From Mobula hypostoma (lineage: Eukaryota), in contig NC_086097.1 of the NCBI RefSeq assembly GCF_963921235.1, positions 139,502,001 to 139,566,000 of the forward strand: a stretch of 64,000 nt of DNA, written 5' to 3'. Each line of letters starts with the position of its first letter. Positions within the stretch are counted from its first letter, which is position 1. The notes beneath the pieces were generated by a model. It did no database searches, had not been told where the DNA came from, and worked only from the letters and a program-made list of their open reading frames with translations. This document shows positions 1 through 64,000 of the stretch, piece after piece. Made by a program: the position numbers and the translations under genes.

Positions 1-984
1 TAGAATGGTGTGATACAAATGGTACTCTGTAAACAAATCTGATATTGATAGAAAATTGAGTTTTAACTTCCCTTTGCTGAAGTGTAGGGAGGAATTTAGA
101 ACCACAAGGTGGAAAATTAGTTTATCCCAGTGTAGGCATCTTCTCTGACCAGGAAAAGCAGTGTTGGATTTCACAGAAGTATGACTTTTGTGCCAGGATA
201 AAAATTTGTAGGAAGAGCAGTTAATAAGAATGTGGGGAGGATAGAAAATAGGATTACTATAAGGTTTAGGACAAGGGCTTGACAGCCAATGTAGACTCAG
301 GAGAGGGCCATAGGGCCTATTCCCATGCTGCATCACTCTATGACAATCATAGGAGCTTTTGTCCACTGACTCATCGGCTGAGAGGGCAGTACCCACTGCA
401 AGAATTTGCCTGTCTAGCTAATTGCTCACATTTAAATAGCAGAGATGACTATGCAGTGAAATGGATAAACATTTGTGACACAAATAGCAATGTTTTCCTC
501 AGATTATGAATCTGTGCATTAATCCTGCAGCAATGCATCTGTTCAGAGTGCTGTATTTCATTTAAAAGTAACTTCACATCTTGAATACATGCAGATGGAC
601 AACACAATCTGAATTGCAAGCCCCTCCTTACAGGCAGGGCAGAAGTACAAGAAACTTATATTGGTACTCATACGTAAAAAAATAAGCCAACAATTATTAT
701 TGAGGAAACTATTTCTCAGTAATTGACGAGAAGGGCCAAACTTTTGGGAAGCCATACGCTGGGTTAGAAAATGTTACTTAGGGGAATGGAACAAAGACAA
801 AGTATTTTAAGCCAGGAGTTGCATAAGGTTGCCAGATGTCTGCTTACTAAAGACACCATTTTGTACACCAATGAACAGAAAGAATTTCCTTGAGATGTGT
901 AAGACAAATCCAGCAACAGTTTCTGTAAAGAAGTTAACAAGTTCAGTGAAGGAACAACTGTAAAGAGAATAAAAGGTGTCTTAC

Positions 985-1110
985 TTGGTTAACTGTCCTT
1001 TGTTTTTATTGTTATCAACGCCATTGTATGTAACTGCAGCCAACTTTCTGCTCCTGTAGTTTTCATAATGAACATTGTTGGTTACATCCTTCAGGTCCTG
1101 CATGTGGGTT
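985..1110 (-). CDS. SEPTIN7: SEPTIN7 coding exon (126 nt): (R)[41 protein letters not shown](K)
   Basis: Minus strand CAG|AACCCAC...ACCAA|GTAAG; the 3' part of ORF 981..1196. Confidence 0.97.
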
Positions 1111-1727
1111 CTGTGTAAAGCAGGGAACAAGGTTATGGCTAATGGATAATTAATAATCTTGGAATATCTTTGCAAATTAAGTTCCATAAGTACCACTAAT
1201 ATGTAACCAAGGTGATTAAAACAGCTTTCTTTTCATAAGACATGGAAGCAGGAGTAAGCCCATCAAGTCTGTGCCGCCATGTCATCATGGTTGATTAATT
1301 ATCCCTCTCAACTCCTGCCTTCTCCCTGTAACCTTTGATGCCTTGACTAATCAAGAACCTATCACCCCCCGTTTTAAGTATACTCAACAACTTGGCCTCC
1401 GCAGCCACCTGTCACAATGAATTCCACAGATTCATTGCCTTCTGGCTAAAGAAATTCCTCCTCATCTCTGTTCTAAATGGACATCCCTCTAGTCTGGGGT
1501 TGTACCTTCTGGTCCTAGACTCACCCACTACAGGAACTGTCGTCCCTAAAACCACTCTATCCAGACCTCTCAATATTTGATTGGTTTCAATTAAATCCCA
1601 CCCCCCACCCCCAAACTCCAGTGACTATAGGCCCAGAGTCATCAAATGCTCATCTGTTATCCCTTTCATTCCCGGGATCATTCTCGCAAACAACTTCTTT
1701 CTGGACCCTTTCTAATGCCAGCACTTT

Positions 1728-2095
1728 TCATCATTATGTGCTGTGTCATATGACGTGGGTGATCATGGTCTTATGACCATGATTGTTCTTGGCAAAATTT
1801 TCTACAGAAGTCATTTGCCATTGCCTTCTTCTGGGCAGTGTCTTTAAAGGATGGGAGTTGCGGTACATGGTTGCCTGTTAGGAGATGAATCTCAACATTG
1901 TATAATGTATACAAAAATTGATAATAAATGTACTTTGAACCAGTTGCTCACACAACCATCCACTACTTGCTCCCATGGCTGCATGTAAGCCTGACTGGGG
2001 GGCTAAGCAGGTGCCACACTTTGCCCAAGGGTAACCTATAGGCTAGCAGAAGGAAGAAGCACCTCCCTTGGTAGAGATGCATCTCCACCCCACCG
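1728..2095 (-). mobile_element. RTE-related short non-autonomous retroposon (Bov-A/Sauria-SINE-like tail)
   Basis: Minus strand contains GAAGAAGGCAATGGCAAATGACTTCTG and ends ...CACATAATGATGA; the host CR1 resumes on both sides. Confidence 0.55.
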
Positions 2096-2768
2096 ATCTT
2101 AGACCCAAAACTGCTCACAATACTCTAGGTGTGGTCTGACCAATACCTTATAAAGTCTCAGCATTACGTCCTTGCTTTTGTATTCTAATCCTCCCAAAAT
2201 GAACGCTATTATTTTGTGCCTTCCTTACCACCGACTCAACCAGCAACTTAACCTCTAGGGAATCCTGCATGAGGACTTCCAAGTTACTTTGCACCTCTAA
2301 CTTTTTAATTTTCTCCATTTCAAAAATAGTTTGTGCCTACATTCCTTCTAGCAAACTTCATGACTATACACCTCTCGACACAATATTCCATCTACCACTT
2401 CTTTTGCCCATTCTCTCAATTGAGGTTCTTCCGAAGACTCACTGTTTCCTCAACACTACTCCACCTATCTTCGTATCTCCTGCAAATTTGGTCACAAAGC
2501 CATCAATTCTATCATTCAAATCATTCACATATAACGTGGAAAGAAGTGGTCTCAACACAGACCCCTCGGGAACACCACTAGTTACCGGCAGTCAACCAGA
2601 AAAGGACCCCTTTATTTACATTCTTTGCCTACTGCCAGCCAATCTTCAAACCATGCTAGCATCTTTCCTGTAATACCATAGACTCTTATCTTGTTAAGCA
2701 GCCTCATGTGCCGCACTTTGTCAAAGGCCTTCTGAAAATCCAAGTAATCAACTCTCCTTGTCTAGCTT

Positions 2769-2873
2769 AAGCAACACATACAAAATGCTGGAGGAACTCA
2801 GCAGGTAAGGCAGCATCTATGGAAATGCATGAACAGTCGACATTTCAGGCCGAGATCCTTCTTGAGGACAGCT
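2769..2873 (-). mobile_element. Penelope-derived mini-element with degenerate hammerhead motif, 11-bp TSD
   Basis: Flanked by TTGTCTAGCTT (2758-2768) and TTGTCTATCTT (2874-2884); minus strand GTC-CTCAAGA-A-GGAT-CTCG-GCCT-GAAA-TG-TC-GACTG. Confidence 0.75.
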
Positions 2874-4009
2874 TTGTCTATCTTGCCTGTTTATTTCCTC
2901 AGAGTTCCAACAGATTCGTCAGGCAAGAAAACCGTGTTGACTTTTGGCCTGTTTTATCATGTTCCTCCAAGTACCCTGAAACCTCATCCTTAATAATGGA
3001 CTCCAACATCTTCCCATCCACTGAAGACAGGCTAACTAGTCTATAATTTTCCTTTCTTCTACCTCTTGAAGAGTGGGGCGACGTTTACAATTTTCCAGTC
3101 CTTCAGAACACTTGGAAGGTTATTACTAATGCCTCCACAATCCCTTCAGCTATCTCCTTCAGAACCCTGGGATGTAGTCCATCTGGTGCACCTTCATCTT
3201 TGGGATGCATCTATCCTGTACCTTCCGAAATACCCCCAGAAACTCACAGCCATTGCTGTTCTATCATCTTCCCTGCCAGTGTCCCCCTTCTCTTCTAAAG
3301 AGAATGCTTCTGTAATTCTCTTTACTCCATTATAATACTAAAACATCTGAGTTTATCTTCTCCCTCTCAAACTAGAGGGTGAATTCTATCATATTATAAT
3401 CACTGCTTCCTAGTGGTTTCTATACCTTAAGCTCTCTAATTAAATTTGGTTCACTACACAACACCCAATACAGATTTGCCTTTCCCCCAGAGTTGCTGCA
3501 CCACCAGTTGCTGAAAAAAAACATCTTGTGGGTGTTCTACAGATTCCGCCTTGGGATCCAGCGCCAACCTGATTTTTCGAATCTATCTGCATATTGAAAT
3601 TCCCCATGACTATTGCAATGTTTTCTATCTCTGTTGTAAATTATAGCCCATATCCTTGCTACTGTTCGAAGGCCTGTATACAACTTCCATCAGGGTCTGT
3701 TTACCTTTGCAGCTTCTTAACTCTACACACAAAGATTCTACGCCTTTTCACCTGTCACCTCTAAGAACTTGATTTCTTTTTTTAAACCAACAGAGCCACC
3801 CCACACCCTTTGCCTACCTGGCTGTCCTTTTGAAACAAAGGATATCCTTGGAGGTCAAGCTCCCAAATTTGATCTTCTTTCAGCCACAACATCATACCTG
3901 CCAATCTCTAATTGTACTACAACATCATACATCTTATTCCATATTCAGCATATATTTAAATATCAACATCTTCAGTCCTGTATTCATCACCCTTTTCGAT
4001 TTTGCCATA

Positions 4010-5115
4010 ATACCATAAGATGTAGGAACAGAATTAGGCCATTTAGCCCATCAAGTGTGCTCCACCATTTCATCATGGTTGTTCCAGTTTTCCTCTCAGC
4101 CCCCATCTCATCTCCCTTCAAACCCTGACTAATCAAGAATCTATCAACCTCTGCCTTAAATATACATAAAGTCTTGGCTTCAACAGCTGTCTGTGGCAAA
4201 GAATTCCACACATTCACCTCTCTCTGGCTAAAGAAATTCCTCATCTCCATTCTAAAAGTACGCCCCTCTATTCTGATATTGTATCCTCTGATCTTAGATT
4301 CTCCCCATTCACTCGATCAAGTCCTTTCACCATTCGATAGGTTTCAATGAGGTCATCCTTTTTCTTCTGAATTCTACTGAATGCAGGCCCAAAGCAATCA
4401 AATGCTTTTCATATGACAAGCCACTCAATCCTGCAATCATTTTTGTGAACCTCCTTTGAACCCTCTCCAGTTTCAGCACATCCTTTCTGAGATATGGGGC
4501 CAAAAACTGCTCACAATACTCCAAGTGAGGCCTCACCAGTGCTTTATAAAGTCTCAACATTACGTCCTTGTTTTTATATTCTAGTCCTCTTGACATGAAC
4601 GCTAACGTCACATTTACCATCCTCACCACAGACTTAACCAGCAAATTAACCTTTAGGGAGTCCTGCACAAGGATTCCACAGTCCCTTTGCACCTCAGTTT
4701 TTTGCATTTGCTCTCCATTTAGAAAATAGTCTACCCTTTCATTTCTTCTACCAAAGTGCATGACCATATACTTCCTGACACTGTATTCCATCTGCCATTT
4801 CTTTGCCCATTCTCCTAGTCTAAGTCCTTCTGTAGCCTCTCTATTTCCTCAAAGTTCCTGTCCCTCTACCTATCTTCATACCATCTGCAAACTTTGCAAC
4901 AAAGTCATCAATCCCATCATCCATGTGATTGACATTTCATGCAAAAAGAATCGGTCCCAACACAGACCTCTGTGAAACACCACTAGTCACGCAGCCAACG
5001 AGAAAAGATTCCCTTTATTCCCACTCTGCCTCCTGCCAATCAGCCACAACTTTCTCCATGCTAGAATCTTTCCCGTAATATCACAGGTTCAGAGCTTGTT
5101 GAGCAGCCTCGTGTG
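4010..5115 (-). mobile_element. CR1-clade LINE, 5'-truncated (RT C-terminus and 3' UTR)
   Basis: ORFs 4327..4791 (LYKALVRPHLEYC) and 3987..4250 (RNFFSQR..WNSLP). Confidence 0.9.
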
Positions 5116-6150
5116 TCACATTTCAACCCAGCTCACTGACTGTAATCATCTGCCTATCCTTCCTCATAGTCTTACTACACACATCATCTAGTTGTATACC
5201 AACTGCCCATTCCAGTTCCCACTCCCTGCCAAACTAGTGAAAATCCTCCCCAACAGTTCCAGCAAACCTGCCTACAAAGATATTGACCCCCCTTGTGTTT
5301 TTCTGTATAGATCTGTATAGACCTATTTTTCTGTATAGATCATACCTTCATAAGAGATCCAAATGATCCAGTAATCTGAAACCCTGCATCCTGCATCAAC
5401 TCCTCAGCCATACATTCGTCTGCCAAATCATCCTATTCTTACCCTCATTAACATGGTGTACAGGGAGCAATCCAGTGATTACTGCCCTGGAGGTGCTGCT
5501 TTTCAACTTTCTGCCTATATTCTCTCTTCAAGACCTTTCTCCATTTCCTACCTGTGTCACTGGTATCAACACATAGCATGATTCATAGCTGCTCTCCCTC
5601 CACCATCCTGAGAATGCTGTGGACCCAATCTGAGACATCCCTGACCCTGGCACCTGGGAGGCAATATACTATCTGGGTGTGTCTTTCATATCTACAGAAT
5701 CTCCAGCCTGCTCCCCTAACTATGGAATCTATGGAGGAGCCACAGGGGTACTGTGCTCGTATTTTTCTTTTTCTCTCTCTCTCACACACACATACACACA
5801 AACAGGCATCTGCCTCCTGTAACTCAGCGGTGACCACCTCCCAGTAGTTCCCTCTTATCCAGCACCTCCTCATCCTCCTATTTCAGCCAAGGTCATCGAT
5901 TTTCAGCTCCAGTCCCTTAATACAGTCTTCGAGGAATTGCAGCTTGGTGCACTTTGTGCAGATGTACTTATCAGGGAGACCAGAAGTTTCCCAAATTTCC
6001 CACATCTCACACAAGAAACATATCACTAAATCTGGACACATTCTCAGAGCACTAGGAAAAAAACTTACTTGGAGCCTGCGTCTATGCATGCCCAAGCTTG
6101 CTGAGCCAAAGCCTGACCACTCTAACACTGCTCCACTCCAACAATGGCTG
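5116..6150 (-). mobile_element. CR1 ORF1 remnant (Cys-rich zinc finger plus SGNH/GDSL esterase domain)
   Basis: ORF 5883..6128 (CFLCEMW...CTKC) and ORF 5583..5873 (DSIVRG...FC...VYCLPGARVRDV...IL...EGEQ), typical of CR1 ORF1. Confidence 0.8.
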
Positions 6151-6189
6151 ATCCGCTTTTACCTCCTTTCTTTTTATTGGCTCAAATAA

Positions 6190-7285
6190 AACTCACTCTT
6201 GACAAGACCTGCAATTATCAAATAGCTCTAGTTGTCGAAGATGTCATTCCCTCACTCACTACAAACAAGGATTCTATTCCAACGAGACTTACAGTATTCA
6301 ATTGGCCCCCAAACTACAAGATGTTGCTTTCGCACTTACTACTTTAAACAAGATGGCGGCTGCAACCAATGGCGACATCCTGCAGACAGTTCCCGAACTA
6401 CTAGTACTTCTTTTAAATATGCTACTTCTAAACTGCACGCGATTGGGGCCTGTAATTTACTAATTGATTATGTGTTTTGGGGCGCTTCTGCTGTCTCCAA
6501 AGGAGAGTGGAGCGTGTGGCCTGAAGGTGGAATGTGAACCCGTGATCAGGTCCATTACTCCTCACCAATTAAAGCATCAAATAAGATTATGATCGTAAAT
6601 TAACATGGATGGGAGTGGGAGGCAAACAGGTCTTCAACGTTGTCTGCCTGCATTTGACCAGTCTCCCTCGCCTGCTCGCCTCTACCGGAGAAAAAGTGCA
6701 GGATCCTTTGTCATGCTGCGAGGTTTGAAGAGGACGACTCGTGGCTGTCGATTCACTTTGAGGGACTCTAGTTCCTGTTACATGTGTTTCTGGTTACTCC
6801 TTTTCACTATTTTTGTGAGAGTTGATTAGGGCGCCTTGGTGCAGACTGGCTCTGCGGCCTGCAGTAAATGAATGACACAGCACTCAACTCAACTGAACTA
6901 AACAATCCTGGACCATTTTGAGGACTCCATGATTTGATATTTAATATTCTGTGTTAAAGTCACTCTTTTGCCATATGCGCTATTTGTTCATTTTTTGCAC
7001 ATTGGGTGTTTGATGTTTTCTTTGAATGGGTTCCATGGTGTTTCTTTGTTTTGTGGCTGCCTGTGGGAAGATGAATCTCAGGGTTGTATACTGTACATTC
7101 TTTGATAATAAATGTACTTCGAAACTTTGACTCACTCCCAACAAGACTTCAGTTTTCAAATGACTCTGCAAGATGTCGCTCTCTTACTTGTTACTTCAAA
7201 CAATAACTCACTCCCGATGACACTTGCAGTTTTCAAATGGTCCCCGCCCTGCAAGATTTTGCTCTCACTCGCTACTTTCAAACTA
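6190..7285. repeat. Four diverged tandem monomers of about 78-80 bp, split 2+2 by an insertion
   Basis: Units near 6191, 6269, 7130 and 7206 share ACTCACTCCC-ACAAGACTT-CAGTTTTCAAAT...CAAGATGT-GCT-TC...CTACTT-AAACAA. Confidence 0.65.
6350..7130 (+). mobile_element. Non-autonomous LINE-related retroposon (Rex1/Babar- or L2-type ends)
   Basis: Begins CAAGATGGCGGC and ends ...GAAGATGAATCTCAGGGTTGTATA...AATAAATGTACTTCGAAACTTTGA; the same tail recurs near 1870-1940. Confidence 0.5.
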
Positions 7286-8471
7286 TGACTTCAGATTTTC
7301 ACCTTGGATATATAAAGCATTCAAGGTCACAATAAAATTAAAATTCTACTTTAACATATGCTGTCCTCATTCAAAGTGCTCAACAAATGAATATTTCATT
7401 CCAACATCCATTTATGAAGAAAATATTATGGACAGCTGGCAAGCTGAGTCAAATTCCAAGGTACTTCAATACTTACTAAACTCTGTTTAGGGCTGGCAAG
7501 AAACTCCTATTTGTCACAGCAGCCTTAGCAGTATTTTTATATACCAGCTGGATGCAAGTCACCCTACAATCAAATTCCTTGGGTGTGTGCGCCAGTGAGC
7601 ACATTTATGTTCATTTGCAACATTCACTGTTCATCCATAACTCTTCATCCTCTATTCTTTAAAACATGGAGCAGAATGCAAATAGCATTTTGATCATTAA
7701 AGACCTCAAACTTGCAACAAAAAGGAAGACCCAAGTACAGAAGCTTAGTCAGAGCCAAGTTTTTCAGCTGAGCCAGTTTTACAACAGAAGAGTATTTGTT
7801 CTAATTCCCCATTTATACTACACTGCCAAAGTAAATTGCATCACTGTTCATACTCATCCTGAGCTACTCCCTCAGTTATATCCACCCAAAAATAATGGGC
7901 ATCGTTTGGAACAGACATCGCGCTTGATGAGCAAAGGTATCATTTAACTTTCCAAAATATAAACAAAACAAAAAAAAAGCTTTCTTTTGTCTGTTGTTCA
8001 TTTCCTTCCTTATAAGAAACTATTCAAATTACAAAATCTCTAATGTGGAAAGGATGAAAGCATCTTTTGTGACTGTCTTTAAAACCCCACTGTATTCAAT
8101 GCAACCTCACTCAAATTCTGAAATACTGGTGAACCTGCAAGTTTTCAAATTTCTACCTCATGTTAGCCTCCGAGAAGCACCACTATTTATTAAAAAGACT
8201 GACTGCAATTGTGAAATAAATTAAAGGTCATGTCCAACTTACTTAAAATATTCTGTACCAAAGTCTGAAGCCATTACCAACTAAAGGTACAATAAATTAT
8301 TATGCACTGAGGAGTTCCAGTGTGTTGAGGATCTAGAAAATAGCTGGATTTGGGAGATAACATTGTTCAACAATTACTTGGGTAGTTCATTTAGTAATTA
8401 TTCATGTATAGCCACTTGCAACAGCTCTAATTCTCCTACATAATGAAAGAGCAGTACTATAACTGGTTAGA

Positions 8472-11408
8472 CTTGTGGTTCCCAAACCTTTTTTGGGTTT
8501 TCACCCCCTTTGCTCCCAGACCTCATCCCCAGCAACCCTCTCCTTTTCCGGCTATTTCATAAAAACTATAAAGAACACAGATTTACGATGCACAGTGAAA
8601 GACAATACAAACTACAAATTAAAAGCAGTGACAAAAAGTTATTCAAATTGATTTAAAGATGCAAATACTTTTTTCTTTGTTTAATAACAGCAAAAACAAT
8701 TTCCATCATCTGTAGAGCATACATTGGGAGGCCAACTATTCACTACTACTTTGATCTGCAGTGAAATAAATGGGCTTGGTGCAGTGATATCAGCTTCTCA
8801 ACATCAGGCTCAATGTCACTTAGGAGTCTCAGATCAGAACATTCAATAATTTGCAATCTGTTCTGTTGCTTTGAAAGAAGTTGAGCGACTGCACTGAAAT
8901 CATGCTCCACTAAATATAATGATGGAAAGGCAATAAAAAAAACACCTTGACCTTTTGCCACAGCACAGGACAGCAGTCAGAGATTTCTTTCTCCAACCAA
9001 AAGTCTTGATATGATTTTTCAACCTCGGCTTCAGCTCTAAGTCATTTTGTAGTGAGATCAGCTCTTCCTCCATCCTTCCTGTTAACTCCTCATTACAAGG
9101 GTTCAAAAATGGATTTATTGCCCAATCTGGAATTTGGACCACGAGAAGATCCTGCAATCTCTGACATATCTTTTGCAGTTCATCCAGGTGGGCATATTAT
9201 TATCTGATATTCTTTCTTTCTCTTCCAACTCAAAGAGGCTCAGAAATTGGAGAGGTCATGATAGACAATGCTGCATTTAAACAGGGACAGAAATGTGGAG
9301 ATGACTGATTTGAGTTTGATACGATTCACATCATTTTCTTGCAATTAAAGTCTGATTTCATTAAACTTTGCAAATAATTCTAACAAATAAGCAATATGAT
9401 GCATAATTTTCGTGAGTTGAACAATGAAAGAAGCATTTGAGCCTTTGAAGAATTTTTATCACAGTTTCAAAAAGCACATAAAAGCATCTCAGGCATTTTC
9501 CATTTGAGAGCCATCTAACCTATGTGTGCAACAGCAAGCATTCAAATTGCTCATCATTCTCAGTTGCAAGAAAAAGTTTGTGAACTGCTTTTTTGCATTA
9601 ATTACTCAAAATGTGGTCTGTTCTTCATTTGTCACAGTAATTGACAAACACCATCTACCTAACCTCGTAACACACAAAAAATTGCACCTCTTCTCGTCAA
9701 TACTAAGTACACCATTTAAACAATCACAGTCTAGGTTCAAAAAAGTATGTGAAACTCTGGGGTAATGCCTTCTACAAAAGCTATTTGGAGTCAAGTGTTC
9801 CAATCAATGAGATTAGATTGGAGGTGTGGGTTGTAGAGGTGCCCTAGTGCTAATATAGCATGGCTTCCCTGCAGTTCATAAATTGTACATATATTGCTTT
9901 TAAGTGGAGAATGAATTATTTAATGGATTTTTATTTAAAGAACCAAGAGATTAACTTTGTCACATATACAATAAAATATACAGTGAAATGCATCATTTGA
10001 GTTAAGTCAAGTCAGAGAGGATTGTGCTCGGCAGCCCGCAGATGTTACCTTGCCAACACTGCATGCCCTCAATACACTAACCCGAACCATTTGCCACTGG
10101 AATATGGGGGAAATATGGGTATATAACACCTCCCCTCATAAAGCAAAATTTTGATCGAAGAGCAAAATTTTTAACTGTAGATTACAAAGTATAAAGCAGT
10201 ATATATGTGATTAACATGTAGATTAAAACTCAGGTCAGGTCACTTGTCTAAGTGCTGCTGGTACCATGTAACCCAGTACTACCTGTCGCATGGTCAGGTG
10301 GTCGGCAACTAAACCGGCTCCCCCACCAGGCTTGCCTGGTGAGCAGGGTGGCTAGACACCCTGCAGGACGAAAACAAGACCTGTCAAAGGGCGGATGAAC
10401 CCTCTTGTAGGGTCAACGGCCATCTAGCAGGCACGTGCCGTGAAGTGCAGAAAGGGCATCCCTTGCATCGAAGCTTGGTCTGGCCATTCCCTGCAACAGA
10501 ATTTCCCCCAGCCGTCTTGGACCCCACCACGCTGCTGGATCCTGGAGGGGATGTTGAAAGGGTGGGTCTGGACCTGTGCAACCCCCTACTCACCTAAAAT
10601 CCATTCACGAACACGCTGTTCCTTTCTGAGGAGTGGGGTATAAACCCCACAAACTGACTGAAAGGAACCATCATCATCCTATGGGATGGATAGCCAGAGA
10701 GGTGGGGGAAAACTCAAGAGGAAATCCACACATTCATGGGGAGAACATACAAACTCTTTACAGATGGAACCTCAAGCTTGCAGCTCATGCCTTGTATTAA
10801 CTGCTACGTGGCATAGATGGAAAACATCAGAATGCCTTTGTGCTAAAAATTAATTTACAAATATAGACCAATGACGAACTATAAATGTTAATCGACCTTT
10901 TTTTAACTCAAACTTCTTACGCATCAACATACGTGACATACTTGACTGCTTTTGAAATTCTGAAACAAAGAATAAATTATTGATGAGAATGCAAATGAGC
11001 AGAGGAAATTAGATACAGTTTGATAACTGTTGTAACAGACAGCACCAGAAAACAATCACAAAAGACAACTGAATCAGAGTACTGAATAAAGGTATTTGGA
11101 GATAAACAATTTAGGACAAATTTTGATTACATTCGACTACAGTATTACTATTATTTCAGATCGCAATCTAGAATTCAACCTGCTTTTTTTTGTTGATATG
11201 ATGGTGCTTTCAACAATATTACTGGAAGGAGCTTTCAATATCTGCATTATGACTCAGGATTAGATCCACTTCCCCATAAACAAGGGAACACATTATTCCA
11301 CATTGCTCATATTATTATGCTCATTCTCCCAGCTTGTTTAGAAGGCTTACAAAACTATGACTGTTACAGATTTACCTCTCAGCCCCCAATATAGATTGAG
11401 AAAGACCC
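8472..11408 (-). mobile_element. hAT (Buster/Charlie-type) DNA transposon, decayed, with nested insertions
   Basis: ORFs 8900..9157 and 8746..8961 (PDWAINPF, EELISLQND, FPSLYLVE..FSAV, RLL..IEPD) resemble the Buster-family C-terminal dimerisation region. TIR-like GTGGTTCCCAAACCTTTT at about 8475; the right boundary is tentative. Confidence 0.7.
10260..10678 (+). mobile_element. GC-rich, hairpin-rich short retroposon with (CAT)n tail; RTE/RTEX-like, family unassigned
   Basis: Sharp GC shift; perfect stems CACCAGG/CCTGGTG and GCAGGGTG/CACCCTGC; terminal stem GTTCCTTTC/GAAAGGAAC followed by CATCATCATC. Confidence 0.5.
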
Positions 11409-13499
11409 ATCGTTGGGTAAGGCACATTTTTGGTTACTGCAAAGCTTACCAATTGAAACTGAGTTAGAGTGAAAAAAAATCAATGTATATGGTTATAAGT
11501 GAGTTGCTTTGTATTTGCATTTTAATGATGGCATAGCTGTGAAAGAAATACTGGGATGATCTCAATGAGGCATCAGAAGACCTTACATGGATTTGGAAAC
11601 ATGTTCGTTACAGTTTTGCAGCACAAATCATAATAATGGAAGACAGACTATACTGTGTTTGTGAAGCAGAATTTCCAGCTCAAACATAATTCTCGTCCAA
11701 GCAGAATGCCAACTACTTAACATGGAACTGAAGTCAGATGGAGACCAGAAAGGGACAGTTCTCTGAATTAATCAAAATAATTATGCTGTCAATCATTCTC
11801 TCCCTCTTAGGCTTCATTATGCTATAAAGCCAAAAGAAGCATTTTTCCATTCCAAATTAATATACTATTAAATCACCCTCAAGTGCCAAAGTACTATGAT
11901 CATAATGGCACATGACGTGCATGGTTGCCAGCCTATATTTCTGGTAGTGGTCTCTGAAGACTCCACTGGCACAGAACTATATTATGTTTAAGTTTCATAT
12001 CAAATAAGTTCAATGTTACATCTAGCACTAGTGATGACTCACAAAAGCTGCTTAAATTGATTGTCATGGCCCTGCAGGCTAGTTCTAGTTGAAAACTCTA
12101 TATAAATTCTAATGGCTCAATACCTTGACCATGTTGCATTAGAGGAGAATGAAAATCAAGGTCCTGATTTAATCGTCATCTTGAACTGGAACTTAATGAA
12201 GCTTAAATTGCAATGAACTGTCATCAGAATTACTAGTTTTTAAAATGACAAACCTCCACTGCCACACTGCACTAATTTCCTTTCATCATATGGTGACATA
12301 TTTTAAAAGGATATAGAAATCTTAATTTCCACAAAGATGCACCTGCTCAACAGCTGGAGGTCGCAGTGCATTAAGATATGAATAACCGCAATGAGCCTGG
12401 AGGGCACTGCTGGATAAAATGGAAATGGTAGCTTTGTGAAAGCAGTTTTTGGTAAACAAACATACACACAGAAATGAACACGGTGCACACTCGGCAGGAG
12501 GGACTCATGTTTTAGGAAACAGGGAAGAACCATTAAGGGTAACTGCTTATAAATAAATCAGCCAGCCTTCATTATGAGGGCAGGACTATAGGACCTGATC
12601 AAAAAGACCCTGTTCATGAAACAGGATATATGCTGGTACACATATTTAGAAAATTATTACAATTGCAAGGCCTACCTGTAGAAGTATCTAAAAAGATTAT
12701 GGATCACTAATCCCAACAATTACTATAGGTAAAATGTTGGGCAGCACTGTAAATCATCAGCACACAAACATATCAGTGGCAAGAGGCAAGATCTTGTGAT
12801 CTTGAACATTTGTGGCCAAATTAACATGCTTTGATAAAGGGAAAACAACAGCAGCTATTGACATAGATTTCTCAGACAAGGTCACAGAATAGCATCAGAG
12901 TGGCAGGAACAGATTAATAGTTCGAACTCCAGCAAATAATATTCATCGAGATCAAATTGTTAAGTGACAAAGTGGCGAGTCTAACTTTCAGGGAATAAAA
13001 TAGGTCACAATACTGGGTGAAGAAATAATATTCAACAATGAGAATGCAAGTACAGTTTTAATTGTGAAGAAGAGTTTAAAGAGTCAATGTTGGGCATTAA
13101 GTAATTTTATATTCACCTGAACTTTGAGGGTGGAAATGGAATGTCAGTGAATGTCTGTGGCAAAGATTGTTAATTTGTTTCAGAGAAAAAAACTAGTCTT
13201 GGCCTAAAATGGGACTAAAGAGCTGAATTACATAAGTGAGATGAGAATGTTGGCTCTTGACAGCAAGGAACACCAGGTAAAACTGAAGTCAATGGGCCAA
13301 GAGATGGCATGCCAATGGATGGATTCCTAGTTCATACAAAGGATGCTGATCGTGCCTGAGGGGGATCAATTATGCATCCTGCAACACTTTTTCACGGCAG
13401 TGTCCCAATCCAACCATCTTCACCAATGGCCCTCCTTTTCCATAAGGTCAGAAGTGGGGGATTCACTGATGATTACACAATGTTCAAATCTATTCACAT

Positions 13500-13990
13500 T
13501 TCAACAGCATCATGGTTACCATGGTAACTACTCTGCCCAAGACCGCAAGAAACTGCAGAGAATTGTTGTCGCAGCTCAGCACATCATGGATGCCAGCCTC
13601 CCCTGCATGCACTGTCTACGCTTCTCACTGCTTCATTAAAGCAGCCAACATAATCAATGACCCCTTCCTATTAGGCAGAAGATACAAAACCCTAATACAG
13701 CACATACCACTGGGCTGAAGGACTTCTATCATGTTGTTGTATGACTATTGAAAAGTCCCCCAAGTTTAATAAAAATAGACCCTGGACCTCACAATCTACC
13801 TCATTACAGTCTTGTACCTTGTTGTCTATCTGCACTGCACTTTCTTGTAACTGTAGCATTTTATTTTGCATTCAAGCTGTTGCTTTTCCTCTTTACTACC
13901 TCAATGTACTATTGTAAAGAAATGATCTGCATGGATGACATGCAAAGATTTTCACTGTTCCTTGGTACATGTTACAATAATAAACTAATT
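13500..13990 (+). mobile_element. Rex1/Babar LINE 3' fragment
   Basis: ORF 13343..13639 tail (GNYSAQDRKKLQRIV..AQHI...LP) matches the Rex1-type RT C-terminus seen at 26.4 kb. Confidence 0.7.
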
Positions 13991-14383
13991 TACGAAAAAA
14001 TTCCAAAATGCATGCATGTCCACAAGCAACAGGACTTAGACAACATTCAGACACGTGCTGAGGTAAGTGCAAGTAACACCAATGCCACAAAATTGCTGGC
14101 AATTGCAAATTCCAAATAAGAATAATCAATAACTCTTGGCATTTAACAGCATTACCATTGCTGAACACCAAGATTCAACATCTTCGGGGTCACCGCTGAT
14201 CAGAGACTTGACTAAATCATCAGTGTAAATATTGAGACTGGATAGCCCATGGTTAATAGCTCACCTTTAGACAATATACAAGGCTTTTTACCATCCAAAA
14301 CCATGGAATGCTCTGTACCACTAAACTTGGGGAATGTCATGCTAATTCTCATGAAATAGGCATCATTAGTGACAAAGCAGTCT

Positions 14384-14603
14384 CGTCGTCGTCTTGGCTA
14401 TCTCTTGAGGTCGAGGATGATGGTCTTCGTTCCGTTGATCTACTTATGGGCTCTCAGAAGACTTGAAGTGGCCCACAGAGCGAAGACGCCTGTGCATGTA
14501 TTTGTTTAACGTGTACTTGATTTTGCAATCCAAGAAGCGCATGATACTTCACAAATCAACCAACTGATTCCAATGGCATGGAAACCACAACGACCGTCAA
14601 GTA
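14384..14603 (-). mobile_element. RTE-type short retroposon with perfect 13-bp TSD
   Basis: GACAAAGCAGTCT at 14371-14383 and 14604-14616; minus strand ends ...GATAGCCAAGACGACGACG (short-repeat tail). Confidence 0.75.
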
Positions 14604-14679
14604 GACAAAGCAGTCTACTTGATTGGGAAACAACCACCATCCTCAAACTTTTGAGTCACAGAACGTTGAATCTTTGCGC

Positions 14680-17270
14680 ATGGAGTTAAGAAACTGCAAG
14701 GGTAAAAAAGCCATTATGGGAATCATGTATAGTCATAGTCATACTTTATTGATCCCGGGGGAAATTGGTTAGGTCTCCAAATAGTAGCCAAGATTTGGGG
14801 TTGAGATTGCAAAGGAAGCCGAGAAATCCATGTATTAAGGGTAATGCTACAATTGCAATGGGGTACTTCAAGTTGATGTAGGATCACAAGAGACAGAATT
14901 TTTTGAATGCCTACGAGGTGGCTCTTTAGACCAGCTTATGCTCGAGCATACCTGAGGAAAGGCTATCTCAGACAGGTTGTGTGTAATAACCCAGATCTTA
15001 TTAGGGAGTTTAATGTAAAGGAACCCTTAGGAGTCAGTGATCATAATATGACTGAATTCATACTGCAGTTTGAGAGAGAGAAGCATAAGTTACATGTATC
15101 AGTATCACAATGGAATAAAGGGAATTTCAGAGGCACAAGTGGATTGGAGGAGGATACTGGTGGGGATGACTTCAGAGCAGGGATGGCTGAAGTTTCTGGG
15201 AATGCTCACAAGGCACAGGATAGATAGATCCCACAGAAGTTGTTCTCAAATGGCAGAGGTAGGCAACCATGGCTGACAAGGGAATTTTAGGACTACATAA
15301 AAGCCAAGGAAAAGACATAAGGTAGCAAAAATGAGTGGGAAGTTGGATGATTGGGATGCTTTAAAATCCACCCAAACAGCAACTGAAAACGCTGTTAGAT
15401 GAAATATGAGGGCAAACAATCGAATAATATACAGCAGGATATGAAAAGTTTTTTCAGTTATATAAAGAGTAAAAGGGAGGCGAGAGTTGATATTGGACCA
15501 CTGGAAAATGATGCTGGTGAGATAGTAATGAGAGACAAAGAAATGGGAAATGAACAAAATGATACTTTGCATCAGTCTTCACTGTGGAAGACACTAGCAG
15601 TATGCCAGAGGTCTGTGAGTGTCAGGGAGCAGGAGTGAGTGCCATTGCCATTACAAAGGAAAAGGTGCTAGGCAAACTCAAAGGTCTTAAGGTGGATAAG
15701 TCACCTGAACCAGATGGACTACATCTCAGAGTCCTGAGAAAGGTTGCTGAAGAGATAACAGATGCATTGGTCTTAATCTTTCAAGAATCACCTGATTCTG
15801 GCATGGTCCTGGAGGACTGAAAGATTGGAAATGTCAATCCACTCTTTAAGAAGGGAGGAAGGCAAAAGAAAGGACATTATAGGCCAGTTGGTCTAACCTC
15901 AGTGGTTGGGAAAGTGCTGGAGTCTATTATTAAGGGTGAGGTTTCGAGGTATTTGGAGACCAATGATAAAACAAGTCCAAGTCAGCATGGTCTCTTTAAA
16001 GGGAAATTTTGCCTGACAAGTCTGTTAGAGTTCTTTGAGGAAATGACAAACAGGGTGGACAAAGGAGAGGCAGTGGATGTCATTTACCTTGATTTTCAGA
16101 AGGCATTTGATAAGGTGCCACACAAGACATTGCTTAACAAGACAAAATCCTACAGCATGACAGGAAATATACAGGCATGGATAGTGGAATGGCTGACAGA
16201 CAGGAGTCAGTGGGTGGCAATAAAGGGGAACTTTTCTGTTTGGCTGCTAGTGACTGGTGGGCTCCTGAGGTGTCAGTATTGGTACTGCGACTTTTCACAT
16301 TGTTTGTCAATGATTTGGATAATGGATTTGATGGCTTTGTGACAAAGTTTGCAGATGATACAAAAATAGACGGAGGGGTGGGTAGTGCTGAGGAAGCAAT
16401 GTGATTGCAGCAGGATATAGACAAATTGGAAGAATGGGCAAAAAAGTGGCGGATGGAATACAGTATTGGGAAATGTATGATGATGGGTTTTGGTAAAAGC
16501 AACAATAGTGCAAACTATTATCTAAATGTAGAGAAGGTTCAAACATCGGGGTGCAGAGAGACTTACGGAGTCCTCGTGCAAGACTCTCAGCAGGTTAATT
16601 TAAAGGTTGAGTGTAGTGAAGCAGGCAAATGCAATGTAGACATTAATTTCAAGAGGAATAGAATATAAAAGCAAGAGTATAATACTGAAGCTTTGTAAGA
16701 CATTGGTGAGGCCGCACTATTGGGCTCCATATCTCAGAAAGGATGTTTTGTCATTGGAGAGAGTCGAGATGAGGTTCATGAGTATGATTCCAGAAATGAA
16801 GGGGTTAACATATGAGAAGCGTTTGACAGCTTTGGGCCTCTACTCACAGGAATTTAGAAGAATGCAGGGGGAACTCACTGAAACCTACCGAATGTTGAAA
16901 GGACTAGATACAGTGGATGTGGAGAGGATGTTTCCTATGGTGGAGAGGATGCTTCCTGTGGTGGGGGTGTCCAGAACTTGAGGGCACAGCCTCAAAATTG
17001 AGGGACAACCTTTTAGAATGGAAGTAAGGAGGAAATGTTTTACCCAGAGAGTGGAGAATCTGTGGAATGCTCTACCACAAACTGCAGTGGAGGACAAGTC
17101 CATGGGTATATTTAAGGCAGAAGTTGATAGCTTCCTGATCAGTCAGATCATCAAAGGATATGGCAAGAAGGCAGGCGTATGGGGTTGAGTGGAATCCAGG
17201 TTCAGCCATGATGGAATGGCAGAGCAGACTCGATGGACTGAATGGCCTAATTCTGCTCCTATGTCTTAGA
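14680..17270 (+). mobile_element. CR1-clade LINE ORF2 (endonuclease end plus RT) and 3' UTR, frameshifted
   Basis: ORFs with EPLGVSDHN, YLDFQKAFDKVPH, KFADDTKI and VRPH; ends ...GGCCTAATTCTGCTCCTATGTCTTAG. Confidence 0.93.
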
Positions 17271-17795
17271 GTTAAAAAGCATAGTCCTTTTGGCCCAACT
17301 TGTCCAATTTAGCCCATATCCGCCTGTCTTTCCTATCCATTACCTGTATAAGCAAGTTTTACTGGGTTAATCCTGTGATGAAGGGGTTAATGTACAAAAA
17401 AAGAATGCGCAGGTTTGGTTGAAATTTTTGGATTTGAGAAAAATGAGGAGTAATTTTGTTTGGGTGGGTAGGGGGGTATTGGTTGAAATGTTGTTCCTCC
17501 TGGTGAGGCATCTAGAATAAAGCATAGTTTCAGAATAAGGTATTGTCCATTTCAGATGAGGAATCTCACAGGCAATCAAATCTTTGGAATTCACTTTGCA
17601 AACTGAGGAAGTCAATGGGTACGGGGAGTAACTGGGAGGGTGATGATGAGGTCAAGATTAGATTGGCTGCAATCTCATAAAATAGCAGGGAAATTGAGGG
17701 GCTGACTGGCCTAATCCTGTTGATCATAATCTGGTGAGATTTCAGACATTTGCAACAAATGAGGAAAACTAAAAACAAACTGCCCTAATTTTAAA

Positions 17796-18018
17796 AGCAA
17801 CACACATCAAAGTTGCTGGTGAACGCAGCTGGCCAGGCAGCATCTCTAGGAAGAGCTACAGTGTCGTTTCCAGCCGAGACCCTTCGTCAGGACTGATAAA
17901 GGGTCTCAGCCCGAAACGTGACTGTAGCTCTTCCGAGAGATGCTGCCTGGCCTGCTGCGTTCACCAGCAACTTTGATGTGTGTTGCTTGCATTTCCAGCA
18001 TCTGCAGAATTCATGTTA
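17796..18018. mobile_element. Palindromic (inverted-dimer) Penelope-derived mini-element with a hammerhead-like motif on each strand, about 10-bp TSD
   Basis: Arms about 17795-17890 and 17893-17988 are reverse complements; TAATTTTAAA at 17786-17795 and 18019-18028. Confidence 0.85.
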
Positions 18019-18528
18019 TAATTTTAAAGCAATTGAGATCAGCCAAAAAAAAAATTGAACGATTTAGACACGAACTGGGTGTTTCATTGCTAGAACTCTA
18101 GGGAAAACCAAATGAACAGAAACCATCTTTTCAAATTATACACACTTATGATCCAACAAAAATACAAGTGATGCATGGATTATGGTTTTGTCATCATCTA
18201 CGCAGGTTAAAGAAAGGAGAAATACTGAGATGCACTTGAAGGAGAGTTAATTTCTGTCACTGTAAATGTAGCACTTGCTTCACCGGTGGGTTACAACTAA
18301 TCTCTAAATCTTTACACAGAATTGTTTATTACTACAGCCATCAAAAATCCAAATCCAAATGTATATCCAAAATTTGTGCACTTTTAACATTATCTTTTTG
18401 GAGAAAAGCACAAGGAAATTTTAGTGCCACATTAGAATCCTTTTTAAGTAATAGTTTTGCATGAGAATATTGTATCAGCAGGTTCCAGGTGCCAATAAGT
18501 ACTGATAACTATTATACTTGAATCTCAC

Positions 18529-18580
18529 CTGATCAGCATGTTTCGTAGGATTGTGAAGTCACAGTGCTCACTATTTTCAA
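18529..18580 (-). CDS. SEPTIN7: SEPTIN7 coding exon (52 nt): (V)ENSEHCDFTILRNMLI(R)
   Basis: Minus strand CAG|TTGAAAAT...GATCAG|GTGAG; septin unique element HCDF motif. Confidence 0.96.
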
Positions 18581-20174
18581 CTGCAAGAGAAAAACATGTT
18601 TTAGAAGGTAAATACTGTACAGTCAGAAAGATATGCATTAACATAATGCCTTCCATTACTTCTTGACACTAAGTATGCTAAGCCAGAAAGAACAGCAGTC
18701 AATGTCCACACAGTGAGCTCCCACATGTAGCATCTATGGTCAGGTAGTCTGCTTTAGGTACGTCGGCTGAGATCCATGGATTGATGCAATTTATTGTGCA
18801 GGTGGTGCCAAGTGATTTTCTTCAGCCATCTGTGAAATCAAGGTCTTGTTTAATAGTTTACCAAAATATAAAGCCTCTTAATTATTACAACCATGGTCAT
18901 GCTCGGATATGTATGTTTAAATCCCTGGAAAGGAATTCTCCCCATAATTTTCAGGCTGGAGATTAAAGCTGCACAAGTACAAGTACATTTCGGCAAACAC
19001 CTGTAAATACAGACCAAAATTAGCCATTGGCCTTGTGCAAATAAGTGGACCTAAATGGGATATTAAAGAAAATTCAGCAAAAGAAACTAAAATGGTTCTT
19101 GCATAAGTGGTGTGCTTGAAATGATACACATTGCCTGAGAGACCCAGGCTGCTCCACGCTGAAATTTAACTAGGCTTGCAGCAGATGGAGGCTTCAAGGT
19201 TCAGCTTTTAACATTTTATTGAACTGATGTAGTTCAGAGAAGTAGGCCTTTCAGTCCCTCACGCCAACTGGAAAAAGTACTGATACCTATTTTACCTTCT
19301 TTTGAACAATGCACCATAGCAACAGGACACATGAAACATTGGTCCAAGCACTATGAATCATTTACATTTGTCAATGCAAATCTGACTCAACATAACACAT
19401 TTGATTACCAAAACAAATGAAAGGAGATCCAGAACAGAACCTGAACAAGCCCTCTCTCCACAGATGTGGCCTAACTGCCAAGTATTAGCAGCAATTTCTG
19501 CTTTAATCAAAATAGCTTTTTACTTATCAAACAGAAATGTAGCTATTAAAACCCTGCGTGATTAGCTTGCTAGGCACAATTTATGACAGAAATAATATCA
19601 ATACAAGTTATCAAAAAGGAATTGTGAAATATTTTTTCCACAGAAATAACATAAGAACAAGCAGAAATCCAAGGTCAGCCACTGAACAATTGTAAGATAA
19701 ATAAAAAATTTAGATCAATGATCAATAAATGCATCAGCTCATGCCCTGCACCTGTTCAGTCTTTTGCCTTTACAAAACCACAATTAATTCAGTTCCTGCT
19801 GGGTGCAGACCGCAAAACAGAACATCCACAAGCCCAGCCTACGCTGTCCATATCACTCTGAAGGCTGATGATGTGAATAATGAAAACGCAGCTAAAACAG
19901 TAGGCTTGCAGAAGAGTTGAGTTTTCCTTCACAAGGAGTACCTCCACCTTCTCAAATATCTATAAAGCATAGCACAATTCCCCACTGCCTTTTTCAACTA
20001 TCACTGCACTGTTTCTGAAGCTCCTAATCCTGGACACAATGACATTTTATGGCACCCTTCCCAAACTGTCACTGAACTCCAAACCTGCAAACATGGCAGA
20101 ACAAGATCAAAGAGCACTCTGAGGACTTGAATCGCTCTTGATCTTTACTGAGAAAAAAGACAATTATGTTGGTA

Positions 20175-21915
20175 TTATTTATTTCTGAGGTGCAGAACGG
20201 AATCAGTCCTTCCAATCCTTGCAGCCACACCACCGAGCAACCCACAGATTTAACCTTACCTTAATCATGGAACAATTTACTATGACCGATTAACCATAAG
20301 ACCGTAAGACAAAGGAGCAGAAGTAGGCCATTCAGCCCATCGAGTCTGCTCCCCCATTTTATCATGAGCTGATCCATTCTCCTATTTAGTCCCACTCCCC
20401 CGCCTTCTCACCATAACCTTTGATGCCCTGGCTACTCAGATACCTATCAATCTCTGCCTTAAATACACCTAATGACCTGGCCTCCACTGCTGCCCGTGGC
20501 AACAAATTCCACAGATTCACCACTCTCTGACTAAAAAAATTTCTTCACATTTCTGTTCTGAAAGGGCGCCCTTCAATCCTTAAGTCATGTCCTCTTGTAC
20601 TAGACTCCCCCGTCATGGGCAACAACTTTGCCACATCCACTCTGTCCATGCCTTTTAACATTCGAAATGTTTCTATGAGGTCTCCCCTCATTCTTCTAAA
20701 CTCCAAGGAATACAGTCCAAGAGCAGACAAACGTTCCTCATATGTTAACCCTCTCATTCCCAGAATCATTCTAGTAAATCTTCTCTGTACCCTCTCCAAC
20801 GTCAGCACATCCTTTCTTAAATAAGGAGACCAAAACTGCCCACAGTACTCCAAGTGAGGTCTCACCAGCACCTTACAGAGCCTCAACATCACATCCCTGC
20901 TCCTGTACTCTATTCCTCTAGAAATGAATGCCAACATTGCATTCGCCTTCTTCACTACTGACTCAACCTGGAGGTTAACTTTAAGGGTATCCTGTACGAG
21001 GACTCCCAAGTCCTGTTGCATCTCAGAACTTTGAATTCTTTCCCCATTTAAATAATAGTCTGCCCATTCATTTTTTCTGCCAAAGTGCATAACCATACAC
21101 TTTCCAACATTGTACTTCATTTGCCACTTCTCTGCCCATTCTTCCAATCTATCCAAGTCTCTCTGCAGACTCTCCGTTTCCTCAGCACTACCGGCCCCTC
21201 CACCTATCTTTGTATCGTCAGCAAACTTAGCCACAAAGCCATCTATTCCATAATCCAATCGTTGATGTACAATGTAAAAAGAAGCGGCCCCAACACTGAT
21301 CCCTGTGGAACACCACTGATAACCGGCAGCCAACCAGAATAGGATCCCTTTATTCCCACTCTCTGTTTCGTGCCAGATCAGCCAACACTCTATCCACGTA
21401 TGTAACTTTTCCGTAATTCCATGGGCTCTTATCTTGTTAAGTAGCCTCGTGTGGCACCTTGTCAAAGGCCTTCTGAAAACCCAAATATACAACATCCACT
21501 GCATCTCCCTTGTCTAGCCTACTGGTAATTTTCTCAAAAAATTGTAATAGGTTTGTCAGGCAGGATTTTCCTTTAAGGAATCCATGCTGAGTTCTGCCTA
21601 TCTTGTCATATGCCTCCAGGTACTCTGTAACCTCATCCTAACAATCGACTCCAACAACTTCCCAACCACCGACGTCAAGCTAACAGGTCTATAATTTCCT
21701 TTTTGCTTCCTTGCCCCCTTCTTAAATAGTGGAGTGACATTTGCAATCTTCCAACCTACCAACTGGCCACATCTTCGGGCTATGGGAAGAAACTGGACCA
21801 TCTGGAGGAAACCCATGCAAACACAGAGAGGAACTTGCTCACAGGATCTCAGAATTAAACTCCAACTAACTGAGCTCTATTAGCATCGCACTAACTGCTA
21901 TGGTGGCACACCAAT
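20175..21915 (-). mobile_element. V-SINE (HE1-like) split by a young CR1 LINE at about 20295-21755
   Basis: ORF 20545..21504 enters the RT frame at about LDYGIDGFVAKFADDTKI and stays open for over 200 codons; SINE halves lie at about 20175-20297 and 21755-21915. Confidence 0.9.
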
Positions 21916-21979
21916 TTGTGATCACCAAGTTTGCTGCAATTTATAATAGAACTTTAAAATTGATGCATTGAGAAACAAG

Positions 21980-23020
21980 ATGTTACCAGGATTGGAGGTC
22001 CTGTGTTATGAGAAACTAGATAAGCTGGGGTGAGGAGTGAACATTTATTTTATTTAGAGATATAGCGCAGAATAGGCCCCTCTAGCTTGTCGAGCCACAC
22101 CACCCAGCAACCCCCAATTTAACCCTCGCTGAATCACAGGACAATTTACAATGACTAATTAACCTACTAAACGATACATCTTTGGACTGTGGTAGGAAAC
22201 TGGAGGAAACCCACACAGTCATGGGGAGAACATACAAACTCCTTATAGATGGCACTGGAAATGAACTCCAAACTATGATGCCCTGATCTATTCTACACAC
22301 TATCTTACCATGGCATTATAGGACATTTATCCAAGCAGGAAGGGCATAGGTAAGGTGAATGGTCCTGATCTTTCTCCCCAGGGTAGGAGAATTGCAAGCT
22401 GGAGTGTATAAATATAAAATGAAAGGGTTAGGATTTAAAAGACACATCAGGGGGAAATTTTCCACACAGAGGGTGGTAGTCAATGTTCCCTCTAATTTGG
22501 AATGACCGAAATGCGCGAAAATCTTGCGCTGTGCAAATTTTTGCTCAGTGACAACAACATGTGTACTGAATAAATTCTTCAATAAAAACAGTACAAATAA
22601 ACCAATTTTAAAATCTGCAGACAAATCATCAAAGACTCCATGAAGTCAACACCACCACATCAGAAACTGGAAAAGGAAATGTGATTGTGTACGATCATAA
22701 AATATACTTAACATGCCAACGACGTAGAGGGTGACAACCATTTGCACGCAGTTTAAATTCCTTTGTGCAATGGCAGCAAAAGACGACCACGCGCATAAAC
22801 GCACACCTTACGAGGGAACATTGGTGGTGGTTATCTGGAATGAGCTGCCAGACGAAGTAGTAGATCTGGGTACAATTACAACATCTAAGAGACATTTAAG
22901 TGTCCATCTATTTACATGGATATAAATGGTTCCGAGGCAAATGGCTCTAGCATAGGAGACAACATGGTTAGCATGGGTGAATTGGCCAAATGACCTGCTT
23001 CCTTGCCGTGCAACTATTAC
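21980..23020 (+). mobile_element. CR1 3' fragment hosting a minus-strand V-SINE (about 22043-22315) and a hAT MITE
   Basis: CR1 tail motifs (TTTCCACACAGAGGGTGGT...TGGAATGAGCTGCCAG) continue across both insertions. Confidence 0.65.
22481..22823. mobile_element. hAT-type MITE
   Basis: 12-bp TIR CAATGTTCCCTC/GAGGGAACATTG; 8-bp TSD GTGGTAGT/GTGGTGGT. Confidence 0.85.
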
Positions 23021-23285
23021 TGCACAGTAGCATAGTAATTATCGCAACGTTTTACAGCACAGGCAACCTAGGTTCAGTCCCTGCAATTGCCAGTAAGGAG
23101 TTTATACGTTCTCCCCATGACTGCGTGGGTTTCCTTCCACATTCCAGAGGCGTACTGGTTTGCAGGTTAATTGATCATTATAAATTGTGTCGTGATTAGG
23201 CTGAGATTAAATCAAGGGATTGCTGGGCGCCGTGTCTTGAAGGTCTGAAAGGGCCTATCCTGCACTGTATCTCCATAAACAAACA
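23020..23285 (+). mobile_element. tRNA-derived V-SINE (HE1-like)
   Basis: B-box-like GGTTCAGTCCC; V-domain GTTCTCCCCATGACTGCGTGGGTTTCC; AT-rich tail. Confidence 0.75.
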
Positions 23286-24796
23286 CATTGGGAGGTCATT
23301 GGATATATTACCAGCAAATGAGGACAGGGACTTGGGTCAATCTTTCTCCCTAAGGTTTATACACCTGCATTCCTTCTCATGGATGAGATCAATGATCATC
23401 AATATACAAGGATAAACTTGCTTTAGAACAGATTCAGAATTCAATTGGGCACGTTTACTTAACAACATTAATCAAGAACAATGCATATCAGCATCTAGCA
23501 ATAAGTGGAAGAGTTTAACCCACAGACTCACAAACTATCTTTAAAACAGATTTATACCACAATCAACTATATTTCAAAATTTATATCCACCATGCTTTTA
23601 GATGCCTTATGAAAGTGAATGATTACATGTTTGGATAAAGGATCATATGCGAAAATCAAGTGTGATCATTCCAGCTTTCCAGCAGACTTAAGATTCCCAG
23701 CTCATGATTACTAACAGCAGTCTGATCACTTCTCCATCTACCATTAGTCCTTTCAGTTAGCCACTGCTAACAGCAGGAAGCAGTAGCCATCAGCCGCTCA
23801 CTGACACACAATTTCACCACAACCTACAAATAAAATACAATCTTCCAATCTCATTTCTCCACTGCGGTAGCTGTTTCTTCACTAAAGCCAAGGCATTCAT
23901 TTGCCTGACAGAACATTTCAAAGACTGTTAGTAATGCCTGGAAATAATGTTCTTTTCGCCACTACATTCAACTTTTATGTGCAGAGGGACTTTTATGTGA
24001 ATGAAGATTCTTTACATTAAGCCAAAAAGATATGGGTTCTTTCCCAGCCTTCCATCTTAGCAGAATAACAGAATGCAATAACCATGAAACTAGACAACTT
24101 ATATAATGATAAATTAAAGATACAAATTTAAATTCAAGTCGTTGCATCTGAGCAAACATTTAGTTATATGAAAAGGAAACTGACAGGTCAGAATTTCCGC
24201 TATTGTAAGATAAAGTCACAAGCAAGCTTCTTCCAGAGTGTGCCTTCAAACTGAGCACAAGGCTAACCTATGTGTCATATACGCCCCCAATTATTTAACA
24301 CACACACACACTTTGGTATCAATATGGAGCTTTATCAATTGAAATGGCTTCTTTCATTTCCTGTTGCAGTTAGTTTAGTTCATTTGCTGCACTTCATGCA
24401 AATTAATAAACTAAATTAACATTACCAAATTATTTGCAAGTAGTTCCATCGAAACATCAGATATAATGTATTTCTTCACCTCCAGAAATCCACTAGTAAC
24501 ACAAAACACCAAGCAGGTATATTAGACCTGCAATGTTTTAGCAGAATGAAAATAGGCCCAATTAAAGTATTAGAGATTTCTATTAAGATGGGAACTGTTA
24601 GAAAATTTGATTTGAACATCACTACACTTTTGATAGCTGTACCCTTGGATCACTACACTGTAAAACTACCCGAAAAAGAAATTTTTCAAACTGAAGCATC
24701 AAGAATAAAAGAGCAGCATGGAGAAATGGTTCCAGTAAGTCATCAAACTGGATATTGATACCCAGAATTATAGCCAACAGAACACTTAGAACATCA

Positions 24797-25345
24797 ACAC
24801 AAGAGATTCAGCAGATGCTGGAAATCCAGCGCAACAAAATGCAGGAGGAACTCAGCAGGTCATCGGGACTAGCAAAGAAGGGAAGATACCAGAATAAAAA
24901 GATGGGGGAGAGGAAGGAGGACAAGCTAGAAGATGATAGATGAAACCAGGTGGGTGAGAAAGGTAAAGGGCTGAAGAAGAAGAAGGAATATGATAGAGGA
25001 GAGTGGACTATGGGAGAAAAGGAAAAAAGAGCACAGGGGAAGGTGATGGCAGGTGAGAGAAGGGGTAAGAGGCCAGAGTGGGGAACAGAAGAAAGCAAAG
25101 GGGAAAGAGGAAAAGAAAGAAAATTACCAGAGGAGAAATCAGTGCCCATGCCATCAGGTTGCAGGCTACCTAGACAGAATACGAGATGTCGTCCTCCACC
25201 CCGAGAATGGTCTCATCGAGGCAGAAGAGGTGGTTTCGGACTGACAGGTCACAACAGAAATTAAAATGGTTGGCCACTAGGAAATTCTGCTTTATGCAGA
25301 TGGAGCAGAGGTCCTCAACAGAGCGGTCTCCCAATTTATGTCAGG
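24797..25345 (-). mobile_element. Penelope-like element 3' fragment; hammerhead core mostly deleted
   Basis: Reverse complement resembles 48800-49460 (GIY-YIG end, pyrimidine-rich tract, terminal tail). Confidence 0.7.
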
Positions 25346-25717
25346 TAATTTACGTTTACAACATCAGTGATATGAGCCTTGCTATCTCCCTTCATCTCAT
25401 TTTGAGAACACCTTTCAATCACTTTCTCCTTTCACATCTGTCTAATTTTCCTTATTTAAGCCATTCATGCCAACAACTTGTCAAGTTCCACATTTGAGCA
25501 TACTTTTGGTCCAAATTATGCATCTGAGCCTTATCTGATGTTTTTCCATCAAGCAGAACATGGAGCTGATTACATTTTAAAACAGCTCATAATAGAATAA
25601 TTACACTGATACCCCCATTTAGCCCTGCCAAGGTTCATTATAGTACAGCTCATCCTTCAATCCTAACACTCACAGATATATAATCTGTCCTGTAAAAAGG
25701 AATCTCCACTGTTATAA

Positions 25718-25835
25718 ACACAAGAAATAATGCAGATGTTGGAAATCCAAAACAACACACAATTCTGGAGGAACTCCGGCAGCATCTATGGAAATGAATT
25801 AACAGTTGACATTTCGGCCAACACCCTTCACTGTC
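25718..25835 (-). mobile_element. Degenerate Penelope-derived tail with hammerhead remnant
   Basis: Plus strand ...AACAGTTGACATTTCGGCCAACACCCTTCA, homologous to 39331-39459. Confidence 0.6.
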
Positions 25836-26074
25836 GTGCCAGAAACTTACACAATCTATTACCAGCCACAACTGTTGTATGGTGCTGTGCTGGTATTCAG
25901 GGCTTACACAGCAATCAATCACTCTGTAGCTTGCTGTGGAAAGGTTGTCATTTGATGGCTGACAGTTCTGCCTCATCTGTGGAAGAGTAGGCAGATCTTA
26001 GCACTAGCAGTCACTTCAGAACCTGCAAGCTATAGTGAAAATAAGTCATTCTGACTCCAAGGGACTGCCATATT

Positions 26075-27275
26075 AATTGAATTGAATTGACTTTATTTCT
26101 TACATCCTTCACGTACATGAGGAGTAAAAATCTTTACGTTACATCTCCATCTAAATATGCGATCATAGTAATTTATAATAAACAGAGCCGCCGATGTAAT
26201 ATAGAGTATACTCAAATCAGCATGAGGTCATCAGTATGATGGCCTGGTGGAAGAAGCTGTCCTAGAGCCCGTCGGTCCTGGCTTTTATACCGCTTCCCAG
26301 ATGGTAGCAGCTGGAATAGATTGTGGTTGGAATGGTTTGGATCCCCAATGATCCTACAGGCCCTTTTTACACACCTGTCCTTGTAAATGTCCTGAATCAT
26401 GGGAAGTTCACAACTACAGATGTGCTAGGCTGTCCGCACCACTCTCTGCAGAGTCCTGCGATTAAGGGAGATACAGTTCCCATACCAGGCAGTGATGCAG
26501 CCAGTCAGGATGCTCTCAATTCTGCCCCTGTAGAAAGTTCTTAGGATTTGGGGACCCATACCAAACTTCCTCAACCGCCCGAGGTGAAAGAGCCGCTGTT
26601 GTGCCTTTTTCACCACACAGCTGGTGTGTACAGAGCATGTGAGGTCCTCGGTGATGTGGATGCCGAGGAACTTGAAGCTGTTTACCCTCTCAACCCCAGA
26701 TCTATTGATGTCAATAGGGGTTAGCCCGTCTCCATTCCTCCTGTAATCCACAACCAGCTCCTTTGTTTTTGCGATATTGAGGGAGAGGTTGTTTTCTTGA
26801 CACCACTGTGTCAGAGAGATGACTTCTTCCCTGCAGGCCACCTCATTATTGTTTGAGATTATGCCAATCAATGTAGTGTCATCTGCAAATTTAATTAGCA
26901 GATTGGAGCTGTGGGTGGTGACACAGTCATGGGTATACAGAGAGTAATGGAGGGGACTCAGTATGCAGCTCTAAGGGGCTCCTGTACTGAGAATCAGAGG
27001 GTTGGAGGTGAAAGAGCCCACCCTTACAACCTGCTGGTAATCTGACAGGAGCTGGACAAGGCAGGGTCAAGACCAAGGGCTCTGAGCTCCTTATCGAGCC
27101 TGGATGGAACTACGATGTTGAATGCTGAACTGTAGTCCAAGAATAGCATTTTCACATAAGCATCCTTTTTCTTCAGATGTGTAAGGACGGTATGTAGAGC
27201 AGTGGCTATTGCATCACCTAACGACTGGTTGTGTCGGTAGGCGAATTGTAGGGGGCCAGTTTGAGTGGACCCCAA
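26075..27275 (-). mobile_element. Rex1/Babar LINE, 5'-truncated RT
   Basis: ORFs with PLQFAYR, LFLDYSSAFN, WCQENNLSLNIAKTKELVVDYR, FKFLG and KKAQQRL; (TTCAA)n tail near 26080. Confidence 0.9.
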
Positions 27276-28914
27276 GTTTAGAATAACCCAGTTTAGAATA
27301 CTGCATTCAGTGATCTCAATGTGGTATCCTCCATAGTGCTTTACTGCTTTGTAGAATAACTAAGTTTAGATCACAAGGATGATAGGAGCTTCAACTTGCC
27401 TACTACTTCAATTCTTCACTCAGCTTTCTATCTGACCCAAGACTTCAGTATCTCATTTTATGTCCAACAAAGTTCAACAAGCTTGAGAAGCACCACCTCG
27501 TCATCCCTCTAAACACACCACAGCCTCCCAGACTCTAAGCTGAATACAGTCTCTTCAGTTGTATATCTTACGTTTCTAACATTTTTGTCCCTCTCCTGCA
27601 CTACGATGTTCAGATTTCATTCCCAATACCCTACTTCTAAATCCTCCAGAGATACAAATTTCCACAGGCTTTGACCACACCTTTCAATATTCCAATTTCT
27701 TCACTTAATTTTAATCCCCAACCTTTTCTTTTGTCTTTCCTACTTCTCCCCAATGTGATACTGCCCTGCCCTGTTCTGAAGAAAGGTTAACAATCTCAAA
27801 TGCTAACTAGAGACACAAGAGTGTGGATGCTGGTATCAAGAGCAACAAACAATGCTGAAGGAAGTGAATAGGTCAGCAACACCTCGGGAGGAAAAGGACA
27901 GTTGAGGTTGTGGGTTGAGACCTTTTGCCTCTGTCCATACACTTTACTTGAAAACCTAAGCATTTCCAGCATTGATTTCCATTTTCAAGTACTGCAACAT
28001 TTGAACATAAGCGAAACATTAACTGCATCTTGAATCTCTGTTATGTGGTGACCATCTTGTCCCCCCATGTAGTAAAAATAATAAAAGGATTTGCATTGTT
28101 GATAAAGATAGTCCAAAAATATATGAATAGAAAAGCTTAAATAGGCATATACCAGAAGCAGGCAAATGGACAAGTTTATGAGTATCTTGACTGGCATGGA
28201 CCAGTTGGGCTGAATGGCCTATTTCCATGCTGTAAGACTCTCTGACTGATGCAAACTGTACACAACCAAGATATAAAACTGCAATGTTAGGTCTCGAAAT
28301 GCAAAAAACATTGAAAACTAAAAACTTTGACCACTCTAGTGTGGAAATACCTAAAGCTAAAAAGACACTAACTGAAGTAATGATCAATAATTTTTCATCA
28401 ATTGGCCTATGCTGTACAACAATTAAAATATTAAATACTTCATTGTTTATAATTTTAAACATTGACCTACCAAACATTGATTACCTCCTCTTTAACTACT
28501 GTAACAGCAAATCTGTTCTCCTTGAATTGATTTTCAATTAATTATTTAAATTACTTCTATTCTTAATTGTGGAAAGCATCACCCACGTGTCAAAACCAGA
28601 AAATTCCTGTCTGGGTTCAGTCCAGAGATTGGTGCACAAAAATCTATGTTGATACTTCAGTACAGTCGTGTGAAAATGTGTCAAGTGTCCTGGCTAATAG
28701 TTCAGTTTCAGTCAACATGACGGAAGGATTTTCATTAACATATTACTGCCAAAAGGAAGGTTTGGGCATACAAATTAACTGCCATGTTTTTAAAATTACA
28801 GCAGCGATTATTGGCTACAATTCTGACATTTGGCCATCCAGAGATCACAAAATTTATTGTGGAAAAGCATTCATCAAATTACAATCTGACAGTACAAGAG
28901 GCAAAGGGACTTAC

Positions 28915-29011
28915 CTTCTGCAACTCCCCATGGATACTGTCGGCCCCTGACACGTTTTCCATTCACCTCTATAATAGTATTACTACCTACAACAGCAAGA
29001 GGTAAACGATC
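28915..29011 (-). CDS. SEPTIN7: SEPTIN7 coding exon (97 nt): [32 protein letters not shown](V), start of the septin unique element
   Basis: Minus strand CAG|GATCGT...GCAGAAG|GTAAG; lies within ORF 28874..29062. Confidence 0.97.
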
Positions 29012-29304
29012 CTGAAAAAGATGAATAAGCACAAAAATAATCAAGAATAATTCATCATGCAAAACTTAAAAGCAGTTTTAAGCAGGTAGCTAAATAAATG
29101 AGTCTGTCAGACTTAAATCTCTGGGTCCAACTGTCACCAAATTTCCCCTTATTATAGAATAAGAAAATACAATTTTAAAACTAAAAAAAGGAGAACAGAT
29201 AGGAGTTACAATCGTTGGGCCTCAGCTGAAGAATAGGGCCCACTTTCTGAAGGGTATCAAGGCCTTGAAAAAGCAGTGAGGGTGGCTGGGGGAGCTGTAG
29301 TAAT

Positions 29305-31690
29305 GCACTACAGCACAGAACAGATCTTTCATTCCATCTAGTCTGTACTGCACTATTATTCTGCTTAGTCCCATCAATCAACAACTGGGTGAGAGCCCTG
29401 CATACAACTTCCATCCATATACTTACCCAAACTGCTCTTAAATGTTGCAATCAAATCGCATTCACCACTTCCACTGGTAGCTCATTTCACACTCACACCA
29501 CCTTATGAGTAAAGATGATCTCCCCTATTTTATCTTGCATCCTTAACCTATGCCTTCCAGTTCTAGTCTCACCCAATCTCAGTAGAAAAAACCTGTTTGC
29601 ATTTACCCCATTTACACTTCTCAATTTGGTATAGCTCCATCAAATATCTCCTTATTTTCCAATGCTCCAGTGAATAAAGTCCTAACCTGTTGAAGCCTCC
29701 TTGATAACTTGGGTCCTCAGGTGCCAGCAGCAATCTTGTAAATTTTTTCTGCACTCTTTCAATCTTATTGGTATCTTTTCTGTATGGAGGTGACCAGAAT
29801 TGCATGCAATACTCCAAAGTAGGCTTCACCAATGTCTTGTACAACTTCAACATAACATTCCAAACTCCTGTACGCAACATTCTGATTTATGAAGGCTGTT
29901 GTGCCAAAAACTCTCTTTTTGACCTTACTAACTGACAGCATTTTCAAGGAATTATCCCTCCATTCTATCATGCCCCTCAGTGCCCTACTGTTCAGCGTGC
30001 AAGTTCTACCCTGACTTTTCTTCCGCAAAGTGCTATGCCTCACATTTGTCTGCATTAAATTCTACCTGTCATTTTTCAGCCCATTTTTCTGTTGGTTCTG
30101 ATCTTGCTGCAAGCTTTGATAGCCTTCCTCATTGTCCATTACACTTCAAATCTCGGGGTCATCTGCACATCATCACCAAATCTTTAATATAGTTGGCAAA
30201 CAACAAAAAACCCAGCACTGATCCCAGTGGCCCACTAGTCACAAGCCTCCAGTCAGAGAGGCAAACTATTTCCTACCATTCTCTGGCTTGTCGCACAAAG
30301 CCAATGTCATCCTGAATGTCAAGTGGCTTAACCTTCCGGAGCAACCTCCCATACGGGACTTTGTCAAAGACCTGCTAAAGTCCACGGAGATGATATCCAC
30401 TGCTTTATCTTCAAAAGTTTGAGCAAGAGAGAGCACAGTAACTGGCCTAAACGAGTACTGCCCAGTGGCACAGATTCAACAATCATTTAGTACTTTGAGT
30501 GGCTGGTAATAGATCATAAAATCCCACCTTCATTGGACTTTTTCCAGTTCTCCTAGCACTCAGATTGGTCCACTAATGACATCTTAGTCTCAGCCCTCCA
30601 TCCAAGGCCCACCTAGAAAATTATGTCTCATCCGCCAGTTTGTTGTTCATCGACTTCAGCACAGCATTTAACGTGAAGCTGGTGGATATTCTGTCCACGT
30701 TGGGACTCAACACCCCTCTTTGAAATTGGATCTTGGACTTCTTGACGAAAAGATTCCAGTCAATCTGAATCAGAAACTGCAAGGCATCGGACTGCAAGGT
30801 CCTACAGAGGACAGCAAAATCTACTGGGAGGATCACTGGGGTCTCTCTCCAGCCCCCCCATTTGTCACATTTACTGGAAGTGTTGCAGACAAAGGACCTA
30901 AAGCAATGCCCATCACAATCTCTTTGCCCACTATCGTCAGGAAGGAGGTGTAGACAAAGGACCTGAAGCAACGCCCATCACAATCTCTTTGCCCACTATC
31001 GTCAGGAAGGAGGTACAGAAGTATCAGGATTTGGACTGCCAGACAGGTTACAAACTTCTTCCGTTAGGCTACAAGACTAATGAATACCCTGCCACTACCA
31101 TAGAGCAGTGAGGTTTTACCACACTGTGCACTACATGCATTTGATTTATATTTTATTACCATACGTTATGGTAATATTTCACTTTATGTGCTGTGCGTGA
31201 TACGTGTTTTGTGGGTGCACTGTGGTTCAGAGGAACATTATTTTGTTTGATTGTATATATGCACAGTCAAGTGACAATTAACTTGAACTTGAAACTTCCT
31301 GATAACCTCCTCAGGAAAAAAAACCTTATAGGTTTGATTAGACAGAACCTGCCACACACAGTCATGTTGATTATCAAAATCAGGCCTTGTATATCCAAAT
31401 GATTAGATATATCGTCCCTTTAAATACCTTCCAATAATTTACACACTACTGACATCAGACTCACAGGGCAATCATTTCATGCCTTATACACCCTGGTGAC
31501 TCATCCCCCCTAATTTATCTCAAGCCATAAGTACCTCCGCTTCTGTAATCTGAATAAGGTCATGACCGCACTACTGTTTTGCCTCAATTCTATAGCCTCT
31601 ACGTCTGTTTACCGAATAAATACAGATGTATTAAGATCTCTGCCATCTCTTTCAGCTTCATGGACAGATAACCATGCTGATCTTCAAGGT
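29305..31690 (-). mobile_element. CR1 LINE (about 29305-30410 and 31300-31690) interrupted by a plus-strand Rex1-type fragment (about 30560-31290)
   Basis: ORF 29569..29880 LYKTLVKPTLEYC; plus-strand LFIDFSTAFN near 30640; (AACTTG)n tail near 31285. Confidence 0.75.
30887..31016. repeat. 65-bp tandem duplication
   Basis: AGACAAAGGACCT-AAGCAA-GCCCATCACAATCTCTTTGCCCACTATCGTCAGGAAGGAGGT present twice. Confidence 0.9.
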
Positions 31691-33353
31691 AGCTCAACTG
31701 GAGGAAGTGCGTTCTAAATTATGAGTTTCAATAAATAAAGGGAAAGTGTTCCTACTGACAAGTAATCTGTAACCAGAGGACACAAATTTTGCTTTTACTT
31801 TTGACGTAACTGTGATGTTTCAACCTGAGCACTGTGGAAGTAACTGCAGTTTTAGATTTAGACAGACTGAAAAGAAAACAGCAAAGCAGAATAATTTCAG
31901 TGGTTGAGTTTTTTAAAAAATATACATAATATAAAATGAATAGCAGTTTCTAAAGGAAAAAAAAACTAAAAGGAATCTATCCACTGAACCACTGATTACT
32001 GGCTTTGCATTGGTATTCTTCCATTCATTCATTTAGTTATTGAAGTCATTAGCAATAACTTTACCAGTTGTAGTTTTATACTTTGACGAAATGCCATAGA
32101 GGTTATTTTTAAAAAGTCCAACTTTCCAAAAATATTAGTGTTTAAACTGTTAAGCAATGATATTAAAAGGGAATATTTTCAAGGCAAAGGTGTTGCATTA
32201 GATTACAATTTTCAAAAGTAACCAGTAGGAATTGGTAAAACAATACAGCCATTTGTCAAACTTTTGAACAAAGTAACTACTAAACAAAATAAACCTGCTG
32301 CTCAACACAACACTCCCCTGTACTTGTGTGTTGGCAATTTCCTTGCCCATCCATTTAACTGTGATATTCTTTCTATTCCAAACATACGGCTTGTCTGCAG
32401 CACCAAGATCTGTGGTTGGTCACATCCCCTCCCCCAATAACATCTCAGGCTCTCTTTCAATTAAGGTTTCCATCCATTATTAATGCATACATTTTATCAT
32501 TCCCACTGGAAAACAAGTACAGGATCTTTTCTCATTTGAAGGCAGGAACAAACTGGGCTACAAGCCATGTGAGGTTCTTCCAAGAGATCTGAGAATAATC
32601 TGCAAATTCAAATTAAGCAATTGCAAACCAAATGACTATCAAAGCTGGAGCAATTTACTTTAGTTGAAATGCAACTACTTGGATAGATTTTGCCAAATTT
32701 ATTTTCAGTTTTAAACATTATCTGGTTCCGTTTCAACCTTGTATGTACGGATTCTTTCCCTTTTCTATCTGTTCATAGCTCAGCACATTTACCAGCCTTC
32801 TCCCTTCCATATGGTTTGCTACTAAAAATGTCATTGTTGCAGCTGCTCCTTTGGCTTCCCTCCTGTCACTGTCACAAGGAGCAAGTATCTTGGAACATGA
32901 ATCCTTTATAGACACAGCATGCTTCCAATGGAATTTATGTTTGAGCTGATTTTAAAGCTAATAATAAAATATTGCAACTTTAAGACCTTCATGTGGATGG
33001 GAAAAATGAGTTGCATATTTATTATACTATGAGATTAAATATTCTGATTGTTTCTCTGAAATATAGAATCTTATAAAAGCTACTGCATTTTACAAGATCC
33101 TATAACCAGGTGTAATTTAAAACTATTGGCTTGTGAGCAAACTGCTGCACCTTAAGAATTAATGAACCCACAAAGGCTAATAATTACCAATTGAAAACAA
33201 AACATCCCCCATCAAAATCAATGCAAAGCTTTGTATTCCATCAAGTATCCCCTTTATTTGAGGCTATGCTTCCTCTATATTATCTCTTGGCCAGCTGTTG
33301 CACACTTCAACTTGGAATAGGCAGAAAGTACCCCACAGTTAATGATATCCTAC

Positions 33354-33446
33354 CTTTATCTTTTTTACCAACTTATTTTCTTCTTCATCATCAGTTTCTG
33401 GGAATTCATAGATCTTTATTTTGTGTTCTTGGATTTCTTTCATCAC
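33354..33446 (-). CDS. SEPTIN7: SEPTIN7 coding exon (93 nt): [31 protein letters not shown]
   Basis: Minus strand CAG|GTGATG...ATAAAG|GTAGG; absent from the ORF track, translated by hand. Confidence 0.97.
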
Positions 33447-33944
33447 CTGCAAAACAGTAGTTAATGGAATATAACCCAAAAGCTCTAAATTTAGGTCTGT
33501 ACCAGAAAGTTGATTGGCTAATTCACACTGCTAGATAAAGCCTGATAATTGAATGGCATTCTGTCAAAATGGGTCACCCACTCCACGCAGTTGATTGCAT
33601 TCAATACAGTTTGTTAATTCTCTGAATGCTTGCTTTGCTACATTTCTTCAAAGATACACTGTTTAACTGGAAATTTCAGTGCCAAACTGTTCCAAGCTAA
33701 AATGGAAAGACTTTGTCCCAGACAAATCCACAAGAGGATCTGACCACTGAAACACATTACCAGAATCTAAGTTTTGTTTCTTTGACTAGGTCAATAACAG
33801 ATGCTCAGATTTTATTTCTAGGGAAGATTTTGCTGAATTCAGAAACTTGCTTAATACAGAAGGTTAACAGATGGTCATTACAGATGCAAACTTGTTATTT
33901 GATGTGACCGTAACACCAAAGAATACTGGAGCAACGTGGAAGGG

Positions 33945-34250
33945 TTAGGGTGCCACGGCAGCACAGTAGTTAGCGTGACACTATTACAGTTTGAGTATCC
34001 GAGTTTGTAGTTCAATTCCAGCACCGCCTGTAAGAAATGTGTACGTTTTCCCCATTACCGCATAGGTATCGTCCAGGTATTCCAGTTTCCTCCCGCACTC
34101 CAAAGACTTATTGGTTAGTAGGTTAATTAGTTGGTCATTGTAAATTGTCAGTGATTAGGATAGGATTACATAAATAGGTTGTTGGGTGGCATGGCTCACT
34201 GGGCCAGAAGGGCCTGTTCCACACGATCTCCAAATAAATAAATAAAATGA
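33945..34250 (+). mobile_element. tRNA-derived V-SINE (HE1-like)
   Basis: B-box GTTCAATTCC; V-domain ...TCCAGTTTCCTCCCGCACTCCAAAGAC; (AAAT)n tail. Confidence 0.8.
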
Positions 34251-34530
34251 CAAATTATTCAATTTTATAGCACAAAAGACAGCCATCTTGTCCTGGACAG
34301 AATGAAGCACATTTGTGCTCTAGCTTACTAGATTTAAGTTACTTACACACCCACACACACACAATGGTTTTGCCATGAGAAGTAGGGCAAGTCTCAGCAG
34401 GCAAAGCAACTACTACAGCAGTAAGACACACACTGTGCAGATTGTCATTTTACTTTTAAAAAAAATCCATTTCTTCCAATATACCTGCAGTATGAAATTC
34501 ACTGAATACCATCTGAGCCTGTCTGCTTAC

Positions 34531-34648
34531 CTGTCTCTTGAACTGTTGGCATTCTTCTGGAGTGAGGGTGTCGGCTTTGGCAATGAGTGGAATGATGTTA
34601 ACTTTCTCGTGTAGGCGCTTCATGAATTCAATATCCAAAGGCTTTAAT
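34531..34648 (-). CDS. SEPTIN7: SEPTIN7 coding exon (118 nt): (G)[39 protein letters not shown], contains G4 motif AKAD
   Basis: Minus strand CAG|ATTAAAG...AGACAG|GTAAG; overlaps ORF 34456..34638. Confidence 0.97.
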
Positions 34649-35479
34649 CTGCAGAAATATTACACCAAAATTAGTCAACTGTGAATACAAAACAGAGAAT
34701 ATTCAAGGCTGAAATAGATTGATGCATGGACTCCAAAGGAATCACGAACTTAGGGTAGAGAAGGAAAATCAAGTTGAGGACACAGATTGGATCATTGATG
34801 ATCTTATACACTAGTTGGGCTATTGACATTCCATTCCTGCAGGTCAATAACAATCCATTAATTATCAAGGCAGATCAAAACTCCCATCAAACACTGAAGT
34901 CCAGTGGCAAAAAGATCATGGCTGATCTTTCATCCAAAGGCCTCTTCCTTCTATTGACTCCATGTCCCCTGATTCTTTGTCCTGGACTGTGTGAAGGTTC
35001 TTTCAAGTTCAAGTCGAATTTGCAATCATCAAAGGCAAGCGCAGAATATTGCATCATGTGCCTGACCTATGCCTTGTAGACTGGGCAAAGGCTTTGGAAA
35101 TTCAAATAATCATAATAAAAAGCCTTGACATTCAACTTTAAATAGAAAATAAACATTTATTTTTAAATTTACTCATCTGCATTGTTTAAACTGCTGTACA
35201 TGTCTAACTGTTCCTCATCTGAAGCAGTTAAGACTCAACTGCCATGTTAGTCTGGAAACATATAGAGCCAAACTGGGCAAGAACTGCAGATTTCAACCCC
35301 CTTCAAGACACTGATTTTAGGCCTATCGCATGCAGTGTTACAGAAGTGTCTTTTTGTAAATTGCAGATTTTATTCCTTGAATTTAACCCCCTCAGCTGTC
35401 ATGGTGGGATTTGAACTCGTTATTTTATCAATAGTCCAGAACTGCAGTTGCTAATTAATCTAGCTGGCCTGAGCTATTT

Positions 35480-36485
35480 TATCAAGTCAGGTTACTTTTT
35501 ATTGTCATTTCAACCATAACTGATGGTATGGAACATAGTAAAAATAAGACAACACTTTTCAGGACCATGGTGCTACATGAAACAATACAAAAACTACACT
35601 GAACATGTAAGAAAAACCACAAAAACTACACTTGACTACAGACCTATCCAGGACTGCATAAAGTGCACAAAACAGTGCAGGCACTACAATAAATAATAAT
35701 AAATAATAAACAAAACAGTAGGCACAGTAGAGGGCAGTAGGTTGGTGTCAAGCCAGGCTCTGGGTATTGAGGAATCTGATGGCTTGGGGGAAGAAACTGT
35801 TACATGGTCTGGTCGTGAGAGCCCGAATGCTTCGGTGCCTTTTTCCCAGATGTCAGGAGGGAGAAGAGTTTATATGAGGGGTGCGTGGGGTCGTTCATAA
35901 TGCTGTTTGCTTTGCGGATGCAGCGTGTGGTGTAAATGTCTGTGATGGCGGGAAGAGAGACCCCGATGATCTTCTCAGCTGACCTCACTATCCGCTGCAG
36001 GGTCTTGCGATCCGAGATGGTGCAATTTCTGAACCGGGCTGTGATGTAGCTGCTCAGGATGCTCTCAATACAACCTCTGTAGAATGTAGTGAGGATGGGG
36101 GGGTGGGAGATGAACTTTCCTCAGCTTTTGCAGAAAGTAGAGACGCTGCTGAGTTTTCTTTGCTATGGAGCTGGTGTTAAGGGACCAGGTGAGATTCTCC
36201 GCCAGGTGAACACCAAGAAATTTGGTGCTCTTAACGATCTCTGCAGAGGAGTCATCGATGTTCAGCAGAGAGTGGTCACTCCGTGTCCTCCTGAAGTCAA
36301 CAACCATCTCTTTTGTTTTGTTTACATTCAGAGACAGGTCGTTGGCTCTGCACCAGTCCGTTAACCGCTGCACCGCCTCTCTGCATGCTGACTCATCATT
36401 CTTGCTGATGCGACCCACCACGGTGGTGCCATCGGCCAACTTGAAAATGTGGTTCGTGCTGTGTGTTGCAGCAGAGTCGTGTATT
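35480..36485 (-). mobile_element. Rex1/Babar LINE, 5'-truncated RT
   Basis: ORF 36065..36538 (KLADGTTVVG, WCRANDLSLNVNKTKEMVVDFRR, KFLGV) and ORF 35800..35988. Confidence 0.9.
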
Positions 36486-38684
36486 GAATTGAAAAAGAAG
36501 CCACAGTGCAATAGGTCATTTAACAACCACTGCAACATGAATCTGTGAGCTCAGCACATTTGGAAAGGGAAGCATCACCTGAACCATGTCCTATAATCTT
36601 CATTTATCAATGATACCAAACCAGTGACCCAGTAGGAATTTAGCAGCCAAACTGAGGAAAATTTGAAGCCAAAGTTAAAACCAATCTCAAGCAGTCGATT
36701 GTCAGCAATATTGTGCAGAACAGCTATTTAAAGATAAAATACAGGACATTCATCCACAAGAATTTGAAACTGTTCCCAGCTACACCAATTTAAAGTATTT
36801 TTAAAGAACTCTTTTAAAAATATGATCTGGCAGAATAGTAATTCAGTTCAAAGAATGGCTGAACTTGCAGAAAACTTGTTAATCTGTTTTCTTAAAATGT
36901 TATACAAGAAGTTATTAAGCTAAGTGCACAGCTTCGGAGGTGGTCAGGGGATGACTCAATTTCTGCTTAAAAGGAATCAGTTATTTCCACAGGTCATTTT
37001 CATACATGGGTTCTGGTTGGAAGGGTGTAACCAAAGTAATGTAACAATCTCCGTCAATGACTTAGATGAGGGAATGAAATGAGATGTACTCACATTCATT
37101 GATGATACCAAGTGGCAGTGTGGGGTGAGAGGTGTTTGTACAGAGACTTCAGTGGGGGTAGAATGCACAGCAGATATTATCCACATTGGTATTTTTAGAT
37201 GTTGAGAGATTAAAAGGTTCAGGTGTTGAAGACTGAATGTTAATGCACAGGTTCAGCCATTAGAAAGTTTAATAGTATATTGTGAAGGCTGACCACATTG
37301 ATCAACTTGCCATCTCAGGAATCGAAGAGGAAAAGGTTAAACAAATTAGGCCTGTAATTTCTGGAATTTGGTAGAATGAGCAACAAGTTCATTGAAACAT
37401 CACGAGGCTTGCCAAGATGGAGCACAGCTAATATTCCCCCGCTTAGAGAGTTTGGAATTAATGTCTTTGGAATTCAAGGCCGTGGAGGTTCAATTGCTGA
37501 GTATATTTAAGAAAACATACAAAACTGTATACACAAGATATTGGATTGGATGGCTCTAGTTACAAGGAAAGATTGGATAGGCTCAGATATTGAAGTAATG
37601 TTAAGGGTTCACTATGGATTTGTGAAATAATCCCGGCATGAAGCAGCAAATGCAAAAAAGTGATTAACAAGTGTTATGATAGAATTGCTTGAATATATGG
37701 AATAAATCAAATATTGCCAGGCCTCTTCTTCAATTGAATGAAGGCTTAATGGGGCAGTTATAGGTACACAAAACTTCTTTATTTTGTAAATGAAGACTTA
37801 TGAGTTCCTGGCATGCCAGATTATACAAATAGAACAAGAAAATTGAGCTACAACATAATGACAGGCAGAAATAGCTCTGTTAGAGGACGGACAGAATGAT
37901 GTACCTAAAAGTTGAAGAATTTGAGATTAATTCCAGAAGGCTGCAAGATGCCCAGTTGAAAGATGATGCACTGTTCCTCTAGCTTGAATTACGCTTCAAT
38001 GTAATAGTGCAGGACACAGTGACAGATGGATAGGAAGTGAATTAAAGTTGAGCAAGAAGAAAACTGCTGGAAGAGTTCAGTGGGTGAAGCAGTAACTGTG
38101 TGCATGTGTGCACATGCGTGTGTGTTGGTGGGGGGGGGGGGAGAGAGAGAGAGAAGAATGGTAAATGCTTTGGGTTGTGACCCTACATCATTAGTGACAG
38201 GAAAGTGGAAATTCAGGATCACCCCTTTGGACTGAGTGCAGATGCTCCACATTATGATCATTCAAGCTGCATTTGTTTTACCCAATGTAGGGGAGGCCAC
38301 ATCATGACCTGGGAAGAGTGTTTGGTTCCTGAATTGTGCGAAGGGAAGTGGAAAGACAGATGTTTCACCTCCTGTAACTGCACAGAATTTTCTTTTCTTT
38401 CCTGAACATCTTTCTGTTGTTTGAGAGAAGGTGGCAGATATGATAGACACATAGGTTACAATACTCTTTAGTGAGGATGAGAATCATCACAGACTGAGTT
38501 GTGAGGCTTCTTTATTAAATGCTGAACTTTAAATTATTTTAATCCCTTTTTAAAGGGTTTAATATTAACTGATTTGTCAGTGAGACCAAACAGCATTGTA
38601 AAACCAGCAGAAAAAGAATGAATTCAACAGATTAACTATTCAGCTCTTGGAAATTATTGCAACTGTACAAAATATTTTACCAAC

Positions 38685-38819
38685 CCATGACCTGAAGGAG
38701 CAATAAAGTATAAACAACAGTGGACTCTGCTGTCTGGCATTTGGCGTCGATTCACACGGGATTCAGCATTAAGGTAATCTTCAAACTTGCTGTCTATGTG
38801 ATCAATGACAGGTTGCCAG
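38685..38819 (-). CDS. SEPTIN7: SEPTIN7 coding exon (135 nt): (C)[44 protein letters not shown](G)
   Basis: Minus strand CAG|CTGGCAACC...CATGG|GTTGGT; in phase with both neighbouring exons. Confidence 0.96.
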
Positions 38820-39330
38820 CTGAAAATCAAACATTGGAAAAGTGATCAATTAATCATGGTCCCAGCATGGAATTTGCAATAATTATGGAATTTGTGATAA
38901 TAGATAAACACAAAATGAGAAAGAATCAACAAATAGTGTTACTTTTTATTTTTGTTACAAAATACTGTGGGGCATTGGATATAATATGACTGTAGATTTG
39001 GTTGGCAGTTACAGCAGAGACTCTCAAACTCTCCAGTCTGAGGACACCTGAACAGATATTTCAGGTTGCAGTGCTACCTCAATCTTCATCTGTGAGACAT
39101 TTTCTGACATGCCACAACAGCCATGGCCATTGCTCATCACCTTGACTACCACTTTTCTCCAAAGAACTCTAAACCCTCAAATCCCACACTTTCCCTGATA
39201 CCCCCACTTTCTAAATTCTTTCCTACCATACAAATCTAATATTGATCCCAGTTGTAGAATAACAGGGTTGATCCATTTGTTATCACTGATAGAATGAATT
39301 AACAACAGAAAAACACCAGTACAGATGCAT

Positions 39331-39459
39331 ACAACAGGAATTCTGCAGATGCTGGAAATTCAAGCAACACACATCAAAGTTGCTGGTGAACGCAGCAGGC
39401 CAGGCAGCATCTGTAGGAAGAGATGCAGTCGACATTTCAGGCCGAGACCCTTTGTCAGG
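39331..39459 (-). mobile_element. Penelope-derived mini-element (129 bp) with hammerhead motif, perfect 10-bp TSD
   Basis: ACAGATGCAT at 39321-39330 and 39460-39469; minus strand GTC-CTGACAA-A-GGGT-CTCG-GCCT-GAAA-TG-TC-GACTG. Confidence 0.85.
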
Positions 39460-40191
39460 ACAGATGCATCTCTACTTATAATAAGGGATTTAATAGGAAA
39501 AGGTGTTGTGCATTATGGAAAACTGTGATATTGACTGTTTTCCAGCAACTCAATCTTTCTATAATGTGTGGTTCCCTATACATCCATTTTCTTCTAATTT
39601 TTTCTGGCAAAATTAACCAAAATATTATTTCTTTAAAGCGTTTCTCAGAGATTCTTGTGTGACCTTCAGTTTGTTTGCCTGTTCTACTTTTCACCCTGTA
39701 AACTTTGGAAATTAGGATTTTGGATCACAATCTTAAACTACGATGGCCTTGTTCATCCAAACCCATACAGTTTCTTCCCTCAAATTTCTGGCTCAGTTTT
39801 GTAATTATTACAAACTGAACAACCATCTGGTGTATGTTTTCAGCAGCCTTGACCTTGAGCTCTGAAATTCCAAGCTCCCCAAACCTCTCTTTCTCTATCG
39901 CTCTTTCCTTCTTAAAGATGCACCTTCTAATATCTCACTTCACATTTAGTGAAATTTAAACTAGCACTCACTGTCCAACAATGCAAAAGAGTTAATAGTA
40001 ATGCCAGAATTGATGAGTGTTGTAACTACAGAGGTTCTTCAGTGTTATACGAGTGCTCATGAGAAGTCTTACTCAAGAAATGGAATTGACAGATACAGGA
40101 ATTATGATCAAGGTAATCTGAGATCTTCTTTGTAGTCAGTGGTAGGGAGCTACTTTCTGTTCTATTTCATTGAAAATATTATCTTCAACTT

Positions 40192-40253
40192 CAAGAATCT
40201 AAATCTCTTCACCATATCTACAAGAAGTCTAAATCTCTTCACCATATCTACAA
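40192..40253. repeat. About 30-bp tandem duplication
   Basis: TCTAAATCTCTTCACCATATCTACAA present twice. Confidence 0.9.
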
Positions 40254-40562
40254 CAAGCATGCACATATATGTGGGGCCTTGACTTCAAGGTACTGATAAG
40301 GATTTGACGTTGAGCATCATTTCATACAAACTTTGGGTTTATGAATGCACTCTGTTCATGCTGGTCATAAGCAGTTGCCAGGAACACGAATACCCCTACA
40401 GAAGTACTTTATTATTTGTGAAATATTCCATATAAATATAAAACCATGTAAAAACTTGGAAACAGTCAGTCAAGAAGTCTTGCATTTGAAAAAAAAATGT
40501 TTTGCTATATTTTCACAGATGCTGCTTGAACTGCTTGCTTCCAGCATTTTCAGTACCTATAG

Positions 40563-40565
<3 letters not shown>

Positions 40566-40614
<49 letters not shown>

Positions 40615-40681
40615 ATATATACACACACACACACACATACATACACACACACACATATATAAATAAATAAAATAAAATAAA
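40566..40681. repeat. Compound microsatellite (TG)n-(TA)n-(CA)n-(A3-4T)n
   Basis: Directly visible; ends about 20 nt from the exon donor at 40702. Confidence 0.95.
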
Positions 40682-40702
40682 CGTACAATTTGGAAAACTT
40701 AC

Positions 40703-40803
40703 CAGTTGCTGTTGTCCACAGCATCTCCAAATCCAGGAGTATCGACTATTGTGAGTAGTAGTTGAACACCACCTTCTTTAATGAATACTTTTGACTGTTC
40801 CAC
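40703..40803 (-). CDS. SEPTIN7: SEPTIN7 coding exon (101 nt): [33 protein letters not shown](C), contains G3 motif DTPG
   Basis: Minus strand reads CAG|GTGGAACAG...AACTG|GTAAG; translation matches SEPT7. Confidence 0.97.
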
Positions 40804-42819
40804 CTGTTTAAAAATAAAACAGAAAAATGTAAAATTCTACAAAACACTTCAATTGCTCAAAGGGATCCTGGTTAAGTCACTGATGTCTGCTTAAATAAAT
40901 TTAGGATTGCATTCATTCCTAATACAGAATAATTAGAATTTTTATGAAAACTAGCTCAAGATATCCAAATTTAACTATGTCATAATTTGAAGACATTGAT
41001 GAGAAACTCATATTCTTTCAATGTGCTCAGGTATCTCATGGAAACCCAATTAGCCTCAAATGCAACAAAAATTTTGAAGATTTAATCCCAATGAATATCT
41101 TCCTTACTCAACAATCAAGCTGATCATATAGGACACAAGATCAGAATAAGGTCTGCAGGTAGTGATCCACAGTAGAAAATGTTTAATCACAACCTTCGCT
41201 GAAATTTGCCACCCTGTAATTCAAAAGTAGATCATTCTCACTTTCCCCTCTTCTCCTTACATATTATCCAGTGTTCTGCTTCTACAAACAACAGGCCTCT
41301 CTGGGACAAATCTCCTTCATGTCCTTAGAAGAACCACTATCCAAGACAATGGAAATTACACTGGGTTTAAATTGAATATCTAGATATAATAGTAATCAGA
41401 GAGAAAACTGAAGGTTGTTTAACTATCTAGTAAAACAACAATTTCAGACGCTTTTTCTGAAATACAACACATGCTCAAAAGTGCTCAAAGCTGAATTTGA
41501 CTCCTTTAGGCTAAAGACATTGTCATGAGAAATTCCACTTGGGACTAAGATGAGTAGCTTCTAACAAATACAAACATCTTTCTTTGACTGACTCCAGCCG
41601 ATGGAGTGGGTTCCTTGACACCCAACCACCCCCACTCTTCCGAATTGGCTCTAAATGGATCATCCTGGGCTACTGGCTGCGAGGTTCCCAAATTTCTTTT
41701 AGTGTGTTGTTTGGCAAGGCAATAATGCAATAGCTCATTGGGTCTACTTAAAATATTTATTCTCATAAATATGAGAATACTCAGGCAGCTTTCCATTTTG
41801 TCAGATACATGGCACTGTTGTAGCTGCACTACAGCTTAACTTGGCAGTAGAGTACCAGTCTACTTGTGACTGGCTAAAAGCTGCCAGAATCTTTGCTGGG
41901 TCAGCGCACTGGCCATTTCCTGAATAAAATAAGTTAGCTGGGGAGTGGTATAAGTGATGATGAAAAGTTCAAGACAGCAAGTCATGAAACTCCACTTGAC
42001 ATCTTTGTCTGAAGATGGTTGTGAATATTTGATATGGTGGTAGCACAGCAGCTGAATTACAGAATTAACTGTATTGTCATAAAAGCCTATTGGGTTCACT
42101 CATGTCCTTTAGAGAATAAAATCTGCTCTTCTTACTCTGACTTTGAACAGACTCCAGCTGGCCTCACACACCTGATATAGTTCAGTAAACCAGATGAACA
42201 ACAGCAAATTGGAATGGGCAACAAACACACCTTGTTAGCAACATCCAGATTCCCAAGAAATGAATAAACATGCTACTGACATCAGTTTGCAATTGATGCA
42301 TTTTCTTTCTTTCATAAACATTCAAGATACAGACAATGGAGAATCGTGGTGAGTTTTCCTTTTGTGGAGACAGCCAAGTAAGTGATTTGAGAAAACAGAA
42401 CTTGGGATCCTCTCAGTCAGTGATTACAAAACTCATGTGCAAAGGGATAATAAATTTTAGATGTTATTATTCCAAATATGTATATTGAATGGCTTAAATG
42501 ACAATTATAGAAGCAGCTGATGGATACAAGTCAGAGTTCAAATACATAAAGACAACATGCCGCATGTGTTTGCAACTTAGGTAAACAGTGATCTTTTAGA
42601 CCTTAAAACTCGATGTTTCATTCCAGGCTGTAAACCTGGTTCAGACAATCAAATAACCCTAGTTCATTCAGGGAAATTCTTTGCTAATAGTAGGTCTGCC
42701 TACTCAGTTCCTTTAAGTGTTGTTGAGAACATAGGTAAACAAGTTTTTGGTCACTAGAAGCTACAGAATTCTTTCACCCTGTGTTGATACACTCCACTCA
42801 ACACAGACTAGGATGTATT

Positions 42820-43115
42820 TATTATTCTGGTTAATTGGGCCACATCGGGACCAGAACATTTTGGCCCAATTAAGCAGCTGCCCCAAGCAGCTGAAGTTTC
42901 ATGGAAATAGTTAAAAGTATTTAAAAAAAGGCCAAACTACATAAATTCATAGTGTTCTAACATTAGAACACTGAGTACCTCTACAGTACTATAAAACTGT
43001 ATTGGTTCCTAATAGTTATCTGGCTATTTTCTCAATTAGTTTTTGTTCCTTAATAATTGTCCCCAATAAGCAGCTGCCCCGATTAACCGATGGTCCAGTT
43101 AACCACAATCTACTG
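42820..43115. mobile_element. Tigger/pogo-like MITE
   Basis: Imperfect TIRs ATTCTGGTTAATTGGGC / GTCCAGTTAACCACAATCTACTG followed by TA; internal repeated AAGCAGCTGCCCC. Confidence 0.6.
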
Positions 43116-43642
43116 TATAAAAAACCAAAAGGTATTTAATAATCTATTCGTATATTAGTTCAACTAATTTATCAAATGAGTTACAATTATTGGTTCAAAT
43201 GATTTTTGAAACAAATACAATTTGGAAGTAAGCAGTTAGGTCTTCACTTCCATCCTTCTCCAGGTTCACAGATTACACGATTTTTCTCATTCACTGCCAC
43301 CTGAGTTCAATTGCATCAAAATGGAGTATGTTTGTCAGTAATCTGGTGGTAACTGCTCAAAAAAATACATAGAACAGTACAGGCCCCTAAGCCCACAATG
43401 TTGCGCTGACCTTTTAACCTACTCTAAGATCAACCTAACCCTTCTCTCCTACACAGCCCTCCAATTTTCTATTAACCATACACCCCTAATATATCTGCCT
43501 CTACCACCACACCTGGCAGGGTGATCTTCGCATTCACCACTGTGTAGAAAACTTGCCTCTGACATGTCCCCTATATTTTCCTCCAATCATCTTAAAAGTA
43601 TGCCCCCTGATATAACAATATATTTTGAATATATGAATAATA

Positions 43643-44073
43643 TGAGGGGTGATTGATAAGTTTGTGGCCTACGGTAGGAGTCAATTTTAGAAAACCTAGC
43701 ATATTTATTTTTCAATTTAGTCCCCTCCTACATTTACACACTTAATCCAGCGGTCGTGGAGCATACGGATCTTGGACCTCCAGAAAGTGTCTATAGCAGG
43801 GGTGATTGATAAGTTCGTGGCCTAAGGTAGAAGGAGATGAGTTATACAGCTCTCGTTATATACACATGCAGTTCAACTCTTTAAGTGATTATGCAGAAAG
43901 TTTGAGGTTAATAACCCACCTCCTTCTACCTTAGGCCACAAACTTATCAATCACCCCTGATGAGTTATTAACTTCCAACTTTCTGCATAATCACTCAAAG
44001 AGTTGAACTGCATGTGCATGTAACAGAAGCTGCATAACTCATCTCCTTAGGCCACAAATTTATCAATCACCCC
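43643..44073. mobile_element. Mariner-type MITE, rearranged, with four copies of the TIR
   Basis: GGGGTGATTGATAAGTT-GTGGCCTA at about 43646 and 43799; its reverse complement at about 43932-43958 and 44048-44073. Confidence 0.7.
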
Positions 44074-47000
44074 AAGTCAAGTCAGTCAATATCTGACTTG
44101 TAATGAACTGTGTTCCTGAATTAAAACAGGCAGAATAAAACCAGGATTCAACTCCAATGCACTTGTACACTACGCCTGACATCCTCAGATCCTCCATTTC
44201 AAAACTTTGATCTTAAAGATGAGACTTTGTGTGAGCACCATCTTCATAAAGCTGCAACTACTCAACAAACAGGGCCATGTTTTTGCAATTGATAGAGAGC
44301 TCATTACCGAGCCATCATCCAAAATTATTAGTGCAGGTATATGGTCATTGCGTTATTCTGAGAGAAAAGTCCAAAGCAAAAATTGTAGAAGTAATGAAAA
44401 TTTAACTAGCAAATTCTGTTCTTTAAAAGTTGCAGCAGAACTTTTCATATGAAGACTAAATGAAATTCCTGGTAGAGTTTTGTTGCAATTTCAACTTTCT
44501 TTTTAAAAAAAAAGATAGACAAATTGTGATCTTCTGTAGTTGTTTCAACTGCTTAAGACTCTGCAACTGAAATTTCCATCCTTCCCTCAATTTAGATGAG
44601 CCTTCCTGTTACCACAGCTGGAACTAATAAAGAGTTGAAATACAAATAACGCTTGCCAATCCTCTCACACAATGTGTGACTTACCATAAGGATAAAGATA
44701 TAACCAGTAGAGCAAGGCACTAAGAAGCAATGTGACTTGTATTGCAAAACCAAACAGTCGATACATCATTTACATGGAGATCTAGAAAACACAGCCATTC
44801 AAAGCAAGACCTCCAAATCCAACTGAGCTTAGTTGTCACATCAAACTGATGATAAAATCAATCTGAAGCAGGAACAGAATCAGGAACAAAAATGCTTCAA
44901 AGTTGCAAAAATATAGTTGTTAAATAGCAGTTTGTCCCAGAAACTATATAGCTTTCATACTCTGGCAACCAGAAATATGCCACTTAATAAAAGAGGAACC
45001 ACACTTTGAAATGTTTTTTTATAAACTGTCATTTAACCAACGGATTTCAAATAGCAACTCAAAATGCTAGAGGAATTCATCAGATCAGACAGCATCAATG
45101 AAGGGAAAAGGACACTTGACTTTTCAGATTGAAACCATTCACCACGACTGTAGAGAGAGGGGGCAGGTCAGTATATTAAGGGGTTAGAGCAAGAGCTGGC
45201 AGAACTCGACTTTCCTATTTGTCACTTTAGCTACAGTTATTGTATCTAATTACCCTCATCAGGGAGAGAGATGATACAGCTTGCTACCCATTATCTGATA
45301 TGAAAGAATGAATGTAATTCCATACCTACATAATTTTACCGTAGTGATGAAAGAGCAAGGAACATGGCACAACATGGCCAGCTGAAAGCAACAGTGCTGA
45401 GCAACGAGTGAATCATGGAACTTCCATAATTTTCATTTCTTGTGTATTTTTTTTAACATCCTGAAGTTGCTTATTCAGGAGGAACAAAATATACAGCATT
45501 GAAACAATAGCACATATTCAACAATTTTACCAGTAATCTTGTTTTCACAGATTATTGACAAGCAAATTTCCATAAATATAGTTACTGACCAAAACCAATC
45601 ACATAATTAAAAAAATTAAGTGTGGACCATATAACATACACCCTCTTCCACATAATATTCAGTGGTTACATAATTTGGACGAACTCCCTTTCAGAATCAA
45701 CAGACTAGACAACTAACCTTAAAATGGTCTTAACTGCTGCTTCAAACAAGAAATAATCAAAATGCTAACCTGTCAGAAAATTAGGATTATAACAGATTGG
45801 TCATTTTGGTTGAATTCTGGCTCTAACTGTTGGATTCATAGAGAAAGATGAAAGCTGCAAATGAGTGTGTGTAATCTACAAATAAATCTTCGGTACCGTA
45901 ATCAATGGCTGCATTCAGCAGCACACAACAGGGAAGTCTCCAAATCAAGAGCTCAAAGATTTGCATCACAGATTCCATGATTCCACATTCCTTTATTTAC
46001 TGAATTCAAAGGTTGGTTCTACACAGAGCTGATTATATTTCACCCTCCTCACACCAGGATGAACAATTACCTAAATCTATAAAGTATACTCAACATATGA
46101 TTCAATTCATGGCTCTTGATTTGATATTTCCCTATCCTTCCTACCCAGTCTTCAACAACACATTGCTCTACTGATGTAATCCCCAGACTGGCTGTTTGAT
46201 TCATAACATAAATCAGAAAACATTTTCCACAGCATTGCAGTTTGATTTAAAGTTAAAAGTGCCCAAAGGGAAGGACTTCTACAAATTTCTCACTCCTTCC
46301 CATTGGTCAATTTATAAACGATTATCTTCTAACATTGCTTGAGTTAGACTCAACCCCTCCCCTCCCCCATCAATTTTCACAGAGGAAATTAGAGAAAGCC
46401 TACATTTATCAAGAAAGGTTTCTAAACCTCACATGCATTAGGGCCACCATACATGGGAAAAGTACAAAATGGAAAAAAAAACAACTGGAAACAATCCAGA
46501 GAATGTTCGTATAAACAACAGATTCACATAACAATCTCTGACCATATTCCATCATCTGGTTTTCACATCATTCCCATGAGAATTCTGGAAACCAGAATCC
46601 AATTCTTGGCATTCCAAGCTTACACTTCAAATCACAGCATTCCCCACTATCATTTTACTTTATTAAACTGACAAATTTATATCCCTTCAGAATGCTTCCA
46701 CTGAAAAAACATACGTACATATTTGAGATATTTTTAGCTAGTCAATGATAATCAAAGAAAATAGTTAGTTTAGGTCAAAGATGTTAATGGCTTAGGCTGT
46801 GGGAAATAAGATCCCTTTTTAAAAGAAAAATAGTTGACATTCATGTCACTGAACCAAGGACTGCAAACAAAGTACTATCTTAGTGTTTCCAGATGCCATT
46901 ATGTGCAACTCTGCATTTGCATCATGTTAAACCCAGTTGTTCAGACAATATATTGAAGGCAAAATCATGTCACTTTCTCTACAAGGGTTAATGAAAGGAC

Positions 47001-47439
47001 CCGAACAACTGATGGGCATCAGGTCTTCATAAAACCAATTGAAATACTGAATACACACACATACATTACAACACTCGGCAAGTTATAAAAGAAATCTACA
47101 GATCAGGAAATGGCTAATCAAAATTTTGTTACATTTATCCAAATACTGGATATTCCTCATGGCTCAGATAAGCAACTAGGTCAAAGTAACAAAGTGGCTC
47201 ATTACTAAAAGTGCATGGGAAACTTGAAGCTTAAAATCAAAGTGCTTTACTACTGCAGAAATTTGGGCTGGTATCAACAATCATCACAGAATTTCCACTG
47301 GGGAATTAGTAGCTGTTAAATAACAATTATCCTCACAGTTACATTATTAAAGATAAAGTAATCTTTATTTGCTCCCTCTGTTGAAATTTACTGTTCTGTA
47401 GAGTCAAGTACAACAATGTTCTGCCTGACTGCTTTATTC

Positions 47440-49460
47440 CCCACCGCCCCCCAGTTCAGTCCCTTCCTATCTTCACACTTCACACACCGTGGATCTTTTA
47501 AATGATTTCAAGTTCCCTGGCCCCTATCATCTTATCTTCACTATGGATGTCCAGCCCCCACCAGGAAGGCCTCAAAGCTCTGTTTCTTTCTGGACATCAG
47601 ACCCAACCAGTTCCCTCCATCACCACTCTCCTCCGTTTAGCTGAACTTGTCCTCACTCTTAATAATTTCTCCTTTGGCTCCTCCCACTTCCTTCAAACAA
47701 AAGATGTAGTCATGAACCACATCAAAGTTGCTGGTGAACACAGCAGGCCAGGCAGCATCTCCAGGAAGAGGTATAGTTGACGTTTCAGGCCGAGGGTCTT
47801 GGCCCAAAACGTCGACTGTACCTCTTCCTAGAGATGCTGCCTGGTCTGCTGCATTCACCAGCAACTTTGATGTGTGTTGCTTGAATTTCCAGCATCTGCA
47901 GAATTCCTCATGTTTATGTAGTCATGAACACTTGCATTGGTCCCAGCTATGCCTACGTTTTTGTCGGCAACATGAAACAGTCGATGTTCCAAGTCCCAAT
48001 TTTCCTACGCTACATCGATGACTACATTGGTGCTGCTTCCTACACCCATGTGGAGCTCGTCGACTTCATCCATTTTACCCCCAACTTCCACCCTGGTCCA
48101 TTAAGTTTACCTGGTCCATTTCCGACACCTCCCTCCCCTTTCTCAATCTGTCTCTATCTCTGGAGACAACTCATCTAATGATGTCTATTATAAACCTACG
48201 ACTCTCACAGCTACTTAGACTATACCTCTACCCACCCTGTTACTTGTAAAGGCACCATCCCCTTCTCTCAATTCCTCCGTCTCCACTGCACCTGCTCTCA
48301 GGGTGAGGCTTTGCATTCCAGAATGAAAGAGATATCCTCCTTTTTCAAAGAAAGGGACTTTCCTTCCTCCACCAATGCTGCCCTCAACCTCAATTTGTCT
48401 ATTTCACACACGTCTGCTCTCACCCCATCCTCCTGCCGCCCTACCAGGGATAGGGCTCCTCTTGTCCTCACCTACCAGTCTCCACATCCAGCACATAATT
48501 CTCCAGAACTTCCACCATCTCCAACAGGACCCCACCACCAAGCACATCATTCCATCCCCTCCCACTTTCTGTTTTCCGCAGGGATCGCTCCCTACGCGAC
48601 TCCCTTGTCCATTCATCTGCCCCCTCTGATATCCCTCCTGGCACTTATCTTTGCAAGCAAAATAAGTGCTACACCTGCCCCTACACCTCCTCCCTCACTA
48701 CCATTCAGGGCCCCAAACAGTTCTTCCAGGTGAGACGACACTTCACCTGAGAATCTGTTGAGGTTATATACTGTGTCCGGTGCTCCCAGTGTCGCCTCAT
48801 GTATATCGGTGAGACCTGCTGTAGATTGTGAGACAGCTTCACCGAGCACCTACGATCCTTCCACTATAAAAAGCGGGATCTCCCAGTGACCACCCATTTT
48901 AATTCCACTTCCTATTCCCATTCCAATATGTCAATCCATGGCCTCCTCTACCGTCACGACGAGGGCACATTCAGTTTGGAAGAACATGTTATATTCTGTC
49001 TGGGTAGCCTCCAATCTGATGGCACAAACATTGATTTCTCAAACTTTGGGTAATGCACCCACCTTCACCAATCCCCACCCCCTTTTCCCTCTTTCACTTT
49101 ATCTCCTTGCCTGCCCATCACCTCCCTCAGGTGCTCCACCCTCTTTTCTTTCTTCATGGCCTTCTATCCTCTCCTACTAGATGCCCCCTTCTCCAGTCCT
49201 GTATCTCTTTCACCAATCAACTTCCCAGCTCTTCATTTCACCTCTCCTCCTCCCAGTTTCACCTATCACCTTGTGTTTCTCTCTCCCCTACCCCCACCTT
49301 CTGAATCTACTCCCTATCTGTTTTTCTCGTCCTGCTGAAAGGTCTTGGCCTGAAACATCGATTGTACTCTTTTCTGCAGATACAGCCTGGTCTGCTGAGT
49401 TCCTCCAGCATTTTATGTGAGTTGCTTGGATTTCCAGCATCTGCAGATTTTCTCTTGTTA
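47440..49460 (+). mobile_element. Penelope-like element (Neptune-type), 5'-truncated and decayed: RT, Cys linker, GIY-YIG endonuclease and terminal repeat with hammerhead motif
   Basis: LIFTMDV, LVLTLNNFSF, GPSYA, FLRYIDD (YIDD 48011-48022), CKQNKCYTC linker, VIY (48763-48771) and YIGET (48802-48816); hammerhead-like motif at about 49329-49364. Confidence 0.9.
47718..47915. mobile_element. Palindromic Penelope-derived mini-element inserted into the Penelope RT, perfect 14-bp TSD
   Basis: ATGTAGTCATGAAC at 47704-47717 and 47916-47929; arms about 47718-47793 and 47799-47873 are inverted. Confidence 0.9.
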
Positions 49461-49544
49461 GTATTCTACATGGACAATGAAGCAACCATGGTTGAAAATG
49501 GAAATCAAAGACAGCATAAAAACAACAGAGCATACAACATAGGC

Positions 49545-50745
49545 ATGATAGACAAAGGAAAGTCAGCGGATGATGCTTACTTGGATTTTCAGAAGGCCTC
49601 TGACAAGGATTTGCACATGAGGCTGCGAAACAAAATAAAAGCCCACAGTATTACAGGAAAATAGTAACATCGACAGAAGATTGGCTGACAGTCAGGAGAC
49701 AAAGATGGAAATACAGAGGGCCTATTCTGGCTGCTTCCAGTGACTAGTGGTGTCTCACAGTTGTCAGTATTGTGACCACTTCTTTTCATGTTCTATGCCA
49801 ATGATTTGGATGATGAAACTGATGGCTTTGTGGCCAAGTTTGCAAAAAACACACAGAAAGGTAGCAGGGCAGGCAGTGTTGAGGAAGCAGGGAGTCTTCA
49901 GAAGAACTTAGATAGACTGGGAGAATGGGCAGAGTGGCAGATGGAATACAGTTGAGGAGAGTGTATGGTCATGTACTTTGGTACAAGAATAAAGGCATAG
50001 ACAATTTTCTAAATGGGGAGAAAATTCAGAAACCAGAGCTGCAAAGGTACTTGGGAGTCCTTGTGCAGGATTGCTGAAAGATTAACTTGTGCGTTAATTC
50101 GGTGGTACGGAAGGCAAATGCAAATGTTGGCATTCATTTCAAGAGGACTCGAATGCAAAAGCAAGTAACGTTAAGGCTTTAAAAGGCATTTGTCAGACTG
50201 CAATTGGAGTATTGTGAGCAGATTTGAACCTCTCCTCTGAAAAAGAATGTGGTGGCATTGGAGAAGGTCCAGAGGAGACTCACGAGAATGATCCTGGGAA
50301 TAAAAGGGTTAACATATGAGAAGCATTTGATGGCTCTGGACCGGCACTTGCTAGAGTTCAGAAAAATGAGGGGGAAACTCATTGAAACTTATCAAACATT
50401 GAAAGGCCTAAATAGAGTGGACATGGAGAGGACGTTTCCTATATTGTGGGAGTCTAGGACCAAAGGACACAGCCTCAAGAATAGAAGGGCATTCCTTCAG
50501 AATTCAGATGAGGAGAAATTTACTTGGCTAGAGGGTGGTGAATATGATTGCTACAGACAGTTGTGGAGGCCAAGTCATCGGGTATATTTAAAGCAGAGCT
50601 TCTTGATTAGTAAGAGTGTCAAAAGTTACAGGGTGAAAGCAGAAAGATTGGATTGAGAGGGACAATAAGTCAGTCAGCATGGAATGGCACAAGTTTGATA
50701 GGCCAAATGGCCTGATTATGCTCCTTTGTCTTTTGGCCTTCTGGC
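49545..50745 (+). mobile_element. CR1 LINE, 5'-truncated, decayed
   Basis: YLDFQKA, LEKVQRRLTRMI and CR1 3' tail. Confidence 0.88.
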
Positions 50746-51809
50746 ATAAATTTTTCTCAATACTCTGAAAACACCAAAAGCCTGCTGCATCCTTTGCCAG
50801 TTTTCTCTACTATCCACGACATCAATCTTTGTATCCTCATCTCTTAAATGTTAACTGAAGTGGTGTGGATATCTCTTAAACATTTAACTGAAGTGTTAGC
50901 AATAAGCAATAGTATAGGGTATGGATGCAAATCTTGTGCCGCAAAGACTGATCAAACAACTACTCTGGAAACTCAATATAAAACTGACAAAGTACATGGC
51001 AAGTTATTCCATTCTCAAAGTGATAGGTGGTTGAACAGTGAAAATATAATGCCAGGTCATCACGGCAATTAATTAAACTTGTCCTAGTTACAGCCACAAC
51101 TTCAGTTCAACTAGTCTGGGTTGCTTAGGCTGTGGGAGTCAGTCTGGGGTCAGCATTTATTGTCTGTCCCTAATTGTTATCAAGGTAGCAGTGCAGTAAT
51201 TCACCTTCTTCAATCACTGCAGGCCTGAGATGAAAGTGCTCCCACAATGCAAATGGGAAAAGATTGAGGTTTTGAACCAACTGAATATTATGGAATTAGA
51301 ATAAATTTCTATATTAGAATGGTGTGCAACTTCAAGAAGCCTTACACTTTGGGTCAGTGTTGATGGTGAGGAAATTGCCAATGGTGGTGACAAGGAGAAA
51401 TTGCTCAGCACTCATTGGCTTGTTTATCAGAGAGACTGTGAAAAGAGAACAACTCGTGTAAGGGTACCATTTAATGATTCAGATCAACCATGACCTTGTT
51501 AAATGGTGGAGCAGGCAATAGGGGCTGAGTGGCCTGCTCTTGCAGCTAATTCATATGTTGATTCTGTATTTATGTTCGCACAAAGCAGATGAGGAAAAAC
51601 CATTGAACAGCCTCCAAGGAGTTTTAACTATCACGCAGATTTTCCTCAGTGTATAACAACAATCCCTCCAGGTTTTCTTCACTGTAGGCTACTGAGCTTA
51701 GATTGAGGCCCCTAAGTCTATTTAGATGTTTAAACTGAATAGTGTCACCATCACTGTTCCCATTTATCTCTTGCATCTGCATTTTGATTAAGGATTAATT
51801 TCATGCATA

Positions 51810-54082
51810 TAGAGCCTATAAAGTATTCACCACCCACCCCCCACCCCGCCCCTGCCTTTTTCAGGTTTTATTGTTTTACAACATTGAATCACGGTGGATT
51901 TAATTTGGCTTTTTTGACACTAATCAACAAAGAAACATTCCTTTGTGTCAAAGTGAAATCAGATCTCTACAAAGTGGCCATTTTCAAAAACTCTCTACAA
52001 ATCTCTTCATCAACCGTGGGATTGAGATTAAGAGCTGAGAGGTAATGTTGCAGATACATAGCACCCTGTTCTGACCCCACTTGGAGAACTGTGTGCAGTT
52101 CTGGTCGCCTCACTACAGGAAGGACGTGGAAACCATAGAAAGGGTGCAGTGGAGATTTACAAGGATGTTGCCTGGATTGGGGAGCATGCCTTATGAGTAT
52201 AGGTTGAGTGAACTTGGCCTTTTCTCCTTGGAGTGACGGAGGATGAGAGGTGACCTGATAGAGGTGTACAAGATGATGAGAGGCATTGATCATGTGGATA
52301 GTCAGAGGCTTTATCCCAGGGCTGAAATGGCTAGCACGAGAGGCCATAGTTTTAAAGGTGCTTGGAAGTAGGTACAGAGGAGATGTCAGGGGTAAGTTTT
52401 CTTTTCTACGCGGGGGGGGGGGGGTGCTGCCAGTGTTGGCAGTGGAGGCAGAAACGATAGACTCTTAAGAGACTCCTGGATAGGTACATGGAGCTTAGAA
52501 AAATAGAGGGCTATAGGGAAGCCAAGGTAATTTTTTAAGGTAAGGACATGTTCGGCACAGCTTTGTGGGCCAAAGGGCCTGTATTATGCTGTAGGTTTTC
52601 TATGTTCTAAAGTAATCTAAATTAATTACAAATATAAAACACAAAATAATTGATTAGATAAGTATTTCACACCCTTCAAGTCAGTATTTAGTAGGTGCAC
52701 CTTTGGCAGCAACTACAGCCTTGAGTCTGTGTAGATAGGTCTCTATCAGCTTTGCACATCTGAACACTACAACTTTCCCCCATTCTTCTTTACAAAACTG
52801 CTCAAACTCTTGTCAGATTGTATGGACATCTTGAGTGAACAACTTTTTCAAGCCCAGCCACAAATTCTCAATTGGATTTAAGTCTGAACTCTGAATTGGC
52901 CACTCCAGGACATTAACTTTGTTTGTTTTAAGCCATTCCTATATGCTTTGGCTTTATGCTTGGGGTCACTGTCTCGCTGGAAAATAAGTCTTCTCCTAAG
53001 TCGCAGTTCTCTGCGGACTGCATCAGGTCCTCCAGGATTTCCCTGCATTATGCTGCATTCATTTTACCCTCTACCTTCACAAACCTTCTTGTGCCTACTG
53101 CAGTGAAGCATCCGCACAGCATGATGCACCCACCATCATACACCATGGTAGGGATGATGTGTTTTTGATTATATGCAGTGTTTGGCTTATGTCAAGCACA
53201 GCGTTTAGTCTGATGGCCAAAAAGCTCAAATTTGGTTTCATCAGACCATGGAACCTTCTTCCTGCTGACTTCAGAATCTTCCACATAACTTCTGGCAAAA
53301 TTTAGCCGAGATTTCATGCGAGTTTTTTTTCCCTCCAGTGGCTTTCTCTTTGCCACTCTCCCATAAGCTGCGACTGGGACAACAGCAGTTAGATGCGCAG
53401 TCTCTCCCGGCTCAGCCACTGAAGCTTGTAACTCCTCCAGAGTTGTCATAGGTCTATTGGTGGCTTCCCTCACTAGTCCCATTTTTGCAGTCACTCAGTT
53501 TTTGAGGACTGCCTGCTCGAGGCAGATTTACAGCTGTGCCATATTCTTTCCATTTCTTGATGATTGACAACTGTACTCCAAGGGATATTCAGTGACTTGA
53601 AAATTTTATTGAATCCATCTCCTGACTTCTGCTTTTCAATAACCTTTTTGGGGAGTTGCTTGGAGTGTTCTTTCTCCTTCATGGTGTAGTTTTTGCCAGT
53701 ATACTGATTCACCAGCAGTTGGAACTTCCAGATACCGGTGTATCTTTACTACAATAAATTGAAACACCTCGACTGCGCACAGGTCTCCATTTAACTAATT
53801 ATGTGACTTCCAAAACCAATTGGTTGCACCAGTCATGATTTGGTCTGTCATATTAAAGTAGGGGGAGAATACTTATGCAATCAATTAATTTGTGTTTTCT
53901 ATTTGTAATTAATTTAGATCACTTTCTTGAGATCAGTTTTCACTTTGACATGAAAGAGTATTTTTCTGTTGATCAGTGTCACAAAAGCCAGATTAAATCT
54001 ACTGTGATTCAATGTTGTAAAACAATAAAACATGAAAACTTCCAGGGTGGGGAGAGAAGTGGAATACTTTTTATAGGCACTG
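51810..54082 (-). mobile_element. Full-length Tc1-family transposon with long IR/DR-type TIRs; transposase pseudogene at about 52683-53683; left TIR interrupted by CR1
   Basis: TA at 51808-51809 and 54083-54084; TIRs of over 200 bp; ORFs KEHSKQL...LNIPWSTV and WSDETKFELFG, then LWGCF, DPKH and DLNPIENLW read by hand; about 1.64 kb without the insert. Confidence 0.92.
51976..52608 (+). mobile_element. CR1 3' fragment nested in the Tc1 TIR
   Basis: PHLENCVQFWSPHYRKDVETIERVQ read by hand; TTCTATG-type tail; short AAAGT duplication at the junctions. Confidence 0.85.
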
Positions 54083-55493
54083 TAAGTAATTGAAGAGAAA
54101 ATTGTATCATTTGCCAAGCTTTGGATACCATCTGTCTTTTCTATAAATTCGTCCTGCTGAAATGGACTTCCCTGTAGAAATAGTCCTATTGTTGCAGTCA
54201 TGTGTTTCACTTATACAAATAAAATGGGGTATAAAAGCTGCACTGCTTTAATGTTTGTTTTTCAGTCAGTTTTCTGATTTTTGGATAGATAAGGAGTACT
54301 TGCCACAAAAGTTCAGTTATTAAACATGACTTGAAGAACCTAAATGAAGCTGAGAAGATGCAAAACAATTTTCAATTAACAGATGTAATATTACTTTATT
54401 AATCACTTCCTGCTTCTTCAATATGCAGGAACTATACAGGGTATCTGATTCTTTATCTATAACTGACACTAGAAATTTATTGCCCACATACAGTGAAAGG
54501 GAAGGACAAGCAATATTTTAGACCGCCAGCAATTCACTGTAACTGATGTTAGCATAACAATGGCAAATTTGGGTGGGGCATAGCACAGATTTATTGTCTC
54601 CATGGTGCAGCTAGACTCAAACAGCTTGTTCTATGGTATGTATAAAATCACAACTAAGCCTTCTTTTGAAAGATGATCCAACAAATGTTTTGATCTTTTC
54701 ATGTGCGGTGTAGAGTAGAATTTGTTAATTTCAAATCATACAAAAACCCTACAAATTACATACAACTTGATATAATGCCAACTTCATCTGTATAAATAGG
54801 ATGGGATTTAAATTTCTCAAAAAATATTTCAGTGCAAATAGACATCAATAACACCATGAAAGCTTTGGGCCCATTGTACTCCCTGAGCATCTAAAGACAG
54901 CACGGAAGACAGTCCCTCATTCGACTTTATAATTAAGAATGCCAACATCCCAGGTCAAAGAGTTAGGAATTCTGGGGTCAAAAACTCAACTGGAATGACA
55001 AATCCAAATAGATATCTAAACAAACTTCTAAAAAACTACCAACTATAAATTGTTTGACTCATAGTTAAGCTGTACGACTCCAGAAACTGCGAACTATTAT
55101 TCAGCCAATGCACTCAGCTACAAATATACAAGCCAATGGAAGGAGCCCATTGGAGCACTTATACATTTATCTGCAGTGCAAGTTGAAAAATGCCTGGTAA
55201 AGTGAGAGCATTTGAGAACAGGATAGGAGAAAGGCACTTCCAATTGGCTCAGCAAGCTCCCTGATTCAAAAGCCACAGTCAACTGGAACACTGGACTCCA
55301 CCTAATTCATTCAATTTCAAATGCACTTGATGCCCTGCAGAGCTTAAGTTTGCTCCTGGTTCTCCAATCCAGACACTCATAGTCTGATAGATTTATTTTT
55401 CTTTAAGAAAGGGGATTAATGAGGAGAATGCAGTGGATATTGTCAATGTGGATCTTGACAAGATCCTTCATGGGTGGATATTCTGAAAAGTAA

Positions 55494-55984
55494 AGCCTGA
55501 TTTATACTTCCGCGTTAACTGGACGCCGTAAGCTACACGTGGCCTACACATGCTGTGAGCATTTATATTTGTGCATTGGTGTGTCTGCGTCACTCTGCAA
55601 TTCGCGCACGTCACGCATGCGTACTCACCCGCCCGCGCAAGGCTTCGTGGCCATGGTAGTCTTTCTCGGGGTAAACAAGATGTGAGCATCTTTTTTCATA
55701 AAAGCGAAATGTGTCCTCCATAATTTTGGAGGTCTGTAAAGCTTTATGGAAAGCATTGCAGCCAGAGTTCCTTCCCTGCCCTTCAGTCGCCCAATGGGAA
55801 GATATTGCAGCGTAGGATGAAATGCGATGCTACCAAGCAGACCAACCACAGTTCTTACGGTCTGCGTTGCCACAACGCACGATTACATTTTGGGAGAGGT
55901 GCGCGTCGCAGCAGTGCAGGTTCTGGCGTAGGGATCTGCGTCGGCTTTGCGGCGACGCGTTGACGCAGACGTATAAATCAGGCT
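55494..55984. mobile_element. PIF/Harbinger-type MITE, CpG-rich
   Basis: TIR AGCCTGATTTATAC/GTATAAATCAGGCT; TAA TSD at 55491-55493 and 55985-55987; sits in a CR1 fragment. Confidence 0.88.
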
Positions 55985-56024
55985 TAAGATCACACAGGAT
56001 CCGAGGAGAGTTAATTAAGTGGAT

Positions 56025-56490
56025 ACACAAGAGACACTCGAGACAGCAGGCATTGGAATCTGGAGCGACCAAGATGTTGGAGGAAGTCAGTGGGTCGGGC
56101 AACACTCATGGAGGAGTTTGGGGTTGAGAATCTTCATCTGCCTTATGATACAGGTGAGGTAGGTAGCATGAAAAGGTGAAGAGAAAAAGTGGAGCAAGAT
56201 CTGGCAAGTGACAGGTGGATCCAGCTGAAGAGGGGTGACAGGCAGATGGAGATAAAGGTGGCATGGAGGTGGCAAAGAGCTGTAGATAATGAAATCTGAT
56301 AGGAGATGAAGATGGAGAATGGAATGGGGAGGGCAGATGGAAACAACAGTGAGAGGGGAGTCAGCAGAAGTAATGGGTCATGGGCAGTAGTGGGTGGGGA
56401 GGAGAAAGAAACAGATTGATGGGAGCTAGGGTTGGTGTAGGAGGAACTCAGTACATCAGGAGATTACCTGAAATTAGAAAAATCTTTCAG
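56025..56490 (-). mobile_element. Old Penelope-like 3' fragment
   Basis: Degenerate tail followed by the purine-rich tract, as at 24797-25345. Confidence 0.55.
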
Positions 56491-58179
56491 TACCTCACTC
56501 TGCTTGGGAAGTCTATAATCTTACAGAATGAATACTGAATTCAGGGAAGGGAACAGAAGGAGTCCAAATTGCAACTACAGACACAGGGAACAGATTGTGA
56601 TAGGACCACGACAGCTTTCTTGTGTTGATTATACATAGTCCTCCCTTTAAAACAACTTGAGTTCTACTGTCAGACCACTTATGCCTTACATGAATTTTCC
56701 TTCTTCCATTAAACAATGAAAGCTACCTGTGAAGAAAATACTGGCCCTTTTCACCCATTCTATCCCCTGTCTACAGACTTAGATAAACTGAACTGTTTCA
56801 ACCTCGGTGCTCCAAATTGATCCAAAACATTCTGGTATCTTACCCCGGACAACGATCTGCCTGCCCGTCATCTCCATTTGCTTATAAATACAAATGCATT
56901 CAAAAGCACTATTTTGCAAATCTCATCAGAATTACTCACCGTCTTGGCCTCCTATTAATATACCTACAACTTCTCTAAATGACCACAATACCTTTGGACT
57001 TTCAATTGCTCAGACCTCATCATATTGTAACATATCACTTTCACACCAATACTGAGAACCATCAACAACTACAAAGACACCAAGCTCAGTAGCTACCTGT
57101 GTAAACAAATTCTCAAAATTTTAAGATAATTCCTCTAGCTCTGAGGCTTTTGTTTTAGTCTCAAGAGGACTGAATATCAAACTTCGTTGTTTTCAAAAAA
57201 TGGAATATTCCCTAATCTAAAGGCATGTGATGCTCAGTCTTGTTCACATTCAACTTGTTCTTAAAAATAGTTGATGCCAGTGAGAATTTTGAATGATTAT
57301 GGTGGGAGGGAGAAAAAATTCCATGTCATCTGATCTTGGAACATATCAAAATGAACACTTCTATAGTCATTCAAACAGTATAGCAAAATGCATCATGATG
57401 GTTTGTGGAAACTATTCGAAAGAGTGTTATGCAGTACTTCTGAACAACGGCTGCATTTTCTTTTACAAAAGATTGCTCAACTCAGCAAGAATTTTGAAGA
57501 TTAGCAATGACTTCCTGCAGTATTTCTCATGAACAAAAATAAAATAACTAATATAAATGTGACATTTCAAGTAGCTTACTTGCAGAATGTTTATTACCTA
57601 TCCCCAAGTTCGGTAGGTCACCATTTTAAAATTATTAGGCTTCCTTAAATGTTGTTGGATTGAGAGTTCTAGGATTGTGAGCAAGTAATCATCGTAGAGT
57701 CAGGAGTGTTTGTGAAATCCAGACAACATTAAAGTCCATTCATTCCTTTGCTCCCTTTCTCCTCGAAGGCTCTGACAGTATCAATTTCTTAGCAAGTAAC
57801 TTTAGTCAAGTCCTTATCAGGCACACACTACAGCCTCAGGTGAAAGGAGTGATCTCGAAGGTGCTGAACAGGTTGGCATCAAGAAATATTTCCCTGAATA
57901 CTGTTGAGTTTGTAACATTATTACAGCTTCGGACACACATCAAATATTCAAATCACACGGATAAAACCAAACTGAATACTTGCCGATGGATGTTACATTT
58001 TAACACATCAATCTGTGCTGTTAATACATTTTGTAAATAACAGTCAACATTCTTGGAGGCAGCATTCTTCCCTCGCAATCTGCCAATGAAGAGCTCTGAT
58101 GAACAATCAACATGAACTTATCTCCACAGATGCTGCCTGATCCACTGTTTATCATCCATTGTAAGACCTGTTTGCTTTC

Positions 58180-59405
58180 TCCAGTAAGTACACAAATTTT
58201 CTTTAAGTGTGGCATCCAAAAATGTGAAGAATGAAGCAATACTCAAGTGGGGGCCTCCCACTCCAGGACAAGTGACATCTTATATGTCCTCCTTTTCAGG
58301 AAAGTGTCCCCCTCCTCATCACCCACCTGCTATGGTTGATTGGGTCCTTGCACTCACCATATTCATTTCCCATACCCTTTGCTCTCATCCTGCCTTCCCA
58401 CAGACAGAAAAAGGATAGAGACCCCTTACTTTTCACCCCATCAGCCTATGCACCCAGTATCTCATTCTTTGACACTTCCGCCTACCACAACATTATCCCA
58501 CCACCAATCATATTTTCCCCCTTACCACCCATTTCTGTTTTCTGCAGGAACTTTTCACTCCATGACTCCCTGGTTTGCTCATTTTCCCCACCCATTTCAC
58601 CAACTCACACCCCCTCCCTACTCCTGCCTCCACTCGCGGCACTTGTCCCTCCAACTGTAGATGTAACATCTGCCCCTACACCATCTCACTGACCTCCACC
58701 CAGGCACCTAAACAGCCCTTCAAGTGAGGCAGAGATCTGCATACATCTCCTCCAACTTTGTCTATTGCATTTGGTAATCTCTGCACTGGTGAGACCAAGC
58801 AGAGACAAGGAGACTTCTTTGCTGAGTATATGCACTTTGTCCATCACAGCTCCTTGTTGCAAGTCATTTTAACGTCCTTCCCCCAATCCCACATTGATTT
58901 TCCTGACCTCTGCTACCTCCATTGCCAGGTTGAGGCCAAATACAAACTAGAAGAACACCATATTGTATACCATGTGGGCCATCTACAATCTGATGGCTAG
59001 AACTCTGACTTCTCCAAACTTGTCTAAACTTGCTCCTTTATTCCTTTCACTCCCTTTCTGACCCAGCCAGTCCCTCTCACACAGTCTTTCCAGGCCATCC
59101 AGTGACTCCTCTCCCCAATTCCCAGTTTCTTTTCCCTCCCCACACACTCTTTTTGCCCACACCCTCACACTCTTCCTACTATATCCTCTCCCAACACTGT
59201 TCCTACCTTCCCACCATATGTGCCAAATTTGGTTTCTTTTCCTCATCAAATTCTTGCCCCACTCATCCCCCTCAACTCTTTCTCATGGCCATCTTTCCGG
59301 TATTTATCAGTCCAGATCAAAAGTCTTGAACCAAAAAATTAACTATTTCCCTCTATGTTGGTTGACCTATTGAGTTCCGCCAGCAGTTTGGTTTTGAATC
59401 AGAGG
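58180..59405 (+). mobile_element. Old Penelope-like element 3' half (GIY-YIG remnant, pyrimidine tract, degenerate hammerhead/tail)
   Basis: Colinear with 48300-49460 (for example GETKQRQGDFFAEY and EEHHIVYHVGHLQSDG in ORF 58758..59000). Confidence 0.7.
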
Positions 59406-62400
59406 ACAAAGTAGGTCTGTGCAAGATTCAGTCTTAATATTTTGATTTAAAAGTAGGGTGTATGATGAACTCTTGACAGGCCATACATAAGTTAGCATGT
59501 GGTAATAGTGAAGTAAGCTTGTGACCGTAGGATAAGCAGATGGTCTGGTCAATTGGACTGAAAACAGCAAATGGAATTTTAATCCAATAATCTGTGAGGC
59601 AATGCATCTGCATGGTGCAACAAGTCAGGCAATTACACAAACAGGAGAATACTGAGTGGTGTAGAGGAACAAAAGAAGTCTACACCCACAAGGCATTACA
59701 GGAAGTAGGGCAGGTTAATAAGACAAGACACCAAAAGAAGCGGTGTTATGATAGAACTGAATAGATGGAGTTAGATCACAGCTTGAGTATCCATGAGGAA
59801 TAGAGTGAGGGGCATAGGGAAGAATGAAAAAAAAAGGGTGGTGGCTGATGTCTGAGACACACTAACTGAAAGGTAGTGGAGGCAGAAACCTTGATCACAT
59901 AAAAGCTCTACATGGCTGTTTAGTTAAACAGCCATGATCTGCAAGACTATGAACCCACAGCAGAAAAATGGAACTAAGCTGTATCTTATCAACTGCACAG
60001 ACATGATTCTGTGATGTAAATTTTCTTTTAACTTTGTAACAGACGAATGGAGATTTGGCTGAAAATGGCAAGCTCAGAGAAGTTTCGTTATTCACATTAA
60101 AAGAAAAAAGTTTCACAAAATATAGGGCCTGGGGCCAGTGTCATTTAAGGCAATGTGTCTGTCAACATTTGCAAAAGACACCAAACATTCTACAAGCAGA
60201 GGTGAATAGCTCACACAGGAAGAAATTAAGAAACACGTTAATGGGATGGGATAAGTAAATTGATAATTAAATGGCAAATCAGTTTTGATATTAATAATTG
60301 GGAAGTGTAGGGCTTTAATAGGAAAAACAATCTATATCTGAAATAAATAATGGCATGCAGATTCAAGAGTTTGAGGGAAATCATGAACAAATCTTAAAAT
60401 GCAGTGACCAGTGTCATTTCCAGACGTAAACAATTCAGACAGCTTATTGTAGAGGATCCTGATAGGGTTGCAAAAATGATACAGAAACACCAAAAAAAAA
60501 CAGAAAAAAATACATGAATGGGATCAGACTTGATATTTCAACTATTGGGAAGACTAAAACCAATAAAACACTTTCTGGGTATTAAACTAAGGGTCTCTAA
60601 TATATTCAGTGACTTTGACATGATAAAAGATCTCTCTTTTGGTTATATTTGAAATCACAGACCCAAATATTGGACAGTCACTAATAAACAACAGGAAAAG
60701 CAGAGAAAATTCCTTTACCTAGTACTTAATGGCAGTTACTACGTGGAACTCATTACAACAGGATGTGGTTGAGGCAGATAGCTCAAATGCTTTAAAAAGG
60801 AAACAGTGCAAGAGAAATGGGAATAGAAAGCTCTGCTGAAAAGCTGAGATGAGGCATGGAATGCAAGAAGAGAAACAAGCATTTACACTGAAACAAATTA
60901 GTTGATGAATGGCGCATATTGTGCTGTGTGGTCAATGTAAAATATGGGAGAAAACAGTGCAATGGGTGAGGAATAACTTAACCAAGATATTTTTTTTTCA
61001 AGTTTTACATCTGAAATGTTTCTTGGTACTAATATAAACTTATTAGTACCATCAGTTTAAGAGGCATATACGTGTAAATTTATGCCAGGTGTCAAATTTC
61101 ATTTACTAATTACCACCAGCATGTGCTACTTCCTTATGATACTTTATATTAATCATAGTGATCACACAGCATCTGTTCTGGCTTTCTACAAAACTTGCAG
61201 CACTGTTCAGGGACAGAACTTAAGCTCAAAATGCAATAGTGTAGCATATATGGGGGGGGGGGAAGGGGAATGTCGACTTATATTGAATAATGCCAAAATA
61301 CCCACTACATTTAATCCCTAGATTTTGGAGTCAGATTACACAGAGCAATCCAATACGTTAATTTAGATGCCAATGGTCAGTTTAAGGGTTAGCCTGTGGT
61401 TATTGATATTTGCCTCAGTGGATTCAAAAGAAAATTCAATTCCTTCACTTTTACCCAAATACAAGTCAAAATACATGTACAAACCTCTGCCTCAAATCAC
61501 TTGTCATTAAAAAATACATTCTGATAGCCCAGCATTGTTGGACTATGAAACTAGAAAATATAAATGCTTTGGTGCAAATAGTGCTCATGTTGCTCCCCCA
61601 GGAACTAAGCACAAGTGCAAGGATATGCAAGTCATTTATTACAATCTCAAGTCATCTGATTAAGCATGCTGAGAAAATTATTTTGTACCATTAGCAACAA
61701 AACAGCCCAACTTTGCAAAGATGTGCAACCTGTAATGTACCTTAAACAAGCTAATTACTGATCTTTCAATGAAAATCAATACAGCAAGTTGATTAAATTA
61801 ATACTTTGCATTTCAAACAGATGGTGTCCTGATTCACATTAGTGCAACAAATTCCAAAGCACAACTGATGGAACTCAATGCTTATAATACTATTCAAAGC
61901 AAGTAAATTAATGACAAGTGGAGTACGATTCTCCAGACTAATTTTTCCAACATTATATCAATTCTTACTCTTTAGTTTCACATGGCATAGAGGCCATCAA
62001 AATAGCCAAGTCCAATTTTAAAACTAGGGTTAAGAACCTGCACAGTACATAAAATGAAACTTAACTTAAATACACTTCATTGCAGAACACTTACACACAA
62101 AAGATTAGCGAGAGTGGCTGGCAGGTTTAACACAAAGTTCTACTCAAATATTCACTGGTTCAGCGATGGAAAATTAAGCAAGGGATAAGGTTGCTTGACA
62201 GTTATGTTTAGTTAAGTAGCCCAGTCTACAAAAATTTGTCGACACCACAAATACCACTTCCGCTGGTCAGAACTGCAAATAGAAGTTTGGTTAATGATAG
62301 TTGGCAGTCTGGCTGAATAACTCCATTGCAGTTTTACAGCAACAAATTCCAATATTTACAATATAACATCCTACACATTCCACTAATTTTGGTGCCATTT

Positions 62401-63237
62401 AAATTTCACAACTCAAATCATCAGTTGCCACAACCCATGTGGAAATTAAAAGGAAGGATACCAAATATGATAAACTTCAAAAAAAAACTGCAGATGCAGA
62501 AAATCTAATGAAAGATAGTGGGGCTGAAAAACTAGTTCCTTCTCTCTCTATACACTGCCCGATCTGCTGATCATACTAATGGTGTATTCCTTCTGAAATA
62601 GAATTTTCAAAAGCTTTGTGAACCACAGCCATCAATTTGCAAGTCATATTTTTCTGTATTTATCCGGGATAAAAGTTATCCTAGTTATCAGATCATTGAA
62701 TGGTCCCTGGAATAATAAGATGGTCTCTTGAAGTTCTGGCCTGTAATTTCTGTGTAACACTTCACTTTGCATTCAGTTATTATTTTCTCCTGTACCTCTA
62801 TGCATTGTGTTGAAATGATCTGTTATGGATGGCATACAAAATAAAGTTTTTCACATCTTTGTACATGTGAGAATAATAGACCAATTTACCAGTTATTGAG
62901 GTAGATAAATCTCACTCCTTGGAGGATTATTTTATTATATATTATACAAATGCAGTCTTAATCTGTCTCAAATCACATCATTCAGACTCGATTTCTGAAA
63001 CCCACCAAATGTAAAATTTCAAACAAAACATACAACTTCATAAAATTCTAAGTCAGTGGAGAAGAAATGAGAAATTAACTCAAAGATACAACTGCTATGA
63101 GGAATAATGGAAAATGTTACCAATTGTAATAGCACTCAAAACATTTTTCACGGGGAAAATACAAAACTATACAAAAGTGAATGTGGAGAACAGATTAAAA
63201 TAAAGTAGCTTTTTAAAAAGCTGAGAGAACTAAAGCC

Positions 63238-63420
63238 CAGGCAGCATCTATGGAGGGAAATGAACAGTTAATGTTTCGGACTGAAAACCATCATCTGAAG
63301 GGTCTTAGGTTGAAATGTCAACTGTTCATTTTCTTCCATAGATGCTGCCTCACCTACTGAGTTACTACAGAAATTTGTGTAGTTGCTCAAGTTTTCCAGC
63401 ATCTAAAGAATCTTGTGTTC
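63238..63420. mobile_element. Third palindromic Penelope-derived mini-element (older subfamily)
   Basis: AGGCAGCATCTATGGAGGGAAATGAACAGTT... is inverted against ...AACTGTTCATTTTCTTCCATAGATGCTGCCT, followed by the family tail. Confidence 0.75.
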
Positions 63421-64000
63421 AGAAAAGAAAAGGCTAAGCTTTGATAGATACAGAAATAGCTTTAACAGAAAGTTTGAATTGCTAACTGGCATGGTCTTCT
63501 GATGAATAGTATCCCATCATATTGGATCATTTCCTTGGTTGATATACTGGTACAGGGCCAATGTTTCACAGTAAGCTTGGCCAGCTTGTGCAATTATTCC
63601 CTCTGGGATCAGCTTTAGCATATCACGCCTTTTTAATCTGTACATCAATGAACTGCCAAAATTCAGACTGCAGCTATCCACTTATTCTGGTGACTCGTAC
63701 CATTGTGACTCAAGCTCGTTGCTTTCCTATCCCAGAAATTATGCTTCTCAACAATTTGAAACTTAATAGATCATTGCACAAAATGCACTGTCAAGTACCA
63801 AAACCATTCCAGCTTCCCTGGAATTTCTACTAAATGGTAAACTTCAGTCTACATGCTATTACCCAGAATTGGTCACCAACACAAAAAACTTACTGAATAT
63901 GTACGTAAGCTGGAACCAGAAATTATCTATCTTTCAACACTCGATCTATCAAGTGAGCAAGTGCTGAAAATGACACCGCACTTCCATTTGAACTTGCTTA

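Follow-up and report, generated by a model that had tools for sequence, protein, structure and literature searches.

The repeated segments in the introns of a septin gene of Mobula hypostoma are very probably decayed, mostly 5'-truncated insertions of a Penelope-like element whose terminal repeat (pLTR) carries a known minimal type I hammerhead, and which persist as dead passengers. Their location in SEPTIN7 is incidental, and the repeats are no feature of that gene. Genome-wide, the ends of such insertions indicate that the RNA from which they were copied was likely mostly uncut. The kind of motif was already known (the minimal hammerhead of 2014, extra A included), and the copies described here are ordinary.

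The window, that is the whole stretch of 64,000 nucleotides that was analysed (contig NC_086097.1, 139,502,001 to 139,566,000), had been described preliminarily as holding six homologous segments (minus strand 2834-2871, 17859-17895 and 39426-39463; plus strand 17893-17924, 47794-47818 and 49329-49364), and all six were recovered at these places and on these strands. A profile built from them returned 15 window matches at E<1e-3, seeds included and with the fainter copies suggested at 25.8, 45.1, 59.3 and 63.3 kb among them, and shuffling the window left no match at this threshold in ten out of ten shuffles (best E 0.089). Septin exons were located on the minus strand at 1029-1124, 28916-29014, 34510-34683, 38675-38821 and 40705-40806, with one further exon outside the window and two stretches of the Pfam septin domain (about positions 172-198 and 230-244) without an assigned exon. 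As the exon at 38.7 kb matched Septin-7 best among solved structures (E 2e-26, versus 1e-13 for Septin-2) and septin exons span the window, the motif copies are intronic, in agreement with the placement in SEPTIN7 first proposed. The copies and the host exon are as follows.

2769-2871, minus strand: older mini-copy with hammerhead motif (2834-2871, G5>C) and tail, 77% to a full-length copy
17796-18018, both strands: young insertion in which two pLTR ends fold back head to head, flanked by a 10-bp target duplication (17786-17795 and 18019-18028)
17859-17895, minus strand: motif with U16.1>A and a 1-nt deletion near the cut site
17888-17924, plus strand: motif with G8>A and C17 missing, an inversion junction replacing the 5' strand of stem I
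24795-25333, minus strand: older truncated copy, endonuclease-end remnant and tail, hammerhead mostly deleted
25717-25842, minus strand: older mini-copy, 5' core lost
27822-27939, minus strand: very decayed copy
38675-38821, minus strand: SEPTIN7 coding exon (host gene)
39331-39463, minus strand: young lone mini-insertion, 97% to a full-length copy, with its start near -31 and G8>A in its motif (39426-39463); 10-bp target duplication (39321-39330 and 39460-39469)
45053-45151, minus strand: decayed copy (C3>G, A6>G)
47447-49459, plus strand: older 2-kb 5'-truncated Penelope-like copy, about 75% identity, with the RT end, endonuclease, 3' UTR, motif 49327-49364 (A6>C) and tail
47718-47915, both strands: young fold-back mini-element inside the preceding copy, both arms beginning within stem II, without CUGANGA
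58435-59392, plus strand: very old remnant, ORF end and decayed motif 59308-59345
63234-63412, both strands: older fold-back pair, cores broken in both arms

The catalytic core was broken or partly missing in 14 out of 14 aligned window copies and none passed a hammerhead descriptor, which bears out the initial remark that no single copy fits the consensus. The segment at 47794-47818 is homologous, as claimed, but is no hammerhead core, since it lacks CUGANGA and starts at an inversion junction. Among 23 Rfam matches in the window (E<=5), none belonged to a hammerhead family; those to microRNAs were rejected as microsatellites or the 17.8-kb fold-back. Pfam searches of seven window frames found RT of other retroelements only, and the two Penelope remnants gave nothing. 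With the core broken or incomplete in every aligned copy, cutting of septin pre-mRNA is unlikely, and the intronic copies are likely catalytically dead passengers.

Other sequences were observed alongside. The introns are full of decayed LINE fragments with RT sequence, which belong to at least two kinds (1257-5122, 15818-17162, 20334-21753, 26425-27359, 36065-36550 and 49544-50656). An 88-nt inverted repeat with 89% complementarity and a 42-nt spacer (43805-44048) and a TG/CA microsatellite hairpin adjoining a septin exon (40557-40690) each produced a spurious Rfam microRNA match. Elsewhere in the genome (C12:28.6-30.4 Mb, C13:21-160 kb and C21:185.7 Mb), clusters of intronless frames, 1,170-1,270 codons long, match a septin-like GTPase weakly and would, judged by their sequence, constitute an expanded family of large GTPases.

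The repeat that holds the motif is 100-140 nt long, with the motif as its 5' third; the source of the window motifs is the 3' end (pLTR plus tail) of a Penelope-like element, which in full runs pLTR, ORF (RT, then GIY-YIG), pLTR. Searching the genome with an RT piece yielded 33,400 candidates, of which 150 were scored and the 20 with the longest frames taken, these 20 representing one query and one subfamily. Nine out of the 20 had a direct upstream motif, and in full-length copies the two direct motifs lay 3,462-3,728 nt apart, with pLTRs 93-98% identical in all six cases measured. One such copy, L153, comprises a pLTR, a 1,043-codon frame and a second pLTR, and its motifs are separated by 3,512 nt. 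Open frames of 1,043 and 1,058 codons matched RVT_1 (E 2e-5 and 2e-6) and, C-terminal to the RT, GIY-YIG (E 0.002 and 0.01), all of these scores lying below the Pfam curated cut-offs. From its ATG, located 138 nt behind the predicted cut site, the ORF extends over about 1,016 amino acids. GIY-YIG-ending frames also precede the motif in many of the first 30 loci matching a 26-nt core of the motif, at a stop-to-motif distance of about 410 nt; the motif is thus, as had been surmised, a Penelope-like element's minimal type I hammerhead, and is present in both pLTRs. A 28-nt tail piece has 56,171 exact matches in the genome. Family insertions show 5' truncation, an inverted 5' partner, an optional 30-40-nt tail and target duplications, and relatives of the element are present in other organisms (four contig sets).

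By its sequence, the element likely belongs to the Neptune clade. The translated ORF contains a DKG motif and a C-X4-C-X2-C linker between RT and endonuclease, and the available text of Craig et al. (2021; PMC8557442) assigns a CX2-5CxxC linker to Neptune and Nematis, but not to Penelope/Poseidon. With Neptune as described there, the element shares this linker, the CCHH-type endonuclease and the DKG motif, as well as 5' truncation, inverted partners, a tail and partial tandems; microsatellite targeting, in contrast, was not evident in the flanks viewed here. The choice of Neptune over Nematis is tentative and comes from the linker motif.

The family as a whole, rather than the window, reveals the complete hammerhead. 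In the consensus of 191 young copies, the majority state comprises the core, stems I and II, the extra A and the palindromic ACGU; the core, with CUGANGA, GAAA and UH in order, shows 94-99% per-base conservation outside CpG sites. A hammerhead descriptor recovered 107 sites from 0.99 Mb of DNA enriched for the family, each of them readable with the extra base, versus 0-1 sites across ten shuffles. The 3.48-Gb genome holds 11,802 exact matches to a 26-nt core with C11.1 and 50,234 to the same core with U11.1, together 62,036; reversed controls gave none. The consensus originally drawn from the window therefore stood in its core and in stems I and II, but not at position 11.1, where it had C and the genome majority is U.

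These properties closely follow the minimal hammerheads of metazoan pLTRs described by Cervera and De la Pena (2014; PMC4209133), whose hallmarks, in the available part of that paper, are an extra base between 9 and 10.1, a palindrome and a G10.1-C11.1 pair. Type I topology, the CUGANGA/GAAA core, the extra base after A9, the palindromic 15.2-16.2, the missing helix III, a helix I of 4-5 bp and the occurrence mostly as dispersed singles with some close inverted pairs are common to both. Here, helix II has 4 bp and the majority pair is G10.1·U11.1 instead of the conserved G-C. The preliminary description had invoked an extra A tolerated in a viroid hammerhead; this precedent is unneeded, as the extra base is itself listed as a hallmark. 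Regarding numbers, the same text gives about 4,000 motifs in coelacanth and 9,000 in Xenopus, counted by descriptor, compared with at least 62,000 exact cores here. The available part of that paper names no cartilaginous fish, and among the papers listed in literature searches there was no dedicated report on this group; the supplements of PMC4209133 or Repbase/Dfam may list the family.

Non-LTR retrozymes (Li et al. 2026; 10.64898/2026.07.22.740005) likewise carry a type I hammerhead related to those of pLTRs and, in the available text, are reported in the one chondrichthyan sampled. They form tandem arrays, whereas the copies here are dispersed singles or head-to-head pairs; head-to-tail tandem units, the retrozyme trait, were not found among the window copies. 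As a separate observation, C2:12242907-12243219 holds three motif matches on one strand at about 145-nt spacing, a short, retrozyme-like head-to-tail array.

The youngest and commonest subfamily has G10.1·U11.1, and older subfamilies have G10.1-C11.1. Of the 191 young copies, 117 have T and 71 have C at position 11.1, but the partner G has become A in only 7; this strand asymmetry, together with the linkage to the +5 base, rules out CpG decay and indicates that U11.1 is inherited. Tail divergence amounts to 1.3% in U11.1 copies (n=112) and 3.3% in C11.1 copies (n=72), the latter set including loci chosen for an exact core. All 20 long-ORF loci, from one query and one subfamily, have U11.1 in their 3' repeat. 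Since the G10.1-C11.1 pair is conserved, the G·U pair would be expected to slow cleavage.

What was copied can be read from the insertion ends, whose positions we counted from the first base after the predicted cut (0). The 3' ends of 220 hits form two clusters, about +65 and +101 behind the cut site. For lone 5' ends, taken from 220 young copies after dropping targeted ones, 13 out of 39 in the range -99 to +15 fell within -33 to -30 (p 4e-10) and one within -3 to +2. Genome-wide start patterns, which required three foreign bases before the start, gave 159 apparent starts at -37, 2,550 at -32, 2,320 at -31, 1,019 at -30 and 239 at the cut site. These filters pass unequal shares, estimated at roughly 0.25, 0.39, 0.34, 0.39 and 0.18, respectively; after a rough correction, the -32/-31 peak exceeds -37 about tenfold and the cut site about twofold. 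Around 10% of the -32 starts are an older subfamily's own UTR.

The first 30 starts at each of three positions were inspected. Those at -31 included 18 lone copies, of which 12 had a target duplication; those at -32 comprised 8 lone copies, 2 of which had such a duplication, 18 inverted and 4 other; at the cut site, none was lone, 27 were inversion junctions, many of them joined through the GACT repeat of stem I, and 3 were internal. Target duplications of 10-15 bp or an inverted partner often accompany the -32/-31 starts. Perfect fold-backs centred on the cut number 60 in the genome. An accumulation of 5' ends at the cut site, which would have been fossil evidence proving cleavage, was searched for in the junction counts and not found, and cleavage may make a minor contribution to the starts there. 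Seven of the nine ORF-bearing loci with an upstream motif extend upstream beyond -32; the 5' repeat of the full-length copy L156 begins at -32, possibly also that of L169, and none of the ORF-bearing loci begins at the cut. The 5' ends thus pile up at the outer edge of the hammerhead and not at the cut, which argues that the copied RNAs were likely uncut; in the same line, the 3' clusters imply that reverse transcription runs across the cut site, and copies made from cut RNA would begin at 0. Independently of these counts, two copies on C1 (about 170,480 and 2,960,850) begin at +8, each preceded by the same foreign stretch of 45 nt, which suggests a chimeric repeat family with the tail and without the hammerhead.

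We propose that the element protein would nick DNA and start reverse transcription inside the RNA at either of the two tail sites; reverse transcription would then have to read through the uncut hammerhead and would often end at the outer edge of the motif (stem I, -32/-31). Cleavage after GUC by the motif of the parent element would be no more than slow, whether through a dimer or aided by protein, and copying can likely proceed without it. The closest precedent is PAc, an Anolis Poseidon element, for which the available text of Frangieh et al. (2024; PMC11167929) names uncut RNA as the main substrate and reports cleavage only with protein, with no sign of cut RNA being copied. PAc also combines an RT with a C-terminal GIY-YIG, has its hammerhead upstream of the RT start and uses two internal RT start sites with a 30-40-nt tail, matching the two 3' clusters here. 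It differs in that its ORF starts in stem II, compared with an ATG 138 nt behind the cut site in our element, and, being of the Poseidon group, in the CX4CxxC linker, which Penelope/Poseidon elements lack (PMC8557442, in its available part). The latter paper, to the same extent, calls the function of the hammerhead in endonuclease-bearing Penelope elements unclear.

The 2014 model, in which an efficient dimeric ribozyme cuts tandem transcripts into unit-length RNAs that are then copied, appears unlikely for this family. Its appeal lies in a consensus with a complete core and palindromic ACGU, a full-length transcript that carries two motifs, a nested double-hammerhead fold that is possible at -16.7 kcal/mol (C11.1 form) and, at the cut site, a weak surplus of inversion junctions. 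However, the preferred computed fold is an inactive rod that pairs the core with the cut triplet, favoured over the monomer hammerhead by 4 kcal/mol and over the double one by 17-19 (tertiary contacts ignored), and, in the available text of PMC4209133, the activity of minimal hammerheads is low even in dimers. Lone insertions account for none of the 30 cut-site starts and no ORF-bearing locus begins there; moreover, as reverse transcription starts behind the cut, cut RNA would yield copies of only 65-101 nt. The youngest subfamily, finally, has abandoned the G10.1-C11.1 pair. A covariation test at pair 10.2-11.2 found a compensating U in 3 of the first 100 listed A10.2 copies (1,475 in total), a test of low power because one lineage dominates; a compensated stem II subfamily, hinted at by one copy, was accordingly not supported, and the retrieved DNA held no usable divergent Penelope family with a different stem. 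The active dimeric ancestor initially envisaged thus finds no backing in the fold, the covariation, the few cut-site starts or the youngest subfamily. Dimeric cleavage has reportedly been described by Lunse et al. (RNA Biol). Roughly 10 of the same 100 A10.2 copies (L233, L238, L243 and others) were seen to share another loop together with an A·C mismatch in stem II that lacks compensation; they may be a small subfamily of their own whose ribozyme is damaged.

Within the reading of an uncut template, the -32 edge is about equally well taken as the 5' end of the RNA or as a structural stop. An RNA start fits the sharp edge, the initiator-like sequence and L156, but in its simple form does not predict the seven of nine long loci that extend past -32. 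A structural stop fits these loci and the edge of the rod, and is weakened because the hairpin of the copied DNA is weak (-3.4 kcal/mol) and is not the stem I fold.

If the RNA starts at -32, cutting would shed a 32-nt capped leader and silence or divert the RNA, so that the hammerhead would act as a cap-removing brake, weakened by U11.1 in the subfamily that spread fastest; we regard this as doubtful. The initiator consensus is YYANWYY. The -32 sequence fits it with A at -32, in young and older subfamilies, and the peak of 5' ends at -32/-31, the ATG at +138, the lower tail divergence and fourfold abundance of U11.1 copies and the presence of U11.1 throughout the long-ORF loci all agree with such a brake. 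Yet a 7-base initiator match is weak, the starts examined gave no clear signal of a cap-derived extra G, the 20 long-ORF loci are one query and one subfamily, and the success of a subfamily need not stem from base 11.1. Furthermore, the Penelope element of D. virilis starts well upstream of its hammerhead, 46 nt before an intron whose end maps to helix I (PMC4209133, in the available text). It is accordingly a tentative idea that the hammerhead forms the extreme 5' end of the RNA and acts as a self-decapping brake rather than as a processing step, and that the youngest burst of more than 50,000 exact copies arose from a U11.1-weakened ribozyme.

It is quite improbable that the short copies form an independent non-autonomous family, SINE-like or retrozyme-like, or spliced chimeras made through a tract resembling a 3' splice site. 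Thousands of 100-135-nt copies have target duplications and a common 5' end, and stem I is preceded by a pyrimidine tract with CAG and TAG at its end; the short copies, however, are identical in sequence to the pLTR subfamilies of ORF-bearing elements, belong to a truncation continuum and are dispersed without tandem arrays, and chimeras are opposed by target duplications that abut the motif, which also rule out host exon capture via this tract, and by the lack of a common leader exon. The tract itself was seen before every young motif (for example, L010 1450-1500); in L153, oriented 2900-2970, it consists of a branch-point-like sequence, a pyrimidine tract and a CAG/TAG end at the 5' strand of stem I. 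Neither a nearby donor nor a spliced retrocopy was seen in the loci examined. The arrangement resembles the D. virilis Penelope intron that ends in helix I (PMC4209133, available text). Regulation of SEPTIN7 pre-mRNA by self-cleavage of the intronic copies is barely credible, as the septin sense orientation of 9 of the 15 window matches is set against cores that are broken or missing in every aligned copy and a window density no different from that of the genome-wide family.

Taken together, the more than 60,000 intact cores constitute a fossil record of copied RNAs, which points to uncut RNA with a fixed hammerhead edge. The older C11.1 and younger U11.1 forms provide a natural variant pair for a cleavage assay and, if the brake reading is true, the role of the Penelope hammerhead in vivo would be directly testable with these two natural variants.

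Follow-up and report, generated by a model that had tools for sequence, protein, structure and literature searches.

How did a hairpin with a hammerhead-like motif on each strand come to lie between short direct repeats in the intron of a protein-coding gene? The locus occupies positions 17786-18028 of a 64,000-nucleotide stretch of the Mobula hypostoma genome (contig NC_086097.1, forward strand), the whole of which was analysed and which we call the window. The original prediction had left two answers side by side, a Penelope-style inverted repeat formed during integration or an independently mobilised, palindromic, retrozyme-like unit. Our analysis points to the former. Very probably, the hairpin consists of the 3' end of a Penelope-like element (PLE), present as two short copies in head-to-head orientation within one target-site duplication (TSD). 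It was likely left by a single insertion and is predicted to be inactive.

Host gene and anatomy of the hairpin

The host is a septin-7-like gene on the minus strand (about 1000-29025) with at least three exons, near 29.0 kb, at 18529-18580 and near 1.1 kb, the two neighbouring ones having been located with short motifs. The middle exon (18529-18580, minus strand) is 52 nt long, and its peptide finds its best matches among solved structures in Septin-7 (E 1e-5). As had been stated, the hairpin lies about 510 nt downstream of this exon in the pre-mRNA, i.e., 510 nt from the donor of the next intron, which spans about 17.4 kb. The introns of this gene are rich in LINE-like relics.

The insert comprises 223 bases. 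Its arms (17795-17890 and 17893-17988) pair at 87 of 96 positions in an ungapped alignment, with a spacer of 2 nt (GA) between them. Folding gave z-scores of -19.9 for the plus and -22.0 for the minus strand, and on either strand none of 200 shuffles folded equally well. From the folding model, a long double-stranded RNA stem is predicted in the septin-7-like pre-mRNA. The flanking TSD, TAATTTTAAA, measures 10 bp and is found at 17786-17795 and at 18019-18028; exact repeats of at least 10 bp appeared in none of 3000 random boundary pairs, the longest being a 9-bp repeat seen once. GCAA stands 3' of both copies of TAATTTTAAA, which gives an alternative TSD of 14 bp with one extra A, the left copy then extending to 17800. 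Under this 14-bp reading, the end of the target and the start of the tail-less arm are the same over six bases. The approximately 96-bp hairpin and its own TSD, both part of the original prediction, thus hold against these null distributions.

The two arms are asymmetric. The left one (17796-17892, minus strand) is an inverted, tail-less copy of the PLE 3' end, with native sequence through the GA and on to 17895 or 17896, where it overlaps with the right arm. The right arm (17893-17988, plus strand) has the same PLE 3' end in element sense and is continued by a 30-bp tail (17989-18018, plus strand) that is found on this side only. This tail had been overlooked in the original prediction, whose account of hairpin, TSD and motif details otherwise stands. 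The direct copy has a length of 126 bp, without any internal ORF. Between the arms, the inversion junction TCAG-GA-CTGA (17887-17896) consists of a 3-4-base microhomology around a 2-base loop that comes from the tail-less arm. The centre at 17.9 kb is located just before the hammerhead core, in agreement with the proposed axis of symmetry directly 5' of the catalytic core.

Assignment of the unit and age of the insertion

With a profile made from six window copies, which match by construction as its seeds, 15 loci were found that together hold 18 matches (E up to 0.1). At three window loci the unit follows endonuclease relics at a distance of about 250-290 bp (49056 to 49331, 25129 to 24862 and 59021 to 59312). 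Because the same unit follows protein-end relics at three loci, we assign it by sequence to the 3' end, or pseudo-LTR, of a Penelope-like element. A long 5'-truncated PLE relic that ends in the hairpin's unit (47532-49460, plus strand) comprises an RT end, a Cys-rich linker, a GIY-YIG-like end and a pyrimidine-rich 3' region. For the local retroelement, the six best protein relatives found belong to two ray species and are 62-70% identical; two of the three that were scanned gave a GIY-YIG match (E 5e-4 and 2e-3, both below the curated cut-off). The window's own decayed RT and endonuclease frames gave no RT or GIY-YIG match in Pfam and NCBIfam. In the linker of the local family a Cys-x4-Cys-x2-Cys motif is seen, and this Cys-rich linker suggests an affinity to Neptune/Nematis as described in PMC8557442. 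At the hairpin itself, an inverted 5'-truncated copy, a one-sided 30-bp tail and a TSD at an AT-rich target are present, all features of EN+ PLE insertions. Minimal palindromes of this kind also place long stems of predicted dsRNA in the introns of host genes. Our literature search, which left most subscription papers aside, found no publication on a shark or ray family of this unit. Human Eulor5 and Eulor6 had been candidates for Penelope-linked repeats and were dropped, both being filed as Crypton in PMC5753468.

Each arm contains the relic of a minimal hammerhead. The motif in pre-mRNA sense (17859-17896, minus strand) keeps the 5' strand of stem I and the core CUGACGA; the closing pair of stem II is lost, GAC stands for GUC with loss of U16.1, and the first G of the 3' strand of stem I is missing. 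The second motif (17893-17923, plus strand) begins at the core, which reads CUGAUAA with loss of G8; stem II is intact, C17 is missing and there is no proper 5' strand of stem I. These defects were scored against the family letters in the relatives' contigs and in the window copies. They bear out the earlier description of an intact minus-strand core, CTGACGA, with altered stem II and cleavage triplet, and of a plus-strand core CTGATAA without C17. A functional minimal type I hammerhead requires the core, G10.1-C11.1, U16.1, H17 and stem I, and neither arm has all of these. When the pre-mRNA strand is folded, the opposite arm takes up most bases of the motifs in pairs with probabilities of 0.8-1.0, and both motifs are predicted to be dead and buried in duplex. 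The Rfam search (18 matches at E up to 1) returned no hammerhead, the hairpin drawing only sub-threshold miRNA models. A strict hammerhead-like pattern matched ten times in the window, one match being in the hairpin's family, on the minus arm. According to PMC4209133, minimal hammerheads of PLEs are weak cutters that require dimer formation, and for an anole PLE hammerhead cleavage was unnecessary for insertion according to PMC11167929.

Contigs of relatives bear on the age of the insertion. In the close relative B (8 differences in 487, all of them in the flank) the contig starts inside the tail at 18014, and B therefore carries the insert. The alignment of the E contig, with 30 differences in 456, goes from 18500 to 18045, and another 320 letters follow; the F contig, with 10 differences in 137, extends upstream from 18061 by 580 letters. 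An arm piece is listed for neither contig, while a 125-base piece would outrank pieces that are listed. E and F, about 7% apart, are probably without the insert; their alignments end at 18045 and 18061, short of the target copy, and a deletion would fit too. The contig of C starts at 18063, beyond the insert. Between the arms there are nine differences, four to five of them at CpG sites of the family sequence and none with a compensatory change. As the non-CpG differences, about 2.5-3% per arm, fall within the 0.8-3.5% per lineage estimated from B, E and F, the arms are consistent with having been identical at insertion and decaying since.

Formation of the palindrome

Head-to-head pairs occur at three of the 15 window loci (17.9, 47.8 and 63.3 kb), and the other 12 are single-armed. 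The second palindrome (47704-47929, plus strand) lies within an older PLE, in its RT frame, and is flanked by a 14-bp TSD. The RT frame broken by this 47.7-kb palindrome resumes in register across its 14-bp TSD, and so the interrupted frame at 47.8 kb is an internal empty-site control for such inserts. For the third, older palindrome (63236-63420, plus strand) no exact TSD was found. The centres differ in all three: before the hammerhead core at 17.9 kb, inside stem II with a 2-base overlap at 47.8 kb and inside the core at 63.3 kb. Likewise, the ends of the short arms differ in all three, the tail-less arms measuring about 96 bp, 77 bp and, much shorter in the third palindrome, 55-60 bp. This sample consists of three palindromes from the window, one of which belongs to an older subfamily. 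Among the 15 window loci there is no second copy with the centre of the 17.9-kb palindrome. Varying centres together with single arms at 12 of 15 loci make it more likely that the palindromes arose at insertion than that they form a family replicating as palindromes.

A single-armed insertion of the same subfamily as the hairpin (39321-39469, minus strand) has a 10-bp TSD, and the TSD lengths at three loci are 10, 10 and 14 bp. The TSD search found no exact repeats of at least 6 bp at the 63.3-kb palindrome or at the long relic, and at 2.8 and 25.8 kb it gave only repeats of 6-7 bp, within the null range. The starts of several short copies (39458-39461, 2868-2870, 17890-17896 and 63295-63299) lie at most a few bases from the 5' edge of the hammerhead core and not at the cleavage site. 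The window also holds unrelated repeats: at 43805-44075 one whose inverted arms of 88 bp (43831-43918 and 43961-44048) match at 89% and which also has nested direct repeats, with a further partial copy near 43650; a 143-bp inverted pair (51834-51976 and 53920-54062, 81% complementary, 1.9 kb apart); and a hairpin-like (TG)n/(CA)n microsatellite (40563-40662) with sub-threshold Rfam miRNA matches.

Loose contig ends in B, among the 24 of 443 rows listed, fall at 17987 (194 contigs), 17988 (188), 17989 (203) and 18012 (219). The two family ends, at 17987-17989 and just beyond 18012, are the ends used by the hairpin's two arms; the outer end of the tail-less arm (17796-17892) corresponds to the common tail-less end at 17987-17989, and the end beyond 18012 belongs to the tail, in keeping with tails of 30-40 bp in PMC8557442 and PMC11167929. 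It had been proposed to tell a replicating family from formation at insertion by shared inversion centres and ends. Within the window the centres differed in three of three palindromes, and the comparison of the ends was confounded by the two fixed family ends. Since ordinary single copies already use these two ends, a palindromic family could not be proved by outer ends held in common. None of the 13 joints listed changes strand, which is no evidence on centres since contigs break at such repeats. In E, contigs that reach about 18008-18013 resume, after 4-9 intervening letters, at about 17938, and the depth of these joints is as high as 443; they form head-to-tail arrays of an approximately 80-bp unit from the element's 3' end in which the hammerhead is absent, possibly a PLE-derived satellite. 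Single contigs in B have tandem joints from 18011 to 17920 and from 18012 to 17887, the former restarting at the predicted cleavage site; as the reference has a one-base gap there, this restart may be an alignment effect.

As to the mechanism, we consider it rather probable that two cDNAs, each primed at its own nick and begun at its own start site, were joined at the 3-4-base microhomology. The GIY-YIG endonuclease would nick both strands of the AT-rich target, and each nick would prime reverse transcription on element RNA. Starting from the outer site, the reaction would yield the arm with the 30-bp tail, and from the inner site the tail-less arm. Both cDNAs would halt where the hammerhead begins on its 5' side and might then anneal via their 3-4-base match, CTG(A) with (T)CAG, with repair leading to the palindrome. 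We infer two primed cDNAs because self-copying of a tail-less cDNA would leave the tail without a source. The junction geometry also seems to fit a join of two primings better than the snap-back of a single cDNA. The native GA loop is on the tail-less arm at 17.9 and 63.3 kb and on the tailed arm at 47.8 kb; the 47.7-kb loop on the tailed arm also fits a weak 2-bp snap-back. In vitro, the anole Poseidon PAc enzyme cut and extended both strands of AT-rich DNA, and two RNA start sites bound the tail, as reported in PMC11167929. No publication on twin priming in PLEs came up in the search, outside which most subscription papers lay, and how PLEs make tandem or inverted insertions is still called undefined in PMC8557442. 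Minimal palindromes bounded by a TSD are clean records of the PLE junction; as a single locus, the hairpin carries little weight.

With the same PLE origin, and differing in the mechanism step only, the inversion could have formed by fold-back self-priming at the native quasi-palindrome TCAG-TC-CTGA, for example on an antisense template. We regard this as possible and distinctly the less likely course, although it is the published reading: such palindromes are ascribed to self-priming on an antisense template by Arkhipova et al. (PMC3846280). The centre does lie on a native inverted match of 3-4 bp. Furthermore, both arms have G at 17927/17856, a position at which C makes up about 96% of the family depth in B, and at the GTCGAC site each arm lacks one base relative to the other copies. 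The G variant and the length change, common to both arms, point to one template or one source locus. Shared variants would also be expected if one source locus gave two RNAs or if the arms were later repaired against each other, and two independent deletions could account for the shared length change; the shared arm variants do not decide between the two-primer and self-priming models. A 2-nt loop, in addition, is sterically poor, and it is the loop-bearing arm that is tail-less, so that the longer arm would need a template switch.

Three further explanations depart from formation at a PLE insertion. A palindromic, non-autonomous unit, formed once and retrotransposing as a whole in a retrozyme-like or SINE-like manner, is improbable, and equally so is its extension, that palindromes centred on TCAG-GA-CTGA are a self-propagating, ORF-less hairpin family moved whole by PLE enzymes, of which this copy would be one offspring. 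The hairpin's own TSD, its compact size and the variants rare in the family that both arms share would suit such a unit, as would the derivation of non-LTR retrozymes from PLE pLTRs reported in bioRxiv 10.64898/2026.07.22.740005. Against it stand the three centres in three palindromes, with no repeat of the 17.9-kb centre among the 15 window loci, and the one-sided tail together with the use of both family ends, which is the outcome of a fresh PLE integration. A 96-bp duplex would presumably also be an unlikely template. Because the motifs are on opposite strands, they cannot form the tandem dimer needed by minimal hammerheads according to PMC4209133. The independent unit of the original prediction is thus not supported, given centres and short-arm ends that differ in three of three palindromes of the window, the one-sided PLE tail and the lack of a tandem array, whereas its Penelope-style alternative, formed in one integration event, is supported by the published PLE layout, the one-sided tail and the varying centres. 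A functional, exapted intronic hairpin, be it a miRNA precursor, an editing substrate or a splicing regulator of septin-7, is hardly to be expected either. The predicted long duplex would form in the pre-mRNA, with a small exon 510 nt away; however, it is probably absent in relatives about 7% apart, its arms differ at nine sites (four to five at CpG) with no compensatory change, and the sole Rfam match, mir-3926, scores 31 bits against a cut-off of 82. The long inverted repeat with a flanking duplication might finally recall a MITE of a DNA transposon or an inverted duplication after insertion. This we give next to no credence, as the repeats are internal and asymmetric instead of terminal, the TSD lengths vary (10, 10 and 14 bp) and the sequence is a PLE 3' end, an identity by which this explanation is largely refuted.

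Comparison with known systems

Twin priming in L1 elements involves two nicks, two primers and a join at microhomology, and it produces a 5' inversion inside one TSD. In L1, however, the inverted part is non-overlapping upstream sequence, whereas in the hairpin the same sequence was copied twice.

Non-LTR retrozymes (bioRxiv 10.64898/2026.07.22.740005) are likewise short, non-coding and derived from pLTRs, with a type I hammerhead. They form head-to-tail arrays or monomers with motifs on one strand; the hairpin, in contrast, is head-to-head with decayed motifs on opposite strands and by this arrangement does not count as a retrozyme. Its relics resemble the minimal type I hammerheads that metazoan PLEs carry (Cervera and De la Pena 2014, PMC4209133) in the short stem I, the unpaired base before stem II, the lack of helix III and the palindromic positions 15.2-16.2. 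Pairs of minimal hammerheads about 100-700 bp apart on opposite strands are described in the same paper, while here the two motifs stand back to back, with 2 nt between their cores, and each has mutations at conserved positions. With Poseidon PAc of the green anole, studied in vitro (Frangieh et al. 2024, PMC11167929), the locus shares the AT-rich target and, under the proposed mechanism, cutting and extension of both strands and two RT start sites bounding the tail; that element belongs to another clade, the Cys-rich linker of the local family being suggestive of Neptune/Nematis.

The closest likeness is to the insertions of EN+ PLEs. The typical PLE layout, according to PMC8557442 and PMC8969392, has an adjacent copy that is inverted and 5'-truncated, with a tail of 30-40 bp on one side only, and PMC3846280 describes overlapping inverted pLTRs, junction palindromes and TSDs of 8-10 bp. 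Like Pen2a_Av (PMC3846280) and the insertions in Fig. 2 of PMC8557442, the hairpin has a head-to-head copy, an overlap at the junction and a shorter inverted arm, and it shares with the EN+ PLE insertions of both papers the one-sided 30-bp tail, a TSD of about 10 bp and an AT-rich target. In contrast to insertions of the Pen2a_Av type as described there, it has no internal ORF, the direct copy is only 126 bp long and the whole insert is a 223-bp hairpin. The pattern is already known, and the hairpin is an ordinary PLE example of it.
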